Under the pieces are notes generated by a model that had not been told where the DNA came from, ran no database searches, and was given only the letters and a program-made list of their open reading frames with translations. Shown here one piece after another: positions 1 to 64,000 of a stretch of DNA of 64,000 nucleotides (position 1 is its first letter; every line of letters starts with the position of its first letter). Source of the stretch: Bacteroidales bacterium (GTDB taxonomy: Bacteria; Bacteroidota; Bacteroidia; Bacteroidales; VadinHA17). Made by a program: the position numbers and the translations under genes. The stretch spans positions 105,268 to 169,267 of the forward strand of contig DAOOUQ010000003.1 in the NCBI GenBank assembly GCA_035390825.1, written 5' to 3'.

Positions 1-1013
1 ACGTTAACAAGGAGGTCGCCTCTGCCGTATCCGTTAAGCTCGGGAAGGCCTTTTCCCCTTAGACGGAGAATTTTTCCGGGTTGTGTCCCGGGTTCTATTC
101 TGATCTTTACATAGTTTTCTACAGTGGGGACTTCAGCCTGGGTTCCGAGAACAGCATCCGGGATGCTTAGAAAAAGGTTATAAATAAGATCATTTCCTTC
201 CCTTATAAGGTCAGGATGTTCCTCCTCGTCAATTACAACGAGAAGATCTCCGTTAACGCCTCCGCGTCTTGCGGCATTACCTTTCCCCTCGACGTTCATT
301 TGCATCCCTTTGCTTACTCCGGCCGGAATATTTATTTTGATAATTTCTTCTTTTTGGACTATCCCCTCGCCATAGCATGCCGGACATTTCTTGGTGATTG
401 TTTTTCCCTCGCCGTTGCATGACGGGCAAACGGAAGTAGTCTGCATCTGGCCGAGGATTGTATTGGTGACCCTTGTTACATGGCCGGAACCGCGGCAAGT
501 TGTACAGGTGCTGACACTGTTCTGGTCGGCGGCTCCTGTTCCGCCGCAGGTTGTACACTGAACATATTTGTTGACTTTTATTTTCTTTTCGGTTCCCTGG
601 GCGATATCCTGGAGGGTGAGTTTCACCTTTACACGAAGGTTGCTGCCTTTATTCACCCTTCTTCCGCTGCTCCGTCTGGAGCCTCCGAAGCCGGCAAAGC
701 TTCCGAATGCATCACCGAAGATATCACCAAAAGATGAAAAAATATCTTCCATTGACATGCCGCCGCCGTTGAATCCTCCTCCGGCACCACTAACGCCTTC
801 ATGTCCGTAACGGTCGTATCTGGCACGTTTTTCATCATTGCTCAGCACCTCATAAGCAGCGGCAGCTTCCTTGAAATTCTCCTCAGCCTTTTTGTCGCCA
901 GGGTTCTTATCGGGATGATATTTCAATGCCTGCTTCCTGTAGGCCTTTTTGATCTCCTCTTTAGTAGCCCCCCTCGAAACTCCAAGCACCTCATAATAAT
1001 CTCTTTTTTCCAT
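1..1013 (-). CDS. dnaJ: Molecular chaperone DnaJ (N-terminal ~337 codons; the C-terminus lies beyond the window start)
   Basis: Absent from the ORF track because it runs off the edge. Reverse translation from the ATG at 1013 gives [38 protein letters not shown] (J domain with HPD). This is followed by a G/F-rich linker and four CxxCxGxG zinc-finger repeats ([32 protein letters not shown]). Confidence 0.95.
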
Positions 1014-1060
1014 CCCTGTCCAGTTTTCTTATCTTGTCTGTTTATAGTTCAAAAAACAGG

Positions 1061-1705
1061 CTATTCCCCGATAACCACTTTTGAATGCCTTATAACTTTG
1101 TCTTTCAGATAATAACCCTTTAAAATCACTTCAACTATTTTCCCTTTAAGACTTTCGTCATCAACTTTAAGTTTTGTGACGGCATCATGCAGATCCACGT
1201 TAAAGTCGCATTTCAGCGATTCTATTTCCTTTATTCCCTGTTGTTTAAGAAACTCAGAAAACTTTGTATAAATGAGGTCGATTCCTTCCTTCATGCCTGT
1301 GCAGTTTTCCGTTGTCTCCATGTGTTTCATGGCCCTTTCGAAATCATCCATTACCGGCAGTATCTGAAGGAGAAGATCTTCAGTTGCAAATTTTGTTATT
1401 TCAATCTTCTCTTTCAGGGTTCTTTTGCGGTAATTGTCAAATTCAGCCGAGAGGCGGAGATATTTATCCTGCATCTCTGCCAGTTTTTCCAGAAGTTCCT
1501 TTTCCCTTTGTATTATTTTGTCAGACACTTTTGCACCGGTATCATCTGATTCCGGCGGTGTATCCTGCTTTTTTTCAGCCTCAGGTGATTTTGCATCGAA
1601 GCCGTTTATTGCTTGTTCTTTTGCCGTATTGTCTTTATTTTCACTTGTTTCTGCAGTCTGTTGATCTTTTTTTTCCTCAGTTTCCTGGATCTTCTTTTTT
1701 ACCAT
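1061..1705 (-). CDS. grpE: Nucleotide exchange factor GrpE
   Basis: Acidic/Lys-rich N-terminus followed by the GrpE core (LRLSAEFDNYRKRTLKEK ... KVIRHSKVVIGE). It lies directly upstream of dnaJ on the same strand. The track start at 1708 is GTG; the first ATG is at 1705. Confidence 0.9.
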   Translation of the reverse strand: MVKKKIQETEEKKDQQTAETSENKDNTAKEQAINGFDAKSPEAEKKQDTPPESDDTGAKVSDKIIQREKELLEKLAEMQDKYLRLSAEFDNYRKRTLKEKIEITKFATEDLLLQILPVMDDFERAMKHMETTENCTGMKEGIDLIYTKFSEFLKQQGIKEIESLKCDFNVDLHDAVTKLKVDDESLKGKIVEVILKGYYLKDKVIRHSKVVIGE

Positions 1706-1823
1706 CACAACACAATTTTCATATTAGTATTTCAGATTTTGCAAAAAACCTGCCAACCCTGATTATTTGACAAATTGACAGTAGAGTTAATAATTGTTAA
1801 ATCACCGCGACAGAAAATTGTCG

Positions 1824-3128
1824 TCATACCCTTATTATTTCGGCTCCCAGGGCATTGAGCCGCTGGTCGATGTTCTGATAGCCCCTGTCAATCTGTTCGA
1901 TATTATGGATTGTGCTTTTGCCGTCGGCCGAAAGAGCAGCTATAAGGAGTGCCACTCCTGCACGGATATCCGGTGATGACATTGTGGTGCCTCTGAGCTT
2001 TATCATTTTGTCGAGGCCTATCACTGTTGCCCTGTGGGGGTCGCAAAGTATTATCTGAGCCCCCATGTCGATAAGTTTATCGACAAAGAACAGGCGGCTT
2101 TCGAACATTTTCTGATGGATAAGAACGGCTCCCTTGGCCTGTGTGGCAGTCACAAGGAATACGCTGAGAAGGTCGGGGGTGAGGCCGGGCCAAATGGCAT
2201 CGGCGATAGTCATTATCGACCCGTCGATAAATGTCTCTATTTCATAATGGTCCTGGGCCGGAATGAAAATATTGTCAGCTCTTCTTTCGAATTTTATCCC
2301 AAGTCTCCTGAAGGAATCCGGAATTATTCCAAGGTTTTCATATGAGACATTTTTTATTGTGATCTCTGATCCCGTCATGGCGGCAAGGCCGATAAACGAT
2401 CCTATTTCAATCATGTCAGGGAGGATGGCATGGCTGCAGCCTCCAAGTTTTTCAACGCCGTCGATATGCAGGAGGTTGGAACCTATTCCTTCAATTCTTG
2501 CGCCCATTGACACCAGCATTCTGCAAAGCTGCTGGATGTATGGTTCACATGCAGCGTTATAGATTGTGGTTCGGCCCTTTGCAAGGACGGCTGCCATGAT
2601 TATGTTGGCTGTCCCTGTAACCGAAGCTTCGTCGAGATGGATATATGCGCCTTCCAGCGAAGGCGCCTCAACTTTGTAAAAGGGATCAGAAGTGTCAAAT
2701 TCAAATTTAGCCCCCAGCTTCCGGAAACCTGTGAAATGTGTGTCGACCCGTCGGCGGCCTATTTTGTCTCCGCCTGGTTTTGGGATGACAGCCTTGCCAA
2801 ACCTTGCAAGGAGAGGGCCCACAATCATTATTGATCCCCTGAGGCTTGAGCTCTGAATACGGAATTCCCGGGTCAGAAGATAATTGAGATCGATATTTAT
2901 GGCTTCGAAGCTTATTGCAGAATCAGCTTCCCGCGATATTTTAACTCCGAGACAGCCAATAAGTTCTATGAGCTTGTTTACATCGCTTATATCGGGGATG
3001 TTTCTTATCGTAACTTTCTCAGGGGTCAGGAGAGTGGCGCAGATAATCTGAAGAGCTTCATTCTTTGCTCCCTGGGGGATTATTTCACCTTTAAGAGGTT
3101 TGCCGCCATTGACAATAAAACTGGCCAT
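1824..3128 (-). CDS. murA: UDP-N-acetylglucosamine 1-carboxyvinyltransferase (MurA), Asp variant at the fosfomycin-target position
   Basis: 434 aa with full-length MurA-like sequence (GAKNEALQIICATLL, LARFGKAVIPKPGGDKIGRRRVDTH, IDRGYQNIDQRLNALGA). Its start codon overlaps the stop of the upstream DUF4290 gene (TAATG). Confidence 0.93.
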   Translation of the reverse strand: MASFIVNGGKPLKGEIIPQGAKNEALQIICATLLTPEKVTIRNIPDISDVNKLIELIGCLGVKISREADSAISFEAINIDLNYLLTREFRIQSSSLRGSIMIVGPLLARFGKAVIPKPGGDKIGRRRVDTHFTGFRKLGAKFEFDTSDPFYKVEAPSLEGAYIHLDEASVTGTANIIMAAVLAKGRTTIYNAACEPYIQQLCRMLVSMGARIEGIGSNLLHIDGVEKLGGCSHAILPDMIEIGSFIGLAAMTGSEITIKNVSYENLGIIPDSFRRLGIKFERRADNIFIPAQDHYEIETFIDGSIMTIADAIWPGLTPDLLSVFLVTATQAKGAVLIHQKMFESRLFFVDKLIDMGAQIILCDPHRATVIGLDKMIKLRGTTMSSPDIRAGVALLIAALSADGKSTIHNIEQIDRGYQNIDQRLNALGAEIIRV

Positions 3129-3775
3129 TAATGACGTGTATGTCCCTTTTTCTTGTTGAATTGTTTGTTCATCTGTTTGCCATGGGGCTTACCCTGCTGG
3201 GGCTTTTTCTTAACAGGAGGAACAAGTTCCCTGACTTCCAGAATCTTAACGCCATCGGTCATTTTAAGTTTACCGCCTGAAAGTAATTTCATATCGCCAA
3301 TTATGACGTCATCGCTTACCTGGCTTCTGTTCCATGTTACATATGATTTCTTCATCTGATTAAGGATCAGGCTTGTAAGGTATTCTTTCTCCTCTCCGTC
3401 CTTCATTTCGGAGGCAGCATCAATCATCATTTCTATTATTCTGCCATAGTGAAGAAACCTAATATCACCCTGTTTGTAAGGGATTTGGTTAGGTCTTTCT
3501 ACAAGCTTGTCAGGTTCAGGCGGTGGGAAAGGGGAATCAATGTCAAGATTGAAATCCGCAATTATTGAAAGGTGATCCCACAGTTTATGTTTAAAGTCTC
3601 CAATATCCCTTATCTGGGGGTTGAGATTGCCCATTATCTGTATGATGGTCTTTGCAGCGCGGTTTCTTTCTTCCCTGTCTTCAATGGTCTTGATATGATC
3701 AACCATCTTCTGGACATTCCTTCCGTATTCCGGCAATGCCATTCTTTTTCTCTGGGTATTGTAGTCGTAACTCAT
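3128..3775 (-). CDS. DUF4290-family protein (conserved Bacteroidota partner of murA)
   Basis: 215 aa with N-terminus MSYDYNTQRKRMALPEYGRNVQKMVDH and a basic C-terminal tail. The gene order with murA is typical of Bacteroidota. The family is recalled from memory, not searched. Confidence 0.7.
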   Translation of the reverse strand: MSYDYNTQRKRMALPEYGRNVQKMVDHIKTIEDREERNRAAKTIIQIMGNLNPQIRDIGDFKHKLWDHLSIIADFNLDIDSPFPPPEPDKLVERPNQIPYKQGDIRFLHYGRIIEMMIDAASEMKDGEEKEYLTSLILNQMKKSYVTWNRSQVSDDVIIGDMKLLSGGKLKMTDGVKILEVRELVPPVKKKPQQGKPHGKQMNKQFNKKKGHTRH

Positions 3776-3853
3776 CAGTTGACAATTATTTCTGCAAAGC
3801 TAATAATTAAAAGCCAATAAATTGTTTAATAAAAAGATGATGAGGGTAAAATT

Positions 3854-4564
3854 TCAGAGGCCGAGAAACTGAATTGCAATTCCTGATAAAAGGATCATGC
3901 CTCCTGCAATAAGGTTGCTGTATTTTTCGACAGGTTTCAGGTTGATCCTGCTTAGCCCCAGTTTGAATGCAAACACGATGGCCATCATTGTTGCAATTGT
4001 TACAATGGAGAAGAGCACCGAAACCAATACTGATCCGGCAATGTTATTTTCTGCAGCGGGGTACATAAGGATGGGGATCAGGGGTTCGCACGGGCCGAAA
4101 ACAAAAATGAGAAACAGGATCCATGGTGTCGTTTTTACGGGATCAGTCTCATGGACATGCGTATGTTCTTCAAAATGAGAGTGTTCGTGTACATGCTTCT
4201 GCCCGCCCAGATGATAATGCGGATGACTGTGGGTTCTTTTCCTGTAAAGGTTTCTCAGGCTGATAATCATATAGACAAGACCGAAAGCAATGAACAGCCA
4301 TCCTGCAATGTTTCCCCTGAACGATTCAACGTTGACCAGTTTATTGACTGAAATACCGACAAGGATACCAACTATTCCGAGGATTACAGAACTGGCCACA
4401 TGACCGAGGCCGCAAAAGAAAGTGATGAGCATTGTCTTTTTCACTGTCCATTTTCTTGCTTCACTCAGCACAATGAAAGGAAGATAATGATCGGGCCCCA
4501 GCAAAGTATGTAAAAAACCCAGAGAGACGGCAGTGACTGACAACAATATCATTGAATTATCCAT
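3854..4564 (-). CDS. Polytopic membrane protein with a His-rich loop, putative Ni/Co (NicO/RcnA-like) metal transporter
   Basis: 236 aa with about six hydrophobic segments and an N-terminal LHTLLGPDHYLP motif. The central loop is RKRTHSHPHYHLGGQKHVHEHSHFEEHTHVHE. Confidence 0.55.
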   Translation of the reverse strand: MDNSMILLSVTAVSLGFLHTLLGPDHYLPFIVLSEARKWTVKKTMLITFFCGLGHVASSVILGIVGILVGISVNKLVNVESFRGNIAGWLFIAFGLVYMIISLRNLYRKRTHSHPHYHLGGQKHVHEHSHFEEHTHVHETDPVKTTPWILFLIFVFGPCEPLIPILMYPAAENNIAGSVLVSVLFSIVTIATMMAIVFAFKLGLSRINLKPVEKYSNLIAGGMILLSGIAIQFLGL

Positions 4565-4644
4565 GGACGCTCAGTTGTATCCGGTTTTAGATTCTGTTCC
4601 TTCTGCAAGTATAAGATATATTTTCAATTGAGCAAATTACCTTC

Positions 4645-5757
4645 TTAAAAAATAAATTCATTCACCCTGATATTCTGATTGTAAAGCAGATCCCTCGAGT
4701 TTTCTATGAAAAGTTTCATCTTCTCATAATCTGAAGGTCTGGTAAAAAATTCGGGCCTTGTTTCGAACTCCTGGCAGGGGAGTATGTAGAATTTCTTTCT
4801 GTAATTCTCGACCGGGGTATAAACCCATGTAAGATAAAACCCCGCACCGGTAATATTTACATTGTTGCCGCTTTTTGTCAGTTCAACCCTTACCATAGTA
4901 CCGCCGTCGGTATGCAGCCGTCTCTGGTTCGAAACGAAATTTCCAAGTGAGTAGATAACAATCCCGTCTTTCATAGTATGGTCATTCCTTTTCCATTCCA
5001 TTCTTTGTATCACATGCGGGTGGGAGCCGATTATCAGGTCGACGCCCAGGCTGAAGAGATAATCTGCAAGATCAGTTTGTGTTTTTCCCGGCACAGTATC
5101 ATATTCTGTGCCCCAGTGAAGAAAAAGTATTATGGCATCAGGTCTTTTTTGTTTTGCTCTTTCAATATCGGAAGTTATTGTGTTCTTTTCCAGCATGTTC
5201 ACGATAGCAGGAGGCTGAACTGCAATGCCATTGGTGCCGTATGTGTAATTCAGCAGGGCAAGCCTGAATCCGTTCCTTTCGATAACAGGAGGATAAAGTG
5301 TATCCCTTGCAGCCTGATCCTTAAAGGTTCCTGTATGAGGGATGCCAAGGCTGTCGAGCCGGTCAATCGTTGACAGTATTCCTTTTTTCCCCCGGTCGGC
5401 CGAATGATTGTTAGCTGTCACCAGGAAATCGATTCCGGCATTTTTGCAGGCAGCGGCCAGTGCAGGGGGAGAGCTGAATGCTGGATATCCTTTGTACGGG
5501 GAACCGCCCAGGGTAACCTCAAAGTTGGCGAAGGAAAGATCGGCTTCTGATATTTCATTTTTAACATATTGAAAGACGTCATCATAGTTGTAGGTATGAG
5601 TAACTCTGTCTTCTGCCGACCAGATCTGTTCATCATGTCCCATTATGTCGCCTATGAAAAGGAGCGATAACTTCGATCCGGTTAATTCGCTGTCCTGGGT
5701 ATTTGCAACCCGGGAAAGAGCTGCAAAAAGGAGCAAAATGTATATCTTTCTGAACAT
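4645..5757 (-). CDS. CapA-family (PGA_cap) metallophosphoesterase-like protein, exported
   Basis: 370 aa with a signal peptide. Motifs LLFIGDIMGHD, ANNHSADRG and GSHPHV are typical of CapA/YwtB-type proteins. Confidence 0.8.
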   Translation of the reverse strand: MFRKIYILLLFAALSRVANTQDSELTGSKLSLLFIGDIMGHDEQIWSAEDRVTHTYNYDDVFQYVKNEISEADLSFANFEVTLGGSPYKGYPAFSSPPALAAACKNAGIDFLVTANNHSADRGKKGILSTIDRLDSLGIPHTGTFKDQAARDTLYPPVIERNGFRLALLNYTYGTNGIAVQPPAIVNMLEKNTITSDIERAKQKRPDAIILFLHWGTEYDTVPGKTQTDLADYLFSLGVDLIIGSHPHVIQRMEWKRNDHTMKDGIVIYSLGNFVSNQRRLHTDGGTMVRVELTKSGNNVNITGAGFYLTWVYTPVENYRKKFYILPCQEFETRPEFFTRPSDYEKMKLFIENSRDLLYNQNIRVNEFIF

Positions 5758-5845
5758 AAAATATTTCCATTTGAAGAATTAGCAAAATTAATAATTATTA
5801 AATTTGCCGGCCTGGACCTATACCGACTTATTGTAAAGTCATTTT

Positions 5846-7810
5846 ATGGGAAGATCGCGGAATTACCGGGATATTAAAAATCTGTCACTTGCAGGCGTAA
5901 TCGTTACAATGGGAATTGTATTCGGGGATCTCGGAACAAGCCCCTTATATACAATGCGCGCCATACTGATAGGAGGAGGAGAATTCAATGAACTCCTGAT
6001 TTACGGAGGTCTGTCGTGCATTTTCTGGACCCTTACCTTATCGACAACCATAAAGTACATTACCATAGTTCTCAGGGCCGACAATAATGGGGAAGGAGGG
6101 ATTTTTGCCCTTTTCGCCCTTATGAAGAAAAAATCAACATGGGCGGCAGTACTAACCATGATTGGTGGAGCTGCACTTCTTGCGGATGGGGTAATCACTC
6201 CTTCAATAACGGTCACATCGGCAATTGAAGGATTGAAAATGTTTAATCCGAATATCCCGGTTGTGCCCATTGTGTTGTTTATATTGGCTGCTCTTTTCTT
6301 TATCCAGCAGTTTGGAACCAACCTGATCGGAAGTTCATTCGGACCAATAATGCTGGTATGGTTTACAACCCTCGGAACACTTGGAATTTCGCAGATAATC
6401 ATTCATCCCTTTATTCTGGAAGCTGTAAATCCGGTTTATGCCTTTAAATTCCTGACCGGGTACCCCGGGGGATTTATACTTCTGGGTGCCGTTTTCCTCT
6501 GTACCACCGGTGCGGAAGCCCTGTATGCCGATCTCGGTCATTGCGGCAGGGCAAACATCAGGGTTTCATGGATTTATGTAAAATCATGTCTTTTGTTAAA
6601 TTATTTCGGGCAGGGTGCATGGCTGATCCTGAATTATTATAAGGGAACAGATGTGAACCCGTTTTTTGAGATTATGCCCGGATGGTTTTTGCTTCCCGGG
6701 ATAATTCTGGCCACTGCGGCAGCAATAATTGCAAGTCAGGCTATCATCAGCGGTTCCTTTACACTGATAAGTGAAGCTGTTTCGCTGAACTTCTGGCCAA
6801 GGGTGAGGGTTTTGCATCCCACATGGATAAGGGGGCAGGTTTATATCCCGTTCGTTAACTGGGTACTGTGGGTTGCATGCACAATAATAGTAGCTTCATT
6901 CCGGAAATCTGATAATATGGGTGCTGCCTATGGCCTGGCTATAACCCTGACGGAGATCATGACAACTTTGCTGCTGTCATATTACCTGTTCCAGAAGGGA
7001 GTGAACCACAGGATAATAATACTAATGTTCCTGACCTACATGACAATTGAGGGAAGCTTCCTTACTGCCAACCTGCATAAATTCGAAAACGGGGGATGGG
7101 TCTCGCTTTTACTTGCCTCGGTTTATTTCCTTGTGATGTTTGGCTGGTACTTCGGAAGGAAGATAAAGAACAGATATATTACATTTGCAAATCTTAACAA
7201 ATACACCGATCTTTTCAGGGAACTGTCGAAAGATGAGTCAGTTCCCAAGACAGCGACCAACCTTGTATATATTATCAGGGCAAACAGGAAAGACCAGGTA
7301 GAATCGAAAGTCATTTATTCAATTTTCCAGAAGCAGCCTAAACGTGCAGACAAATACTGGCTGATACATGTCGACAGGGTAAATGATCCGAATCAGTTCA
7401 ATTATAATGTCACACAGATAATTCCGGATATTCTCATAAGAGTCGATTTTCATATTGGTTTCAAGGTTGACCCCAAGATCAACCTGTATTTCAGGGAAGT
7501 AATCGAGGACCTTACCGGTTCGGGCGAGATAAAACTGGAGAGTGGTTATGATTCGCTGAAAAAGTACAATGTGCCGGCCGATTTCAAATTCATTCTTATT
7601 GAAAGGATAATGCCGCGTGATTTCAAGTTGAGCAACATCGAGAATTTCATTCTCACACTTCATAATCTGGCGGGCAAGCTGAACATAACCGATATAGTAT
7701 CTTTTCAGCTCGACGCGACAAATACTGTCATTGAACAGGTGCCGATTCTGATAGAGCAGCCTGCACATCAGAGGATAAAGCGTATGGAGCCAACAAATAA
7801 CAGAATGTGA
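5846..7810 (+). CDS. kup: KUP-family potassium uptake protein, copy 1
   Basis: 654 aa with the GDLGTSPLYT signature, about 12 TM segments and a cytoplasmic C-terminal domain. Confidence 0.93.
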   Translation: MGRSRNYRDIKNLSLAGVIVTMGIVFGDLGTSPLYTMRAILIGGGEFNELLIYGGLSCIFWTLTLSTTIKYITIVLRADNNGEGGIFALFALMKKKSTWAAVLTMIGGAALLADGVITPSITVTSAIEGLKMFNPNIPVVPIVLFILAALFFIQQFGTNLIGSSFGPIMLVWFTTLGTLGISQIIIHPFILEAVNPVYAFKFLTGYPGGFILLGAVFLCTTGAEALYADLGHCGRANIRVSWIYVKSCLLLNYFGQGAWLILNYYKGTDVNPFFEIMPGWFLLPGIILATAAAIIASQAIISGSFTLISEAVSLNFWPRVRVLHPTWIRGQVYIPFVNWVLWVACTIIVASFRKSDNMGAAYGLAITLTEIMTTLLLSYYLFQKGVNHRIIILMFLTYMTIEGSFLTANLHKFENGGWVSLLLASVYFLVMFGWYFGRKIKNRYITFANLNKYTDLFRELSKDESVPKTATNLVYIIRANRKDQVESKVIYSIFQKQPKRADKYWLIHVDRVNDPNQFNYNVTQIIPDILIRVDFHIGFKVDPKINLYFREVIEDLTGSGEIKLESGYDSLKKYNVPADFKFILIERIMPRDFKLSNIENFILTLHNLAGKLNITDIVSFQLDATNTVIEQVPILIEQPAHQRIKRMEPTNNRM

Positions 7811-9756
7811 TGAAAGGCGGGAAGCATCATTCTGATATAAACAGGCTGTCGCTTGGCGGACTGATAGTAACGCTTGGTATTGTTTACGGAGACTTGGGAA
7901 CAAGCCCGCTTTACACGATGAAAGCCATTGCACTTGGGGGCGCGGCGAATTTCAACGATCTTCTTGTTTACGGTTCCCTGTCATGCGTTTTCTGGACACT
8001 TACCCTGCAGACTACCATAAAATATGTTTTGATAACCCTCAGGGCCGACAACAGAGGGGAAGGGGGTATTTATGCACTTTTTGCCCTCATGAGGAAAAAG
8101 TCTTCCTGGGCTGCCGTGCTGACAATGATTGGAGGTTCTGCACTTCTTGCCGATGGCGTAATAACACCATCGATAACAGTCACATCATCGATTGAGGGTT
8201 TAAGGCTTTTAAATCCCGGGATCCCTGTAATTCCGATAGTCCTGCTCATTTTTGCCGGTTTGTTTTTCATTCAACAGTTCGGAACCAGGGTTGTGGGAGG
8301 TTCTTTCGGACCGATAATGGTTATATGGTTCCTGATGCTGGGAATAACAGGATTTGTTCAGATTGCCCGGCATCCTGAAATTCTTGCCGCAGCAAACCCT
8401 GTGTATGCCTTACGGTTCCTTACTGAATATCCGGGGGGGTTCATACTCCTGGGAGCAGTATTTCTTTGCACAACAGGAGCAGAAGCGCTTTATTCCGATC
8501 TGGGACATTGCGGAAGAAAGAATATAAGGATATCATGGATATTCGTAAAGACGACCTTGCTGTTGAATTATTTCGGACAGGGTGCATGGCTTGTGATGAA
8601 CAAGGTCAGTGGCGACCATTTCAATCCTTTTTTTTCGATCATCCCGGGATGGTTCCTCCTTCCCGGAATCTTTATTTCCACAGCTGCAGCCATAATCGCA
8701 AGCCAGGCTCTTATAACAGGGTCATTTACCCTTCTCAGTGAAGCAGTCTCCCTGAACTTCTGGCCTAAAATAAGAATTCTCTATCCCACCAATTTCAAGG
8801 GACAGGTTTATATCCCTTTTGTAAACTGGTTTCTCTGGATAACGTGCAGTCTTGTCGTCATTGCATTCAAAAGCTCCTCGAATATGGAAGCTGCCTATGG
8901 GCTGGCCATCACAATAACGATGATAATGACAACACTTCTTTTATCATATTATCTTTTCCAGAAAGCTCCCGGCCATATTTATCCTTTTATTATACTGGTG
9001 GTTTTTCTGACGATTGAAGGTGCATTTCTGGTAGCGAACCTTCACAAATTCATGTACGGGGGATGGTTTACACTGCTTCTGGCATCACTCTATTTTATTG
9101 TGATGATGAGCTGGTATTTTGCAAGGAAGATACGGAACCGTCATATTTCATTCTCGAAAATTGCTGATTATCTTCCACTCATAAAAGACCTTAGCGAAGA
9201 CAGATCGGTACCTCTGGCAGCCACAAACCTTGTTTACATAATAAAAGCCAACAACAGGGAGGAGGTCGAGTCGAAAGTGCTTTATTCAATATTCCAGAAA
9301 CAGCCCAAAAGGGCTAAGACATACTGGCTGGTCCATGTCGACAGGGTCGATGATCCTGTTCGTTTTGAGTATGAGGTTGAACAGATAATTCCCGGGATTC
9401 TCATCAGGCTTGATTTTCATATTGGCTTCAAGGTGGAACCTAAAATAAACCTGTATTTCAGGGAGGCTGTTGAGGATATGATAAAAGCCGGAGAACTCAT
9501 ACCTGAAAGCGGGTACGTATCTCTGAGAAACCATGGCTTTCCCGGAGAATTTCAGTTTATACTCATTGAAAGGATTATGATCCGTGATTATAAGCTTTCA
9601 AACTGGGACAGCTTCATAATAGCCTTGAATAAACTCACATCCAGATTAAGCCTGAGCGATATTAAGGCTCTTCAGCTCGATCCCACGATTACTGCTGTGG
9701 AAAAGGTTCCAATTATAATTGACCAGGCGCTTCCCGCAAGGATAAGCCGGATATGA
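7810..9756 (+). CDS. kup: KUP-family potassium uptake protein, copy 2
   Basis: Co-linear paralog of the upstream gene (GDLGTSPLYT, LRADNRGEGGIYALFAL). The track start at 7807 is GTG. The ATG at 7810 overlaps the upstream TGA by one base (TGATG). Confidence 0.93.
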   Translation: MKGGKHHSDINRLSLGGLIVTLGIVYGDLGTSPLYTMKAIALGGAANFNDLLVYGSLSCVFWTLTLQTTIKYVLITLRADNRGEGGIYALFALMRKKSSWAAVLTMIGGSALLADGVITPSITVTSSIEGLRLLNPGIPVIPIVLLIFAGLFFIQQFGTRVVGGSFGPIMVIWFLMLGITGFVQIARHPEILAAANPVYALRFLTEYPGGFILLGAVFLCTTGAEALYSDLGHCGRKNIRISWIFVKTTLLLNYFGQGAWLVMNKVSGDHFNPFFSIIPGWFLLPGIFISTAAAIIASQALITGSFTLLSEAVSLNFWPKIRILYPTNFKGQVYIPFVNWFLWITCSLVVIAFKSSSNMEAAYGLAITITMIMTTLLLSYYLFQKAPGHIYPFIILVVFLTIEGAFLVANLHKFMYGGWFTLLLASLYFIVMMSWYFARKIRNRHISFSKIADYLPLIKDLSEDRSVPLAATNLVYIIKANNREEVESKVLYSIFQKQPKRAKTYWLVHVDRVDDPVRFEYEVEQIIPGILIRLDFHIGFKVEPKINLYFREAVEDMIKAGELIPESGYVSLRNHGFPGEFQFILIERIMIRDYKLSNWDSFIIALNKLTSRLSLSDIKALQLDPTITAVEKVPIIIDQALPARISRI

Positions 9757-9825
9757 TCAATTCAATTGCCGGTGAATCCGGAAATTATTATATTCAGCCT
9801 CTCAAATACCTGAAAAAAGGGCTCC

Positions 9826-11646
9826 ATGAATGCGATGCCAGTGGTAATCGGGACAATAGTGATATTTGTCCTGGCTTACAGATTCTATTTCAGTTTTGTT
9901 GCGGCAAAAGCTGCGGTTACTGATGATTTGGCCAAGACCCCGGCTTACAGGTTGTATGACGGGCAGAATTATTACCCGATGAACAAATGGGTGTTGTTCG
10001 GGCATCATTTCGCAGCAATAGCCGGAGCGGGACCTCTTGTCGGACCGGTTCTGGCGGCACAGTTTGGCTTTATGCCTGGATTTCTGTGGATGCTCATTGG
10101 GTCAGTCATGGCGGGTGCCGTTCATGATTTCATTATTCTGACAGCCTCCGTTCAGCACGATGCAAAATCGCTTGCAGCAATAGCAAAGGCTGAGATAGGT
10201 AAGGTGAGCGGGGCGACAACATCTTTTGCAATAATTCTTATTATAGTGGTTGCACTGGCCGGGCTGGGCCTGGTTGTTGTAAATGCTCTATCGGAAAGTT
10301 CGTGGGGAACATTCACAATAGCATCCACTATTCCGATTGCAATTCTGATGGGATTATGGATGTTCAGGATAAGAAAAGGAAAGACTTCAGAGGCCACTGT
10401 GTTTGGAGTGCTTATACTGATAGCAGTTGTAATTATCGGCAGGTATATTCCGGATTCAAGGTTTGCCGGGTGGTTCACATTCGGTCATAAATCGCTTACG
10501 ATTTTAATAGCGGTTTATGGATTTCTTGCTTCTGTTCTCCCTGTTTGGCTTCTCCTATCTCCGCGCGATTACCTCAGTTCGATTATGAAAATAACGGTGA
10601 TAGCCCTGCTGGCAATCGGACTTATCATTGTTGCCCCTGAAATAAAGATGCCGGCATTTACCGAATATGGCAAAGGAGGAGGGCCGATAATTCCCGGGAA
10701 ATTGTTTCCATATCTTTTCATCACAATTGCTTGCGGAGCCATTTCCGGATTTCATTCTCTTGTAAGCTCGGGAACAACGCCAAAGATGATAATGAAGGAA
10801 TCTCATATCAAACCCATAGCCGTAGGGGCGATGCTTACCGAAGGCGCCGTCAGCATCATGGCCCTTATTGCTGCCACAAGCCTTCTGCCTCTCGATTATT
10901 TCCAGATAAATGTACCGGTTGATAAAATTCAGGCTGTGCTGCCCCGGCTTCATGAAATGGGTTTCACTGAATCGAATCTCGACCAGCTTTCCGCCAGCGT
11001 AGGGGAAAAGATCGCAGGGCGTACCGGAGGCGCAGTGTCCCTTGGAGTCGGAATGGCATATATCTTTTCATCAATCCCGGGCATGGACCACCTGATGTCG
11101 TACTGGTATCATTTTGCAATAATGTTTGAGGCCTTGTTCATTCTGACCACCATAGATGCCGGGACAAGGATTGGAAGATTCGTCCTTCAGGAAACTTTCG
11201 GGAAGGTTTACAAACCTTTTCAGAGAACGGACTGGCTGCCCGGAAATCTCATTACAAGCGCAATCATTGTTTTTGCATGGGGCTATTTCATTTATACGGG
11301 TACTGTGGCAACTATCTGGCCCATGTTCGGATCGGCAAACCAGCTGCTGGCAACTGTAGCACTGGCAATTGGAACATCTTTCATTATAAACAGGGGCAGG
11401 GTAAAATACGCGTGGATAACAATATTGCCAATGTTGTTTGTAGGGGTAACCACTCTTACAGCGGCAATTCTGAATATTAAGAATATTTACCTTCCTCAGC
11501 TTGATTCAGCGCAGTCAAGGGTTCCCGGAATTATTAACATGGCTCTTACTGTGTCAATTATAATTTCGGTATTCATAATTGTATTCAATGCCGTGCCTGC
11601 CTGGATCAGGGCATTCACGGGGAAGAGCCCTTCAAAGAACCAATGA
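9826..11646 (+). CDS. cstA: Carbon starvation protein CstA (peptide/pyruvate transporter family)
   Basis: 606 aa polytopic membrane protein. The N-terminal [23 protein letters not shown] motif is characteristic of CstA. Confidence 0.9.
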
Positions 11647-11732
11647 TTATGTTATTTTTGCTGGTCTGTAATTTATTGCAGCCTGCCTTCGTTAAATTGG
11701 CACCTGTTGGAATTTATTTTTAATATTTTGAA

Positions 11733-12365
11733 ATGGAGATAATTAATACGGTTATTGACTGGTACATGGCCAATCTGAATTACTTTACTGTAATGCTGCT
11801 TATGGCGATTGAAAGCTCTTTTATTCCTTTCCCGTCGGAAGTGGTAATTCCATTTGCAGCATATAAGGCTGCCCAGGGCGACATGAACGTTTTCCTGGTT
11901 GTTCTGGCAGGGACGGCAGGGGCTTTGATCGGAGCCTGTTTCAACTATTTTTTCGCCAAATATCTTGGACGGCCTATCTTGTATAAATTCTCGGGGTCAA
12001 CACTGGGCCGGCTTCTTCTTCTGTCGCAGGAAAAAGTCGAACACGCAGAGAAATATTTTGTTAAGCATGGCAAGGCTTCAACGTTCATCGGCCGGCTTGT
12101 ACCTGCTGTACGTCAGCTTATCTCCCTTCCGGCCGGACTGGCAAATATGAATTTAAAGGATTTTATCCTCTATACCCTTGCAGGAGCAGGTATCTGGAAT
12201 ATTATCCTTGCGCTTATAGGATACTTCATTTACGATCTTAAAGACAAGATCTTCCCATATCTCGATGATATACTTATAGGTGTCGGAATAATCTTTGTTG
12301 CATATCTTGTCATAAAGGGTTTACAACAGAGAAAAAGAACCAGAGAAGCAGGCAACAAGGACTAG
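11733..12365 (+). CDS. DedA-family membrane protein
   Basis: 210 aa with ESSFIPFPSEVV and GRLVPAVRQLISLPAG motifs (SNARE-associated/DedA). Confidence 0.85.
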   Translation: MEIINTVIDWYMANLNYFTVMLLMAIESSFIPFPSEVVIPFAAYKAAQGDMNVFLVVLAGTAGALIGACFNYFFAKYLGRPILYKFSGSTLGRLLLLSQEKVEHAEKYFVKHGKASTFIGRLVPAVRQLISLPAGLANMNLKDFILYTLAGAGIWNIILALIGYFIYDLKDKIFPYLDDILIGVGIIFVAYLVIKGLQQRKRTREAGNKD

Positions 12366-13132
12366 AACCTTAATGAAAGGCAGCTTAGCCCTCCGTCGAG
12401 TTTCCTGAATTCCGAAACATCTGTCACGATTGTATTGTAGCCGTTTTCTTCTATGAGCCTTTTTGTTTCAGGAAAGCCATCAGGGACAATGACGGTTCCG
12501 TTCAGCCAAACGGAATTTGCAGCATAGCCTTCACTATCAGGAACAAGGATTTTTCTGAAGGAATTAAATTCCTTAATGCCGGCAAGTCCCTTTATTACAA
12601 GAATTACATTATTCTCAAGGTATGAAACTCCTGATTTCAGGTGAAGCATTCCTGACAGGCGGATCTTTGAGCCAGTGAAACCATATTTTTCAAGTATCCT
12701 TATAAGCTGTTCAGCTCCGGTAAGATTTGTCCGGTCAGAGACCCCTATGAAAAAGTGATCCCCGGCCATCATAACATCGCCGGCTTCAAGTGTTCCCGGG
12801 TCAGTAATTGCCTCGATATTTTCAAAATACTCTTTAAGAACATTATTCATTCCTTTGATTTCACCTTTTCTGGACTGGGCCCCGGGATTGGTTATCACAG
12901 CGAATCGCGACGTACACAGCGCGACATCCTCTATAAAGACAGAATCGGGAAATTCTTCCTCAGGGTCGAGTATATTAACTGTTAGGCCGCATTCCTTAAG
13001 TTTTCTGATGTATTCCGAGTGCTGGACAAGAGTATCTTCATAGACAGGGACTCCGGCGCCTGAAGTGGACAAACCATTGACAACCGAGCGGCCTGGTTTC
13101 CGGACTATTGCATGACTAAAAATCAGCGACAT
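12362..13132 (-). CDS. Dimethylarginine dimethylaminohydrolase-like amidinotransferase-fold enzyme
   Basis: 256 aa. The N-terminus AIVRKPGRSVVNGLST and the C-terminal GGLSCLSLRF (catalytic Cys) are typical of the DDAH/arginine deiminase superfamily. Confidence 0.72.
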   Translation of the reverse strand: MSLIFSHAIVRKPGRSVVNGLSTSGAGVPVYEDTLVQHSEYIRKLKECGLTVNILDPEEEFPDSVFIEDVALCTSRFAVITNPGAQSRKGEIKGMNNVLKEYFENIEAITDPGTLEAGDVMMAGDHFFIGVSDRTNLTGAEQLIRILEKYGFTGSKIRLSGMLHLKSGVSYLENNVILVIKGLAGIKEFNSFRKILVPDSEGYAANSVWLNGTVIVPDGFPETKRLIEENGYNTIVTDVSEFRKLDGGLSCLSLRF

Positions 13133-13157
13133 GAAATTTCTATTCCTGTTACGGTTG

Positions 13158-14984
13158 TTATTTAAGCCATGAACTGAGAATTGCTCCCTGCACCGGTGAA
13201 ATATCTGATGCCGGGTGTATATTATAATTTATTGTTAATTTTTTCACAGGAGTTATCGCTGATTCATTTGAAATATCCCGGTGAACGGTCTTAAAAAGTA
13301 TTTTATTTCCGTCCGCAGCATTGAGCAGAGTATCATTGAAAAGATCCATTGTGGCTTTCTGACCGTTAATTTCGGTTATAATGTCCTGTGAGCTGAGACC
13401 TGCCTCCCATGCCGGAGAATCCCGTTCGACCCTTGAAATGACCACATTATCCCCGTTCTGGCAGACATCTGCTCCGATCCAGTAACCATCCGATTCCACA
13501 GGTTCCGTATCAATTGTCAGACCTGCATAGGCAAGGTATTTTTTATAATCTATTTCCTCTGTTGTCGGGATAAAACTGTCAAAGATCTCGTTTAAGGAGG
13601 TTCCTGCTGTTTTTTCGCATACCTCGCGGAACTCTTTGTCGGTGAAACCTCGTTTCTTACCCTTGTAATAGGTATTGTAAAGAGTTCTCATTACATCATC
13701 AAGTGATTTTTTGTTTCCTGATTCATATCTGATTTTAAGGTCAAGAAGCATTCCGATTGCACATCCTTTGTCATAATAAGAAATTGTAGTATTTGCGGCA
13801 TTTTCAGACCTGTTCAGGAAAAACAACCAGGAATCGAAGCTCGATTCAGAAACTGATTGAAAAAGCCGGCCCGGAATATTTTCGTATGCTGCGACAGATG
13901 AGGACATTTCCTTAAAAACATCATCACGTGTAAAGAACCCGGCCCGGTTAAGGATCAGGTTTTCATAATAGGACGTCACACCTTCGGAGAACCAGAGCAT
14001 TGTTGTGTAGTTTTCCCTGTCGTAGTCGAAAGGACCGAGATCGATTGGTCTTATTGTTTTAACATTGTAAAGGTGGAAGAACTCGTGGGCGATGAATGAA
14101 AGCCACCCGTTTCCGACCCTGCCTGATTCTGAATTAAGGCGGTTTGTAAAAACTGCCATTGAATTTGTATGTTCGAGGCCTCCCATTCCGTTATTCATCA
14201 TGATGAAAGTATAATGCCGGTACGGTATTTCACCGATAACAGCAGTTGCGGTCTCCACAATCTTTCGGAAATCGTTTACCAGTTCAGTCCTGCTAAGGTT
14301 TCCAAGGTTTTCAGCTGCAATTGTATAGGGAATGCCGCCCGTTTCAAATTTCAGGATTTCCTGATTTCCGGCAAGAATTGGACAATCATAGAGTACGTCA
14401 AAGTCAGGGGCGTAATAGGTATGTTCTTTTCCTGGTACCGGATCGAGACCTGTGGAGACTTCCTTAAACTTTTCATAAGGTTTGACAGTAACTGTCACAG
14501 GGTGATCTTTACCCCCGGCAGGATACATATAGATCCCGGTCGGTGAGATAAATCCTCTTCCGTCATCAAGGAATGAATCTGCAACTGAGACCCTGAAAGC
14601 ATAAACATCATAGCTTACATGGATCGATTTAACACCGGCTGTATTAATTTTCCACCTGTTTTTTGCTGTCTTCTTCCACAAAAGTTCCTTTCCCGAAGCT
14701 TCTGTTACCCTGAAATTCAAAACATTTTTAGGATAATCCATTATCATGTAATAGCCAGGCGTCCAGACAGGCATTTTTAGCTCGGTATTGTCATCCTTAA
14801 GGCCAGAAAAGTAAAGCGAGATATGGAAATAATGATTATTTGGGTTTTCCATAGAAATTGTGTATTCGATTGTTGAACCTGGTGATCCCCAAACGCGATC
14901 ATTAAACCCTTCCGCCAGGCTAAGTGCAACAAAAAGTGAGATTGCCAGTATCCTGTGATGTTTAAAAGAGAGTCTTCTATTCAT
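13158..14984 (-). CDS. M61 glycyl aminopeptidase-family metallopeptidase with a C-terminal PDZ domain
   Basis: HEFFHLYN (HExxH) zinc motif, a signal peptide and a PDZ-like C-terminal region. The track start at 14996 is TTG; the first ATG (MNRRLSF...) is at 14984. Confidence 0.85.
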   Translation of the reverse strand: MNRRLSFKHHRILAISLFVALSLAEGFNDRVWGSPGSTIEYTISMENPNNHYFHISLYFSGLKDDNTELKMPVWTPGYYMIMDYPKNVLNFRVTEASGKELLWKKTAKNRWKINTAGVKSIHVSYDVYAFRVSVADSFLDDGRGFISPTGIYMYPAGGKDHPVTVTVKPYEKFKEVSTGLDPVPGKEHTYYAPDFDVLYDCPILAGNQEILKFETGGIPYTIAAENLGNLSRTELVNDFRKIVETATAVIGEIPYRHYTFIMMNNGMGGLEHTNSMAVFTNRLNSESGRVGNGWLSFIAHEFFHLYNVKTIRPIDLGPFDYDRENYTTMLWFSEGVTSYYENLILNRAGFFTRDDVFKEMSSSVAAYENIPGRLFQSVSESSFDSWLFFLNRSENAANTTISYYDKGCAIGMLLDLKIRYESGNKKSLDDVMRTLYNTYYKGKKRGFTDKEFREVCEKTAGTSLNEIFDSFIPTTEEIDYKKYLAYAGLTIDTEPVESDGYWIGADVCQNGDNVVISRVERDSPAWEAGLSSQDIITEINGQKATMDLFNDTLLNAADGNKILFKTVHRDISNESAITPVKKLTINYNIHPASDISPVQGAILSSWLK

Positions 14985-15008
14985 TCCACTTTTCAATTAG
15001 TTTTGGAT

Positions 15009-18000
15009 TTATTCGGCTGACAAACTGAAGATTTTAACCGGCCCCAGAAGTCCCGAAGGCAGGAGAGGAGAATCGGCCCTGTAAAAGGCCATAGTTGTAT
15101 ATGTATATTTCTTTTCGATTCCCGGCTGCTGATCTCCGATGAGGCGGTTAACCCACAGGTTGGTGACTTTTATTTCAAGGTCGTTTGATCCTGTTTCCAA
15201 TTTCCCGGTAATATCGATCCTGAATGGTGTTTTCCAGACTATGCCAAGGGATTTTCCATTTAAATATACTTCAGCCAGGTTTTTTACATTTCCAAGGTCG
15301 AGCCAGACTTTTTTGTCTTTATCGAGCCAGTTTTGCGGCACGTCGATGCTCTTTGAATATGTGCATGTTCCTGAAAAATATTTTACGCCTGGATCAGAAT
15401 TTGTATTCCATTCCGACAGTGAGTCGAGCGTTATTCTGTCGGGAGCTCCCCTTCCGGCCTGAAACGACAAATCCCATGGCCCTTTTATCTCGGAAAGAAA
15501 AGTCTCCACAGGTTGCTGTATTATCCTTGACTTTTCAGAGGTTCTCTTCCTGAAAACAACAAATATTGCATCATCCGGAACAAGGCTGAGAGGTACTTTT
15601 GTCAGTCCGTTTGAAATTTCAAATGAGGCCTGTTCAATCTTCCCGGTTTCGGGATGCCATATTTCAGCTTCCCGGCCTTCAATCCTGAATATTGCATCAA
15701 CTTTTTCATATTCTGGTTTTCTGTTGTTCACCCAGTAAATGTCCGTCCCCGGGAACGACCGATGTACAAACAAAAGGCGGGCATCAGGTCCCGAATATTG
15801 AAAATCAGGTTCAATCCTTAGTTCATTAAGAACATCTTTTAAATTTCTCCCGGAGTAGACCTTTCCTTTCCCGGAGGTTGTAACTCCGTTTTCTGATGCC
15901 CATAGTCTGTCAGCTAGTTCCTTAAACTGGTCAGGGTCATCGCTGTTGCTTGGCGACGAAACAGGTTTTTGTCCGAGGACGATTGCCCCGGCTTCGACCA
16001 GGTTTGCTATTTTTCTGAGGACCGGCAGAGTCATAAAAATGCTGTTTTTGTCGAGAACCAGTATTTTATAGGTCATCCCTGATGGAGTGGCAATTTCCCC
16101 GTTCTTAAACGAAAGAAGGTTGAGAAGGGCATCTGAGTTTACAAAATCATAATTATAACCATCAGGAATGTCAGGCAGTTTATCCCCGAAAAGGGCTGTT
16201 ATGTTATTGTCTTCACCGTAATAATAAGCTATGTCTGCAACAAATCTGCCCTGCTGGAGCATGTAAGAGCTGCGTGCAAGATAGGTTGTCCATGGTAATG
16301 CCTGTTCCGCCCAGGTCTCATGACGGGTGAACCACTGCCCGAAAGGACCAAGCCCCAGACCAGGGATCTTATCGTTAACAGGTTGGTGGACTGATGTATG
16401 GATTACGAACCTGTTCAGGCCCATTGCCAGCTCCATATCTGCTGTTGGCTTAAGCCTTTCAGGGGAGAACGCCCAGGTATTTCCTATGGCAGTCATTGAT
16501 TCTGCAGCTACGAGGTTCTGGCCGTAAAGATGGGCAACAGATGCCGATTCCCGGACATCAGCCCTGTACCTTGTCGCTACTCCCTCACTCTCACTTCCGG
16601 CGAATCCTCCAGGAGTCCATGCAGCACTCATTGGAATGTCGGCCGTTCGTTTAACATCCATACCATCACCGATGAATGCCCGGCCGCTCTCATGCGATTC
16701 GGTATAGCGGCCCATATTTCTTTTCTTCAGGATTGTTGTAAGCTGGTCATAGTGATTCTCGGCTGTCAGTTCCCCTATGGTCTTTCTGAAATCCCAGAGG
16801 AACCTGTCGCTGGCTTCTGCGCTCTCCACGATATGACCTGTCAGTGCCGGGAGCCATGGGATAATGTCATATCCCCGGCGGGCAGAAAATTCCGTCATCA
16901 TGCTGTCAGTCCAGTTTTGAACACCAGCTTCCCAGCTGTCAGTAATTATATAGCGCAGACCCCTGGTACCCATAAGGCCTCCGGTGGCATCCTTATACTG
17001 ATCGAGATAGTTATCAAAATAAGCCTTTACATGGCCTGCATTGAGTTTGTCTACTTCAAGCCCTGTAGCTTCGGGTGAGGCCGGTGAATTCTTATGACCG
17101 GTTAGCGAATAGCCAAGACGAAGTATTGCCCACCGGCCTTCCGGAGGTGTCCACTGAAGCTTGCCGTCTGGACCCATCCTGGAGCTAAGATCAACAACAT
17201 CTTCCTTTTTTATGCATGCATTACCGGCTTCCTTCAGAGTAGCCATATTGTATATTCCGGCCGCTGAGGTAAATCCTGCCTTGTCCTCGAACCTGTTTAT
17301 CCTTGCTACCGGGAACAGAACAAGTTCGGATATATTTATACCCCTTTCTGGAGGCCTCATAGCTGAAGTATTAATCCCGAAATAAGATGCGACTCCGCTG
17401 TTTACACTTGGCGGAGGAGGAATGAGGAAGGAAATCCTGAAATATTTTGCCTTGACAGGTGCAAATGTAAACGTGTTCTGGAAGGAGCCTCCTGCAGGTA
17501 TTTCAAAAACCTGCCGGAACGATATCCCGTCGTCCGATGCCTCGAGAGTTCTTTTAACCTCAGGTCCATCCGAAATTCCAGGGAACCTCATTCCGGTCTC
17601 TCTTTTCACCATCGACATGGATTGTATCGTTTCAGGTTCACTGAATTCAAATCTTATCCATGCCTTTTCATTGTTCTTTCCTGCAGGAAGAAATGAAAAA
17701 TTTGAAAGGTCGCCGTCAGTAAGATCGGCAAGGTCAAATTTTCCGGCACTGGAGGTTACTTTTGGGTTCATCTCAGCAAGCGACCTTTCATTTTCCGGAA
17801 GACGAAAAGCAACAACTGCAGCATCAGCATAGAATTCAGGTAAGTTTTTGTCTGTCGACATTCCGCCTGTATAGCCTCCAAGCTCCCCGATATTCTGGAA
17901 TATGCCTGTGGTTGAAGGAGGATGTGGCAATATTCCGTCAAACGATTTTCCTCCCTCGATCCTTATTTCACTCCAGACCAGTTTTTTCATGGCCTGAGCA

Positions 18001-18428
18001 GGGGTAACCCACGGGCCTCCGCTTTCGCTCCAGCCCGGAGATCCGGCAATAGCCATTTCAAGGCCAAGCGAGTCAGCCAGTTTTGTTGTAAAGAGAAAGG
18101 CGTCTTTCCATTCAGGTGTCATGTAAATGAGCCGCTTTGCAACAATCTGTGGAGAAGCAAGCCCCGCATCAAAATTCTGAAATCCGGCTATACCTATACG
18201 ATGCATCCATTCAAGATCGGCCCTGATGCCCTCCCTGGTTACATTGCCATTCATCCAGTGCCACCATACGCGTGGTCTTGCACTTTCAGGAGGATTCTGA
18301 AATCCGGCTTCCAGATCGATGCTTTTTCCTGATCCCGAACATCTGACCAGCATAATGCATATTGCCATCAGTGCCAGGGTCCAGTTCAATGCCCTGATTG
18401 TTGCCGAAGGAACTCTGTTGTATTTCAT
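15009..18428 (-). CDS. Large exported glycoside hydrolase (GH106-like / 'GH2 sugar-binding domain' family; exact family uncertain)
   Basis: 1139 aa with a signal peptide. The N-terminal PRVWWHWMNGNVTREGIRADLEWMHRIGIAGFQNFD motif is typical of this roughly 1100-aa Bacteroidota/Acidobacteria hydrolase family. There is a C-terminal galactose-binding-like region. Confidence 0.6.
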   Translation of the reverse strand: MKYNRVPSATIRALNWTLALMAICIMLVRCSGSGKSIDLEAGFQNPPESARPRVWWHWMNGNVTREGIRADLEWMHRIGIAGFQNFDAGLASPQIVAKRLIYMTPEWKDAFLFTTKLADSLGLEMAIAGSPGWSESGGPWVTPAQAMKKLVWSEIRIEGGKSFDGILPHPPSTTGIFQNIGELGGYTGGMSTDKNLPEFYADAAVVAFRLPENERSLAEMNPKVTSSAGKFDLADLTDGDLSNFSFLPAGKNNEKAWIRFEFSEPETIQSMSMVKRETGMRFPGISDGPEVKRTLEASDDGISFRQVFEIPAGGSFQNTFTFAPVKAKYFRISFLIPPPPSVNSGVASYFGINTSAMRPPERGINISELVLFPVARINRFEDKAGFTSAAGIYNMATLKEAGNACIKKEDVVDLSSRMGPDGKLQWTPPEGRWAILRLGYSLTGHKNSPASPEATGLEVDKLNAGHVKAYFDNYLDQYKDATGGLMGTRGLRYIITDSWEAGVQNWTDSMMTEFSARRGYDIIPWLPALTGHIVESAEASDRFLWDFRKTIGELTAENHYDQLTTILKKRNMGRYTESHESGRAFIGDGMDVKRTADIPMSAAWTPGGFAGSESEGVATRYRADVRESASVAHLYGQNLVAAESMTAIGNTWAFSPERLKPTADMELAMGLNRFVIHTSVHQPVNDKIPGLGLGPFGQWFTRHETWAEQALPWTTYLARSSYMLQQGRFVADIAYYYGEDNNITALFGDKLPDIPDGYNYDFVNSDALLNLLSFKNGEIATPSGMTYKILVLDKNSIFMTLPVLRKIANLVEAGAIVLGQKPVSSPSNSDDPDQFKELADRLWASENGVTTSGKGKVYSGRNLKDVLNELRIEPDFQYSGPDARLLFVHRSFPGTDIYWVNNRKPEYEKVDAIFRIEGREAEIWHPETGKIEQASFEISNGLTKVPLSLVPDDAIFVVFRKRTSEKSRIIQQPVETFLSEIKGPWDLSFQAGRGAPDRITLDSLSEWNTNSDPGVKYFSGTCTYSKSIDVPQNWLDKDKKVWLDLGNVKNLAEVYLNGKSLGIVWKTPFRIDITGKLETGSNDLEIKVTNLWVNRLIGDQQPGIEKKYTYTTMAFYRADSPLLPSGLLGPVKIFSLSAE

Positions 18429-18441
18429 CTTTGTGGAGTAA

Positions 18442-19275
18442 TCAGGTTTGTTTTAGGTTTTCTGATAACTTATATACTTCATCCTTTACGTACTGAGCCC
18501 ATTCATGATGGGTAAGTTCGCGTGTAAATGTCTGATATGGAACGATATTTCCAAAAACAATCGATACTGTGGAATTGTGCTGTTTCATCATTTCGCGGGG
18601 GAGAAGTATAGTCTCAATGTACATTTTTATGCCCAGCATCTTACGGATACGGGCGACGTTGTAAAAAAGATTTGAATTCCTGCCGCTTATAAAAACCGGA
18701 ACGACATCTCTTTTATACTGAATCGCTTTCGTAATGAAACTCTTCTGCCAGGTGATATCCGATATTGATCCGTTGGTTCTTCTTGATACTTCACCTGCCG
18801 GAAAGATAAGAATCTGTTTATCCGATTCAAAAAGTCTGTTGAGTTCCCCTGCAGTATCCCTGGAATTTCTGCCGAAGACATTCAATCCCAGAAGGAGAGG
18901 CCTGATGTTGGGTATAATATTCAAAAGCTCATTTGAGGGAGAAATGATAGCCGGGTAGATGCTGCCCACAACGCTGAAAAAGGATAGAGCATCAATTCCA
19001 CCGACAGGATGGTTGGCAGCAAATACAAACCTGCCATTTTCAGGCAGTCTTTCCCTTCCATGGACGTTCACACTGACATTCCAGTATTTAAGGACATCCC
19101 TGACAAAGGGTACGCCTGTTTTATCCCTGTTATGGTAAATTGTCTCATTCATTTCATCCTGCCGGATGAGTTTTTCGATCATCCTGATTACAAAAGGCGG
19201 GAGTGATCTCAGAAATTGAGAGTTGCTTGTTTTAAACTCTTTTTCAATATCAATGATTTTATCTGTCTCGGGCAT
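18442..19275 (-). CDS. Lysophospholipid (1-acyl-sn-glycerol-3-phosphate type) acyltransferase
   Basis: HX4D acyltransferase motif NHPVGGID and a later FPAGEVSR block. The track start at 19293 is TTG; the first ATG is at 19275. Confidence 0.75.
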   Translation of the reverse strand: MPETDKIIDIEKEFKTSNSQFLRSLPPFVIRMIEKLIRQDEMNETIYHNRDKTGVPFVRDVLKYWNVSVNVHGRERLPENGRFVFAANHPVGGIDALSFFSVVGSIYPAIISPSNELLNIIPNIRPLLLGLNVFGRNSRDTAGELNRLFESDKQILIFPAGEVSRRTNGSISDITWQKSFITKAIQYKRDVVPVFISGRNSNLFYNVARIRKMLGIKMYIETILLPREMMKQHNSTVSIVFGNIVPYQTFTRELTHHEWAQYVKDEVYKLSENLKQT

Positions 19276-19322
19276 ATTTATGTGTCGTCTCAATGAATCC
19301 GGGCTTTGTTTATAATCATATC

Positions 19323-19679
19323 TTATTCAACGATTTCGGCATCATCAAATTTCTGCGATCTGTAAGTTACCCGGTGATGCTGAACCCGGTGGACGCCTTT
19401 GCTTCCAAAAAATCCCCAGCCTCCGCTTCCTAGAAGAAACCCGAGAGCATAGAGGCCTCCGTTATTGTTCTGGGCATACATTGTAATGTCCTTATTGAAG
19501 AGCATCCCGATAAAATCAAACGGTGCTATGAATCCGTGCCATAGTCCACCGAAAAATCCGTATCTGTGACCCGTCAGGCACTGGTCAACAACTTCATTTT
19601 GTGCACAGCCTGAGAGCAGGAATAATATGAAAAGAATAAAAATTCCTGAAATGATTTTACTATAATTCTGAGCTTTCAT
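19323..19679 (-). CDS. Small lipoprotein/membrane protein, function unknown
   Basis: 118 aa with a lipobox (LLSGC) and a Gly-rich hydrophobic segment (GGLYALGFLLGSGGWGFFG). Confidence 0.5.
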   Translation of the reverse strand: MKAQNYSKIISGIFILFILFLLSGCAQNEVVDQCLTGHRYGFFGGLWHGFIAPFDFIGMLFNKDITMYAQNNNGGLYALGFLLGSGGWGFFGSKGVHRVQHHRVTYRSQKFDDAEIVE

Positions 19680-19702
19680 CTTATAAATGGTTGGTTATTG
19701 AT

Positions 19703-20233
19703 TCAAAACAGGATCCCGTCAACGGGCTTTCCTGAATATTTCTTTTCGTGGTTGATCAGCCAGCGTTTCCTTTCGAGGCCTCCTCCGTATCCTGTCAGGC
19801 TCCCGTCAGCCCCGATTACACGATGGCAGGGAATGACAATGGCAATCCGGTTTGAACCATTGGCATGGCCTACCGCCCTTATTGCACCAGGTTTGTTAAG
19901 CTTTTCTGCCTGATCCTGGTAAGAGATAGTGTCTCCATACGGAATTTCCTTCAGACCATTCCAGACTTCCACCTGGAAATCTGTTCCGGGAGTTATTAAT
20001 TTCAGGGAGAACTCTTTCCTCTTGCCTTTGAAGTATTCCTTTAACTGCCTTTTAAGAGCCCAGAGATGCCGGTTGCTTCCTGATCGGATCCCAGAACCGA
20101 ATATGTGTTCAAGTTCTTCGAGATCTGAACCAGGATTTTGGGAGTCGGCGAATGCCAGAAGACAAATGCCTTCTTTAACAGCGGCTGCCTTCATTTTCCC
20201 AAGGGGAGTTTCTATTACAGTTGTTTTAATCAT
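19703..20233 (-). CDS. ogt: Methylated-DNA--protein-cysteine methyltransferase
   Basis: 176 aa with the active-site motif IPCHRVIGADGSLTGYGGGLERKRWLINHE. Confidence 0.9.
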   Translation of the reverse strand: MIKTTVIETPLGKMKAAAVKEGICLLAFADSQNPGSDLEELEHIFGSGIRSGSNRHLWALKRQLKEYFKGKRKEFSLKLITPGTDFQVEVWNGLKEIPYGDTISYQDQAEKLNKPGAIRAVGHANGSNRIAIVIPCHRVIGADGSLTGYGGGLERKRWLINHEKKYSGKPVDGILF

Positions 20234-20378
20234 TTGGCAATTAATTCTTTGCTCTCAGCAGGCACTCAGGGCTGAATAGTTTTACCGGTCCTCGCTGTCG
20301 GGCAGCGATAGTAAAAATAAACTAAAATACCGGTTTGCAGGCCAGATCAGATCTCGGTTTTTAAGCATTTATTCTCTT

Positions 20379-20813
20379 CTATTGTTCCTTGCCAGGTTTA
20401 AACCTGTCAGAAGCCGATTTTATGAATTTTGCATTCCTGAACCTCATTGCCGACCAGTCGTCATCCACATTTACAAGCCTGACACTGAAGAAACCGAGAT
20501 CGTTCAAAGCTTTCCATCCGTGATCCCTGTCGAGCCCTGGTGATGAATTTTTCGAGTTCTTTTTCGGATAGCAAAACCATAATATTCCGTCAACCTTAAG
20601 GTTATGAAGTGCAGCAGGTGTAAATTCATCGACCTCAGACGGATTTTTTACAAAAATGATCATGAAATCGTATGGGTACCGGGGATCAATCTCATTATCT
20701 ATCTGTATTTCTTTTATTTCTTTTACAGGTGCAAGGCTGAAGTTTTTTTCGGCATTGATCAAGGCAATCCGCTGCTGGCCTTTGTAGTTAAGTTTTTCGA
20801 GAAGCGTCCTCAT
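20379..20813 (-). CDS. Hypothetical cytoplasmic protein
   Basis: 144-aa ORF with coding-like composition and no motif I recognise. Confidence 0.45.
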   Translation of the reverse strand: MRTLLEKLNYKGQQRIALINAEKNFSLAPVKEIKEIQIDNEIDPRYPYDFMIIFVKNPSEVDEFTPAALHNLKVDGILWFCYPKKNSKNSSPGLDRDHGWKALNDLGFFSVRLVNVDDDWSAMRFRNAKFIKSASDRFKPGKEQ

Positions 20814-20877
20814 ATAAGTTCCCCTAATTTAATGGCAATTTAACAAAAATATCAATCGGCATAAAAACCTTTCAGGT

Positions 20878-20910
20878 TTTGATGAAATCCGTCAAAAGAT
20901 AGTAAATTTG
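20878..20910 (+). promoter_or_regulatory. Bacteroidota sigma-A type promoter (-33 TTTG / -7 TAAATTTG) for the riboswitch-led operon
   Basis: TTTG at 20878-20881 and TAAATTTG at 20903-20910 are separated by 21 nt. This matches the published Bacteroides consensus TTTG-N19-21-TAnnTTTG. The predicted start lies just before the THI-box. Confidence 0.5.
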
Positions 20911-20924
20911 CAATATCGAATATG

Positions 20925-21000
20925 GGGTGCCTTAATACTACGGGCTGAGATCATACCCTGTCACCTGATCCGGGTAATGCCGGCGGAGGGAAATGAGAGG
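20925..21000 (+). promoter_or_regulatory. TPP (THI-box) riboswitch aptamer
   Basis: The sequence reads GGGGTGC...GGCTGAGA..ACCC....ACCTGATCCGGGTAATGCCGGCG.AGGGA. This matches the conserved TPP riboswitch core (CUGAGA, ACCUGAUCnGGnUAAUGCCnGCG, AGGGA). It lies 73 nt upstream of the TonB-dependent receptor ATG. The boundaries are approximate. Confidence 0.88.
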
Positions 21001-21072
21001 ATAATTATAAACAGCTGCTTAAGATTACGGTCCCATCTTCAACGGTTAATGATTTAATGACATTGACAGGCA

Positions 21073-23502
21073 ATGAAGATCAGGTTTTTATTTTTATTTG
21101 CCGTTCTGGTGTTCGTGACAATTTCATTTGCAACCGCAGATGAAAATCGTACAATAAGCGGCAGGGTGACAGATACCGGAAGAAATCCGCTTGCAGGTGC
21201 GTCGGTGGTCCTTAAAGGCACCTTCAAGGGCACCCTGACGGATGCAAACGGAATGTTTAAAATTGAAAATATCAGGGAGGGAGCTGTAAAACTGATTTTT
21301 TCCTATATAGGATATGAAACAAGAGTCAGCGACCTTACAGTAAAGTCGGATACTGTGGTTAATATTATACTTACCCAGACATCAGTGATGACCGATGATG
21401 TTGTAATAAGTGCCACAAGGGCGGGAAGCCGGGCGCCTCTTGCTTATTCAAATGTTGATAAAACCATCATCGAGAAGCTGGGAACGGCCAGTGATATGCC
21501 TTACCTGCTGACACTGACACCTTCATTTGTCGAGACCTCTGAAGCCGGGAACGGAGTTGGCTATACAGGGATGAGGATAAGGGGAACAGATGCAAGCCGC
21601 ATTAACGTCACGATTGACGGAATTCCTTTAAATGATCCTGAATCGCAGCAGGTGTTCTGGGTTGATCTTCCTGACCTCTCATCTTCAGTTGACAATTTAC
21701 AGGTGCAGAGGGGCGTTGGAACGTCAACAAACGGAGCCGGTGCCTTTGGGGCTTCTATAAACATTCAGACACGCGGAATTGAAAATGAGCCATTTGCGGG
21801 GATCAGTTCTGCAGCCGGTTCATACGGGACTTTCAAGAACAGCATAGCTGCAGGAACAGGTCTGCTGAAAGATAAATTTGCTTTCCAGATACGACTCTCA
21901 GATATAAAAAGCAACGGATATATAAGAAGAACGGGATCAGATCATCAGTCTGCATTTCTGAGCGGGCTGTACAGGTCGGGTAAATCGCTGATAAAGGCAA
22001 ATATAATACTTGGAAGGGAGCATACCGGGATAGGCTGGTGGGGCGTGCCGGAGGATATGCTGATGACAGACAGGAGATATAATCCTGCCGGTCAATACAC
22101 CGATAATCAGGGTATTACCAGATACTATGACAATGAAAGCGACAACTACAGCCAGGATCACTATCAGCTGATATTCAGCAGGAAAATTGCGGATTATCTT
22201 TCTTTCCATACGGCTCTTCATTATACCAGGGGGAAAGGATATTATGAAGAATATAAGGAAGATGAAACATATACTGATTATGGTTTGGGAAATGTGAGGA
22301 TAAGCGACAGTATTCTGTATACAACCGATCTCATAAGGCGGAAATGGATGGCTAATGATTTCTACGGGATCGTCTATTCTCTGAAATATAACATTGAAAA
22401 AGTTGAGGCAAGTTTTGGAGGAGGATTTAATCTCTTTTCAGGCGATCATTTTGGAAGGATAATCTGGATGCAGTATCCCGGTTCGGCTGAAAGGGACCAT
22501 CAATGGTACTTTAACAACGGAGAAAAGAGAGAAGCCAGCCTTTATGGCAAGATGACGGCAAATATTTCTCCTGTTGTCTCTTTGTTCGGAGATCTCCAGT
22601 ACAGGTATATAAAATATATTCTTGAAGGGAATGATGATGATCTTAAAAACATCGGACAGCTCCACCGTTACAATTTCTTCAATCCCAAAATGGGATTGTA
22701 CCTGACTATAGGCGACGGTCAGGAGGCATATCTTTCTTTTGCTGTCGCACACAGGGAACCTACAAGAACCGATTTCAAAGAGGCTTCGGGTGATAATCAG
22801 GCAACCCCCGGTTCAGAAAGATTGTTCGATGCCGAGCTGGGTTACAGGCTTAAACTTTCCAAAAGTCAATTTGCCGTCAACCTTTACGGGATGTTCTACA
22901 AAGATCAGTTGGTTCCGACCGGAGAACTCAGCAATGTAGGGTACCCGATAATGACAAATGTTGAAAGAAGTTACAGAACAGGAGCAGAACTGAGCGCGGG
23001 ATTCACTCCGTCTGAACTGCTTTCGTGGAATTTCAATCTTACACTGAGCCGGAACAAGATCAGGGATTTTGTGGAATATTATCTCGATTACAATACGGCT
23101 GACTGGTCTTCAGAATATAAAAGCAAAAAACTCGGGACTGTCGACATAGCATATTCACCTCGTGTGACAGGAACAGGCGAAATTGCTGTAAAACCATTGT
23201 CGGCTTTCGATATTCATCTGATTACCAAATATGTCGGTAAACAGTATTTTGACAATACAATGAGCAGCAAACGTATGCTCGATCCTTATCTTGTAAATAA
23301 TGTCATAATAAGCTTTACTCCGGTGTTCCGTAATATAAGAAAGGTCGAAATCCAGGCTAATGTAAACAATATCTTCAACACGGAATATGAAAACAATGCA
23401 TATGGAGGGAACTGGTATGAAGATGGTTCGGAAAAGACCTGGGCATATTATTTCCCGCAGGCAGGAATCAATTTCATGTTTAAGCTTGGTTTAACATTCT
23501 AA
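21073..23502 (+). CDS. TonB-dependent outer-membrane receptor (riboswitch-controlled; putative thiamine/thiamine-precursor receptor)
   Basis: 809 aa with a signal peptide, a CarboxypepD_reg-like N-domain (ISGRVTDTGRNPLAGASVVLKGT), a plug and barrel, and a terminal aromatic residue (GLTF). Confidence 0.85.
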   Translation: MKIRFLFLFAVLVFVTISFATADENRTISGRVTDTGRNPLAGASVVLKGTFKGTLTDANGMFKIENIREGAVKLIFSYIGYETRVSDLTVKSDTVVNIILTQTSVMTDDVVISATRAGSRAPLAYSNVDKTIIEKLGTASDMPYLLTLTPSFVETSEAGNGVGYTGMRIRGTDASRINVTIDGIPLNDPESQQVFWVDLPDLSSSVDNLQVQRGVGTSTNGAGAFGASINIQTRGIENEPFAGISSAAGSYGTFKNSIAAGTGLLKDKFAFQIRLSDIKSNGYIRRTGSDHQSAFLSGLYRSGKSLIKANIILGREHTGIGWWGVPEDMLMTDRRYNPAGQYTDNQGITRYYDNESDNYSQDHYQLIFSRKIADYLSFHTALHYTRGKGYYEEYKEDETYTDYGLGNVRISDSILYTTDLIRRKWMANDFYGIVYSLKYNIEKVEASFGGGFNLFSGDHFGRIIWMQYPGSAERDHQWYFNNGEKREASLYGKMTANISPVVSLFGDLQYRYIKYILEGNDDDLKNIGQLHRYNFFNPKMGLYLTIGDGQEAYLSFAVAHREPTRTDFKEASGDNQATPGSERLFDAELGYRLKLSKSQFAVNLYGMFYKDQLVPTGELSNVGYPIMTNVERSYRTGAELSAGFTPSELLSWNFNLTLSRNKIRDFVEYYLDYNTADWSSEYKSKKLGTVDIAYSPRVTGTGEIAVKPLSAFDIHLITKYVGKQYFDNTMSSKRMLDPYLVNNVIISFTPVFRNIRKVEIQANVNNIFNTEYENNAYGGNWYEDGSEKTWAYYFPQAGINFMFKLGLTF

Positions 23503-23514
23503 ACTTCAATTGAA

Positions 23515-24117
23515 ATGCTGGCTCAGTGGATGGTTGAAAACAGGATCGAGATTTTAGGAGCTGTTGCAGGGATCATCTACGTAGTTCTGGAAATCAGGCA
23601 GAATGTATGGCTGTGGCCGGTCGGAATAGTGACTTCAGCTTTTTATATTCTGGTTTTTTATTCAAGCAGGTTTTATGCCGATATGAGCCTGCAGGTTTAT
23701 TACCTCGCCGTCAGTTGTGCCGGATGGTACTGGTGGATGAAGGGCGCAGGGCACAGGGCGAAGGGCAAAGGGCAAAGTGACAAGCTTCGGGTGACAAGGA
23801 TTAAGATGAAGATGGGAATATTTCTGGCAGCCGTTTTTGCAGCGCTTTATTTTACCATGTGGCTTGTACTCTCAAAATTAACCGATTCGCCGGTCCCGGA
23901 ATGGGATTCATTTATCACATCTTTGTCAATTGTTGCAACCTGGATGCTTGCACGGAAGATTTACGAACATTGGTTTTTGTGGATAGCCGTTAACCTTTCG
24001 TCAGCGCTGGTTTTTCTTTCGCGGGAGCTTTATCCCACCATGGTTCTCTATATAGTTTATCTCATAATGTCATTTGCCGGTCTGAAAGCCTGGAAGAGCT
24101 CTTTAACCGGTTCATAG
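23515..24117 (+). CDS. PnuC-family transporter (PnuT-like, putative thiamine transporter)
   Basis: 200 aa with about seven TM segments and PnuC-like WPVGIVTSAFYILVFY and GWYWW motifs. It starts 12 nt downstream of the TonB receptor, under the TPP riboswitch. Confidence 0.8.
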   Translation: MLAQWMVENRIEILGAVAGIIYVVLEIRQNVWLWPVGIVTSAFYILVFYSSRFYADMSLQVYYLAVSCAGWYWWMKGAGHRAKGKGQSDKLRVTRIKMKMGIFLAAVFAALYFTMWLVLSKLTDSPVPEWDSFITSLSIVATWMLARKIYEHWFLWIAVNLSSALVFLSRELYPTMVLYIVYLIMSFAGLKAWKSSLTGS

Positions 24118-24284
24118 CCTGCCGATAATATTAATTTTTCTTTGTAAAATAAATGTTCAGAATTAATTGACTTGCGTCTTTTTTAGTCATAAATTTACTA
24201 TACTGATAACCCAAAAGGCTTTATTCCAGTAAAAAAGGTGTTGTGTTATAACAATTATTTTACTAACCATTAAACCTTTCAATT

Positions 24285-27200
24285 ATGAGAAAATTCAGTT
24301 CATGGAGAAGCTGCAGGATTTTCCTTCATGCCTGCGTTGCTTCCGGTTTCCTGTTTCTGTTTTCAGGGAACCTGAGGGCTGCAACGGCGGGTGGGGGAAA
24401 CTCCGGATCCTCTGATGAAATGCAGGGGATTTCAGTGCGCGGTGTGGTAAAGGATGCCGCAACAAATGAGGTTATGCCCGGTGTAAATATCAAGGTTTCA
24501 GGGTCGAACCTTGGTACCATCACCGATGCCGAAGGCAGGTACTCGTTTACTTCAATCGACAGAAATGCCACTTTGTCCTTTTCATTTATCGGCTATGTTA
24601 CCCAGGAAATTGCCCTGAACGGGCGTACCACTCTTGACGTAAACATGGAAAGTGAGCTTTTAGGTTTGAACGAGGTGGTGGTTGTAGGTTACGGATCGGC
24701 CGTCAGGAGGAATGTTGCCAGTGCCACTTCAGCCCTTAAAAGCAATGAAATAGTCGGCCTTGCCACTACTGATCCCCGGCAGGTACTGCAGGGAAAGATT
24801 GCAGGCGTCCAGGTTACAAACAACAGTGGTGATCCCGGCTCTGGTGCAAGAATTGTAATCCGGGGGATGGGGTCATTTTCAAACACCGATCCTCTTTATG
24901 TAATTGACGGTATCCAGGGTGGCGATCTTAATTCGGTTGCCCCGCAGGATATTGAAAATATTACTATCCTCAAGGATGCTTCAACAACAGCAATATATGG
25001 TTCCGCAGCAGCCAACGGTGTGGTACTTATCACAACAAAAAGCGGAAGAAGGGGCGACCTGAAAGTCGAATATGAAGGATCGGCCGGTTTTGCCAACGTA
25101 GTGAAAAGGTTAGATATGCTGAATGCTTCAGAATACGTTGATCTGGTGACAGATATTCAACACTCGAACGGACTCGAAATAACAGCCAAGCTGCAGTCAC
25201 CTGATGTTCGTATCGACAGGACCGACTGGCAAGCCATAACCTTCCAGCGGGGATTTGTTACAGATCATAATCTCAGGTTCAGCGGGGGAACTGAAAATGT
25301 CACATATGCATTTTCTGCGGGGTACCAGAATCAGGAGTCGACCGTTATTGACAGGACTTTCCAGCGTATCACCATAGGAGCAAAGCTCAGTGAGAGCCTG
25401 TTCAACAAAAGAGTAACACTGAACCAGAACCTAAGGGTGAAAAATGATATCAACAATGGAGTTCTTGCCAGCCTCAATGAGGCTTTAAGGATGGCACCAT
25501 ATCTTCCGGTATATGATCCCACAAACCTTGGCGGTTATGCAAGGATGGACAAGGTCACTGATCTTCAGGATGCAAATAACCCCATGAACACCGTTGGCAA
25601 CACTGATTATAACGACAGGGGACTCAGCATGGAACTTGACCTTTCGGGCGAATTACTGCTTGTCAAAGGATTGTCATTCAAATCGCAGGGGAGGGTCTAC
25701 GGTGGGAACTACCATAACATGACCTTCAACTATCCATGCAACGGAGGCAACTTTAACCGTGCCACATCTGATATGAATGAATATTACAACTTCAATTACG
25801 GTTTCATACTTGAAAATTATTTTTCATTTAACAGGACTTTCGGTGTTCATGAATTAACCGCTACCCTTGGAAATACTTATGCTCCTGCCGGAATATACAG
25901 AAGTATTTCAGCGAGCGGATCAGATTATACGAGTGATGCAATTCAGAATCTGGCCCTGGCAAACTCCACCTCGATAACAGGTTCGTCGGTAAACAGCGGA
26001 AAATCAAGGCTTTCCTATTTCGGAAGGTTAGGTTACACATACAAGGGGAAGTATGTGCTTAATGCCAGCCTGAGGCGTGACGCCTCGAGCGTATTCGGCG
26101 TCAATAACCGGTGGGGAACATTTTATGGAGTGGGTGTTGCCTGGACAATATCGGAAGAAGAGTTCCTGAAATCCCAGTCGTCGATTTCGAACCTTAAGCT
26201 GAGGACTAGTTATGGCAAAACAGGGAATGACAACATTCCTGCGTTCCTTACATCATCAAGTGTCTGGAAAGGAACAGGCAACAACATTGTATATTCCTTC
26301 GGTGATGACCTCACTTTTGCCACGGGATCAATTGTAAACAGCGTTCCTAATCCAAACCTGAAGTGGGAAGAAACAACACAATTCGATGTGGGCTTTGACC
26401 TTGGACTGCTGAAAGACAGGATAGGCTTTACCTTCGATTACTATAACAGGTCGAACAAAGACCTTCTGATCGAGACACAGCTTCCTCTTACAACGGGTCT
26501 TGGAAATCCCGGCCAGGTGGGGACACAGTGGATAAATGCTGCGAGCATGAAGAATTCGGGATTTGAGGCATCCCTTACCTATAACAGCAATGCAGCAAAT
26601 GCATTCAGATGGAATATTTCGCTCAATACAACCTACAGCATTAATGAAGTGACAGCTCTTGGCACTGTGGGTGACCTTCCTATTTCAAAAGGGGAATTCA
26701 TGACAGGAGTAGGAAATGCCACAAGGACAGATATCGGGCATCCCCTTGGTTCTTATTACGGATATGTTTATGATCATGTCATTGTTGACCAGGATGATCT
26801 GGATGCCCTTAATGAATCGGCGAGTGCCGCAACCGGAGGGGAAGTGACAGAATACCAGACAAATGCAAAACCCGGCGACAGAGTATGGAAAGATATTGAC
26901 GGTAATGGTTACATTAATGCCGATGATCGCACGTATATAGGAAATCCTTCACCAAAATGGCAGTACGGCATATCATTCAACGCATTCTTCAGGAATTTCG
27001 ACCTTCAGTTGCTGATGCATGGTGTTGCCGGAGTTGACGCCGTAAACGGATCACTCTACTGGTGGGAAGGAATGTCAAAACCCTTTAACCAGACCACAAC
27101 AGTCTTAAGAAGATGGAAACAGCCGGGGGATGTTACAGATATTCCGAGGGCCGGACAGAACTCAGGCGCTAACCTTAATTTCTCAACATGGTATGTAGAG

Positions 27201-27458
27201 AAAGGAGATTACCTGAGAGTTAAGAATATTGCGCTTGGATATACTCTTCCGTCAAACCTGTTTAATACTTTTGAAAAATTCAGGGTCTATTTATCCATTC
27301 AAAATGCACTGACATTCACTAAGTATTCGGGATTCGATCCTGAAATATCCTCAACTTCGCCCGACGACAACAATAACTACATCTTCCAGCGGGGAATTGA
27401 CATGTACCAAAGGCCAAATCCGCGCATTGTGCGACTTGGAGTTCAGTTAACCTTCTAA
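24285..27458 (+). CDS. SusC/RagA-family TonB-linked outer-membrane protein
   Basis: 1057 aa with a CarboxypepD_reg N-domain (VRGVVKDAATNEVMPGVNIKVSGS), a plug (VVVVGYGS...), and the C-terminus RLGVQLTF. Confidence 0.9.
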   Translation: MRKFSSWRSCRIFLHACVASGFLFLFSGNLRAATAGGGNSGSSDEMQGISVRGVVKDAATNEVMPGVNIKVSGSNLGTITDAEGRYSFTSIDRNATLSFSFIGYVTQEIALNGRTTLDVNMESELLGLNEVVVVGYGSAVRRNVASATSALKSNEIVGLATTDPRQVLQGKIAGVQVTNNSGDPGSGARIVIRGMGSFSNTDPLYVIDGIQGGDLNSVAPQDIENITILKDASTTAIYGSAAANGVVLITTKSGRRGDLKVEYEGSAGFANVVKRLDMLNASEYVDLVTDIQHSNGLEITAKLQSPDVRIDRTDWQAITFQRGFVTDHNLRFSGGTENVTYAFSAGYQNQESTVIDRTFQRITIGAKLSESLFNKRVTLNQNLRVKNDINNGVLASLNEALRMAPYLPVYDPTNLGGYARMDKVTDLQDANNPMNTVGNTDYNDRGLSMELDLSGELLLVKGLSFKSQGRVYGGNYHNMTFNYPCNGGNFNRATSDMNEYYNFNYGFILENYFSFNRTFGVHELTATLGNTYAPAGIYRSISASGSDYTSDAIQNLALANSTSITGSSVNSGKSRLSYFGRLGYTYKGKYVLNASLRRDASSVFGVNNRWGTFYGVGVAWTISEEEFLKSQSSISNLKLRTSYGKTGNDNIPAFLTSSSVWKGTGNNIVYSFGDDLTFATGSIVNSVPNPNLKWEETTQFDVGFDLGLLKDRIGFTFDYYNRSNKDLLIETQLPLTTGLGNPGQVGTQWINAASMKNSGFEASLTYNSNAANAFRWNISLNTTYSINEVTALGTVGDLPISKGEFMTGVGNATRTDIGHPLGSYYGYVYDHVIVDQDDLDALNESASAATGGEVTEYQTNAKPGDRVWKDIDGNGYINADDRTYIGNPSPKWQYGISFNAFFRNFDLQLLMHGVAGVDAVNGSLYWWEGMSKPFNQTTTVLRRWKQPGDVTDIPRAGQNSGANLNFSTWYVEKGDYLRVKNIALGYTLPSNLFNTFEKFRVYLSIQNALTFTKYSGFDPEISSTSPDDNNNYIFQRGIDMYQRPNPRIVRLGVQLTF

Positions 27459-27460
27459 TA

Positions 27461-29047
27461 ATGATGCATATGAAAAGCAGATTGATATACACCTTAGTTG
27501 CATTCATGCTCCTTGGAGCCTGCAGCGAGGATATTCTGGATGTGAAGAATGAAAACAGCTATGACGGCAACACGTTCTTTACAAATGCAACAACCGCCAC
27601 CGAAGCTTCAACAGCTATGTATTCCCCCCTGTTATTCCAGGGAATGTTCGAGCGCGAGTTCTATTTTATATTCGACCTTCTTGGGTATGATGCATTCAAG
27701 AACTTCCCGCTGCAGGGATCGCTTCTTGAAATAGCCGCCTATACTCATAACCCCAACACAGGGGAGATGAATTACTTTTTCAACTCATGCTACAAAATGA
27801 TCTTCAGAACCAACTTTGTGATAAACATGTGCGAGAACTGGCAGACCACAAGCGATGCGGATGCCGCCCTGAAAACAAGAATTGAGGGGGAGGCGAAATT
27901 TCTTAAGTCACTTGGATATTTCTGGCTGGTTACTTGTTTCGGAGATGTCCCGCTGAGAAAAAACCTCGAAGATCATTATGTACTTCAGATGGAAAGAACT
28001 CCCAAGGCAGAAATATGGGCCGACATTGAAGCAAACCTTTCGGATGCAATTACCAAGCTTCCGCTTGCACAGGATTATGCAGCTTCTGATTATGGCAGGG
28101 CCACCAGGGGAGCTGCAGTCGCGCTGCTGGGGAAAGTCTACCTTTACCAGGCTAAATACACTGAGGCCATTACAGAGTTGTCGAAACTTACTTCAGCTCC
28201 TTATGATTATGACCTGGCCGGATCACTTGACGATATTTTCATTCATGACCAGGAAACGAAGGAAACAATCTTTGCAGTAATGCACGGCGAATGGCAGGGA
28301 TGGGGTGTCGGAAATGCCTATGGTATGTTTGGGGGTCAGGAATCGTGGGGTAACAAGATGACACATACCGGCCGTGCCATGGAATATGGCTTCAACGACT
28401 GGTGGAATGTTCTTCTTTCCCCGACTCTTGTAGATGCATTTACGTATCAGAATGAATCAGGAACCCCATACACTGATCCAAGAGCAAAATTCACATTTTA
28501 TGATAACCTCGGGACAAAAGGAGGAGATACCCACTATTGCGATGAATGTCCCGGCGGAATAGAATCGTATGCTGCAGCCGTCGGTACCGCGGGCCCGATA
28601 TTCTCCTGGCGCAAATACGAATTATACGAGCTTCGGCATAACTACGGGCAGCCCGACAGTTATATAAACAGCCAGGTGATACGTTTTGCCGATGTTCTTC
28701 TGATGCTTGCTGAATCGTATATTGAAACCAATCAGGTTTCAAATGCTCTTCCCCTGATCAACCGAGTCCGCAGGCGTTCGGGGGCTTTTGAATATACAAC
28801 TCTCGGCTCACAGGATAATGCAAGGACCATCCTGAGAAGGGAAAGGCGACTTGAACTGGCAGGTGAGCAGGCAAGGTTCTTTGATCTTGTCCGCTGGGGA
28901 ATCCTTGTTCAGACAATCAATGCAGAAAAGCAGATTGTTGAAGCCGCTCAGCCTGTAAAGGATTATCATGTCCTTCTGCCTATTCCGCAGTCGGAAAGGG
29001 ATGCAAATCCTTTGCTTAATGCACAGGTAAAGAATAACTGGAACTAG
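27461..29047 (+). CDS. SusD/RagB-family nutrient-binding lipoprotein
   Basis: 528 aa with a lipobox (LLGACSE) and a SusD-like C-terminal block (RRERRLELAGEQARFFDLVRWG). It starts 2 nt after SusC. The start could instead be the ATG at 27470. Confidence 0.9.
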   Translation: MMHMKSRLIYTLVAFMLLGACSEDILDVKNENSYDGNTFFTNATTATEASTAMYSPLLFQGMFEREFYFIFDLLGYDAFKNFPLQGSLLEIAAYTHNPNTGEMNYFFNSCYKMIFRTNFVINMCENWQTTSDADAALKTRIEGEAKFLKSLGYFWLVTCFGDVPLRKNLEDHYVLQMERTPKAEIWADIEANLSDAITKLPLAQDYAASDYGRATRGAAVALLGKVYLYQAKYTEAITELSKLTSAPYDYDLAGSLDDIFIHDQETKETIFAVMHGEWQGWGVGNAYGMFGGQESWGNKMTHTGRAMEYGFNDWWNVLLSPTLVDAFTYQNESGTPYTDPRAKFTFYDNLGTKGGDTHYCDECPGGIESYAAAVGTAGPIFSWRKYELYELRHNYGQPDSYINSQVIRFADVLLMLAESYIETNQVSNALPLINRVRRRSGAFEYTTLGSQDNARTILRRERRLELAGEQARFFDLVRWGILVQTINAEKQIVEAAQPVKDYHVLLPIPQSERDANPLLNAQVKNNWN

Positions 29048-29060
29048 CGGAAAGATGCAA

Positions 29061-29090
29061 AATAAGGGCATGTCATGGCATGCCCTTATT
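29061..29090. terminator. Bidirectional hairpin terminator between convergent genes
   Basis: Perfect 12-bp stem AATAAGGGCATG / CATGCCCTTATT with the 6-nt loop TCATGG. It sits between the SusD stop (29047) and the radical-SAM stop (29089). Confidence 0.7.
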
Positions 29091-30036
29091 AATCATCGCA
29101 TGTACATTTCACTTTAGGCAATAGCCTTTGCGTCAGGTTCATTTCGGTGATCCGGTCTGTTCTTGCCGTGTGACATTTGTCACACATGGAAAACAGCTTC
29201 AGATCCCAGGTATCAGCGAAAACACGCCCGGCCTGCTTTTCGATTCCATATTCAAGCACCTTTTCAAGGGATTTTATTCCCGGAGGGCTGAAAAAATCTC
29301 TCTCAGCAAGCTTTTCCATGGCCCCGTTTCCGCCTCTTACCGGAATGATCACACAGCATTCAACCCCTGCATCAAAAGCAAAGTCTACAGATCGTTCAGC
29401 CCAGAAAATACCATCACGCTCCGACATGAAAGGAGGTCGCAATAATATAAAAGCTCTTGTGAAAATATCATTGTCAAGCAAAAAGCTTACTGATCCTGTG
29501 AAATCATCAAGTGTCATCCTTTTATTGAGCTTTTCCAGCATGTTGATATTCACGCACTCGAGCCCGATTGCAACCTGAAGGTCAGTTTTTATCCTATCTC
29601 TGAATTCAAGGCTTTTTTCCCCTATGAATGCAGGATGGCTCTCCACAATGACAGTATGGAAACCTTTCAGGAGCGAGGCAATTTTCATATGTTCCTCATG
29701 AGGTATTGCCCCTGGATCGAAGAAGCTGCCGCTGTTATACAGTTTAATGTGCTTTACGGCTGGTGCCTGATTTAGGACCCACTCAATCTGGCCTGAAATC
29801 TGGCCATCCGTCAGAGTAAAATCAGTTGTATTCTTCCAAAGATCACACATGAGGCAGTGAAAAGGGCACTCCCTGTTTGTCAGAAAGATTGTAAGCACAT
29901 CTTCGGCATAACCTGAGGGTGAGAGCTCTTTTTCGACAATCCATGAATACGGCCTTGCAGGGTCAACCACGTTTTTTTCTCCCCTGCATGAAATAATCCA
30001 GCTATCCGAAATTCTTATTCCTCCCTCATCATTCAT
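29089..30036 (-). CDS. Radical SAM enzyme (TIGR01210/RaSEA-like by eye), with a C-terminal Cys cluster
   Basis: CxxxCxxC motif (NRECPFHCLMCDLW), a YNSGSFFD block, and C-terminal CDKCH...CTCDD. The longest ORF starts at 30117 (ATG). The ATG at 30036 gives an 8-nt overlap with the upstream gene (tATGAAtga), which suggests translational coupling. Confidence 0.8.
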   Translation of the reverse strand: MNDEGGIRISDSWIISCRGEKNVVDPARPYSWIVEKELSPSGYAEDVLTIFLTNRECPFHCLMCDLWKNTTDFTLTDGQISGQIEWVLNQAPAVKHIKLYNSGSFFDPGAIPHEEHMKIASLLKGFHTVIVESHPAFIGEKSLEFRDRIKTDLQVAIGLECVNINMLEKLNKRMTLDDFTGSVSFLLDNDIFTRAFILLRPPFMSERDGIFWAERSVDFAFDAGVECCVIIPVRGGNGAMEKLAERDFFSPPGIKSLEKVLEYGIEKQAGRVFADTWDLKLFSMCDKCHTARTDRITEMNLTQRLLPKVKCTCDD

Positions 30037-31354
30037 AACTGGAGTAGAACTCTTTTCGGTATGTAATTTCCTTTTCGGGGAAATGTTTTTTAAATGAATC
30101 AACAGGGGCTGCTCCATGCTGGAAACGCCTTTTCGGGAAAACCGGCATTGTCATACCTGTAATGGCTTTAACTCCTTCAGATACTATCTGCCCCTTGAGT
30201 TCGTACAGTTTCCTGTGATCCCATCCTGTGATTTCGATGAATGGTATGCCTTCAGATACCTCTATGACATTGGGAAGGGTATAAGGGCTGAAAGACTCAA
30301 AACCCAGGCTCTCTCCGGTAGAATATGTCCGCATGAATCCCCTGCTCAGGCCTCCCGAATACGTAAGCGAGTGTTTAATTGAGTCCACTCCCCATCCTTC
30401 ATGATAGAGCATGAGGTTATTCAGAACGCTTTTGATAGTGAGTTCCGGATTTTCTTCAATCGGATAATCCTTCAGATTTTCGTTTCCACCCTCCCCGTCG
30501 ACAATATATTTCCAATCGGGATAACGTAGTCTGATTCCTTTCATCAGAGCCAGGTTCATGGTGGCCGATTCAATATCAAGAGGCTTATAGTCTTCGACTA
30601 TCCTTACTGCTTTTTTCCAGTCAAGTGAAGAATAGCTGGCCTCTATAATTTCAAGGAACAAACCGAGTTCAAGATCATCGAGGAATTTTCTTGCCTGTGC
30701 AAGGTCTTCTCCGCCGCCGTCGACACTCAGGGTGAAAGCTTTCAGCCGTGAAGGGCTCTCCCCGAGTTCCTGCAACGCCTTGTAAACGAGCAGGAACAAT
30801 GCTCCGCTGTCGATGCCTGCAGAAAAAGTAACCCCTATGGGGCCAGAAACAGCCCTCAGCCTTAGCCATTTCTTTATTTCTTCGTACACGGCTCCAATGT
30901 ATTGTTCACCAATTTTTGCCGGATCGTTTGACAATTTGTTACGTTCGGGCCTGAAAAACCTCTGGTACACCGGATTGGGATCGGGACATCCGAGGAGTTC
31001 TATTTTTGTGACATAATGGGCAGGAACCATCCTTGTATACGAAGGATGAAACTGATGGCTGAGGCCTTCTTTCTTAAGGTAATCAAAAATAGTGTCAATC
31101 CTCTCGGCTATAACCAGTTCGGGGCCGCCGGGCCGTTTGGCAATGAAATACCTCATCGGACGTCCTATCGATCTGGCCATCCTTATTGTTTTTCCTTCCA
31201 CGGATACCAGTGAAAACTGACCGTCGATTTTCCTTACCCTTTCAGCATCTCCTGATCTCACACATTCTACTGCCTCCTCATGTGTCATGTTATAAATCAC
31301 ATTCTTTTCCGGATTTGTCAGATCAGTTACCTGGTTTACATATTGATTATTCAT
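30029..31354 (-). CDS. Asparagine synthetase B-like adenylating enzyme lacking the N-terminal glutaminase Cys (beta-lactam-synthetase-like architecture)
   Basis: 441 aa with a PP-loop-like motif (VTFSAGIDSGALF) and a degenerate GATase-2 remnant (IDGQFSLV). The N-terminus is MNNQ rather than MC. Confidence 0.72.
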   Translation of the reverse strand: MNNQYVNQVTDLTNPEKNVIYNMTHEEAVECVRSGDAERVRKIDGQFSLVSVEGKTIRMARSIGRPMRYFIAKRPGGPELVIAERIDTIFDYLKKEGLSHQFHPSYTRMVPAHYVTKIELLGCPDPNPVYQRFFRPERNKLSNDPAKIGEQYIGAVYEEIKKWLRLRAVSGPIGVTFSAGIDSGALFLLVYKALQELGESPSRLKAFTLSVDGGGEDLAQARKFLDDLELGLFLEIIEASYSSLDWKKAVRIVEDYKPLDIESATMNLALMKGIRLRYPDWKYIVDGEGGNENLKDYPIEENPELTIKSVLNNLMLYHEGWGVDSIKHSLTYSGGLSRGFMRTYSTGESLGFESFSPYTLPNVIEVSEGIPFIEITGWDHRKLYELKGQIVSEGVKAITGMTMPVFPKRRFQHGAAPVDSFKKHFPEKEITYRKEFYSSYE

Positions 31355-31465
31355 ATAGCATAGATTTAAGTTGGTTCATATTTAAATACTTTAAGTGCCC
31401 GGTGCACTTGAGGTACCTGGAGTTTATTTAAAGCACTCTGTACTTTAGCTCATCCGTACCTTCAT

Positions 31466-33160
31466 TTATATTATTCCTTTTCCCTGTTTTATCGTGATAT
31501 ACCTGTCAGCGGGTACATTCCTGTAAATTTCTTTCTGTCCGTCACTCCAGTGTATCTCAAGCGTATCAACAGATTTTGCATTTGCCAGACCTATATGTAT
31601 CCGTGGATCATTGTTTGAAAGATAGCTTGTTGCCCACTGGTTAACGAAAACCTGTCTTTTCCCTCCGGAAACCGCAACAACTTTTGCTGCTATTGCAGAG
31701 GACGGGCCGTTTTTGCCCTTCAGGTTAATACCCAGCCAGTGATTTGAATTGCCGCCATCATTCCTGAGCAGAGTTGCCGTTGCTTTCAGGTCAACGTGTG
31801 ATATAATAATATCCATATCACCGTCATTGTCATAATCCGAGACTGCCAGCCCCCTGCCTGACCGTTTCGTCGCGAAATAGGGACTGTATTTTTTCCCGGC
31901 ATCCGTGAAATGGCCCTTTCCGTCATTTTCAAGAAGAATGGGATACTGAAGGATCAGTTCTTCTGCTGTACCATTGGCAGAAACAATATCCTGATCACCG
32001 TCATTGTCAAAGTCAAGGAACGCGGCAGCCCAGGCGCCTTTTCCTGCGAGGGGGCCTGACACTCCGCTTGATTCCGTGATGTCCTCAAAGAATCCGTTCC
32101 CCAGGTTGCGGTATAGCGCGCCATATTCAAGATCAACGACGAGGATATCAAGAAGGCCGTCTCCGTCAACGTCTCCGACAGAACCGTGCATAGATCCGCT
32201 TCCTTTGCCCTGGCTGTTTGCCGCAACTCCAATTTCAACGCCGACTTCCTTAAAAGTCCCGTTGTCATTTCTGAACATGAAATTCAGCTGATGATCGTTA
32301 GCCTGAAAAATATCAATGTCGCCATCGTTGTCATAGTCAAAGACAGTGAGTCCCATGCATTTTGAATCGGGATAAAAGAGGTTGTTCTTCTGTGTCACGT
32401 CAACGAATTTTCCCCCCGGAGTCTGTTCATAAAGCATAGACGCCTGTCCTTTGTATTCAGAGGGATGAGGCATTATGTCGGGCGTGGCGGGCGTGAAATA
32501 ATCCGGATCGAAGGCAAGGAAGTTGCCAACCATTGCATCCAGTCTCCCGTCCATGTTATAATCCCAGAAGGAAACGCCGATGCTCCATTTTACAAAACCA
32601 TTAAGTTTTTCCGGACCTCTCAGGCCGAGCTGATCCGTAATATCTGTAAATGTCCCGTTGCCGTTATTCCTGAAAAACACATTCGGACCGTAATTAAGAA
32701 GATAAAGATCCTCGTCGCCATCATTATCATAATCTATTGCCCCTGCTGCCATGCTCCAGTTCAGGTCGCCAACTCCTGCATCAGCAGTTACATCAGTGAA
32801 AGTACCGTCACCATTGTTCCTGTACAGCCTGTCGGGTGTATTGGCGAATTTTCTGCCTTCTTTATCTGATACGCCATCGATATATGTTCCGTTAAGCATA
32901 TAAAGGTCCATCAGGCCGTCGGCGTTATAATCAAATACAGTCACTCCCGATCCGCTGCTCTCAAGGATGTTTTTGTACGAAAGGTCGCCGAATGTATACC
33001 TGAAATTGATTCCGGCTCTTTTTGTAACGTCAGTGAACTGTACAATTTTCTTCTGATCAGCTGAAGTGCAGAGAATCGTTACCAAGAGCACAACTAATGA
33101 ATACCTGAATCTCAAAATCTTCAAACATGAAACGGTTTTGTTGAATATTTCACCTGTCAT
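31466..33160 (-). CDS. CRTAC1-family protein (FG-GAP/VCBS repeats + ASPIC/UnbV C-terminal domain)
   Basis: 564 aa with repeated DxDxDGxxD Ca-binding loops (DYNADGLMDLY, DYDNDGDEDLY, DFDNDGDQDI, DYDNDGDMDI). The C-terminus HWLGINLKGKNG...NDPRIHIGLA...LEIHWSDG is ASPIC/UnbV-like. Confidence 0.85.
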   Translation of the reverse strand: MTGEIFNKTVSCLKILRFRYSLVVLLVTILCTSADQKKIVQFTDVTKRAGINFRYTFGDLSYKNILESSGSGVTVFDYNADGLMDLYMLNGTYIDGVSDKEGRKFANTPDRLYRNNGDGTFTDVTADAGVGDLNWSMAAGAIDYDNDGDEDLYLLNYGPNVFFRNNGNGTFTDITDQLGLRGPEKLNGFVKWSIGVSFWDYNMDGRLDAMVGNFLAFDPDYFTPATPDIMPHPSEYKGQASMLYEQTPGGKFVDVTQKNNLFYPDSKCMGLTVFDYDNDGDIDIFQANDHQLNFMFRNDNGTFKEVGVEIGVAANSQGKGSGSMHGSVGDVDGDGLLDILVVDLEYGALYRNLGNGFFEDITESSGVSGPLAGKGAWAAAFLDFDNDGDQDIVSANGTAEELILQYPILLENDGKGHFTDAGKKYSPYFATKRSGRGLAVSDYDNDGDMDIIISHVDLKATATLLRNDGGNSNHWLGINLKGKNGPSSAIAAKVVAVSGGKRQVFVNQWATSYLSNNDPRIHIGLANAKSVDTLEIHWSDGQKEIYRNVPADRYITIKQGKGII

Positions 33161-36100
33161 TTCCTCTCAGCGCATTAATGTATTCATTCCCGGTAACGAC
33201 TCGTGTGTTGTACTTTTTGTTGTATTCTCTTAGCTCTCTGCTGTCAGGATATGCATCCTCTGCCGAAGGCGGATAGTTTTTCATGCCATGGAAGGGCAGG
33301 GGCAGAACTGTATTCCCGAAAGCTGTATTGAGATCGCCATCTTTTACCCACCCTACACTATGTATGAGGAAATCCCGTTTCCAGCCTTCAGGGAGTGCAG
33401 GCAGATCTTTTTCACTGAACTCGATCGTAGTTTCATCTCCGGCGTTCGTTATGGCATATTGGTTATCCGGCTTTGTCAGAAGAGGCAAAACGTCCCCGAA
33501 TCGCGTATAATTGCCTGTGAGATCTCTCCATTTTGGCCCTTTCTCGACAGATGAATAATCAAACCAGTGGGGACCGTAACGGCCACCTTTCCTGTATAGT
33601 TTTGAAAATCCCCTGTAATGCAGGTCGGCCCGCAAAGGATCGATTACAGTGGTTACAGCAGGAATTCCGGGAACGGATGAGGCAAAGAAAATCTCATCCC
33701 AGTAAATCTGCATATTTGTCCTTATTCTTAACCTGTGGTCTTTTGTAATAAATTTCCCGGAAAGGTTAACTATAACCGTTTTGTCTTTCCCCATCGGGAA
33801 CCCTATGTTATCAGCTATTGTTTCCCATTCGCCTTTTTCGTTTACAGCCTGAATGACCGGGGGGTGTGATTCAGGCAAATCTGATTGTGCCATGGCAAAG
33901 TTTATGCTTGCATCTGTTGGGAATATCCATCCAGTCATGAATAAATAAAGATCGGGATTGTTTCCAGATTCGCCGGCATCAATAACTATGTCTCTCATTT
34001 CGGTTATTCCCTGGTATTTTCCTGTTTTAAAATCGGAGAGATATTTATCGTCTTTCTTTTCGATGAATGGAAGGATATCATTTCCTTCTCCATCGATTGC
34101 TGAAACAGGGGCTCTTTTACCATTGATCTTAATTATCTGAAGACCGGGAAATGGAGGAGGAGAGAACTGTTCAGGGACAAAAATATCCGAATTTGCCGGA
34201 TGGTCGACAGCAACCAGTTGTATCTGGTCAAGATAGATTGTCTCCCATAACTCCGAAGTAACCTGAATGGAGTATTTACCTTGTCTGGGTTTAAGTAACT
34301 CACCAGGGATCTTGATATAGTCGTCTGAGGCATCTGCAAAGGCATATGCCGTGTTCCCTCCCATGATACCTGTAGGCATTCCAAGTGCGCTTCTCCATAG
34401 AATATCCTTTACAAAGGTATACTCCTCACCGTTCCAGGTATAAAGGAAGGGACATGACCCTTTGAGAGTCTGTTCTTCGATCAGGGCCTGGTCTGAACCC
34501 GGCATGAAAATATTCTGAGGCACTCCGTTCGTCCATCTTATTCTTATAATGTCGGCTCTTGACCTGTTTCCTATTCCAAAATGAATATTTGGATCGGTTA
34601 CGACCAAAGTCTGGTAAAGATCTCCTGCCCTTACTTCAATTTTAGCTCCGATACCGAAGTGATTGTTTTTTGCGCTGCCTGCCTTCAGACCGACCAGTTT
34701 CATTGTAATGAAATGGTTGTTGTTGCCTCCATCGTTCCTTAAGAGAGTTACCCCGCCATTTGTACCTGCAACAACGGCATCAATGTCGCCGTCATCGTTA
34801 TAATCAAACAGGGTTATTTGTTTGCCGGAGTTAAGTTCCTGTGGCAAAAGTTGTGATACATCCCTGAAAATGCCATGGCCGTCGTTATATAAAAGGAACA
34901 TTGCTTTCCGGCCTTTTTCAACTGATTCGCCTGCAACCAACAGATCAAGAAATCCGTCATTGTTAAAGTCAAGGAATTTAGCATCATGCACTTTTATGGC
35001 ATCAAGTGCAGAGAATAGTTTTTCGTTTGACTTACTGGCCAGGAATTTTCCATCACGCTGGTTGACATAGAGGTTGTTTTTATTACCATTATCTGAACCA
35101 ATAAACAAGTCAAGGTATCCGTCATTGTTGAAATCACCGGCCGTAATTACAGATGCTCCCTTTAAATCTTGGAGGCCGCTGCCCTGAACAATATCCCTGT
35201 AAACACCCTGGCGCTGATTTGAGTAATATGCCGGAATTCCATCTTCATTCACAACGATGAAGTCGACATCCTCATCATCGTCAAAGTCTCCGAATACTGC
35301 ACCCCCTGGATGAATTGTCCCCGGCTGTTGTCCGAGCCGTTGCGACTGATCCTGAAACGTTCCGTCGCCTTCATTGCGGAGGTAGAGATTCCTGTCGCCG
35401 AGTATTTCCAATATATCGAGATCACCATCGTGATCCATATCAAATGCGAGGGCTGACCTTCCTCCTGTTCTGCTGCCGGCTCCTGATTGTGCCGTTACAT
35501 CTTCAAAAGTTCCCTTCCCGGTATTTTTGTAAAGGATATCGCCGCCTTCCGTCATTATGAAAAGGTCCTCATATCCGTCATTGTCAAAATCGGCAAAAAG
35601 AGCTGAGTTTTCTTTGCCTGAATGTTTAAGTCCGGCCGCCTTTGTCACGTCCGTAAATTTTCCCATCTCATTGTTGAGAAGGAAATGCCTGTATGTTGAT
35701 GAAGCTTTGTCATAGCTGCCTGCATATATATCTATATCTCCGTCGCCGTCGTAGTCGCAGGTCTCGACATGTGCAGAATAATCTGATCCCGGAGATCCGC
35801 TGCCCCCTGATGAGGATACTATATCCAAACCGGCAGCAGATGAAGCATCTGTGAATTTAATAACATCGAGAAGAGATTCATTTTCGACCGCCCGTGTTGA
35901 CGGCTGTCTGTCGAAAGTGATGACTGGGAATCCGATAAGTGAGCCTCCGGGTCCTTTCAGATCCATGATACCGGCCTGGTAGGGAGAGGTTACTTTCAGG
36001 TAGTTGTGAAAGATTGTATACTGGATCACAGCATTGTCTTTGTCCTTTTTTCTAAGGAGGGAAACTGTTTTGTTGTAATATTCTACGGCTTCCTTGGGGA

Positions 36101-36716
36101 ATTCAGGGAATTGCTTGTTAATGATCTCCATTTGTTCAAGTGCCTTGTCAAGTTCCCCGTTACGGATAAGAATATCGGTCAGGCTAAGCCGTGGGACCAG
36201 ATTGGCCGGAGCTTTTTCAACGAGTGTGTGCAGGTAATTTTCGCGCTGCCTTGCCGAACCTGAGTCAGGCATTGTAGAATAGAGTTCAGTGATCTCATAA
36301 AGGATCTTTAAATGCCCGGGAGCAAATTCGAGAGCCTTTTTCAGTTCGGAAACAGCCTTTTCCTTTTCATTGTTCATCTTAAATACTGTTGCCAGAATAA
36401 GTCTGACATCCGGATCCTGTGCATCGATTTTTATGGCCTTGTTAAGCTCTTTTTCTGCCTCGGGGTATTTCGCCATTCTCAGATAGGTAAGTCCGAGGTT
36501 GGCATATCCGAACTTATCTCCGGGCGCGAGGTCAATGAATTTCCTGAATTGCTGTTCCGCATCTTCAAGCTTAAACTCTTCAAGATAAGCAAGTCCGAGG
36601 GTTTTGACAGTGATAAGATCCGTCAGTTTGTCTCCTGATTTATTGCCGCCATTCCTGCATCCCCCGGATAAAATAACGCAGAAAGCGGCAAGAAGCAAAA
36701 TATTCCTGTTTTTCAT
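33150..36716 (-). CDS. TPR + FG-GAP/VCBS + ASPIC/UnbV lipoprotein with a ~480-aa uncharacterised C-terminal extension
   Basis: Lipobox (ILSGGC), N-terminal TPR-like repeats, multiple DxDxDG loops and an ASPIC block (NHFITMKLVG...IHFGIGN...IRIRWTNG), followed by a long unassigned tail. An alternative ATG at 36746 overlaps the upstream stop. Confidence 0.85.
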   Translation of the reverse strand: MKNRNILLLAAFCVILSGGCRNGGNKSGDKLTDLITVKTLGLAYLEEFKLEDAEQQFRKFIDLAPGDKFGYANLGLTYLRMAKYPEAEKELNKAIKIDAQDPDVRLILATVFKMNNEKEKAVSELKKALEFAPGHLKILYEITELYSTMPDSGSARQRENYLHTLVEKAPANLVPRLSLTDILIRNGELDKALEQMEIINKQFPEFPKEAVEYYNKTVSLLRKKDKDNAVIQYTIFHNYLKVTSPYQAGIMDLKGPGGSLIGFPVITFDRQPSTRAVENESLLDVIKFTDASSAAGLDIVSSSGGSGSPGSDYSAHVETCDYDGDGDIDIYAGSYDKASSTYRHFLLNNEMGKFTDVTKAAGLKHSGKENSALFADFDNDGYEDLFIMTEGGDILYKNTGKGTFEDVTAQSGAGSRTGGRSALAFDMDHDGDLDILEILGDRNLYLRNEGDGTFQDQSQRLGQQPGTIHPGGAVFGDFDDDEDVDFIVVNEDGIPAYYSNQRQGVYRDIVQGSGLQDLKGASVITAGDFNNDGYLDLFIGSDNGNKNNLYVNQRDGKFLASKSNEKLFSALDAIKVHDAKFLDFNNDGFLDLLVAGESVEKGRKAMFLLYNDGHGIFRDVSQLLPQELNSGKQITLFDYNDDGDIDAVVAGTNGGVTLLRNDGGNNNHFITMKLVGLKAGSAKNNHFGIGAKIEVRAGDLYQTLVVTDPNIHFGIGNRSRADIIRIRWTNGVPQNIFMPGSDQALIEEQTLKGSCPFLYTWNGEEYTFVKDILWRSALGMPTGIMGGNTAYAFADASDDYIKIPGELLKPRQGKYSIQVTSELWETIYLDQIQLVAVDHPANSDIFVPEQFSPPPFPGLQIIKINGKRAPVSAIDGEGNDILPFIEKKDDKYLSDFKTGKYQGITEMRDIVIDAGESGNNPDLYLFMTGWIFPTDASINFAMAQSDLPESHPPVIQAVNEKGEWETIADNIGFPMGKDKTVIVNLSGKFITKDHRLRIRTNMQIYWDEIFFASSVPGIPAVTTVIDPLRADLHYRGFSKLYRKGGRYGPHWFDYSSVEKGPKWRDLTGNYTRFGDVLPLLTKPDNQYAITNAGDETTIEFSEKDLPALPEGWKRDFLIHSVGWVKDGDLNTAFGNTVLPLPFHGMKNYPPSAEDAYPDSRELREYNKKYNTRVVTGNEYINALRGNDR

Positions 36717-36745
36717 AACATCAAAATTAGCAATAAAAGGGAACA

Positions 36746-37858
36746 TTATTCAGGTTTATAAGGAACTCCTTCCTTCAGTGTCATTATACCGAAATCTCCA
36801 ATTCTGTTACCTTTGTCATCGAAACTTATCCGGCCTGTAACACCACTATAGATCATGCTCTTCACTGTTTTCTGAATAAGCTCCCTGTCGTTAACTCCCG
36901 ATTTCTTTATTGCTTCAATAAGCAAGCCAGTGGCATCATACGAAAATGAAGCCATCATACCCGGAAATACTCCATATGTGACGAAGTAAGCTTTTTTAAA
37001 ATCATTATTTTCCTTATTGTTCCAGTTGCCTGATGCCACACGGATTTTATTGTCAAAAACCCCAATTTCAGCTGGGGTTAATATGTTCTCATTGGCAGCA
37101 AGAAGAGAAGAAAAAATATTAATCTCCGGTTTCTTTTCAGATAATATTTCCGTAATTACTTTTGAAATTTCCGGAGTGCAGAACAGAACGATGCATTCAG
37201 TCTCTGATTTAGCTATTTTCTCGGCAATCATTTCAGCATCATTTCCCGATTCAACTGTGTAGTAGAATGAGGGATCATGTTTCCCTGCAGCTTTTATTTC
37301 TTTCAGAAATGTAGCTGAAGCCATATCTGAGTCATAGTCTTTAGCGGAAACGACAGTTATCTTATTGAAACTATGTTTATTGTATATTGAGTAAATAATG
37401 GATCGGGCTTGCTGCCGGTCGGTCGGCACACAATTAAAAAACCAAGGTACAAAAGCCTGGGAAAGAGTAGGGTCAGAAGACCAGGCTGAAACATAAGGTA
37501 CTATTGATTTTGTCGCAGCCTGTTCAACAAGGTGGGCGTTCCTTCCGTCGTGGCAGCCTGTCAGAGCCCAAACTTTTTCCTCAAAAATAAGGTCTACAGC
37601 TTGTTTTGACCCTGTTCCCCAGGGTCCTTCCATCGATCTGACGATCAGGCTGAATTTTTTCCCGTTGAAACCACCTTCAAGGTTGGCCTTGCGTATTGCC
37701 AGTTCTGCTCCCCTGACAGCAGCCTCTGATTCTTTGTCCTGTATCAGCAGGCCTATTTTTATCGTATCATCCTTCCGGTCACCGCCGGGGAATGGCAAAG
37801 GTATATTAAAACCGGTCAGGGCCAGAAAAATGCCGGCAAGGAGTATAGGATAATTCAT
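36746..37858 (-). CDS. Type-I periplasmic binding protein (LivK/Peripla_BP_6-like), orphan
   Basis: 370 aa with a signal peptide and a LivK-like N-terminus (IKIGLLIQDKESEAAVRGAELAIRKAN). No ABC permease or ATPase gene is nearby. Confidence 0.72.
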   Translation of the reverse strand: MNYPILLAGIFLALTGFNIPLPFPGGDRKDDTIKIGLLIQDKESEAAVRGAELAIRKANLEGGFNGKKFSLIVRSMEGPWGTGSKQAVDLIFEEKVWALTGCHDGRNAHLVEQAATKSIVPYVSAWSSDPTLSQAFVPWFFNCVPTDRQQARSIIYSIYNKHSFNKITVVSAKDYDSDMASATFLKEIKAAGKHDPSFYYTVESGNDAEMIAEKIAKSETECIVLFCTPEISKVITEILSEKKPEINIFSSLLAANENILTPAEIGVFDNKIRVASGNWNNKENNDFKKAYFVTYGVFPGMMASFSYDATGLLIEAIKKSGVNDRELIQKTVKSMIYSGVTGRISFDDKGNRIGDFGIMTLKEGVPYKPE

Positions 37859-37877
37859 CTGTCTTCTCCAAACGCCA

Positions 37878-38762
37878 TCATATCAGTGAAGGTTCAGGTT
37901 TTGCTAGTTTCCTGCCGACTGCCCGTGCAATCTTGTCAAGGTCGGTCATCAGGGCAGAAAACTCTTCAGGGTTGATTGACTGGTGCCCGTCGCAAAGTGC
38001 CTCTTCAGGGTTATAATGGACTTCCATTATGAGACCGTCGGCACCGGCTGCTATGGCAGCTTTTGCCATTGTCGGAACCATCCATCGGAGGCCTGTGCCG
38101 TGGCTCGGATCGACTATTACCGGAAGATGGCTTAAATGCTTAAGCATGGGAACCGCACTGAGATCAAGTGTATTACGTGTAGTTGTTTCAAAAGTACGTA
38201 TGCCTCTTTCGCAGAGAACCACCTGGTCGTTACCCTGGCTAAGTATATATTCAGCGGCAAGCAGGAATTCTTCAATAGTTGCCATCATGCCCCTTTTGAG
38301 CAGAACAGGTTTTTTCTGCATTCCCACTTCCTTGAGCAGCACGAAATTCTGCATGTTTCTTGATCCGACCTGGAGCATGTCGGCATATTCAGAAACGAAT
38401 TCTACATGCCGTGTATCCATAACCTCCGTAACGAAAGGCAGTCCTGTTTCGAGACTGATCTCCTTAAGTAATTTTATGCCTTCACTTCCAAGGCCCTGAA
38501 AATTATAGGGAGAGGAACGTGGCTTAAAAGCGCCTCCCCTTAATATAAGCCCTCCTGATATTTTAACTGCATATGCAGTTTCTCTCAGCTGTTCAGAGCT
38601 TTCAACAGCACATGGACCGGCAATGACAACAACCCCGTTAGGACCGATTTTGAGTCCGCCCACATTTACCTCAGAGGCTTCGGAATTTGATCTCCTGCGA
38701 ACCTTGGAAGGCACTGAACATCCCCCTGATATTGACGGATCATTATTTCTGTTTGATTCCAT
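37878..38762 (-). CDS. aroF: 3-deoxy-7-phosphoheptulonate (DAHP) synthase, class I-beta, with a ~45-aa N-terminal extension
   Basis: Motifs [34 protein letters not shown] and VDPSHG are diagnostic of the KDO8PS-like DAHP synthase family. Confidence 0.88.
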
Positions 38763-38778
38763 TTTTTTATTTCTTAAG

Positions 38779-40092
38779 CTATTGATAAGCCACCCTGGGT
38801 TTCTTATAAATTACATTTTCCTTTTCCCACCGCGGGGCAGGAGAGAAGTGAAATTTTCCGTTACTTACCTTTGCCAGGTAAATAGGCCTGATATTATTCC
38901 ATGTACCGTCAAAAACAACTTTGCCTGTTACACCCTGATAACCCTGGAAGGTTTTAAGGTCTGTCAGGATATCACGTATGAGAGCTCTGTTCAGGCCTGC
39001 TTTCCTGATGGCTTCAATTATTATATTCATGCCATCGTAAGCATGTGCCGCAAATACATCAGGTTCCATACCAAATCTCTCTCTGAATCTTTTTCTGAAA
39101 GCTATAAGAGCCGGGTCATTGGAGTCAGGGTTATACTGACATGTAGTTATTAAGCCCTCAGCGAGATTCCCAGTCTCTTTAAGGAATTTCTCGTTTACCA
39201 TTCTATCAGATCCGTAAACCGGCTGATTCAGGCCCATAGCTCTCAGCTGTTGAAGAATAAGTGCTGATTCTCTTGCATTACCCCATATGAGAACAGCATC
39301 AGGGGATGTCTTCTTTACTCTTTCGATCTGGGCCTTAAAATCAGATTCTCCGTCGCTGAATCTTTCTTCTATAATAATGGGGAAACCTATTCTTGTAGCT
39401 GAGCGGTTGAAATGAAGAGTCCCGACTCTGCCATAACGGTTGTTGGCTCTGATTACTGCAACGCGTTTATGTTTGTCTTTATTGAAGATCTGGTCAACAA
39501 GCACGTAGCTGCTTTGCCTGTCGTCGGGGATTGTCCTTATCACCCATGGAATATTTGTTTCGGTGAATGTCGGATCGGGATCACCTGTGTTAACATTGGG
39601 GATTTCGAGTTTCAGGGTAGCTCTTATTGCAACATGAGAAACAATGTCATCGATTGATCCCAGCCATGCCCATACTCCCTCGTCATCCATTTTTACAACC
39701 TCATTGGCTGCTGCTCCCCAAAGCCCGACATCATTATGGATCATAAGTTTGAACGGCATACCCTTGTAGCCTCCCTTTTTATTGGCTTCCTCTATTGCCA
39801 AAGTAGCTCCGTGAAGCATCTGTTCGCCAAGGTCCTGAATTATAGAACCCTCAAGAGGTCCGAGGAACCCTATCCTTACTTCTGTCAGATTGGTTGGAGG
39901 CAGTTTTTCACGACCGGCACCGTAGAATTTCATGGGTTCCAGAAAATGATATTTATAAGCCTTCATATACCTGTCATATGCTACTAGTTCATCAGGTATA
40001 TTACCATAATTTGAAGGTAATTGCTGCCCTGACAATATTGAACATGTTGTTGTCAGGATCAGGAATGTCAGAATCCGGTAATGGGTTTTCAT
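38779..40092 (-). CDS. Type-I periplasmic binding protein (LivK/Peripla_BP_6-like), orphan, second copy
   Basis: 437 aa with a signal peptide and LivK-like blocks ([12 protein letters not shown]...[14 protein letters not shown]). Confidence 0.72.
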
Positions 40093-40102
40093 ATTTTTTT
40101 GT

Positions 40103-40678
40103 TTAGTTTATTTTACTAATGGCATAAGTTTCAATCTCCACCAGAAGAGTTTCCCAGCATAATCTTGCCTGAATCCCTGTACTGGCAGGCAGGGGATCAA
40201 GATTCATCCATCGGAAAAATGATGTGCGTATCTTATTGAATTCCTCGTAATCCCTTTCAATATCCCTTAGGTAATTGGTTGTCCTGATCACATCATGCCA
40301 TGTCATACCTTCGGCTGAAAGAAGATTTGTGATATTCCTGTAAGTCCTCCAGGTCTGAGCTTTGAAATCACCTATATGCTCTGCCTTCCCTTCTTCATTG
40401 ACACTAGCTGTACCTGAAATTAAAAGGATTTTATAACCTCCCAGTTCCAGACGAAGGGCTCTTGTAAATGATGATGGTTTTTTATAATCATAAGCTTCAT
40501 TTATTACCTGCGGTGCATGTACCGCGAATTTTTCAACAGGAGGTCTTTCTGTATGAACGGCTGGATAGTTGTAATCTTTTAACGTCAAATCTTCTTTGAG
40601 AATCCCCAGTTTAATCATTTCAGCTTTCTCACCATCCGTGAGTTTTGTCAGATCTATCAACAGTTGTTTGTTATCCAT
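40103..40678 (-). CDS. YjgF/RidA-fold protein with a chorismatase-like ISGTASV motif
   Basis: Core sequence KILLISGTASVNEEGKAEHIGDFKAQTWRTYRNITNLL. The track start at 40717 is TTG; the first ATG (MDNKQ...) is at 40678. Confidence 0.62.
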   Translation of the reverse strand: MDNKQLLIDLTKLTDGEKAEMIKLGILKEDLTLKDYNYPAVHTERPPVEKFAVHAPQVINEAYDYKKPSSFTRALRLELGGYKILLISGTASVNEEGKAEHIGDFKAQTWRTYRNITNLLSAEGMTWHDVIRTTNYLRDIERDYEEFNKIRTSFFRWMNLDPLPASTGIQARLCWETLLVEIETYAISKIN

Positions 40679-40713
40679 TTTAGTTATATGATTTTTCTTA
40701 TTAAACAATATTC

Positions 40714-41901
40714 TCAATGTATTCTTTCACCCCTTGCCACTCCTTTTGAAGTTGCCACCCACAGGTAATCATCGCTGGCATCTACTCCGATAATAAAATT
40801 GTGGGAAATTGATGGCGACAAAGGAATCTCTTTCTTTTCACTCCCGTTTGTTATAATAGCTTTGCCGTTCTCATCATTATCATTTTTCTTATATGTTACC
40901 CATGTCTTCCCATCGAAGCTGCTTAATCCGTTATCGCTGCAGACAAATACCACCGGACCTTCAGCCCTGAGAAAGTTTATGAAATTGCTTGCCAATCCGC
41001 TGTCATGGTCAAAATAGCCTTTCCAGTTTTTGCCGTCATAGCGGCTCATTCCGAAATATGTTGAAACCCATAAGATACTGTCAGAATACGATGTTGCTGT
41101 TGTTATGTCATGGACAACTCCATCATCAGGCTGAAGGTCAATCTCCATGAAGCCATCGGGGTCAACATAATCCCTGAAATGTTTGGTTTGGGTATTGTAT
41201 TCAATAACCCCTCCGCCCCAAGCTGCTATCCATACTTTCCCATCTCCCGCCGATAATGCATATGTCCATGGTTCATGCATTGGTGCGTTCATTTCGGTGA
41301 ATATCTCCCACTGTTTTGTCCGGGTGTCATAATGGCCGGCCCCTCCTCCTGTTGCAACCCATATATCCTTTCCATAGCAAAATACATTGTATACCAGATC
41401 GTTTGGCATACCGCTGTTAAACTGATTGAATGTCTCAAATTTCCCTGATGACCAGCGACTAAGGCCACCAAGTGTTCCAATCCATACATCACCTGTAAGC
41501 TGGTCGACATCAATTGACACGATACCATTATGCGGGAGGCCGTCTTGTGTGGTGTATGTCTTCCATTTCCCATTCTGATATACGGCCAGGCCATCATGTG
41601 TTCCGACGAGAACCCGGTCACCATCAATCCTCACCGCATATGCTTTATCTGAAGGAAGTCCATCTTTTGTGGTAAAATTCTTCCAGTTTCCATAGACAGG
41701 CATTTCACCGGCTTCTTTTATCACATTGGAGCTACTTCCAGGGTACTTGTCAGAATTGTTGTGATAATCTGTGCTCTCTTTGAACTTCGCAGGGTTTAAA
41801 GCAAAAGTCGACTTTTCATTTTTAATGAAAAGAAATATTACCACAAGAACTATTCCGGCAGTAATCAGAATTGCAGCAAAATATTTGACTAAGTTTTTCA
41901 T
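40714..41901 (-). CDS. Membrane-anchored two-component-regulator-propeller (Reg_prop) repeat protein without an output domain
   Basis: 395 aa with an N-terminal TM helix and repeated GLPSDKAYAV.../DGLPHNGIVSIDVD...VWIGTLGGLSRW units, as found in the sensor domains of hybrid two-component systems. Confidence 0.7.
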   Translation of the reverse strand: MKNLVKYFAAILITAGIVLVVIFLFIKNEKSTFALNPAKFKESTDYHNNSDKYPGSSSNVIKEAGEMPVYGNWKNFTTKDGLPSDKAYAVRIDGDRVLVGTHDGLAVYQNGKWKTYTTQDGLPHNGIVSIDVDQLTGDVWIGTLGGLSRWSSGKFETFNQFNSGMPNDLVYNVFCYGKDIWVATGGGAGHYDTRTKQWEIFTEMNAPMHEPWTYALSAGDGKVWIAAWGGGVIEYNTQTKHFRDYVDPDGFMEIDLQPDDGVVHDITTATSYSDSILWVSTYFGMSRYDGKNWKGYFDHDSGLASNFINFLRAEGPVVFVCSDNGLSSFDGKTWVTYKKNDNDENGKAIITNGSEKKEIPLSPSISHNFIIGVDASDDYLWVATSKGVARGERIH

Positions 41902-41922
41902 GGGGTAATTGTTAATATGAAT

Positions 41923-43968
41923 TTATTTTTTTCGATGAAGAAATGACGCCTGGTGAATTTTTGTTTCTTTTTTGTTTTCATATTCAGGATCTCTGAGAGA
42001 TTTGAGATATTCTACCAACTCGTTGAGCTGTATCTTTGTAAGGTCATTTAATGATCCATGTTCCTCTGTTTTACCATAGATGGTCCATATCTCTTCAAGG
42101 GTTGCCGCACGTCCATCATGAAGGTAGGGTGGCGAAGCAAAAATATTATTAAGATGAGGAGTATCGAAAAGTATGGAGTCGTCTGTTGCAGCAAGAGTTC
42201 CAACACCGGCAGGCTTCATGTTTGTATAATATGGTGCCGGGTGGCAAGTGTTGCACCTGTTTGTAACAGGGATCTCATTTCCTTTATTGTCGTGCGTACG
42301 TTCAAAAATCTCCTTCCCGCGTTTCTGGGCTTCTGTAAGTTCCCCGTCTGGATTATACATAAGATTGGGAGGGTTTGGAATTCCTGTCATTATGTATGCA
42401 GTAAGCGCATCAAGATCCTTATAGCTGAAAGCCTCGGTACGGGTGAGGACGGTTGAGAACCGCATACCGTCCTGTTTATACACCGACTGGTTTTTCCCGT
42501 TCCATTTATAGGGAGGGGTATCCCCGATATTCCTCAACGACTGGGTATTTGTCATGTTCCTGCCCATATCCTTTGATGCCATGTTGTATGTAAGTCCATC
42601 CTCATGTGCGTCAGGATGGCATGTATAGCATGAATACTGGGTCTGAAAGGTACCTCCGGCGTTATTCAGCAGCCTTCGGCCGTGGCGTGCGACTGTTATT
42701 CTACCTGATCCTCCGAGGTGGATGGTGCCTTCTGACTCCAATGTCTCAGTATTTATGACAGCTATCCTGTCTTCAAGGTGCTCGGCAACATAAAGGGTTT
42801 TTCCGTCGGGCGAGAGCGACATCCCTTTGGGGTTAGCCCCGGTGGATATCCTTTTTATTACGATTCTGCTGCTTATCCCCAGGTGGTTTGCATACATTTC
42901 AAGCTTGTCATCTGTAATACCGCTTATGAGTCTTCTCACCGCATCAAGATCGACAACAGTGATTTTATCGACTCCCGAATGAGAGACAAATGCCTTTTTC
43001 CCATCTGGCGATATTGCTATGTCGAAAGGATCAGCATAATACGTATTAGGTTCATCCAAAAGAAGCTGAATTGTTCTTCCTGAAGGTTTGTTCTCAACAA
43101 TTCCTATGCCTTCAGTCATCATCCAGCCTCTTTCAACCTGTACTGTCGGAACATTGTTCTTTGGCCTTATCAAAGGGATTATTGCCAGGTCTCCTGACGG
43201 AGTGAATTCTACATTCTCCATCATATAGGCCGATTTAATGTCTCTCCTTTCGGATATCCTCTGGTTAAGGTCGTTAATACCTGTAAGTTCACACCTTATT
43301 GTATCTCCGTAAGGAGCTGAAAGAGTTCTTCTGCTTGTAACGTAAAGTAATGATCCATCATGGCTTTTACCGATCCCTGTCGGATTATTTCCGGCGGTAA
43401 GACGTTTTATTTCCTCACCAGTGGAAAGATCAATCACTGAAATATCCGATGAAAAGGAATTCACCGAATACAGGAATTTTTCGTCGGAACTAAGTGCCAG
43501 CCCTGCGGGTCCGCCTCCGGTCTTTAAGGTGTCTGTAACTTCATAGTTTTTAAGATCTATAACAGAAACGTTGTCGGACCATTGATTGCTCACATAGGCT
43601 TTGTTCCCTGATTTATCTATTATTACTGAATGGGGATGGATGCCGACCGGAATTTCTTCGGTAACTTTTTTTCTGTCATTATCGATAACCAGTAGTGAAT
43701 TTCCGTCTTCTGCTACTGCAAAGATTGATTTTCCGTCTTTTGACACTGCAAGGTTTAAAGGGGAATAATACTTTGCATTTACAATTCTGGCTACAGGGCC
43801 TGATTTAATGATGTACAGGTGACAGGAGCTGCATTTCAGAGGGTGGTCGTCAGTGGCTGTGATATAATTGACATGTTCCCTCGCCCATTTGTGGTACCGG
43901 GGATAAAAGATTAATCCAAGGACAGCTATTATCCCTGCCGGTATGATTATTTTCAGATATCCTTTCAT
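41923..43968 (-). CDS. Membrane-anchored tri-heme protein: CxxCH + YVTN beta-propeller + di-heme cytochrome c peroxidase/MauG domain
   Basis: 681 aa with an N-terminal TM helix. Heme motifs are CSSCH, CYTCH and CNTCH. There are YVTN-type repeats (SKDGKSIFAVAEDGNSLLVID, DKSGNKAYVSNQWSDNVSVIDL). CCP/MauG hallmarks are QSLRNIGDTPPY and PPYLHDGRAATLEEIW. Confidence 0.75.
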   Translation of the reverse strand: MKGYLKIIIPAGIIAVLGLIFYPRYHKWAREHVNYITATDDHPLKCSSCHLYIIKSGPVARIVNAKYYSPLNLAVSKDGKSIFAVAEDGNSLLVIDNDRKKVTEEIPVGIHPHSVIIDKSGNKAYVSNQWSDNVSVIDLKNYEVTDTLKTGGGPAGLALSSDEKFLYSVNSFSSDISVIDLSTGEEIKRLTAGNNPTGIGKSHDGSLLYVTSRRTLSAPYGDTIRCELTGINDLNQRISERRDIKSAYMMENVEFTPSGDLAIIPLIRPKNNVPTVQVERGWMMTEGIGIVENKPSGRTIQLLLDEPNTYYADPFDIAISPDGKKAFVSHSGVDKITVVDLDAVRRLISGITDDKLEMYANHLGISSRIVIKRISTGANPKGMSLSPDGKTLYVAEHLEDRIAVINTETLESEGTIHLGGSGRITVARHGRRLLNNAGGTFQTQYSCYTCHPDAHEDGLTYNMASKDMGRNMTNTQSLRNIGDTPPYKWNGKNQSVYKQDGMRFSTVLTRTEAFSYKDLDALTAYIMTGIPNPPNLMYNPDGELTEAQKRGKEIFERTHDNKGNEIPVTNRCNTCHPAPYYTNMKPAGVGTLAATDDSILFDTPHLNNIFASPPYLHDGRAATLEEIWTIYGKTEEHGSLNDLTKIQLNELVEYLKSLRDPEYENKKETKIHQASFLHRKK

Positions 43969-43970
43969 AT

Positions 43971-45407
43971 CTATTCAAGTTCAACGATCTTTTCTTTAAT
44001 CTCAGTAATATGAACCGGTATTATGACCGGATCTTTCCTAATAGCGAATGATACTCTGTTTTCGGGTGCAAATTCAGGATCTTCGTGGCATCCGACACAT
44101 CCACGCCTTTCGTTGGGACGAAGCCACAACCATGAGCAGGCCGGGCCAACCGGGTTCCCTTTTTCGTCAAGGGCCCTGATCCTGAATGGCTTGTCGGCCA
44201 TTACCTTAAGATAAAAAGATCCGTCTTTTTCGACCTTTACCACCCCATATGTTGAGTCGACTCCAAGCACTTCAATTCTGTCGGCCTTAACCTTTGAAGT
44301 GTTACCATGGCTGAAAAGATGCTCCTGGAAGTTTACGTCCTGGCAAAGGATAAGACCCGTTTTGACCATAAGATCGACTTCGCTGGGAAGCTTTTTGGGC
44401 CGGTTGTATGCTCCGGCGACGGCAACATCAATTATGTTATACCCGGGATTTTTGAAGACCTCCCTGCCAACCGAACTTTCTGACACATTGAAGTCGTACA
44501 GCCCGAAAAGGTCAGATCCCTTCTTTCGGAATGAAACAAGGAAATCATTATCAGCAAGAGGCAGGGCATATAGAAAATCGCCGTCAGATCCTGTTGACAA
44601 CTCTTTTCTTGTGAAGAGCGGACGGCTGTATTCAATCGAAACCAGATTCCCTCCCGTAAGGCCGTTTTTACCTGATTCAACAAAGATTATCCTGCCATCA
44701 TCTGTTTCGCAGGCGCTGTTCAGAAAACCGGATTGACCGGAAATGTTTTTATAGAATACATCAGCCTTTGTTCCGTCGGGACGCATCACCATGAGAACGG
44801 GGTCTCCCTTCTCGGGGAATGTTTGCGTTACGATAGTTAAAATCCGGCCGTCTTTAAGTATTGTACTGGCAAAATGCGATTGCGGGCTGAATGTAATCTG
44901 CTTAAGATCAGATCCGTTTAAACTGCAGGTATATAAACAGTGGGAATTTCTGACTGTGTCATTTATCGTATGTTTGCTGAATGTAAATCTTCCTCCCGGG
45001 AGGTAAGAAGGATCTGTGCAGTCTTCCTTCGATGAAGTTATCTGCCTGTATTTTCCATTGCCCAGTTTCATCTCCCAGATCTGCCAGATATCGCCTTTTG
45101 AAAGCTGTCCGGCGAAGATCATTGATTTGCCGTCGTATGAGATATCCGGGAAACATGCGGAATAAAAATCCTTTGTGAGGATCCGTGCAGATCCGGGTTT
45201 GTTAAGAGTGAATTCGCTGATCCTTGCTCCGGGTAAATACCGCCAGGATACCCCACTTAAATAATCCGGCGACAAAGTAATACTTCCCGGAGCTTCAGTA
45301 AGGATCAGCTTTGTTTTATTTGAACTGCTGCCTGAGCATGAAGCAAGAATCAGGCATGGAAATGTCAAATATATTAATTTAAAAAGGATTTTTTCTTTCA
45401 TACACAT
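43971..45407 (-). CDS. PD40/TolB-like beta-propeller lipoprotein with a C-terminal HzsA-like CxxCH module
   Basis: 478 aa with a lipobox (LILASCSG) and PD40-like repeats (SYDGKSMIFAG, RPDGTKADVFY). The C-terminus is CSWLWLRPNERRGCVGCHEDPE. The stop lies 2 nt before the next start. Confidence 0.62.
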   Translation of the reverse strand: MCMKEKILFKLIYLTFPCLILASCSGSSSNKTKLILTEAPGSITLSPDYLSGVSWRYLPGARISEFTLNKPGSARILTKDFYSACFPDISYDGKSMIFAGQLSKGDIWQIWEMKLGNGKYRQITSSKEDCTDPSYLPGGRFTFSKHTINDTVRNSHCLYTCSLNGSDLKQITFSPQSHFASTILKDGRILTIVTQTFPEKGDPVLMVMRPDGTKADVFYKNISGQSGFLNSACETDDGRIIFVESGKNGLTGGNLVSIEYSRPLFTRKELSTGSDGDFLYALPLADNDFLVSFRKKGSDLFGLYDFNVSESSVGREVFKNPGYNIIDVAVAGAYNRPKKLPSEVDLMVKTGLILCQDVNFQEHLFSHGNTSKVKADRIEVLGVDSTYGVVKVEKDGSFYLKVMADKPFRIRALDEKGNPVGPACSWLWLRPNERRGCVGCHEDPEFAPENRVSFAIRKDPVIIPVHITEIKEKIVELE

Positions 45408-45430
45408 ATTAAAAAGGTGAAACAGGGATT

Positions 45431-47092
45431 TCAGGGTTCTTTTACTTCAAGGATCTGGTTCGCATTGATATTTTCCAGGGTCTGGGTTTTCCCTGAAGGC
45501 CATATTATTTCTATTTTATCTACAATCTGATTCTTGCCCAGTCCGAAATGGATTCTAGGATCATTTTGGGAGAGATAACCTGTTGTTGTTTTTCTCTGGG
45601 CCAACTGTGTTTTTCCTCCGGATGTAATCTTGATCCGTGCCCCGATTCCGTCCCTGTTGCCGGAAGTTCCGGTAAGGGACAGCATTATCCAGTTATTCTG
45701 GTTCCCCTTGTTGTTTCTAAGGAATGCGCAGTGACTGTTAAGGTTGACGACAAAAACATCCATGTCGCCGTCATTGTCATAGTCGCCTATACAGGCTCCG
45801 CGTCCGACAAATTCCTGGCTGAAGTACTTCCCCAGTTCAAGTGAAACATCCCTGAATTTTCCTCCACCTTCATTATGGAACATCTGATCTTCCTGACCGT
45901 AAAGATGCTTTAATGCACCGTTTGTCTTGAAGATATCAGCCAGACCGTCATTGTCGTAGTCTGTGAAGGTTGACGACCATCCGACAAACTGGGCGGCTGC
46001 AGATGAGATATTTGATGAGATGCCTTTATCGGAATAGATTCCGTTACCAACATTTTCGTATAAGGAGCAATATGTATCGTCTGAAACAAAGAGGTCAAGG
46101 AGTCCGTCCTCATTGAAATCAGCGAAATCTACCGACATGCTTACGGTTGCTTCCCCTGCCTGGCTGAAAGCGGTTCCCGACATTGTTCCCCTGTCGGTAA
46201 ATCCTTTTCCGCCATCGTTATGCCAGAGGTAGTTAAGGGTATGGTCATTTGCGACATATATGTCCACAAAGCCATCCTCGTCATAATCAGCGGCTCCCAC
46301 ACCCATTGCTCTTCCATCTGTATCCACGATGCCCATGCGGTCTGTGACATTTTCAAAAGTGCCATCGCCGTTATTATGATAAAGTATATCCTTTTGTGCA
46401 TCATAAGCCATAGGACCGGGGAAACCGTCGGGGGCATAGAAATACTTGTATTCGGGATCAAATGTCAGATAGTTGCCTACGTAAAGGTCGAGGTATGAGT
46501 CATTGTCGTAATCTAACCAGACGGCACCCACGCTGCATTCATTGCCACCTGACACACCCGCTTTTTTTGTAACATCTGAGAATGTGCCATTGCCGTTATT
46601 TTTGAGCAGAACGTTAGTCCCGTAATTACTAATGAAAAGGTCCGGGAATCCGTCATTATTGAAATCTCCTGCCACTGCACCCATACTATACCAGGGACCG
46701 TAGACGCCAGCTTTTTTCGACACATCTTCAAACGTCCCGTCACCCCTGTTATGGTAAAGATGATTGCCAGGCAAAACAGATGGTTTTTCCATTTTGCTAA
46801 CGCCATCGAGCCATGTTCCGCTGCAGGCATAAATGTCGATCCATCCGTCTTTGTCATAGTCAAAGAAAAGTGCACCGCCGCCAGTCGAGTAGATTATGTT
46901 CGTCAGTTCATCATCACCGATTGAGTGTGTGAAATCAAGTCCTATTTCCCGGCTTATTTCCTGGAAGTAGTCATTATTTGCAGGGGGAGCCGACAATTTG
47001 TTTGTACCAGCGGGGGAGTCATTACCTGACCGGCATCCGGAAACAAGGACCCCGGTCAAAGTAATCAAAAAGAAAAAACTTTTTAGTTGCAT
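45431..47092 (-). CDS. CRTAC1-family lipoprotein (FG-GAP/VCBS + ASPIC/UnbV)
   Basis: 553 aa with a lipobox (LVSGC) and DxDxDG loops (DYDKDGWIDIY, DFNNDGFPDLF, DYDEDGFVDIY, DYDNDGDMDVF). The ASPIC tail is NNWIMLSLTG...NDPRIHFGLG...IEIIWPSG. Confidence 0.85.
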   Translation of the reverse strand: MQLKSFFFLITLTGVLVSGCRSGNDSPAGTNKLSAPPANNDYFQEISREIGLDFTHSIGDDELTNIIYSTGGGALFFDYDKDGWIDIYACSGTWLDGVSKMEKPSVLPGNHLYHNRGDGTFEDVSKKAGVYGPWYSMGAVAGDFNNDGFPDLFISNYGTNVLLKNNGNGTFSDVTKKAGVSGGNECSVGAVWLDYDNDSYLDLYVGNYLTFDPEYKYFYAPDGFPGPMAYDAQKDILYHNNGDGTFENVTDRMGIVDTDGRAMGVGAADYDEDGFVDIYVANDHTLNYLWHNDGGKGFTDRGTMSGTAFSQAGEATVSMSVDFADFNEDGLLDLFVSDDTYCSLYENVGNGIYSDKGISSNISSAAAQFVGWSSTFTDYDNDGLADIFKTNGALKHLYGQEDQMFHNEGGGKFRDVSLELGKYFSQEFVGRGACIGDYDNDGDMDVFVVNLNSHCAFLRNNKGNQNNWIMLSLTGTSGNRDGIGARIKITSGGKTQLAQRKTTTGYLSQNDPRIHFGLGKNQIVDKIEIIWPSGKTQTLENINANQILEVKEP

Positions 47093-47220
47093 AACAGGTT
47101 TAATAGATTAAAGAGCCGGATATTCAAGAATGTTGAAAAATTCAATTAAAAACCAAAACCATCACATGTTGCCGCTTTTCTTTTTTTAGATTACCTGTCC
47201 AAAAGAGCAGCGGGAAACCA

Positions 47221-47252
47221 TTTATCTAACCTGTTTACCTTGAAATCTAACC
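47221..47252 (+). promoter_or_regulatory. Copy A of the recurring intergenic element CTAACCTGTTTACCTTGAAATCTAACC
   Basis: ACCTGTTTACCTTGAAAT (47229-47246) matches 58300-58317 at 16 of 18 positions. It shares CTAACCTGTTTA with 49826-49837 and CCTTGAAATC with 49672-49681. Confidence 0.4.
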
Positions 47253-47432
47253 TAAACAATTATAAAAATTAATTGTTAAATAAGTGTTAAAAGCAAATTA
47301 AAAGGCAATTAAAAATTAGGTTGGTTAAAAACACTGCAAGAAATTTGAATGGCTGTACCAGATTACAGGCGATGATAGCTGACAAAGCAATTTTGTCCGG
47401 GAATCTGGCAATCATGAAATACAGAACCCGGT

Positions 47433-48803
47433 TCATGCGGGAGAAGGAAGTGTTACAGTCACCGTGGTTCCTTTACCCGGTTTGGATTTGATTGTTATTT
47501 CACCATTGTGATTTTTTATAATCTGTCTTACAAGTGAAAGCCCTATACCTGTTCCCTGGATCAGTCTTGTATTTGAACCACGCTGAAATGGTTCAAAGAT
47601 TTTCTGGAGTTCATCCTCCGGTATCCCGATACCTTTATCCTTAAATACAAGTTCCATATTTTTTCCATTCGGGCCGAATCTTATATCAACTGTGTGATCA
47701 GCAGAGTATTTGCATGCATTTTCCATAATATTAATTATTGCCACCTTCAGAAGGCTGTCGTCACCGGCAATCATCATCTGTGAGGAATCCGTAAGAGAAT
47801 CGTTGATGGTTATATTTATGTGGTATGAAGGATTGAATTTCTTCAAATCATCACTTGCCTGCCAAACGACCTCATCAATGCTTACCTTCTTGTTATATCC
47901 TGAAGGCCCTTCAGCACTTGTCCTGGCGATAAGCAGCAATCTGTTTGAAAGGTTAATCAGCGATTTAATATCCTCCAGAACAGAATTGAGTGCATTTTTA
48001 TATTCCTCCGTGGTCCGGTCCTGCATCATCAGCACCTCTATCTGCCCGTGAACAGATGTGAGTGGTGTTCTGAGTTCATGCGAAGCATTTGATATGAAAT
48101 TTTTCTGCATGGCAAAGGATATTTCAAGTCTTTCGAGCATCCTGTTAAAGGTTTTTGCAAGACGTCCTATTTCATCTGCCCCGTTGCCTTCAGGAACTCT
48201 GAGGTTAAGGCTTGAGATGGAAATTTCATCAACCTTATTGACGACGTCTGATATAGGTTTAAGTGCCCTTCCCGAATAAAACCATCCTGCGACATAAAAC
48301 AAGACAAGACTAAGGAACCACACTATGAGCAGAATGAGTCCAAGCTTTTTAAGGTGTAACAGACCGTCGACATCCTGAGCTGCAGCCACTACAACAAAAG
48401 GAGTGTAATTTACAGTATACATCGTCCCGAGAACTTCATAGGCCCCCTGTTTATATCTGACGTTGATCTGTGACCTGATACGGTAAAGCAGATCGCCGGA
48501 TATCAGAATGTCGCCTGCAGGATCGGAGGTGTAAACAATATCATCCCTGCTGTTGAGTATTATTATCTTTTTGCGTGACAGGTTCGCGGGATTGTCATTT
48601 TCAATCATCCTTGCGAGGTTCTCATCAGGCTTGTAAGGGTTTAGAATCAGCCTGGCTGTGCTTCTCGACTGGCTTTTCAGGCGGTTGTAGAAATCCTCTT
48701 TCCTGAAATTTGAAGAGAAGTAATATATTGCCACCGAGGAGATAAGCATTATCAGGCCACCGAGGAGTATGAACTGAAGTGTCAGTCTGGTTCGTATCTG
48801 CAT
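47433..48803 (-). CDS. Sensor histidine kinase (two TM segments, HAMP, HisKA, HATPase_c)
   Basis: H-box SHELRTPLTS, N/G boxes (NIMENACKYS, GTGIGLSLV) and two N-terminal hydrophobic segments flanking a roughly 130-aa periplasmic loop. Confidence 0.9.
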   Translation of the reverse strand: MQIRTRLTLQFILLGGLIMLISSVAIYYFSSNFRKEDFYNRLKSQSRSTARLILNPYKPDENLARMIENDNPANLSRKKIIILNSRDDIVYTSDPAGDILISGDLLYRIRSQINVRYKQGAYEVLGTMYTVNYTPFVVVAAAQDVDGLLHLKKLGLILLIVWFLSLVLFYVAGWFYSGRALKPISDVVNKVDEISISSLNLRVPEGNGADEIGRLAKTFNRMLERLEISFAMQKNFISNASHELRTPLTSVHGQIEVLMMQDRTTEEYKNALNSVLEDIKSLINLSNRLLLIARTSAEGPSGYNKKVSIDEVVWQASDDLKKFNPSYHINITINDSLTDSSQMMIAGDDSLLKVAIINIMENACKYSADHTVDIRFGPNGKNMELVFKDKGIGIPEDELQKIFEPFQRGSNTRLIQGTGIGLSLVRQIIKNHNGEITIKSKPGKGTTVTVTLPSPA

Positions 48804-48814
48804 GCTACAAATGT

Positions 48815-48920
48815 ATTTCGGTATTCGGAATTGGGTACATTTCGGAGTTCGGATTTGAGATTTCGGATTTATCTGGTCGGAGGTATAATTCCGGAATCAC
48901 AATTCCGAAATCCGAAGTCT
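48815..48920. repeat. TTCGG(A/T)-rich direct and inverted repeat cluster in the RR-HK intercistronic spacer
   Basis: TTCGG occurs five times (48817, 48824, 48841, 48848, 48862) and CCGAA twice (48904, 48912). There is a palindrome TTCCGGAA (48888-48895). AGATTTCGGATTT (48858-48870) is complementary to AAATCCGAAGTCT (48908-48920) at 12 of 13 positions. Confidence 0.7.
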
Positions 48921-48923
48921 GAA

Positions 48924-49598
48924 TCAGTCTCCAAATATATATCCAAATCCTACTTTTGTCCTGATCAGCTTTTTATCAAATCCCTTGTCAATTTTTTTCC
49001 GCAGGAAGTTGACATAAACATCCACCACGTTTGTACTGAAATCAAAGCTTACATCCCAAACCTTTTCAGCGATGTCGTTTCTCGACAGTACCCTTCCGGG
49101 GTTCCTCATGAAATACTCGAGAAGAGAGAACTCCTTGGCAGTCAGGTTTATTACTGAGCCTCCCCTGCGTGCGGCTTTTTTATCGAGATCGAGTTCAAGG
49201 TCGCCGTAAGCAAGTCTTTTCAAAGTGTTATTCGAATGATCGGAGGTTTTCAGCAGGACCTTAACCCTTGCAAGCAGTTCCCTGAACTCAAAAGGTTTAA
49301 CAAGGTAATCATTGGCGCCTGCATCAAAACCTGCAAGCTTGTCGTCGGTTGTGCCCAGTGCAGTCAGCATTAGCACGGGGATGCCCGGATAAAGAGACTT
49401 GAACTTTTTGCAAAGTTCGAGACCGTTTGTACCTGGAATAATTATATCAAGTATAAAGAGATTGTATTTGTACTGTCGGGCTAGTTTGTCGGCAGAAATG
49501 CCATCGTAGGCTAAATCTGCCTCAAAGTGGCTTTCCTCAAGCCCTTTCTTGATAAAGGAGGCCACTTTCGGTTCATCTTCTACAATAAGGATTTTCAT
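48924..49598 (-). CDS. OmpR/PhoB-family response regulator (receiver + winged-helix DNA-binding domain)
   Basis: 224 aa with receiver motifs MKILIVEDE and LFILDIIIPG, and a Trans_reg_C tail (LTAKEFSLLEYFMRNPGRVLSRNDIAEKVW...IRTKVGFGY). Confidence 0.92.
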   Translation of the reverse strand: MKILIVEDEPKVASFIKKGLEESHFEADLAYDGISADKLARQYKYNLFILDIIIPGTNGLELCKKFKSLYPGIPVLMLTALGTTDDKLAGFDAGANDYLVKPFEFRELLARVKVLLKTSDHSNNTLKRLAYGDLELDLDKKAARRGGSVINLTAKEFSLLEYFMRNPGRVLSRNDIAEKVWDVSFDFSTNVVDVYVNFLRKKIDKGFDKKLIRTKVGFGYIFGD

Positions 49599-49768
49599 CT
49601 GGCACTAATATAACTTTGAACTGCATGTTGTAAGAAAATTGATTTATATCATTTGCTAAATATACATATATCCTTGAAATCCTCATAAACAAAGCCCGGG
49701 GAAGAAAGACAATATCACTTTTAACATAATTTTTCCCCGTATTTTCTTTAATGTTATTTTAATTTTAA

Positions 49769-49776
49769 TATCTTTG
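49769..49776 (+). promoter_or_regulatory. Candidate -7 box (TATCTTTG) for the SusC operon
   Basis: Matches the Bacteroides TAnnTTTG consensus 78 nt upstream of the SusC ATG. No clean -33 TTTG is seen. A second candidate, TAACTTTG, lies at 49611-49618. Confidence 0.3.
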
Positions 49777-49820
49777 AGATCAGATGAAGCAAGTTTTAGC
49801 TTGACTTTAATAATGACCAA

Positions 49821-49840
49821 TTTAACTAACCTGTTTAACC
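49821..49840 (+). promoter_or_regulatory. Copy B of the recurring element (TTTAACTAACCTGTTTAACC) in the SusC 5' leader
   Basis: ACCTGTTTAACC (49829-49840) is identical to 58300-58311 and ends 13 nt before the SusC ATG. Confidence 0.4.
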
Positions 49841-49853
49841 AAAACAAACGACT

Positions 49854-52800
49854 ATGCAAATTACTACAAAACTACGGCGTCTTACGCTGTTTTTGTTCAG
49901 TATGGTCATTTCCTCAGGCATAATTTTAGCACAGGAAAAGACCGTAACCGGGAAGGTCACCGCCGAAGGCGAGGGAGCAATCCCGGGTGTAAACGTTACA
50001 GTTCAGGGTACAACCATCGGTGCAATGACAGGTATGGACGGAACATATTCACTGAGGGTGCCGGGGCCGAACGCGGTTCTGGTCTTCTCTTCGGTAGGAT
50101 ATGTAACACAGGCCATAACCGTTGGTTCCCAAACCGTTATCAATGTCAGCCTGGTATCTGACGTTCAGGCACTCCAGGAAGTTGTCGTAACCGGTTATAC
50201 CCAGCAGAGAAGAAGGGACCTTACAGGTGCCATTGCAACAGTTGAACCTGCAAAACTGACCCAGGTTCCGACTCCAAACGTGAGTAATGCACTTCAGGGC
50301 CGTACTGCCGGTGTTACTGTTGTAGGCGACGGCCGGCCGGGAGAAACCTCAAAGGTCAGGATCAGGGGATTCAGCTCCTTCCAGAACAACGACCCTCTTT
50401 ATGTTGTTGACGGTGTGCCCACACAGGATATTTCCTCCCTGAACCCTGCAGACGTTGCTTCTGTATCCGTACTAAAGGATGCCGGTGCAGCTTCTGTTTA
50501 CGGATCAAGGGCATCGAACGGTGTTATAATCGTCACCACCAAAAAAGGCGGCACAGGAGCAAAAGTTACCTATAACATGTATTATGGAACTCAGGATCCG
50601 GGTAAAGGCCCCACCAACCTTCTGAATGCAAAAGAATATGCTGATCTGCAGTGGCTTGTTTATAAAAACGACGGCACCACTGAGGTTCATCCGATTTATG
50701 GCCCCTCAACAGCAGCAAGCCCCACGTTTCCCGAATGGGCAGCAGATACCGACTGGTACGATGCAATAACACATTTTGCACCAATTCAGAATCACGACCT
50801 TTCATTTTCAGCAGGAAACGAAAATTCGAAGTTTTTTGCCGGTCTTGGTGTAAACATGCAGGATGGGATTGTTATTTATACAGATGCCAAGAAGTTTACC
50901 GGGAGATTCAACTCTGAATTTACATTCCTTAACGGGAGAATCAAGGTAGGGGAGAACCTTTCTCTTGCATACCGCACTGGGCACGGTGTTTCCAACCTGA
51001 ACGAAGGAAGCCCGATCCAGGTGGCCTGTTATAGGGCCCAGCCGATTGTTCCGGTTGTGATGACAGTTGCCGTTCCTAACGGGGCCACTCATGCCTTTGT
51101 TCCCGGCGACTGGGGTGGAACTGGTATTGCTCCACGTCTTGGACAGGCCGGAAACGTAGTGGCCAACCAGACCCGGGGCAAGGATAACACAAACTGGAAC
51201 ATCCACCTTATTGGAAGCGCATTCATTGATATCAAATTGCTCCAGGGCCTGAACTTCAAATCGACTCTTGGCGGTACATTCGATAACGGAACATGGAACA
51301 GCTACTCATACAAGACATATGAAAATGCCGAGAATAACTCATCCAACTCATTCCAGGAAGAATCTTATTACGGGAATGACTGGGTATGGACGAACCAGCT
51401 GACTTTTGACAAAACCTTCGGCGACCATAAAATCCTGGCTGTTGCCGGATATGAGGCTGTTAAATATGGCATTGGCCGCGGTATCGGCGGAAGCAGGGCA
51501 TCATACTTCTCGGATGATGTTCTCTATCGAACCCTCAGCAACGGATCAAACATACTAAGTGCCTATGGCTGGCTCAATACACCGACCACCCTTGTATCAC
51601 AGTTCATAAGGACCGACTATTCGCTGATGGATAAATACATGATTAGCGCAACTGTACGTCGCGACGGATCTTCAAGGTTCGGTGCCGGCAACCGCTACGG
51701 GGTTTTCCCTTCCGCCTCTGTTGGCTGGAGGATCAAGAGCGAAAACTTCCTTGCCGATGTCACATGGCTTTCCGATCTCAAATTGAGGGCCTCCTGGGGT
51801 ACAATGGGTAACCAGCTTGCTGTATCTCCCATGAACCAGTTCTTTAACTATGGCGGAGATCCCGGATTATCATTCTATGACATCAACGGAACATTTACTT
51901 CCTCAGTACAGGGATTTGCTCCGACACGTATCGGTAATCCTGATGCAAAATGGGAAACCAACATTACAACAGATATTGGTTTTGAAGCTTCATTCCTTAA
52001 CAATAAGATAGGATTGAAATTCGACTGGTATTCAAAGAAAACAAAGGATCTCCTTTTTAATCCCGAAGTGCCTGGCACTGTAGGTGCTGCAGATGTACCC
52101 TATGTAAACGTTGCTTCAATGTCGAATACAGGTGTTGATATCGAAGTTTCGTACAGGAACCAGTGGGGCGATCTGGGATTCGACGGGAGCATTGTCGCAA
52201 CCACTTATAAGAACAATATTGATAAAATTGCCGAAGGGATCACCTTCTTTGATCCTTATAATGACGCTAATACCGCAAACAGGATCAATGGCGTTCCCGT
52301 ACGCAACATGGTTGGGCACCCGATGTCAGCATTCTTTGGCTATCATGTTCTTGGCTTGTTCCAGAGCCAGGCTGAGGTTGATGCTGCCCCCGAACAGTCG
52401 GGCGCTGAAGCAGGTTTCTTCCGCTTCGACGATACAAACGGTGACGGTAGTATAACTCCTGATGACAGGACATTCATTGGCAATCCCAACCCCAAATTCA
52501 CATACGGTGTTAACCTTGCCTTTACCTACAAAAACTTCGACCTGACAGCATTCCTTTACGGATCACAGGGTAACGATATCTTTAACTGGAACACATGGTG
52601 GGTCGATTTCTGGCCATCGTTCCAGGGACAGAAAAGCAAAAATGCCCTCTACAACAGCTGGACTCCGCAAAGAACAAATGCAACCACCCCGAAAGCATCC
52701 AACAAGTCTAATTTCTCGACAAATAACGAAATCAACGACTATTACATTGAAGATGGATCGTTCCTCCGTCTGAAAAACCTTCAGATCGGATATACAATTC

Positions 52801-52991
52801 CTGAAAGTGTTACGAGCAAAATTAATATCGGATCAATCAGGGTCTATTTGCAGGGAGTTAACCTGTTTACAATTACAAAATACTCAGGGCTTGATCCCGA
52901 ACTTGGCGGCTGGGACACAACCTTCGGTATGGATGCCGGAAACTATCCTCTGGTTAAACAGTACCTTGTAGGTTTAAATGTGAATTTTTAA
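49854..52991 (+). CDS. SusC/RagA-family TonB-linked outer-membrane protein
   Basis: 1045 aa with a CarboxypepD_reg N-domain (VTGKVTAEGEGAIPGVNVTVQGT), a plug (VVVTGYTQQRRRD) and the C-terminus VGLNVNF. Confidence 0.9.
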   Translation: MQITTKLRRLTLFLFSMVISSGIILAQEKTVTGKVTAEGEGAIPGVNVTVQGTTIGAMTGMDGTYSLRVPGPNAVLVFSSVGYVTQAITVGSQTVINVSLVSDVQALQEVVVTGYTQQRRRDLTGAIATVEPAKLTQVPTPNVSNALQGRTAGVTVVGDGRPGETSKVRIRGFSSFQNNDPLYVVDGVPTQDISSLNPADVASVSVLKDAGAASVYGSRASNGVIIVTTKKGGTGAKVTYNMYYGTQDPGKGPTNLLNAKEYADLQWLVYKNDGTTEVHPIYGPSTAASPTFPEWAADTDWYDAITHFAPIQNHDLSFSAGNENSKFFAGLGVNMQDGIVIYTDAKKFTGRFNSEFTFLNGRIKVGENLSLAYRTGHGVSNLNEGSPIQVACYRAQPIVPVVMTVAVPNGATHAFVPGDWGGTGIAPRLGQAGNVVANQTRGKDNTNWNIHLIGSAFIDIKLLQGLNFKSTLGGTFDNGTWNSYSYKTYENAENNSSNSFQEESYYGNDWVWTNQLTFDKTFGDHKILAVAGYEAVKYGIGRGIGGSRASYFSDDVLYRTLSNGSNILSAYGWLNTPTTLVSQFIRTDYSLMDKYMISATVRRDGSSRFGAGNRYGVFPSASVGWRIKSENFLADVTWLSDLKLRASWGTMGNQLAVSPMNQFFNYGGDPGLSFYDINGTFTSSVQGFAPTRIGNPDAKWETNITTDIGFEASFLNNKIGLKFDWYSKKTKDLLFNPEVPGTVGAADVPYVNVASMSNTGVDIEVSYRNQWGDLGFDGSIVATTYKNNIDKIAEGITFFDPYNDANTANRINGVPVRNMVGHPMSAFFGYHVLGLFQSQAEVDAAPEQSGAEAGFFRFDDTNGDGSITPDDRTFIGNPNPKFTYGVNLAFTYKNFDLTAFLYGSQGNDIFNWNTWWVDFWPSFQGQKSKNALYNSWTPQRTNATTPKASNKSNFSTNNEINDYYIEDGSFLRLKNLQIGYTIPESVTSKINIGSIRVYLQGVNLFTITKYSGLDPELGGWDTTFGMDAGNYPLVKQYLVGLNVNF

Positions 52992-53010
52992 CAGTATAAT
53001 ATGAAATAAT

Positions 53011-54894
53011 ATGAAAAATAGATCTTTAATATTTTTCTTAATTCTTGCCGGGATCCTATTGATTGGTTCCTGTAAGGAAGACTTTCTGACAGTAAAACCA
53101 GCAGGTTCACTCGACGAAAACATACTTGCCGATGATCCGGGTATAGAAGCGATGCTGATTGGCTGTTATGCATGCCTTGATGGTCAGGGCGGACCCGGGG
53201 GCTGGGGTTCAGCAACCTCTAACTGGGTTTATGGATCCATTAGAGGAATGGAAGCCAACAAAGGTTCAGATGCCGGTGACCAGCCTTTTATCAACCCGAT
53301 ACAGACATTCAGTGAAACGTCAACAAATGACTATCTGAACGTGAAATGGAGAACTGTATATGATGCTATAACAAGATGCAATAAAACAATCATTATCATT
53401 AACAAAGCTCTGGAAAAAGGTACGATATCACAGTCTGATGCAGATCTTTGGACACAGCAGGCACGGGTCCTGAGGGGATGGTATCATTTTGATGCCTGGA
53501 GAATGTGGGGCGGCAAGATCCCGTATGTTGATGAAAATACTGATCCCTATACAGTTACAAATACAGCTGATGTCAGGGCACAGATAATTGCCGATCTTAC
53601 TGAAGGCACAAAGCTCCCTTTAAACATGGGAGCCATAGGAAGGTTCAACAAAACTGTAAGCCAGATCCTTCTCGCAAAAGCTGAGATGGAAATGAACAAG
53701 GATTACGCTAAGGCCCTCGTGCTGCTGAACGATGCAAAAAACACGGGTAAAAAGCCCAATGGAGCTGATATAGGCCTTGCTCCAACTTATGGTGAGATAT
53801 TTGATATTGCCAACCGCAACGGTATCGAATGCATCTATACTGTACAGTATTCGGTAAACGACAACTCGGGCGGAACCAACGGCGGAAACGGTGAGGTCCT
53901 TAACTTCCCGTATAACGGCAATGCCCCGGGTACCTGCTGCGGATTCTTCAACCCGACACAGGATTTCGTAAATTCATTCAGAACCAATGCTCAGGGGTTG
54001 CCTTATCTTGATAATTATAATAGTTATCCAGTGTTAAATGATCAGGGATGTCCCACAGAAAACAATTGGGACGCCGGCACTACCTATTCAAAGAAGGATG
54101 TTGTTATCGTCACCGATCCATCAGAAGCACCTAATCGTCAGGTAAAAGCATACGTATCCTTGACTGAAGGGAATATAGGACATCCGCCACTTACAAGTCC
54201 GACTTACTGGGCTGTTCAGTGGCAGGAAGACCCCGATCCATTGGATCCTCGTCTCGACTGGTCAGTGGGAAGAAGGGGAATCCCTTACTGGGATTGGGGA
54301 ATTCATACAGGTATGAACTGGATACGAGACCAGACCTATTCTGGTCCTTACAGTCCGAAAAAACAGGTTTACAAAAAATCACAGACAGGCACCTATACCG
54401 AAGTAGGAAGCTGGACATCAGGCTATACGGCAAATGGATACCGTATGATACGTTATGCTGACCTCCTTCTGTTGCTTGCTGAATGTGAAATTGAAGCCGG
54501 AAGCCTCGAAAACGCAAGGGCCCTGATAAACCAGGTTCGAACCAGGGCTTCAAATCCTGACGGATTCGTAAAGGATGGTAATGTCCCTGCTGCAAACTAT
54601 GTTGTAAGTCCGTATCCTTTAACAGGAGCACCTTTCGATACAAAAGAAAATGCCCGCAAGGCTCTCTACATGGAAAGGAAACTTGAACTCGGTCAGGAGG
54701 GTCATAGATGGTTCGACCTTAACAGATGGGGAATAACAGTGGCTGAACTTTCAAAGGTCCTTGCCTATGAGAAGAGCATGCCATGGGGTGATAAATTGTA
54801 CCAGGGTGCTGCATTGGGCCCGGAAGATGTTTCCTTCCCGATCCCGCAGCGCCAGATCGACCTGAGTGAAGGTAATATCGTGCAGAACCGATAG
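53011..54894 (+). CDS. SusD/RagB-family nutrient-binding lipoprotein
   Basis: 627 aa with a lipobox (LLIGSCKE) and a SusD C-terminal block (MERKLELGQEGHRWFDLNRWG). Confidence 0.9.
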   Translation: MKNRSLIFFLILAGILLIGSCKEDFLTVKPAGSLDENILADDPGIEAMLIGCYACLDGQGGPGGWGSATSNWVYGSIRGMEANKGSDAGDQPFINPIQTFSETSTNDYLNVKWRTVYDAITRCNKTIIIINKALEKGTISQSDADLWTQQARVLRGWYHFDAWRMWGGKIPYVDENTDPYTVTNTADVRAQIIADLTEGTKLPLNMGAIGRFNKTVSQILLAKAEMEMNKDYAKALVLLNDAKNTGKKPNGADIGLAPTYGEIFDIANRNGIECIYTVQYSVNDNSGGTNGGNGEVLNFPYNGNAPGTCCGFFNPTQDFVNSFRTNAQGLPYLDNYNSYPVLNDQGCPTENNWDAGTTYSKKDVVIVTDPSEAPNRQVKAYVSLTEGNIGHPPLTSPTYWAVQWQEDPDPLDPRLDWSVGRRGIPYWDWGIHTGMNWIRDQTYSGPYSPKKQVYKKSQTGTYTEVGSWTSGYTANGYRMIRYADLLLLLAECEIEAGSLENARALINQVRTRASNPDGFVKDGNVPAANYVVSPYPLTGAPFDTKENARKALYMERKLELGQEGHRWFDLNRWGITVAELSKVLAYEKSMPWGDKLYQGAALGPEDVSFPIPQRQIDLSEGNIVQNR

Positions 54895-54921
54895 TACGTT
54901 CCTGTAATTGTAATTTAGAGT

Positions 54922-54954
54922 TAAGGACATGCCCTGGCATGTCCTTATTTTTTT
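54922..54954 (+). terminator. Rho-independent terminator/attenuator after SusD
   Basis: 11-bp stem TAAGGACATGC / GCATGTCCTTA with the loop CCTG, followed by a run of seven T. The next gene starts only 26 nt downstream. Confidence 0.7.
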
Positions 54955-54979
54955 ATCTTAGCATAAATAAACCACCGGG

Positions 54980-57900
54980 ATGAACAGACTTTTTATCATT
55001 CTTTGTGCTTCATTGCTAATCTCCTGTTCCGATCCCTCCAAATTTGTGCTGATGGATCCGGGACATACCGGAATAGATTTTAATAATACTGTTATCGAAT
55101 CCGACAGCCTTAACCTTATGAATTATGAATATCTTTTTAATGGTGCCGGAGTCGGAACCGGCGACCTGAACAATGACGGGCTTACTGACCTTGTTTTTGC
55201 AGGCAACCAGGTGTCTTCAAGAGTTTATCTGAACACGGGGGATTTCAGGTTCAGGGATATAACCGCGAATCTGAAAGGGCTGGCAAATGATCAATGGTAC
55301 AGTGGTGTGGCAATGGCTGACGTGAATAATGACGGGTGGCTCGATATCTATCTTACTTCAACTGGAGGAAAAACAAGGGAAAAACGTAAAAACCGCCTGT
55401 GGATAAATGGAGGATGTCGGAAAGGCCAGGATCCCGTCTTCACTGAACTTTCTGAAGAATCTGGCATAGCATGCGATGATCAATCAGTCGCAGCTGCATT
55501 TTTTGACTATGACCTTGACGGATTCCCTGATCTTTACGTTCTGAACAATGAGATTACTTATCCTGCCGTATCGACATACCGTCAGAAGATATCCGACGGA
55601 ACAGCACCCAATAATGACAGGCTCTATCACAATAATGGCGACGGAACATTTACTGATGTTACTTTGGAAGCCGGTATCCGGAACGAAGGCTTCGGAATGG
55701 GTCTGGCTGTAAGCGACCTGAACAAGGACGGATACCCCGATCTTTACATATCGAACGATCTTCTTGCAAATGATGTTTTATACATAAATCAGGGTGACGG
55801 ATCTTTTCGCAACGAAATCGAAAAATACATTTCATACCAGTCGAGGACTTCAAAAGGCAATGATATCGCTGACATAAACGGTGACGGAAATCCGGATATC
55901 TGTACCCTCGATATGATGCCTTCAGATTATCAGAAGAAAAAACAAACCATAAACGGGTTTAACTATAGTTTTTATGAAGCCGATAAAGAATTCGGTTATG
56001 AACATCAATATCTGAGAAATATGCTCCATCTGCACAATGGATTTCTGAATGGCAGGCTCCTCCCTTTCAGCGAATCAGGTCAGATGATGGGAATGTCGGA
56101 GACTGACTGGAGCTGGTCTCCACTGTTTGCGGATTTTGATAATGACGGCGACAGGGACCTGCTTGTCACAACCGGATTTCCCAGAGATATCAGGGATAAA
56201 GACTGGACAAAGATAAAAGCTTCAGCTGCCGGATCGCTTACTACCGAAAAAGGACTATCAGAAATGGCACCATCTCTGAAAATCCCGAATGTCGCTTTTG
56301 AGAACAGGGGCGATTCGATATTTGTTCCAGCAAATGACTGGTTCCCTGATATCCCTTCATTTTCATATGGGGCAGCGTTTGCGGACCTTGATAATGACGG
56401 AGATCTTGATTATGTGATAAATAATATTAACGACAAAGCTTTCGTATACAGGAACGTAACAGTCGAAAAGTCGAAAAAACCTTCAAATTTTCTAAAGATC
56501 AGGCTCATCGGCCCCGACACCAATCCTCTGGCTTTGGGGGCGAAGGCAGAGCTTTGGTGCGGCGGAAAAATCCAGTACTATGAACATTTTCTGACAAGAG
56601 GCTATGCTTCTTCCGTGGATCCTGTTATCCATTTCGGGCTGGCTGATATACAGATTGCTGATTCTCTAAGGATTACCTGGCCGGGGGATTCATACTTCTC
56701 TGTTCTCAAAAATATAACAGCAAACCAGACCATAGAGATAAGATTTGAAAACTCAGTTCCCTGGAAAAAACCACAAGAACGTAACAGGAATTCCGGGTTG
56801 CTGTTTTGCGTTAACGACAGCATACTTGATTATTCACACCAACAGGATGATTTCAACGATTTCAGACAGAATCAGAAAATAATACCACACAAGTTTTCGC
56901 AGATCGGCCCCTGTCTTGCAAAAGGAGATATTGACGGCGACGGCAACGAAGACATTGTTACCGGTGCAACTCTTAGTCAGCCATCGATGGTGTTTTTGGG
57001 TCGTGGAGACAAGTTTCAGCGTACTGAATTTGAAGGATTTACTGCAATGAAACAAGTCCCGGAATCGAATATTGCCATCGTAGATTACGACAATGATGGT
57101 GACAACGATATTATTGTGATGGCCGGAGGGTATGAGAATCAGTCGGAGAATGAATACAAGCATTTCATTTACGAGAAACGGAACTCATCTTTCATAAGTC
57201 ATCCTCTTAATGCACCGGCTTTCCCAGCTTCAGTAGTCCGTCCCTGCGATTTTGACAATGATGGTGATATTGATCTGTTCATAGGTTCAAGGGTAAAGAA
57301 AGGAATGTTCCCCTACGCGAATCATTCATGGATACTTCTAAACAAGAACGGACGATATTCAGCTGATCCTGATTTCAGGCTAAACCTGGGTATGGTTACC
57401 GATGCGGTATGGACCGATTACAACAGGGATGGATGGACTGATCTGCTGGTGGCAAGAGACTGGAATTCGATAGTGCTGTTAAAAAATGAAAATGGAAAGA
57501 GGTTCGTTCCTCAGGTAATTCCGGAAATTGAATCAAAACATGGATTATGGTATTCAATTTCAGCAGCCGACCTCGATGGAGACGGTGATGAGGATTATAT
57601 CGCCGGCAACCTGGGCGAAAACCACAGGTTCCCTTTAAATGACCTGCACCCAATGAAACTATATGCGATAGATCTGGAACCCGATGGAAATCTTGATCCC
57701 CTTATTACTGCATTTTATAATGATCAGGACGGTAAGCCGGCTGAATACCCCCTTAATTATCTCGATGAGCTATGGTCACAATCCCCGTTTATGGAAGGAA
57801 GATGCAAGGACTACTCATCTTTCAGTATGCTTGATTTTGATGAGCTAATACCTGAAGCAATAAGAAAACGTCTTGAGTTCAGCCTTTATGTAAATTCAAC

Positions 57901-58285
57901 ATCAAGTTATATCATTTGGAATGATAATGGCAGGTTCAGGTGGGAAAGACTGCCGTGGCAGGCACAGCTTTCTCCCTTAACAGGAATGATAATCCGTGAT
58001 CTCAACGGCGACTCACTTCCTGACATAATTGCGATTGGCAACGACTTTTCATGGGGTCTGGCCACAGGATATCTTGACGGCAACAAAGGACTGATATTAA
58101 TAAATGAGACAGAAAAAAAGGCTAAAGGCGGAAATGCCTCATTTAAGGCATTGGGCCCTTCAGAGAGCGGATTTTTTGTAAACGGGATGGCAGGATCTTT
58201 GCTCTGGATGGAAGGTGAAAATCCATTGCTTGTTGCAGGCATAAACAGATCGAAGGCACTGGTATTTAAATATAATACAAAATAG
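54980..58285 (+). CDS. Giant VCBS/FG-GAP + ASPIC/UnbV lipoprotein (CRTAC1-like), paralog 1
   Basis: 1101 aa with a lipobox (LLISCS) and many DxDxDG loops (DLNNDGLTDLVF, DVNNDGWLDIY, DFDNDGDRDLL, DLDNDGDLDYV, DYDNDGDNDII). There is a central ASPIC block (NFLKIRLIG...DPVIHFGLA...LRITWPG). Confidence 0.85.
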   Translation: MNRLFIILCASLLISCSDPSKFVLMDPGHTGIDFNNTVIESDSLNLMNYEYLFNGAGVGTGDLNNDGLTDLVFAGNQVSSRVYLNTGDFRFRDITANLKGLANDQWYSGVAMADVNNDGWLDIYLTSTGGKTREKRKNRLWINGGCRKGQDPVFTELSEESGIACDDQSVAAAFFDYDLDGFPDLYVLNNEITYPAVSTYRQKISDGTAPNNDRLYHNNGDGTFTDVTLEAGIRNEGFGMGLAVSDLNKDGYPDLYISNDLLANDVLYINQGDGSFRNEIEKYISYQSRTSKGNDIADINGDGNPDICTLDMMPSDYQKKKQTINGFNYSFYEADKEFGYEHQYLRNMLHLHNGFLNGRLLPFSESGQMMGMSETDWSWSPLFADFDNDGDRDLLVTTGFPRDIRDKDWTKIKASAAGSLTTEKGLSEMAPSLKIPNVAFENRGDSIFVPANDWFPDIPSFSYGAAFADLDNDGDLDYVINNINDKAFVYRNVTVEKSKKPSNFLKIRLIGPDTNPLALGAKAELWCGGKIQYYEHFLTRGYASSVDPVIHFGLADIQIADSLRITWPGDSYFSVLKNITANQTIEIRFENSVPWKKPQERNRNSGLLFCVNDSILDYSHQQDDFNDFRQNQKIIPHKFSQIGPCLAKGDIDGDGNEDIVTGATLSQPSMVFLGRGDKFQRTEFEGFTAMKQVPESNIAIVDYDNDGDNDIIVMAGGYENQSENEYKHFIYEKRNSSFISHPLNAPAFPASVVRPCDFDNDGDIDLFIGSRVKKGMFPYANHSWILLNKNGRYSADPDFRLNLGMVTDAVWTDYNRDGWTDLLVARDWNSIVLLKNENGKRFVPQVIPEIESKHGLWYSISAADLDGDGDEDYIAGNLGENHRFPLNDLHPMKLYAIDLEPDGNLDPLITAFYNDQDGKPAEYPLNYLDELWSQSPFMEGRCKDYSSFSMLDFDELIPEAIRKRLEFSLYVNSTSSYIIWNDNGRFRWERLPWQAQLSPLTGMIIRDLNGDSLPDIIAIGNDFSWGLATGYLDGNKGLILINETEKKAKGGNASFKALGPSESGFFVNGMAGSLLWMEGENPLLVAGINRSKALVFKYNTK

Positions 58286-58299
58286 CTGAAGGGGCAGGC

Positions 58300-58317
58300 A
58301 CCTGTTTAACCTGAAAT
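58300..58317 (+). promoter_or_regulatory. Copy C of the recurring element (ACCTGTTTAACCTGAAAT) in the FISUMP gene leader
   Basis: Matches 47229-47246 at 16 of 18 positions, and its first 12 nt are identical to 49829-49840. It ends 23 nt before the ATG at 58341. Confidence 0.4.
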
Positions 58318-58340
58318 GGTTATATTGGTAATTTATCGGT

Positions 58341-59039
58341 ATGAAAATGAAGATCAAAAGAGCAAGCATGAAAATGATAAAAGCCGTGATATTAACAATA
58401 TTGCTATTGTCACAGCGACCGGCATTTTTACATTCACAGACTGCGGTGAAGGATGTTGACGGCAATACCTATTTGTCAATAGTTATCGGCAAACAGACCT
58501 GGATGGCAGAAAACCTTAAAACTACCCGTTTGAACGACGGCACCCCGATCAAGCTCGTCAGCGATGAAAAAACATGGTCGTCTGCGAACTACCCAGCATA
58601 TTGCTTTTATGAAAATGAACCAAAGAACAAAGAAGTCTACGGGATATTATATAACTGGTTCACTGTTGACACAAAAAAACTATGCCCGAAAGGCTGGCAC
58701 GTTCCAAGCGATAATGAATGGAAAGAGCTGACGGATTTCCTGGGCGATATTATCACCGCCGGCGACAAGTTAAAGGAAGCGGGCACAACACACTGGAAGA
58801 ACTATTTCAGCCAGGCCACAAATGAGTTTGATTTTACCGCACTTCCGGCAGGGATGAGGTATAATACAGGCGTTTTTCCTGATTTCGGAAACGACTATGC
58901 TGTGTGGTGGTCCTCAACAAGGGCTAATATCACACTGGCCTGGAATCGCGGATTGCACAACAGCACTAGCAGAATATTCCGGGGGTGCGATGAAATCCAA
59001 AGCGGATTCTCTGTCCGTTGTATTATGGATAAGAAGTAA
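58341..59039 (+). CDS. Fibrobacter succinogenes major paralogous (FISUMP, TIGR02145-type) domain protein, exported
   Basis: 232 aa with DVDGNTYLSIVIGKQTWMAENLKTT, GWHVPSDNEWKEL, AVWWSST and FSVRCI, the hallmark blocks of the FISUMP domain. Confidence 0.8.
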   Translation: MKMKIKRASMKMIKAVILTILLLSQRPAFLHSQTAVKDVDGNTYLSIVIGKQTWMAENLKTTRLNDGTPIKLVSDEKTWSSANYPAYCFYENEPKNKEVYGILYNWFTVDTKKLCPKGWHVPSDNEWKELTDFLGDIITAGDKLKEAGTTHWKNYFSQATNEFDFTALPAGMRYNTGVFPDFGNDYAVWWSSTRANITLAWNRGLHNSTSRIFRGCDEIQSGFSVRCIMDKK

Positions 59040-59065
59040 TATATTAGCATTCCTAATCTTTATCC

Positions 59066-62000
59066 ATGAAGTACTTTTTTTACGGATTATTCTCCCTGAT
59101 CCTGTTATCATGTTCAAAACAGACAAGGTTTGAATATCTCGATCCGGCATCAACAGGTGTGGATTTCAGCAATACAATAACCGAAACTGACAGTTTCAAT
59201 GTAATGACATATGAATACATTTACAATGGGGCTGGCCTTGGTATAGGAGATCTGAATAATGACGGGCTGGCCGACATTGTATTTGCGGGTAACCAGGTTT
59301 CTCCGCGAGCGTATCTTAATCTTGGCAATTTCAAATTCAAGGATATTACTTCAAACTTTAAAGGGCTCACCAACAATCAATGGTTCAGCGGAGTGACGAT
59401 CGTTGATATTAATAACGACAGGCTTGCTGATGTTTACATTACTGCTACAAAAGATTCTCTGCCCGGGAAATGTCTTAACCGTCTCTGGGTAAATACGGGC
59501 ATAAATGAAAAAGGAGAACCGTTTTTCGAGGAAAAGGCTGATGAATACGGCATAGCTTATGATGGCGAATCAGTCCAGTCAGCTTTTTTGGATTATGACC
59601 TCGACGGGGATATTGATCTTTACATTATGAACAATACCCTGAATTCAAGAATGGATGCAGCCTATCGGCCAAAAATATCGGATGGCAGCGCCATGAACAA
59701 TGACAAACTCTTCAGGAACAACGGTGATGGCACATTTACAGATGTCACAGTTCAGGCAGGAATAGTGTATGAAGGATTCGGCCTTGGAGTGGCTGTCGGA
59801 GATGTAAATAAAGACGGATACCCCGATATTTATATATCAAATGACTTTATCTCGAATGACCTTTTGTATATAAATCAGCGCGACGGGACCTTTAAAAATG
59901 AAATAGGAAAATATCTTTCCTATCAGACCAAATCCTCAATGGGTGATGATATGGCCGATGTAAACAACGATGGCTGTCCTGATATACTGACTCTCGACAT
60001 GCTTCCTGAATATTACTATAAAAAGAGGCAAACCATCGCCGGATTCAGTTACATGTTCTATGGCCTGGATGCCAAATTTAATTTTGAACATCAGTATCTC
60101 AGGAATATGCTTCACCTTCATAACGGTTTCATAAACGGTGAGATGCTTCCATACAGTGAGGTCGGCCAGATGATGGGAAACATTTACGACACGGAATGGA
60201 GCTGGTCACCTTTATTTGCTGATTATGACAATGACGGGGATAAAGACCTGATAATAGCCAATGGATATCCAAAGGATCTTACCGACAAAGACTGGACAAG
60301 ATATAAAGTCACAGTATATGGTTACGTTGCAGACGGGGATCATGTGATAAAAATGGCACCTTCTATCAAGGTAAACAATATGGCATTTGAAAATACCGAC
60401 CTGTTTCATTTTAAAAGAAGGTATGACTGGCTTCCCGATATCCCTTCATATTCGTACGGTGCATCATTTGCCGACCTTGACAACGACGGCGATCTTGATT
60501 ATGTGTCAAACAATATAAATGACAAGGCATTTGTACTTAAAAATACAACTGTTGAACGATCAGGTAAAAAGGCCGGATGGATAAGGATTTTACTTAAAGG
60601 TAAAGAAGGAAATACAATGGCGCTTGGTGCAAAGGCCGAAATATGGTGCAATGGCAGGTACCAGTTCAATGAACATTTTCTGAGCCGCGGCTATGCATCC
60701 TCTGTCGATCCGATTGTGCATTTCGGGATCGGGGATGCCAAAATCATTGATTCCATCAGGATCACATGGCCTTCTTCAGGAAATATCTCACTTTTGAGGA
60801 ATATCAAAAGGAACCAGCTGATAGAAATTGATGAAGCCCAATCGGTAAAGCCGGGTAAAGCTTTTACCACGTTGAGAAATGCTGACCTTCTTTTTACAAG
60901 ATGTGACAGCATCATTCCATACAGACATGAACAGGCCGATTTCCCTGATTTTTATCTGGAACAGAATATCATTCCGCATAAATTTTCACAGATAGGCCCG
61001 GTGATGGCAAAAGGCGACCTGAACAATGACGGGAAGGAAGACATTGTCATCGGAGCCACAAACCTTCTCCCAACAACTGTTTTTTTGAGGAAGGGCAACG
61101 GTTTTATCAGTGATTCCATACCCGGTCTTACCGGCCCGAAGAAATTTTCAGAATCGGCAATTGCAATTGTTGATATCGACAATGATGGCGACAATGACGT
61201 GATTGCACTGGCAGGCGGTTATGAGAACAAGGATGAAAGCAGCTATCGGCATTATCTCTACGAAAATCGGAATGGAGCGTTCACCAGAAAAGAGCTTCCT
61301 TTGCCTCCATTTATTGGCTCAGTAATAAAACCGGCTGATTTTGACCATGATGGCGATGTGGACCTGTTTATAGGTTCACGGGTGAAAAAAGGCATGTTCC
61401 CCCATTCCGATCCTTCCTGGCTTCTAATCAATGAGAATGGCAATCTTTCTGCAAAAGATCCGCTGAAATTTGATCTTGGTATGGTAACAGACGCAGTCTG
61501 GAGCGATTATGATAAGGATGGATGGGAAGACCTGCTCGTTACAAGGGAATGGAATTCAATTGCCGTGCTTAAAAATACAGGTAGAAAAGAACTGGTAAAG
61601 ACTGATTTAAAGAGCTTTGACAATTACCACGGATTCTGGTTCTCAATAATAGCAGGAGATTTTGACAATGACGGTGATGACGACTACATCGTTGGAAATC
61701 TCGGGGAAAACAACAGATTCACGATAAGTGACAAATATCCGGTGAGCCTTTACTCAATTGATCTCGATCTTGACGGGGTCATTGATCCTGTATCAACCGC
61801 TTATTGGAAAGACAAGGATGGCAAAATGACTGAGTATCCGATCAATTATCTTGATGAGCTTATTGAACAATCAAATCTTTTCCAGAAACTCTTCAGCGAT
61901 TACAAGTCGTTCAGCTATACCAGCTTCAGACAGATGATTGATGAAGAAATCATGAAACGTCTCGAGTTTAAACTATATGTAAATACACCGTCAAGTTATG

Positions 62001-62359
62001 TCATCTGGAATGATAAAGGTAATATGAAATGGGAAAAGCTTCCACTTCAGATGCAGGTGTCACCTGTTAAGAAGATGATTGTAAAAGACCTCAACGGAGA
62101 TAATTATCCTGACATCATCGCGGGGGGTAATGATTATACCTATGATATTTCCACCGGATACTATGATGCACTGAAAGGCATTGTTCTTCTTTCAGGCGGC
62201 AACCGGTCATTCACAGCTCTCACTCCGTCGCAAAGCGGGCTTTTATTGAATGGCATGGTAGAATCGCTCCTTTACATTGACGGCGATACGCCACTGGTGA
62301 TAGGAGGAATTAACAGGAGAAATGCGGTCGTTTATTCAGTGCGTACGAACTCACCCTGA
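59066..62359 (+). CDS. Giant VCBS/FG-GAP + ASPIC/UnbV lipoprotein (CRTAC1-like), paralog 2
   Basis: 1097 aa with a lipobox (LLSCS). It is co-linear with 54980-58285 along its full length, with well over half the residues identical by eye in the aligned N-terminal 350 aa. Confidence 0.85.
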   Translation: MKYFFYGLFSLILLSCSKQTRFEYLDPASTGVDFSNTITETDSFNVMTYEYIYNGAGLGIGDLNNDGLADIVFAGNQVSPRAYLNLGNFKFKDITSNFKGLTNNQWFSGVTIVDINNDRLADVYITATKDSLPGKCLNRLWVNTGINEKGEPFFEEKADEYGIAYDGESVQSAFLDYDLDGDIDLYIMNNTLNSRMDAAYRPKISDGSAMNNDKLFRNNGDGTFTDVTVQAGIVYEGFGLGVAVGDVNKDGYPDIYISNDFISNDLLYINQRDGTFKNEIGKYLSYQTKSSMGDDMADVNNDGCPDILTLDMLPEYYYKKRQTIAGFSYMFYGLDAKFNFEHQYLRNMLHLHNGFINGEMLPYSEVGQMMGNIYDTEWSWSPLFADYDNDGDKDLIIANGYPKDLTDKDWTRYKVTVYGYVADGDHVIKMAPSIKVNNMAFENTDLFHFKRRYDWLPDIPSYSYGASFADLDNDGDLDYVSNNINDKAFVLKNTTVERSGKKAGWIRILLKGKEGNTMALGAKAEIWCNGRYQFNEHFLSRGYASSVDPIVHFGIGDAKIIDSIRITWPSSGNISLLRNIKRNQLIEIDEAQSVKPGKAFTTLRNADLLFTRCDSIIPYRHEQADFPDFYLEQNIIPHKFSQIGPVMAKGDLNNDGKEDIVIGATNLLPTTVFLRKGNGFISDSIPGLTGPKKFSESAIAIVDIDNDGDNDVIALAGGYENKDESSYRHYLYENRNGAFTRKELPLPPFIGSVIKPADFDHDGDVDLFIGSRVKKGMFPHSDPSWLLINENGNLSAKDPLKFDLGMVTDAVWSDYDKDGWEDLLVTREWNSIAVLKNTGRKELVKTDLKSFDNYHGFWFSIIAGDFDNDGDDDYIVGNLGENNRFTISDKYPVSLYSIDLDLDGVIDPVSTAYWKDKDGKMTEYPINYLDELIEQSNLFQKLFSDYKSFSYTSFRQMIDEEIMKRLEFKLYVNTPSSYVIWNDKGNMKWEKLPLQMQVSPVKKMIVKDLNGDNYPDIIAGGNDYTYDISTGYYDALKGIVLLSGGNRSFTALTPSQSGLLLNGMVESLLYIDGDTPLVIGGINRRNAVVYSVRTNSP

Positions 62360-62865
62360 TGGAACTGAAATTTAACGACTTCCCAGCACGAGGGACAATT
62401 AAAAAGGGGAGTGTCGCGGGTATGTTCAGGAACGTCGGCGGTTATTATCCTGTTTTCGACTGAGATTATCCGCATATCTGATTCGATTGATCCCGCGAGC
62501 TTGTATTTCTTTCCCGATCCCAGAAGAACAAGCTGTTCCGATACTGTCTGATACTGACCCTGAAAGTTGTAAAGAGTTATGATTGCATCAGCTTCGTTAT
62601 CATCATCTATCAGACCCGTACGGATTGTTGACGGATCAAGGATAAGACGCCTGTTTTCATCGCTGAACTCAATTACTCCGTTTCCCAGAGCTTTTTTTTC
62701 AGGATTCTTTAGCTGTCCGGAGATATAGTCTTCTGCAACTTTAATTATCCTGTCTTTTGTTTTCATGTCCAGGCTGCCGGATGATCCTTCTGAGCCGGAC
62801 TTACAGGTTAAAAGAAAGAATGCCAGTGCTCCTGAAAAAAGAAATAAAGGAATGTTTCTGATCAT
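62332..62865 (-). CDS. Hypothetical lipoprotein
   Basis: 177 aa with a lipobox (LLTCKSG) and no recognisable domain. Its 3' end overlaps the convergent VCBS gene by 28 nt. Confidence 0.5.
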   Translation of the reverse strand: MIRNIPLFLFSGALAFFLLTCKSGSEGSSGSLDMKTKDRIIKVAEDYISGQLKNPEKKALGNGVIEFSDENRRLILDPSTIRTGLIDDDNEADAIITLYNFQGQYQTVSEQLVLLGSGKKYKLAGSIESDMRIISVENRIITADVPEHTRDTPLFNCPSCWEVVKFQFHQGEFVRTE

Positions 62866-63113
62866 GACTTTTTAGATGAAAACCAAATATATGATAAAAT
62901 TTCAATCATCCCTTTTTATTTCTGTATCTCCTGCTCTTTAAGAAGGATTTCAGACCTTTAAAGGATTTTGGCGCAAATATGTGCACACGGTGTAGCCTTC
63001 AGAGGGCTTGGGGGGCAATCCGGGCTAAATATGAAAGGTGAGAAAACAATATTCATTACAATAACCCGAAAAAATCCTAACTTTATCGCTCACAAAACCA
63101 ACTGGAAAGTCGA

Positions 63114-64000
63114 ATGATGATGGGGAAAAGATACCTGATGAATACGGTTTTACTGGCAGCCATTCTGTTCTTCTGGGGATGCAGGAAATTTGACGGCAAC
63201 GCGCCTTTGAATGATCGGATACCTATGATAAGTCCTGATTATATTAATGTTACAATACCTCCGAATATTGCACCCATGAATTTCAGGATCACCGAAGAAG
63301 GGAAGTCTTTTATGGTGACGGCAGAGTCGGACGATTTTAAGATTGAAGTAAAGTCTTCTGATGGAACAATAAGGTTTCCGGAAAAGAAATGGAAGAAACT
63401 GATCTCTGGCAGGAGCAATGGTAAAATTACGTTCCGTGTTTATGTAAGTAATGGAAAGGAAGCAATACAATACAGGGAGTTCTTCATGTATGTAACTGAA
63501 GAACCAATTGATCCTTATCTTGCTTACAGGTTAATAAATCCGGGATACTACAGCTGGTCGAACATTAAGATAGTGCAACGTTCTATCGAAAGTTTCGAGG
63601 AAGAACCGCTTTTTGATAACCAGATAATGGATAAAAATTGTGCCAACTGCCATTCATTCAACAGGAACAGTTCGGATCGCTTCCTGCTGCACATAAGGGG
63701 ATCAAAGGGAGGGACATATTTTATTGAAGACGGCAGGATAACCCGTACAGATCCTAAAATTGAATCGATGCCCGGAGGAGCGACCTATCCTTCATGGCAT
63801 CCCGACGGGAGGTTTGTAGCATTTTCTTCAAACCAGGTGCGCCAGAGCTTCTATTCTGTCCCTGACAGGAATGTTGAAGTTTTTGACCTTGTTTCTTCTC
63901 TTGTTGTCTACGACAGGAAGCTTAACGAAGTAATTAATGTTACCGACAGGGATACAACGAAATACCAGCAGACGTTCCCATCCTGGTCACCTGACGGCAG
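63114..64000 (+). CDS. CxxCH-containing lipoprotein with PD40-like repeats (5' part; continues beyond the window end)
   Basis: Absent from the ORF track because it has no stop within the window. The reading frame is open from the ATG at 63114 to the window end: MMMGKRYLMNTVLLAAILFFWGCRKF... (lipobox). It contains NCANCHSF (heme-binding CxxCH), then SWHPDGRFVAFSS and FPSWSPDG (PD40-like). Confidence 0.72.
   Translation, partial: MMMGKRYLMNTVLLAAILFFWGCRKFDGNAPLNDRIPMISPDYINVTIPPNIAPMNFRITEEGKSFMVTAESDDFKIEVKSSDGTIRFPEKKWKKLISGRSNGKITFRVYVSNGKEAIQYREFFMYVTEEPIDPYLAYRLINPGYYSWSNIKIVQRSIESFEEEPLFDNQIMDKNCANCHSFNRNSSDRFLLHIRGSKGGTYFIEDGRITRTDPKIESMPGGATYPSWHPDGRFVAFSSNQVRQSFYSVPDRNVEVFDLVSSLVVYDRKLNEVINVTDRDTTKYQQTFPSWSPDG

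Follow-up and report, generated by a model that had tools for sequence, protein, structure and literature searches.

The window, a 64,000-nt stretch of contig DAOOUQ010000003.1 from a Bacteroidales bacterium (assembly GCA_035390825.1), contains a CRTAC1-like gene, a two-component system and a susC gene, whose intergenic spacers carry copies of a short repeated element. The features concerned are the following.

45431-47092, minus strand: CRTAC1-like gene with FG-GAP_3 repeats and UnbV_ASPIC (Pfam), the first gene after the array promoter and the head of an HZS-like operon
47090-47100, minus strand: AACCTGTTATG, the CRTAC1-like start region with which AACAGGUU of copy A would pair
47093-47252, minus strand: predicted 5′ leader of the CRTAC1-like gene (ca. 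155-160 nt), in which folding models join the 5′ block to the start region of the gene
47217-47239, minus strand: extended susC-leader likeness of copy A, ACCATTTATCTAACCTGTTTACC against ACCAATTTAACTAACCTGTTTAACC
47229-47246: copy A, ACCTGTTTACCTTGAAAT on the plus strand and AUUUCAAGGUAAACAGGU on the minus strand, proposed anti-start-site (anti-TIR) block of a minus-strand RNA
47257-47264, minus strand: -7 promoter box TATAATTG, exactly 10 nt past the last heptad
47275-47314, minus strand: array of four heptads starting at 47275, 47286, 47297 and 47308, with an exact 11-nt period
47433-48803, minus strand: sensor histidine kinase with HAMP, HisKA and HATPase_c (Pfam)
48924-49598, minus strand: response regulator of the OmpR/PhoB family with Response_reg and Trans_reg_C (Pfam)
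49672-49681, plus strand: recurrence of CCTTGAAATC, regarded as fortuitous
49769-49776, plus strand: -7 box of the susC promoter, TATCTTTG, conserved in orthologues
49816-49853, plus strand: 5′ leader of susC through to its start region, with copy B inside, aligned across eight orthologues and a ninth locus
49829-49840, plus strand: copy B, ACCTGTTTAACC, with CTA immediately before it and 13 nt ahead of the susC ATG
58300-58317, plus strand: copy C, ACCTGTTTAACCTGAAAT, in the 55-nt spacer ahead of a Fib_succ_major (FISUMP) gene, 23 nt before its ATG

The nearest NCBIfam family of the histidine kinase is the heavy-metal sensor kinase subfamily, below cut-off. The response regulator has its best NCBIfam match in cztR_silR_copR (226.7 bits for a cut-off of 279.2) and scores 176 bits against the PhoB model (cut-off 296); it is thus not PhoB, its nearest relatives being of the heavy-metal CusR/CopR type, also below cut-off. 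Comparisons covered nine loci, from eight genomes and one metagenome contig, in which the SusC proteins are 62-77% identical and the spacers, apart from the elements described below, are unalignable between clades.

The sequence facts given in the earlier note for copies A, B and C, for the recurrence at 49672-49681 and for the distances to start codons are all correct, as is the adjacency of the core AACCTGTT to the ATG of the CRTAC1-like gene on the minus strand (47093-47100). The likeness between A and B is even longer than that note gave, extending over 47217-47239 and 49816-49840 with 22 of 25 positions shared. Its argument from rarity is weaker than claimed, since it concerned a pre-specified 12-mer when the fair question is that of any shared word; the 12-mer considered here occurs three times genome-wide. 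Some 12-mer is common to 162 neighbouring intergenic pairs across the genome, and 151 9-mers occur in at least three nearby spacers, against ca. 43 in shuffled sequences. A stricter pattern, a 9-mer in three spacers with two of the pairs extending to at least 12 nt, is found at three loci of the genome (two true repeats and the studied locus), when 0.35 are expected from shuffles, which makes it rare per window (ca. 0.006) but not per genome (ca. 0.3); A and B were chosen post hoc in this genome. Parts of the motif, CTAACC and TTTAACC, are a genome-wide leader word. The expected concentration of the element near CRTAC1 and SusC genes was borne out in part: of the nine intergenic copies of TAACCTGTT, three belong to CRTAC1-type loci, two of them being A and B and the third lying in the promoter of another SusC/SusD/CRTAC1 locus, on contig C14. 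The core AACCTGTT has no intergenic enrichment (intergenic/coding density ratio of 0.79 genome-wide). A third SusC/SusD/CRTAC1 locus, on contig C5, carries CTAACCTGGTT.

The copies do not have the same standing. The match at 49672-49681 was judged to be due to chance because CCTTGAAATC occurs 18 times in the genome, mostly within genes, and its order relative to the core differs from that in copy A. Copy C is absent from the same spacer in all four orthologous spacers compared (G011, G014, G005 and G012) and is, on this comparison, specific to this genome; the start region that it precedes ranks 11th of 2630 by similarity to A. The three copies are not one kind of site.

Judged by its sequence and conservation, copy B belongs to the normal 5′ leader of susC, which is conserved and made up of the C/A-rich leader words CTAACC, ACTAAC and TTAACCAA, which lie 17-24 nt ahead of start codons genome-wide and above all in front of SusC-like genes (11 of 13). 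TAACC-type words of this kind are strand-specific and locked to the start codon in 118 genes, the same 11 SusC-like genes included. The position of the susC -7 box places B about 55 nt inside a leader of ca. 70 nt, as counted from the predicted start. The conserved block of this leader reads AACTAAC-TGTTTAA-AAAAC-GACTATG, and five of the nine susC leaders retain the AAC-N2-GTT core of B, three of them as an exact AACCTGTT, while the other four have lost it.

The most conserved structure of the spacer next to copy A is the array of heptads, which read GTTAAAT, GTTAAAA, ATTAAAA and ATTAAAA on the plus strand (pattern [AG]TTAA[AT]N; TTTTAAT-type on the minus strand) and form 7-nt direct repeats separated by 4-nt spacers. 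Its architecture and the 10-nt gap that follows are invariant in 9/9 loci, in a spacer whose remaining sequence cannot be aligned. A box of the form TAnn[A/T/C]TT[G/A] stands 10 nt after the array in eight of these loci, the ninth having a weaker box at the same place, and resembles the Bacteroidota -7 consensus TAnnTTTG (PMC7366714). Promoter firing and the position of the start, both deduced from these signals, would place the beginning of minus-strand transcription at ca. 47252-47248, so that A would occupy about +2 to +20 of the transcript, beginning 2-6 nt after the start. The array shares with pho boxes and PhoB-type class II activator sites its 7-bp direct repeats with 4-bp spacers (an 11-nt period) and its end 10 bp before the promoter box, where it replaces the upstream promoter element. 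It differs in that the repeat is TTTTAAT rather than the CTGTCAT of the pho box, in the number of repeats (four) and in that the regulator encoded here is not PhoB and its binding is putative. Three-heptad arrays in gene orientation are confined genome-wide to the CRTAC1 promoter, the C5 SusC/CRTAC1 locus and one weak site, with an irregular array at the C14 SusC/SusD/CRTAC1 locus; such a distribution, with very few other sites and with both additional SusC/SusD/CRTAC1 promoters among them, is that of a plausible regulon. The heptad array, to which the pho-box likeness belongs, is a much better candidate than the TAACC motif for the site of the adjacent response regulator, whose binding is suggested by adjacency and architecture.

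The extended likeness of A to B implies that a minus-strand RNA would be complementary to susC positions -38 to -14. The duplex between this RNA and the susC start region was computed at -27 kcal/mol, ranking 6th among the 2630 start regions of the genome, and the susC start region ranks 2nd of 2630 by similarity to A. Read on the plus strand, the segment that separates the array from the CRTAC1 ATG is similar in the same sense to the susC start region of its own genome, with p values of at most 0.013 in six of the eight genomes and of ca. 0.06 in the other two (one of which, G012, has no A-like block); likeness in the opposite sense was found in none of the eight. The susC-like segment is kept in 7/9 loci, always in the same orientation, and the position of the match along the start region varies between clades. 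The match extends over 41 columns in G020, where it takes in the ATG and first codons, and in G016 it covers 22 of 25 columns; matches of this length are too long for a protein-binding site. The spacer copies match the susC starts of their own genome and of other genomes about equally well (diagonal p of ca. 0.04, uncorrected for phylogeny), and no firm co-variation was found between spacer copies and susC start regions. In G005, for instance, a G-to-T change in the susC copy is not followed by A. An unrelated leader on contig C25 (8469-8835) is as good a match to the susC start region as A.

A further predicted partner of copy A lies in its own leader. The sequence AACCTGT(T/C)ATG at the CRTAC1-like start is conserved in G005 and G011, and in these two genomes and the window the block GGTAAACAGGTT is found 20-21 nt past the -7 box. 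An A-like AACCTGTT occurs in 4/9 loci, with degenerate forms in two more; G012 and the metagenome locus L032 have short leaders without an A-like block, indicating that the element is dispensable. In the window, both the MFE and the centroid folds contain a closing helix that joins the 5′ block of the leader to the start region, and sequestration of the start region is predicted in six of the seven genomes with a long leader, with the caveat that A/U-rich helices are easily predicted. In the window, G005, G011 and G023 the helix has pair probabilities close to 1, and the same pairing is slightly weaker in G016 and G020. No cis pairing appeared in the predicted fold of G014, in which AAACAGG is taken up by a local hairpin with a U-run behind it. 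Shuffling of the 5′ block gave p values of 0.03-0.10 for each of the four genomes tested in this way, and the pairing score of the window ranks 13th among 925 comparable real upstream regions of this genome. For whole leaders, folding energies did not beat those of shuffled sequences (z of +0.84 and -0.23); what stands out is the specific long-range helix alone. The paired segments differ by clade (AACAGGUU/AACCUGUU vs GCAUAGUCAGG/CCUGACGAUG), in sequences that are few and not column-alignable. AGGTTA, a leader word in reverse, was counted by eye ca. 11 times in about 1050 nt of leaders; for an intergenic background of 3.4e-4 per nt, reverse leader words are ca. 30-fold over background in these leaders.

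Taken with what can be read directly in the DNA, namely the sequences, how far they are conserved, the architecture of the promoter and the complementarity, these predictions lead us to favour, tentatively and at somewhat less than even chances, an RNA-level anti-start-site element that would resemble the small RNAs FopS and GibS in function without being homologous to them. Copy A would be a susC-leader-type sequence placed backwards, just past the predicted start of a minus-strand transcript that would run into the CRTAC1-like gene and the HZS-like operon from an array promoter likely controlled by the response regulator. In this RNA, A would read ...GGUAAACAGGUUAGAU..., complementary to start regions bearing leader words. 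Its cis target would be its own start region AACCUGUUAUG. In trans it would target susC (12 perfect pairs, 22/25 overall) and also, through copy C, the FISUMP gene, the latter in this genome alone. The proposed mechanism is translational control, in which the 5′ block would close the leader onto the CRTAC1-like start codon, and pairing with the susC leader could have one of two effects, repression of susC or release of the CRTAC1 start region. The earlier note had raised control at the RNA level as an option, and it is the one that the evidence favours, with helices that are predicted and whose formation in the cell is presumed from folding models. Bacteroidota translation start sites generally do without a Shine-Dalgarno sequence, and the element masked here would accordingly be an A/C-rich leader word together with the AUG. 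As in RNA thermometers and translational locks, a distal segment of the leader would, by prediction, base-pair with the start region and start codon of the same mRNA; unlike in typical cis locks, the helix closes a variable loop of 150-330 nt and there is no conserved ligand-binding core.

The principal alternative is that the repeat has no dedicated function, B being a susC leader built of leader words, C a chance or word-driven match, and A a decaying relic of an old partial duplication of the susC 5′ end or a by-product of constraints on promoter-proximal sequence. Such triples arise in shuffled genomes at the frequency given above, and more often when shared leader words are allowed for; copy C is not conserved, clear co-variation was not found, the C25 leader matches the susC start equally well, two loci lack the block entirely, and the part of the susC-like segment that is retained varies from clade to clade, which is how a relic in decay would look. 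We nevertheless consider this explanation somewhat less likely than the RNA-level reading. Against it stand the persistence of the segment in 7/9 loci amid otherwise unalignable spacers, with a constant orientation and, in three genomes, a fixed distance to the promoter, the predicted pairing in 6/7 long leaders and the excess of reverse leader words. Alternatively, A and B might be DNA operators in which AACCTGTT/AACAGGTT, with its inverted repeat AAC-N2-GTT, would bind a dimeric transcription factor or serve as a secondary response-regulator site. The bound protein, sitting early in the transcribed region of array promoters and, at B, inside the susC leader, would repress transcription or block its passage. 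The core does lie ca. 12-21 nt past a -7-like box in the CRTAC1 (inverted), C14 susC (TAACCTGTT) and C5 (CTAACCTGGTT) promoters, A, B and the C14 promoter make up three of just nine intergenic TAACCTGTT copies, a palindromic core would account for the differing orientations, and copy A of G011 is a perfect TTAAC-CT-GTTAA. Yet AAC-N2-GTT is missing within ca. 30 nt of the box in G014, G016, G020, G023, G012 and L032 and gone from 4/9 susC leaders, palindromy beyond 3+3 nt is not conserved, and the core is not enriched between genes. Together with a spacer-susC likeness of 17-41 nt that shifts position between clades, unlike a fixed operator, this makes an operator improbable.

The main reading of the earlier note, according to which the TAACC direct repeats of A, B and C (ACCTGTTTA(A)CC) are tandem half-sites of the adjacent OmpR-type regulator, now appears highly improbable. 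The repeats do recur 9 nt apart in B and C, in copies that belong to one locus adjoining a two-component system, but the spacing is 21 nt in A, and neither the 6-7 bp repeats with a 10-11 bp period nor a location upstream of the upstream promoter element or overlapping it, as expected of such sites, was found. Instead, the sites lie downstream of predicted promoters (B at ca. +55, A at ca. +2 to +20) or, for the non-conserved copy C, between cistrons; the words are strand-specific and start-codon-locked across their 118 genes, the core is degenerate in 4/9 orthologous susC leaders, and the invariant heptad array beside A is a far better fit for the regulator. It is just as doubtful that A marks a plus-strand transcript, as had also been suggested; a transcript of this kind might be a small RNA, might imitate the susC leader or might lead into a tiny ORF. 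On that strand A resembles a normal leader, and in G016, G020 and G023 the susC-like segment ends in an ATG with a frame of 10-14 codons; these short frames, however, vary in length and sequence and are missing from the window, G005 and G011, neither a -7 box nor another conserved block was found upstream of A, and the conserved promoter points the opposite way, crossing A on the minus strand.

The anti-start-site reading is best compared with the small RNAs of Bacteroides thetaiotaomicron. FopS and GibS carry the 5′ seed GUGUUUUUCAUAGUAUUAG, and the 5′ end of FopS pairs with susC translation initiation regions, blocking translation (PMC11697453). Common to these RNAs and the predicted A transcript is a 5′ stretch antisense to susC initiation regions, single-stranded in FopS and GibS (PMC11697453, PMC7366714), and ranked for A as reported above by energy and similarity; in G016 and G020 the complementarity takes in the start codon (AUUUGCAUAGUCAG). 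Searches for Rfam homologues of FopS/GibS gave no match at gathering score in the window and none up to E=10 in 46900-50000, and no terminator-like site was found on the minus strand of the window's spacer, G014 alone having a hairpin with a U-run. No paralogous copies of the A element were found, the single copy differing from the multicopy FopS/GibS family. A is also unlike these RNAs in standing at the head of an operon leader, behind a regulator-type promoter, and in being complementary to the start of its own downstream gene. DonS-type RNAs, which are cis-antisense and encoded divergently to their susC homologue (PMC7366714), likewise offer the precedent of an antisense RNA aimed at susC expression within a PUL-like locus, as proposed here; unlike them, A could act on susC only in trans, as it lies 2.6 kb away, beyond the two-component genes.

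Translational control that does not rely on a Shine-Dalgarno sequence, and the post-transcriptional tuning of SusC loci, are known almost only from gut Bacteroides (FopS, GibS, DonS, RbpB). If the anti-start-site reading is true, an uncultured environmental Bacteroidales genus would use the same antisense logic toward susC-type start regions, with the antisense element forming part of a neighbouring operon's leader where gut species have a separate small RNA. It would also provide a concrete regulatory map in which a pho-box-like array, as the site of the regulator, ties the two-component system to a recently described HZS-like operon, and it would make the leader words shared by 11 of 13 SusC-like genes a candidate translation or targeting signal. 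If it is wrong, the finding shrinks to an ordinary conserved leader and its look-alikes. A bolder version, which we regard as a long shot, is that the leader of this HZS-like haem-enzyme operon is itself a regulatory RNA made from a two-component-dependent promoter, whose 5′ end would pair with the susC leaders of three SusC/SusD/CRTAC1 loci in a manner exclusive with its own start-codon helix. Direct contact between mRNAs, with no dedicated small RNA, would then link the uptake genes to the enzyme operon. The 5′ end of the operon leader can form 12 contiguous pairs with the susC leader on contig C3, 10 with that on C14 and 8 with that on C5.

The stretch carries three intergenic copies of a motif, A (47229-47246), B (49829-49840) and C (58300-58317), which an earlier note had reported together with an 8-nt core, AACCTGTT, adjoining the ATG of a CRTAC1-like gene (47093-47100, minus strand), and a 10-mer, CCTTGAAATC, forming the right half of A and recurring at 49672-49681. 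All of these sequences were found at their reported positions, with B and C lying 13 and 23 nt upstream of start codons, and the likeness between A and B exceeds what had been described (22 of 25 positions between 47217-47239 and 49816-49840). The gene calls were also correct, according to Pfam:

45431-47092, minus strand: CRTAC1-like gene (FG-GAP_3 and UnbV_ASPIC), first gene of a putative HZS-like operon
47433-48803, minus strand: histidine kinase
48924-49598, minus strand: OmpR/PhoB-family response regulator
from 49854, plus strand: susC, then susD
downstream of susC and susD: two FG-GAP/ASPIC proteins of about 1100 aa flanking a Fib_succ_major gene

The regulator and kinase are nearest to the heavy-metal CusRS/CopRS/CzcRS subfamily models, with scores below the cut-offs of these models; a metal- or redox-type signal is conceivable for a locus adjoining a haem-enzyme operon.

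Within the genome behind the window (3.48 Mb in 57 contigs), ACCTGTTTAACC has three copies (B, C and one judged intragenic), as does ACCTGTTTACC (A and two judged intragenic). The core is equally dense in intergenic and coding DNA genome-wide (ratio 0.79), the very distribution that the earlier note had taken to speak against its element, and CCTTGAAATC was discarded as part of it, with 18 genome-wide copies mostly in genes. Word sharing between neighbouring spacers is frequent: 162 pairs have some 12-mer in common, and a 9-mer common to three nearby spacers occurs in 151 cases versus about 43 in shuffles. A stricter pattern, three spacers with two pairs of at least 12 nt, was found at three loci, two of them true repeats, versus 0.35 expected. 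Thus, a triple of this kind is rare at the scale of a single window and unremarkable at that of a whole genome. The observation is real, its statistics are modest, and the question is not settled by statistics alone.

A syntenic locus was identified in seven genomes of the same genus, with the gene order HZS-alpha-like, CRTAC1-like, kinase, regulator and, divergently, susC, susD and a CRTAC1-like gene, followed in four of the seven by the Fib_succ_major gene; the locus of G011 and that of G020 each span two contigs. A metagenome scan with the regulator alignment returned 80 loci, including one true orthologue with both spacers (contig L032, the ninth locus); L033 was too short, and the others were paralogous two-component systems. 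The susC leader is kept in all loci from about -30 to +12 (AACTAAC-TGTTTAA-AAAAC-GACTATGCAAAT), its invariant parts being short leader words and the start region. At the place of the core, CCTGTTT occurs in three genomes and CATGTTT in two, the other forms being CCTTTTT, AATGTTT, CTTCTTT and CTTGTGA. Since a -7 box (TATCTTTG, 49769-49776), likewise conserved, stands some 50 nt further upstream, B is predicted to lie inside a susC 5' leader of about 70 nt. Copy C was not found at the corresponding spacer of G005, G011, G012 or G014.

Genome-wide, the words CTAACC, ACTAAC, AACCTAA and TTAACCAA show strong enrichment directly upstream of start codons, in sense orientation (CTAACC, 29 sense versus 4 antisense; AACTAAC, 18 versus 2). 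The distribution of their starts has a sharp peak at 17-24 nt before the ATG, to which they are tied rather than to the -7 promoter box; 49826-49846 is an example in the window. A leader word at -32 to -12 precedes 11 of 13 full-length SusC-like genes versus about 4% of other genes (Fisher 7e-14), and exported proteins are likewise enriched. These C/A-rich words may represent a lineage-specific translation or targeting signal. As CTAACC... and ...TTTAACC are such words, the flanks of the reported motif are generic; its only specific part, CCTGTTT, is not enriched in leaders. At several other SusC-like genes, on contigs C2 and C9, CTAACC lies 6-9 nt past the -7 box, heading long leaders.

Judged by sequence conservation, the main feature of the CRTAC1-kinase spacer is not A but an array of heptads, which the earlier note had not flagged. 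Such arrays occur at very few other sites of the genome, including the promoters of two other SusC/SusD/CRTAC1 loci:

47275-47314: four heptads [AG]TTAA[AT]N at 47275, 47286, 47297 and 47308, with an exact 11-nt period
C5:53594-53630: array at another SusC/SusD/CRTAC1 locus
C14:68634-68690: array at another SusC/SusD/CRTAC1 locus

Read on the minus strand, the heptads are TTTTAAT, and a -7-type box follows exactly 10 nt further. The array is present in 9 of 9 loci, and this architecture of array, 10 nt and box is invariant. In a classical pho box, 7-nt direct repeats with 4-nt spacers end 10 nt before the downstream promoter element, a geometry that the array resembles. In the window the box is TATAATTG, in G012 a weaker TATATTAA, and in the other loci TAATATTG (twice), TATATTTA, TAAACTTG, TACCATTG, TATCATTG or TAACATTG; the housekeeping promoter consensus of Bacteroides is TAnnTTTG (PMC7366714), and a sigma-70-type promoter scan is uninformative for Bacteroidota. 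Given its conservation in all nine loci and its rarity elsewhere, with sites at SusC/SusD/CRTAC1 promoters, it is this array, rather than the reported motif, that is proposed as the regulator site, and it is probably bound by the adjacent response regulator. From here, the promoter would drive the CRTAC1-like gene and the putative HZS-like operon behind it. The earlier proposal that the TAACC repeats of the motif are OmpR half-sites for this regulator found no support and is very unlikely. No two-component system was found on contigs C5 and C14. In L032 and G012 (locus L027), a second, ATTAAAA-type array lies between the regulator and susC and points to the regulator gene, which would be consistent with a two-component operon that regulates itself; in its place, the window, G005 and G011 carry two TTTTAAT heptads, the end of which is 5 nt upstream of the susC -7 box.

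With a predicted start 5-9 nt past the box (about 47252-47248), A would occupy about +2 to +20 of a minus-strand RNA reading ...AGAUUUCAAGGUAAACAGGUUAGAU. Copy A takes forms such as AACCTGTTTACC or TAACCTGTTAAC in G005, G011 and G020 (twice there), is degenerate in G014, and in G016 and G023 other susC-like segments are found. A block, GGTAAACAGGTT, lies 20-21 nt past the box in the window, G005 and G011, the remaining leader being unalignable. G012 and L032 keep array and box with leaders of 50-60 nt devoid of any A-like block, so the element is an optional add-on, found in 7 of 9 loci. Within each genome, the plus strand of the leader region is similar to the start region of susC, and in every case the likeness is same-sense (p <=0.013 in six of eight genomes, about 0.06 in the other two, including G012); opposite-sense likeness was never significant in the eight genomes. 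The match extends over 41 columns in G020, including the ATG and first codons, and 22 of 25 columns in G016. Among 2630 start regions of the window genome, that of susC has the 6th-best duplex energy (-27 kcal/mol) and comes 2nd in similarity, and that of the Fib_succ_major gene, with copy C, ranks 11th by similarity to A. The 17-nt AAATCTAACCTAAACAA beside A (47243-47259) also occurs at -33 to -17 of the leader of C24:40213-41970 (minus strand), an unrelated 585-aa exported protein whose start region ranks top of the 2630; AAATCTAACCTAAACAA partly overlaps the -7 box, and thus only about 11 nt of it are predicted to be transcribed.

The same 5' block is predicted to pair in cis. In the window, G005 and G011 the CRTAC1-like start region has the sequence AACCTGT(T/C)ATG, and both the MFE and the centroid structure from RNAfold place it opposite the 5' block, segment AACAGGTT of A facing the core AACCTGTT. 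The predicted probability of pairing is close to 1 in the window, G005, G011 and G023; the start regions of G016 and G020 are paired a little more weakly, inside the 5' 130 nt, the partner in G020 being the anti-susC segment GCAUAGUCAGG. Shuffling the 5' block gave p values of 0.05 (window), 0.08 (G005), 0.03 (G011) and 0.10 (G023), and the window pairing ranks 13th against 925 real upstream regions of the same genome. About 11 copies of AGGTTA, a reversed leader word, were counted by eye in some 1050 nt of these leaders (intergenic background, 3.4e-4 per nt). The exception to the cis pairing is G014, where AAACAGG pairs locally with CCTGTTT in a hairpin followed by the U-run UUUUUCUUUU, in a terminator-like arrangement. 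This hairpin and U-run (locus L022, minus strand) stand directly past a GGUUAG-type seed and resemble an sRNA of about 85 nt with an intrinsic terminator.

Taken as a prediction from folding and similarity, the best-supported reading of A is that of an anti-start-site block at the 5' end of the regulator-driven operon leader. The earlier suggestion of action at the RNA level is therefore favoured in this more specific form, located in the minus-strand leader. That A belongs instead to a plus-strand transcript is improbable: the frames behind it have 10-15 codons in some genomes and are not conserved, and a small ORF was rejected. A functionless relic combined with word-driven coincidence is a serious possibility, somewhat less probable than the anti-start-site reading. 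The latter has limits: whole-leader folding energies are no better than those of shuffles, the sign of co-evolution, sought by comparing spacer copies with the susC start regions of their own and of other genomes, is weak (p about 0.04), with phylogeny as a confounder, and the susC copy of G005 carries a change without a matching one in A. An operator at the DNA level, with AAC-N2-GTT as its core, is also suggested by its similar placement in three array-type promoters of the window genome (TAACCTGTT at C14:68701-68709, about 20 nt past the array of the C14 susC promoter, and CTAACCTGGTT at C5:53653-53663, 9 nt past the -7 box) and by how seldom TAACCTGTT occurs in intergenic DNA. However, the core is kept near the promoter in one subclade only, and for an operator the stretches of similarity are too extended and shift too much in position. 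A search for orthologues of the C14 SusC/CRTAC1 locus gave one match, 58% identical and from another family, with neither array nor TAACCTGTT.

Among known systems, the FopS family and GibS of B. thetaiotaomicron carry the 5' seed GUGUUUUUCAUAGUAUUAG, and translation is blocked when FopS pairs with the translation initiation regions of susC, an effect relieved by RbpB (PMC11697453). The anti-start-site block would act likewise, yet it is not a family member, being single-copy, at the head of an operon leader, devoid of a canonical terminator in the window genome and of any Rfam hit. At gathering score, Rfam recovered in the whole window only a TPP riboswitch away from the locus (RF00059, 20913-21008, 56.4 bits), and nothing at the locus with E up to 10. 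A multicopy FopS-like family with GGTTAG-type seeds was rejected, nearly all intergenic matches being the reverse strand of ordinary leaders; a seed cluster on contig C1 (about 136440) proved to be the leader of a short ORF. DonS-type RNAs are cis-antisense and encoded divergently to their susC homologue (PMC7366714), whereas A sits 2.6 kb from susC. Leader structures that mask a start region form a general class, into which the predicted cis helix falls. In G005 (locus L025), G-run/C-run hairpins such as CCCCCTAAAGGGGG and GGGGGAAGGAG...CCCCCC are inserted in several spacers, including the CRTAC1-kinase spacer and that before the Fib_succ_major gene, and resemble a small family of repeated palindromic elements.

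Follow-up and report, generated by a model that had tools for sequence, protein, structure and literature searches.

A CAZyme-free SusC/SusD Locus with Double-Propeller Lipoproteins Beside a Hydrazine Synthase-like Haem Operon in Bacteroidales

Positions 47433-64000 of the window (the whole 64,000-nucleotide stretch of Bacteroidales DNA that was analysed) contain a real SusC/SusD outer-membrane uptake locus, which is free of recognisable CAZymes and has two calcium-binding double-propeller lipoproteins, VCBS1 and VCBS2, as accessories. In many uncultured Bacteroidales, this locus is linked to, and probably co-regulated with, a haem operon whose products resemble hydrazine synthase (HZS).

Gene Organization of the Locus

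Profile searches (Pfam, NCBIfam) and ORF positions placed every gene of the initial annotation where it had been reported; that list rightly included the CxxCH lipoprotein but lacked the minus-strand gene for a 177-aa lipoprotein. The locus is comprised of the following genes:

47433-48803, minus strand: sensor histidine kinase (HK); HAMP, HisKA and HATPase_c (Pfam), with two transmembrane segments and a periplasmic loop of ~120 aa by hydropathy
48924-49598, minus strand: OmpR/PhoB-family response regulator (RR); receiver domain and Trans_reg_C (Pfam)
49854-52991, plus strand: SusC/RagA-family TonB-dependent transporter, 1045 aa; TIGR04056, TIGR04057 signature, CarboxypepD_reg, Plug
53011-54894, plus strand: SusD-family lipoprotein, 627 aa; PF07980, PF14322
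54980-58285, plus strand: VCBS1, 1101-aa lipoprotein; FG-GAP_3, FG-GAP repeats, UnbV_ASPIC
58341-59039, plus strand: FISUMP-domain protein, 232 aa; PF09603 (E = 1.9e-44), TIGR02145
59066-62359, plus strand: VCBS2, 1097-aa paralogue of VCBS1; FG-GAP_3, FG-GAP repeats, UnbV_ASPIC
62332-62865, minus strand: conserved 177-aa lipoprotein (ORF), convergent with VCBS2
63114-64000, plus strand: CxxCH lipoprotein, N-terminal 295 of 520 aa in the window; NCANCH, PD40 beta-propeller

SusC scores 858 bits against TIGR04056 (cutoff 368; NCBIfam), and profile searches (Pfam/NCBIfam) detected no STN signalling domain in it. Its closest solved structure is the levan SusC BT1763 (5T3R; 518 bits, vs 296 bits for RagA), and that of SusD, which has a lipobox and the mature N-terminus C-K-E-D-F, is BT1762 (126 bits). 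Orthologues of the HK occupy the equivalent position in loci L005, L085, L086, L088 and the P0141 contig. A SusCD pair under a classical two-component system is unusual, although such control does not by itself imply a non-glycan substrate. The HK and RR genes had been described as back-to-back with the CRTAC1/haem operon; instead, they lie upstream of it in the same direction, and the divergent pair is RR-SusC.

The FISUMP protein, a secreted accessory, has a type-I signal peptide without a lipobox, and its gene lies between two VCBS genes also in L005, L087, L088 and the P0015 contig. The gene for the 177-aa lipoprotein overlaps VCBS2 by 28 nt; its product carries a C-terminal CPSC motif (CPSCW), a CxxC rather than a CxxCH, matches no Pfam, NCBIfam or PHROG family, and has homologues at the equivalent position in L005, L039, L087 and L088. 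The ORF of the CxxCH lipoprotein, divergent from the 177-aa gene, runs past the end of the window and in the full contig encodes 520 aa with an FFWGC lipobox, one NCANCH and PD40 propeller repeats; this gene adjoins the locus also in L005, L039, L088 and the P0015 contig.

The Neighbouring Haem Operon

The operon downstream of the HK gene was delineated as follows:

31466-47092, minus strand: CRTAC1/HZS-like operon (Pfam, NCBIfam, CxxCH counts)
45431-47092, minus strand: first gene, CRTAC1-like lipoprotein (Pfam/NCBIfam; lipobox)
43971-45407, minus strand: second gene, HZS-alpha-like monohaem lipoprotein (NCBIfam; CxxCH count; lipobox)
41923-43968, minus strand: third gene, HZS-beta-gamma-like trihaem propeller protein (NCBIfam; CxxCH count)
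Genes 4-7, minus strand: 395-aa protein, RidA-like, Peripla_BP_6, DAHP-synthase-I-family (Pfam/NCBIfam)
Genes 8-10, minus strand: Peripla_BP_6, TPR-FG-GAP-ASPIC protein of 1198 aa, ASPIC protein of 564 aa (Pfam/NCBIfam)

This gene order is repeated in L085, L086, the P0141 contig and ~35 metagenome loci, and it fits the description of the "clade III" clusters among the non-anammox hydrazine-synthase homologue clusters (PMC12758564, 2025). In that clade, the short alpha-homologue carries a single haem motif and is preceded by an FG-GAP/CRTAC1 gene, the fused beta-gamma homologue has an additional haem motif, which brings its CxxCH count to three, and two ABC-type binding-protein genes are found downstream; CRTAC1-type genes are core members of the HZS-homologue clusters (PMC12758564). 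A hydrazine synthase identity was rejected for the operon product, because its HZS-like proteins score far below the NCBIfam cutoffs for true HZS (118 vs 800 and 236 vs 1250).

Conservation of the Arrangement

The arrangement is not unique to the source genome. SusCD-VCBS synteny is very common across Bacteroidota: SusD or SusC lies directly beside a VCBS gene in 56 of 70 informative genome loci (45 + 4 + 7), with the VCBS gene immediately downstream of susD in 45 of them across the phylum. Four further assemblies, at 60-80% identity, have exactly the SusCD-VCBS-FISUMP-VCBS order. Tandem VCBS paralogues (up to four) adjoin transporters and catabolic genes in related loci, and a vanadium haloperoxidase-like PAP2 gene is a neighbour in 30 of 80 loci.

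The ~35-kb pairing with the CRTAC1/HZS-like operon was found in at least seven other assemblies and in one rearranged variant. The SusCD-VCBS genes and the operon form a head-to-head super-cluster in L005, L085, L086, L087, L088 and the P0141/P0015 contig; in the rearranged L039, a codirectional SusCD pair immediately precedes CRTAC1-HZS-alpha and is under the same HK/RR. Among 28 informative metagenome loci, SusCD and/or a VCBS gene of ~1100 aa adjoins the HZS-like operon in 15, in three arrangements, and this adjacency persists through three rearrangements and ~40% sequence divergence. The other 13 operons have neither neighbour, and the orthologous locus L087 has no HK/RR; thus, the coupling is frequent but not obligatory.

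Promoter Regions and Transcription Units

The intergenic regions contain the following elements, identified from the sequence:

49599-49853: divergent RR/SusC control region
49747-49765: direct repeat TTTAATGTTATTTTAATTT in the RR/SusC region, kept in L005, L085 and L086
49769-49776: Bacteroidetes -7-like element TATCTTTG in the RR/SusC region
49826-49836, minus strand: 11-mer AAACAGGTTAG in the RR/SusC region, kept in L001-L005 and L085
47093-47432, minus strand: control region of the CRTAC1/HZS-like operon
47275-47314: four TTTTAA(C/T) repeats in 11-bp phase, operon control region
Within 47093-47432: direct repeat AGGTTAGAT, two copies
47226-47236: 11-mer AAACAGGTTAG, operon control region
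54922-54954, plus strand: susD-VCBS1 intergenic hairpin, 11 bp and GC-rich, followed by a T7 run

The 11-mer occurs twice in the 64 kb, against 0.03 copies expected, and both copies are in the two promoter regions. The phased TTTTAA triple repeat is unique to the operon control region within the window (mean in shuffles 0.05) and is kept in L005, L085 and L086; TTTTAA direct repeats in 11-bp phase are conserved at both promoters. The elements common to the two promoters are AT-rich or short. Together with the conserved super-synteny, they back the proposal in the initial annotation that the two operons form one regulon of about 35 kb.

Judged from its sequence, the hairpin between susD and VCBS1 is likely an attenuator or terminator. 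Its sequence is kept in L005 and L088; the equivalent place in L087 holds another hairpin and T-run, and in one contig an IS200-type gene is inserted between susD and VCBS1. These observations point to a possibly separate transcription unit for the VCBS genes.

The Double-Propeller Lipoproteins

VCBS1 and VCBS2 share 57% identity across their whole length, and each has a lipobox (LISC/LLSC) and, by motif scan, 12 DxDxDGxxD calcium loops. In VCBS1, an FG-GAP propeller with seven of these loops is followed by ASPIC/UnbV (518-585) and a second FG-GAP propeller with five. AF2 modelled VCBS1 with a pLDDT of 82.6 and a pTM of 0.83 at full length, and 88.6 and 0.91, respectively, for the C-terminal half. 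The top Foldseek match of the full-length model is CRTAC1 (9etn; E = 3.6e-21, TM 0.72), which is also the sole PDB sequence match; the C-terminal half matches CRTAC1 (TM 0.54-0.59), followed by Bap1 (E = 1.5e-9), integrin alpha and LGI1, and aldos-2-ulose dehydratase (TM 0.53) is among its matches. As modelled, both halves most resemble ligand-binding or adhesion propellers of the CRTAC1, Bap1 and integrin type. The searchable literature assigns no function to any bacterial member of the CRTAC1/ASPIC family.

An alignment of 119 VCBS sequences (median identity 36%) conserves only the calcium loops and several Trp, Gln and Asn residues, and contains no conserved acid/base or His set. Between classes, full-length alignments show identities of 33-41%, and identity reaches 95% or more at 116 positions. 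This conservation far exceeds that of typical SusE/F-type binding proteins and leaves an enzymatic role conceivable. The HZS-linked clade has invariant polar motifs (EHQYLRNMLHLHNG, IIPHKFSQIGP and GSRVKKGMFP), which are not kept family-wide. VCBS1 and VCBS2 are retained as separate orthologue lines across related loci; therefore, their duplication is older than the split of the lineages. Only one acidic residue follows the lipid Cys in VCBS1 and none is nearby in VCBS2, so the proteins could face the periplasm.

CAZyme Content and the Imported Ligand

Profile and fold searches agree on the absence of a recognisable CAZyme, as the initial annotation had proposed: Pfam and NCBIfam found no GH, PL, CE or CBM family in 47433-64000, including the VCBS proteins, and no GH or PL structure appeared in the top 50 Foldseek matches of either VCBS1 model (full length or C-terminal half). 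The closest CAZyme elsewhere in the window, a GH106, is at 15009-18428, which leaves ~29 kb on that side without one, and the genes seen downstream include only a weak BNR_4 match.

For the further claim, that a conventional glycan is probably not the substrate, the data give no sufficient ground. Related SusCD-VCBS modules adjoin sugar genes: GH43 (Chitinophaga); GH65, GH13-like, GH100-like, trehalase, PfkB (sugar-kinase) and MFS genes (Flavobacterium type); and, in Bacteroidales, GFO/IDH/MocA and 3-keto-disaccharide hydrolase genes. The levan-like SusCD and the conserved Trp residues, which are typical of sugar-binding sites, likewise leave it unestablished. On the other hand, the identity of the HZS-linked VCBS proteins to those of the sugar-gene-linked loci compared is only 33-42%, so these contexts may not transfer to them. 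The ligand may be a glycan or glycoconjugate, or it may be a polymer of a non-glycan kind.

Relation to Known Systems

The locus shares with Sus-like systems such as the Bacteroides thetaiotaomicron levan utilisome (BT1760-1763) a tandem susC-susD, lipoprotein genes after susD and an adjacent sensor/regulator. It differs in the lack of a glycoside hydrolase, lyase, esterase or CBM, in its accessories (1100-aa double FG-GAP propellers instead of Ig-like/CBM-like SGBPs and a surface GH), and in its regulator, which is a classical HK with an OmpR-type RR and not an HTCS, SusR or ECF/anti-sigma system. RagAB of Porphyromonas gingivalis, a peptide importer with a pair of the same family, imports a non-glycan substrate, which shows that a SusCD locus can work without CAZymes; however, RagAB has no propeller lipoproteins, and the SusC described here is nearer to glycan SusCs.

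A calcium-binding FG-GAP propeller followed by UnbV_ASPIC is common to the VCBS proteins, CRTAC1 (cartilage acidic protein 1) and bacterial ASPIC/UnbV proteins ("enediyne biosynthesis protein E4"). Unlike CRTAC1, the VCBS proteins are lipid-anchored, have a second complete propeller after ASPIC and lack an EGF-like domain. The SusC-SusD-VCBS core (~1100 aa, one to four copies, 33-41% identity) is also shared with vanadium haloperoxidase loci of Flavobacterium, Arenibacter, Chitinophaga and Mucilaginibacter. In these aerobic Bacteroidota, by contrast, a PAP2 protein of ~445 aa is encoded after the VCBS genes; in Flavobacterium (L047), it is clearly homologous to the vanadium iodoperoxidase 4CIT of Zobellia (E = 4.9e-176). 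These loci have neither an HZS-like operon nor a FISUMP gene.

A Model and Its Alternatives

The model we favour is that the propeller lipoproteins, probably the VCBS1/VCBS2 pair, trap a ligand whose size bars it from porins and hand it to the SusD lid and the SusC barrel, which, by homology, would carry it over the outer membrane with TonB energy. The conserved linkage suggests that in the periplasm the ligand would meet the products of the HZS-like operon, namely the single-propeller CRTAC1-like lipoprotein, two LivJ-type binding proteins, and a putative HZS-alpha-like/HZS-beta-gamma-like c-type haem complex with a peroxidase/MauG-type dihaem module. The shared cis-elements suggest that the periplasm-sensing HK and the OmpR-type RR activate both units via the shared direct-repeat sites. 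Taken whole, this reading, in which SusCD import and propeller binding lipoproteins supply a haem-enzyme pathway in the periplasm and a single two-component system is in control, has in our judgement an even chance of being correct.

The locus could instead be an ordinary glycan PUL with its enzymes encoded elsewhere, the VCBS proteins being surface glycan-binding proteins and the adjacency to the HZS-like operon functionally meaningless. The sugar-gene neighbours of related modules, the levan pair as closest solved SusC/SusD, the invariant Trp in the propellers and the 13 HZS-like operons without a SusCD neighbour are consistent with such a PUL, but the CAZyme-free flank, the divergence of the HZS-linked VCBS proteins, the adjacency that outlasts rearrangement and the conserved elements common to both promoter regions make it rather unlikely. 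That the 1100-aa VCBS/ASPIC proteins are cryptic enzymes processing the substrate at the surface, either a new beta-propeller lyase/hydrolase family or a calcium-dependent oxidoreductase partner, would mean that the locus is not really enzyme-free. Their sequence conservation is unusually high for a PUL accessory, and the invariant polar motifs of the HZS-linked clade, the beta-propeller enzymes among the fold matches, the core position of CRTAC1-type genes in HZS-homologue clusters and the recurrent PAP2 neighbour point the same way; nevertheless, we regard it as distinctly improbable, given that neither Pfam nor NCBIfam assigns them a catalytic domain, that no GH or PL structure was among the top Foldseek matches and that what is conserved family-wide is the calcium loops and Trp, Gln and Asn, not the polar motifs of the subclade. 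Fold similarity to Bap1 and integrin alpha propellers, and the adhesion-related labelling of VCBS domains in Pfam and the literature, would also suit adhesins or matrix proteins (of the V. cholerae Bap1/RbmC or integrin type) that serve attachment and are merely co-transcribed with SusCD. This is very improbable in view of the position after susD, which is the slot of SusCD accessory lipoproteins, the lipoprotein anchor in place of a T9SS or secreted-matrix signal, and the tandem paralogues beside transporters and catabolic genes.

SusC, SusD, TonB and two-component systems are not mentioned in the description of the HZS-homologue clusters (PMC12758564); the connection of such a cluster with an importer of the outer membrane is newly made here.

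Gene content of the SusCD-VCBS locus

Bacteroidota take up nutrients chiefly through SusCD systems, which are nearly always read through their carbohydrate-active enzymes (CAZymes); CAZyme-free SusCD loci and non-glycan SusCD systems (RagAB) are already known. By homology, the locus at 47433-64000 comprises a SusCD transporter, a classical two-component system (TCS), two CRTAC1-like double-propeller lipoproteins (VCBS1 and VCBS2) and a FISUMP protein; no CAZyme can be recognised in it. The gene map of the initial annotation, which had described a CAZyme-free, PUL-like locus, was borne out by ORF calls and profile searches. The DNA belongs to a MAG of an uncultured, probably Rikenellaceae-like member of the Bacteroidales.

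Genes of the SusCD-VCBS locus
47433-48803, minus: histidine kinase (HK) with HAMP, HisKA and HATPase_c domains
48924-49598, minus: OmpR-type response regulator (RR), divergent from susC
49854-52991, plus: SusC (TIGR04056, 858 bits, cutoff 368; TIGR04057 signature)
53011-54894, plus: SusD (PF07980, E = 1.2e-38)
54980-58285, plus: VCBS1, 1101 aa, FG-GAP/ASPIC (PF13517, E = 1e-73; PF07593, E = 6e-17)
58341-59039, plus: FISUMP protein, 232 aa
59066-62359, plus: VCBS2, 1097-aa paralogue of VCBS1
62332-62865, minus: 177-aa lipoprotein with CxxC, not CxxCH, convergent with VCBS2
63114 onward, past the window end: CxxCH lipoprotein, 520 aa on the full contig, with an NCANCH motif and PD40 propeller repeats

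Two hydrophobic segments of the HK flank a periplasmic loop of ~120 aa, SusC has no STN domain, and susC and susD are separated by 19 nt on one strand. The adjoining susC and susD genes resemble those of a Sus-like system or PUL, as does the presence of a dedicated regulator beside susC (the divergent OmpR-type RR and its periplasm-sensing HK); an OmpR-type RR with a classical HK is an atypical regulator class for PULs. Unlike a PUL, the locus codes for no carbohydrate-active enzyme detectable by Pfam, NCBIfam or fold searches. No GH, PL, CE or CBM was found in 47433-64000 by Pfam and NCBIfam, and no CAZyme was present among the top 50 Foldseek matches of VCBS1, in agreement with the CAZyme-free character claimed at the outset. 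The closest CAZyme in the window is a GH106 rhamnosidase (15009-18428, minus strand), and ordinary CAZyme genes thus lie close by in the genome.

At the right flank, the CxxCH lipoprotein previously noted corresponds to the ORF from 63114, and the 177-aa gene had been missed. The 177-aa protein was rejected as a haem protein because it carries CxxC alone, and it has no family match in Pfam, NCBIfam or PHROG. The 520-aa protein shows no detectable kinship to the hydrazine-synthase (HZS) alpha-like protein of the neighbouring operon and was rejected as its paralogue; a PDB search yielded no informative relative of it, and no solved relative of FISUMP was found by sequence. Just past the window's right end (L001:19697-23031), genes for a DUF6057 protein (591 aa) and a weak BNR_4/BNR_2 protein (457 aa) lie downstream of the CxxCH propeller lipoprotein, the BNR protein being the sole nearby candidate for a sialidase-like fold. 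In an ENA assembly of the same organism as the window (L002:4875-8012), SusC is called as two ORFs of 685 and 325 aa, which may come from a frameshift or misassembly, or else mean that this population carries a pseudogenised copy.

Fold and conservation of the propeller lipoproteins

VCBS1 and VCBS2 are 57% identical end to end, carry lipoboxes (LISC and LLSC) and contain 12 DxDxDGxxD calcium loops each; an acidic, export-signal-like residue after the lipid Cys is weak in VCBS1 and absent from VCBS2. As in the CRTAC1/ASPIC-UnbV family, a calcium-binding FG-GAP propeller of VCBS1 is followed by a UnbV_ASPIC domain (PF07593, residues 518-585), and CRTAC1 is the sole solved relative by sequence. 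The full-length AlphaFold model of VCBS1, built with 80 homologues, is confident (pLDDT 82.6, pTM 0.83) and places the ASPIC beta-sandwich between an N-terminal and a second propeller. In a Foldseek search against the PDB its first match was murine CRTAC1 (9etn; E = 3.6e-21, TM 0.72), and the other full-length matches (DDB1 etc.) were discounted as generic multi-propeller proteins (TM < 0.25). The C-terminal half modelled alone (pLDDT 88.6, pTM 0.91) matched CRTAC1, followed by V. cholerae Bap1, ITFG2, the LGI1 EPTP domain and integrin alpha propellers; the propeller enzyme aldos-2-ulose dehydratase appeared at a similar generic level.

Beta-propellers also occur in enzymes, such as the PL11-type polysaccharide lyases and hydrolases. 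Glycoside hydrolase and polysaccharide lyase folds are missing from the Foldseek top 50 of both the full-length model and the C-terminal half and, unlike in PL11-type enzymes, neither a CAZyme-propeller match nor conserved catalytic residues were found. In an alignment of 119 members from 80 genomes (median identity 36%), 116 positions are at least 95% conserved, nearly all of which are Asp, Asn and Gly in the calcium loops, and among the remainder are five Trp along with a small number of Gln, Asn, Ser and Thr; no conserved set of His, Glu, Lys or Arg is present in this alignment. This pattern of conserved calcium loops and Trp, Gln and Asn is more in keeping with a ligand-binding scaffold than with an enzyme.

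Like the genes for SusE/F-type surface glycan-binding proteins, the VCBS lipoprotein gene lies directly downstream of susD, a position that it has in 45 of 70 loci. Unlike the tandem Ig-like or CBM-like beta-sandwiches of SusE/F, the VCBS1 model predicts two beta-propellers and one ASPIC beta-sandwich, and the family is far more conserved than typical SusE/F-type proteins. VCBS1 and VCBS2 are probably non-redundant, because the duplication that produced them preceded the split of the lineages that carry them. A protein search retrieved more than 7,900 close full-length relatives (a lower bound); the searchable literature describes no function for this ~1100-aa family, and "UnbV" in the open-access literature leads to no functional work on bacterial members.

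Distribution of the module in Bacteroidota

A genome scan restricted to one genome per species gave 408 confirmed matches, from which 80 loci were kept; their ORFs were classed by phmmer and clustering, and 70 loci had enough upstream DNA. SusD is located directly upstream of the VCBS gene on the same strand in 45 of these 70 and within two genes in 4, a divergent SusC lies beside the VCBS gene in 7, and 14 have neither arrangement. Carriers among the 80 loci include Maribacter, Arenibacter, Flavobacterium, Gelidibacter, Chitinophaga, Mucilaginibacter and Terrimonas, as well as Saprospiraceae, Cyclobacteriaceae and many Bacteroidales. Thus, with SusCD beside VCBS in 45 + 4 + 7 of 70 loci, the SusCD-VCBS core is a phylum-wide module, and the synteny extends well beyond the genome of the window's organism.

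The number of VCBS copies longer than 900 aa varies among the 80 loci (one in 49, two in 19, three in 10 and four in 2). Between their first two VCBS genes, other Bacteroidales and Chitinophagaceae loci have a gene for a conserved protein of ~207 aa ("c8"; L026, L031, L034, L037, L051, L068, L072, for example L072:9456-10079, L074, L077 and L082). It was rejected as a relative of FISUMP, being unrelated to it, and has no Pfam match; the module seems to include a small partner whose type varies.

Recurrent neighbour genes were annotated with Pfam. In Chitinophaga, the related loci contain an ECF sigma factor and a FecR anti-sigma factor, often with GH43 directly upstream of susC, and in several Bacteroidales a GFO/IDH/MocA oxidoreductase lies between 3-keto-disaccharide hydrolases. 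The Flavobacterium-type locus reads GH65 / SusC SusD VCBS VCBS PAP2 c6 MFS GH100-like PfkB GH13-like MFS trehalase. In 30 of the 80 loci the VCBS genes have the PAP2 gene (~445 aa) immediately after them, and the Flavobacterium protein (L047:13270-14628) is a clear homologue of the vanadium iodoperoxidase of Zobellia galactanivorans (4CIT/4USZ, E = 4.9e-176); the SusCD-VCBS module is thus recurrently associated with a peroxide-using redox enzyme. Arenibacter is among the carriers of PAP2-containing loci, and iodine accumulation by Arenibacter strain C-21 depends on glucose, O2 and Ca2+ (PMC5064120). Because the VCBS proteins of the window's clade share only 33-42% identity with those of the other loci compared, these neighbour contexts may not transfer to the window.

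Linkage to an HZS-like operon

Upstream of the HK gene and on the same strand lies a second operon (31466-47092, minus strand), which codes for HZS-like haem proteins and three CRTAC1-type proteins.

Genes of the HZS-like operon, in order (all minus strand)
CRTAC1-like lipoprotein, 553 aa (first gene)
HZS-alpha-like lipoprotein, 478 aa, with one CxxCH
HZS-beta-gamma-like protein, 681 aa, with a propeller, a peroxidase/MauG-like dihaem module and one extra CxxCH (3 in total)
395-aa protein, then a RidA-like protein
Two Peripla_BP_6 (LivJ-type) binding proteins flanking a DAHP-synthase-family gene
TPR-FG-GAP-ASPIC protein, 1198 aa
ASPIC protein, 564 aa (last listed)

The last two genes of the long cluster (29089-31354, minus strand) code for a 441-aa protein with a weak match to Asn_synthase (adenylating) and a 342-aa protein without a family. 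A second SusC/SusD pair (24285-29047, plus strand) converges on the far end of the operon; beyond it are a TonB-dependent receptor without SusD (21073-23502, plus strand), located beside an NMN (PnuC-type) transporter, and, further away, the GH106 gene and an M61 peptidase.

The operon differs from hydrazine synthase proper (NCBIfam scores of 118 bits against a cutoff of 800 and 236 bits against 1250) and matches in every feature the clade III clusters of HZS homologues, which have an FG-GAP/CRTAC1 gene upstream of a short alpha homologue with one haem motif, a beta-gamma homologue with an additional haem motif, and two downstream genes for ABC-type binding proteins (PMC12758564). Clades I-III are reported to lack key residues, so that the catalytic residues of true HZS are not preserved, and the role of the homologues outside anammox bacteria was first raised as a question in 2025 (PMC12758564, Genome Biol Evol 2025). 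SusC, SusD and TonB go unmentioned in that study (PMC12758564).

The neighbourhoods of HZS-alpha homologues at ~58-60% identity (P0141, P0153 and P0193) and of VCBS1 homologues at 61-65% identity (P0015, P0031 and P0010) share a single head-to-head super-cluster, VCBS-FISUMP-VCBS <- SusD <- SusC / RR -> HK -> CRTAC1 -> HZS-alpha -> HZS-beta-gamma -> ... -> TPR-VCBS. Where the flank was read, the 177-aa lipoprotein is kept in the related genome loci L005, L087 and L088, and the CxxCH propeller lipoprotein followed by DUF6057 is found in L005, L088 and the P0015 contig. L087 has no HK/RR, and its SusC is still divergent from the CRTAC1-HZS operon. L039 is rearranged, with SusCD directly upstream of CRTAC1-HZS-alpha in the same direction and downstream of the same HK/RR, and with ~1100-aa VCBS, DAHP-synthase, 177-aa and CxxCH genes nearby. 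A metagenome scan by HZS-alpha alignment gave ~35 long loci with the conserved operon, 28 of them with informative upstream DNA. SusCD and/or a ~1100-aa VCBS gene adjoins the operon in 15 of the 28 (6 divergent with the TCS and 9 without it, in some of which the VCBS gene is co-oriented with the CRTAC1 gene and leads into it), and 13 have neither beside it. An adjacency that has outlasted several rearrangements and ~40% divergence is good evidence for a functional, though not obligatory, coupling between SusCD-VCBS and the HZS-like operon.

Control elements

An exact 11-mer, AAACAGGTTAG, occurs twice in the 64-kb window (0.03 copies expected by chance), both times on the minus strand: at 49826-49836, 18 nt upstream of the SusC start codon, and at 47226-47236, within the leader sequence of the CRTAC1/HZS-like operon. 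L005 and L085 retain the two copies and L086 a single one. This 11-mer replaced an earlier candidate for a shared motif, TTTAACYAACCT, which was only marginal (3 matches against 0.64 expected with one mismatch). In addition, the promoter region of the HZS-like operon contains four TTTTAA(C/T) repeats phased at 11 bp, a pattern unique to this site within the window (shuffle mean 0.05) and retained in L005, L085 and L086, and the SusC promoter has a conserved TTTAAT-N5-TTTAAT directly upstream of a TAnnTTTG-type -7 box. OmpR/PhoB-family regulators typically bind direct repeats one helical turn apart. The direct-repeat sites may therefore be targets of the locus's own RR, and the HK/RR would control both the SusCD-VCBS unit and the HZS-like operon. 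In uncultured Bacteroidales the two units are physically linked and, it appears, jointly regulated.

A perfect 11-bp hairpin followed by a T7 run is located between susD and VCBS1 (54922-54954). It is conserved in L005 and L088, and its replacement by a different hairpin at the same place in L087 suggests attenuation between susCD and the VCBS genes; the hairpin is likely to be an attenuator by which transcript levels of susCD and of the accessory genes are set relative to each other. Except for this hairpin, sigma-70 and terminator consensus scans gave background levels, and Rfam identified no cis-regulatory RNA in 46900-64000. One orthologous locus, on the P0015/P0141 contig (JGI 3300075153), has an IS200/IS605-type Y1 transposase gene inserted after susD and before the first VCBS gene, which suggests either a separate promoter for the genes beyond the insertion or disruption of the copy on this contig.

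Substrate and significance

The initial annotation considered a conventional glycan an improbable substrate of this SusCD pair. A non-glycan substrate is possible, yet it is no better supported than a glycan or glycoconjugate: related loci adjoin sugar genes, and the presence of GH43, GH65, 3-keto-disaccharide hydrolases and others beside them argues against that proposal. The result is a warning against inferring the substrates of "CAZyme-free PULs" solely from the genes that they contain.

The propeller lipoproteins would act as calcium-dependent binding components of the SusCD complex, and once in the periplasm the ligand would be taken over by the HZS-like haem complex together with the CRTAC1-like protein and the binding proteins that accompany it. 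That the partners are haem-peroxidase-like in anaerobes and vanadium haloperoxidases in aerobes is a suggestive parallel, if a speculative one. It is tempting to speculate further, although we regard this as unlikely, that CRTAC1-like double-propeller lipoproteins define an unrecognised, phylum-wide class of SusCD systems delivering cargo to peroxide-type redox enzymes, not to glycoside hydrolases. The enzyme would be the HZS-like c-haem complex in anaerobic Bacteroidales and vanadium haloperoxidase in aerobic Flavobacteriia/Chitinophagia, and the module would provide an oxidative or halogenating route to acquire or transform a non-glycan substrate, for example phenolic/humic-type polymers or organo-halogen/iodine species.

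CRTAC1-like proteins and the HZS-homologue cluster have already been described. The association of SusCD with ASPIC/FG-GAP/CRTAC1 or haloperoxidase genes has no description in the searchable literature. Neither the double-propeller module of SusCD and CRTAC1-like proteins that spans the phylum, nor the conserved coupling of this module to the HZS-like operon and the cis-elements that the two share, nor the module's alternative coupling to vanadium haloperoxidase genes is reported there. A very large family of CRTAC1-like lipoproteins fills the accessory slot of SusCD pairs throughout the phylum, and cultivable relatives with the same core module exist in Chitinophaga, Flavobacterium, Maribacter and Arenibacter. 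The linkage makes the role of HZS homologues testable by supplying a candidate importer, sensor and operator sites, and delivery of cargo to peroxide-type redox enzymes, if true, would be the first physiological context for these homologues outside anammox bacteria.
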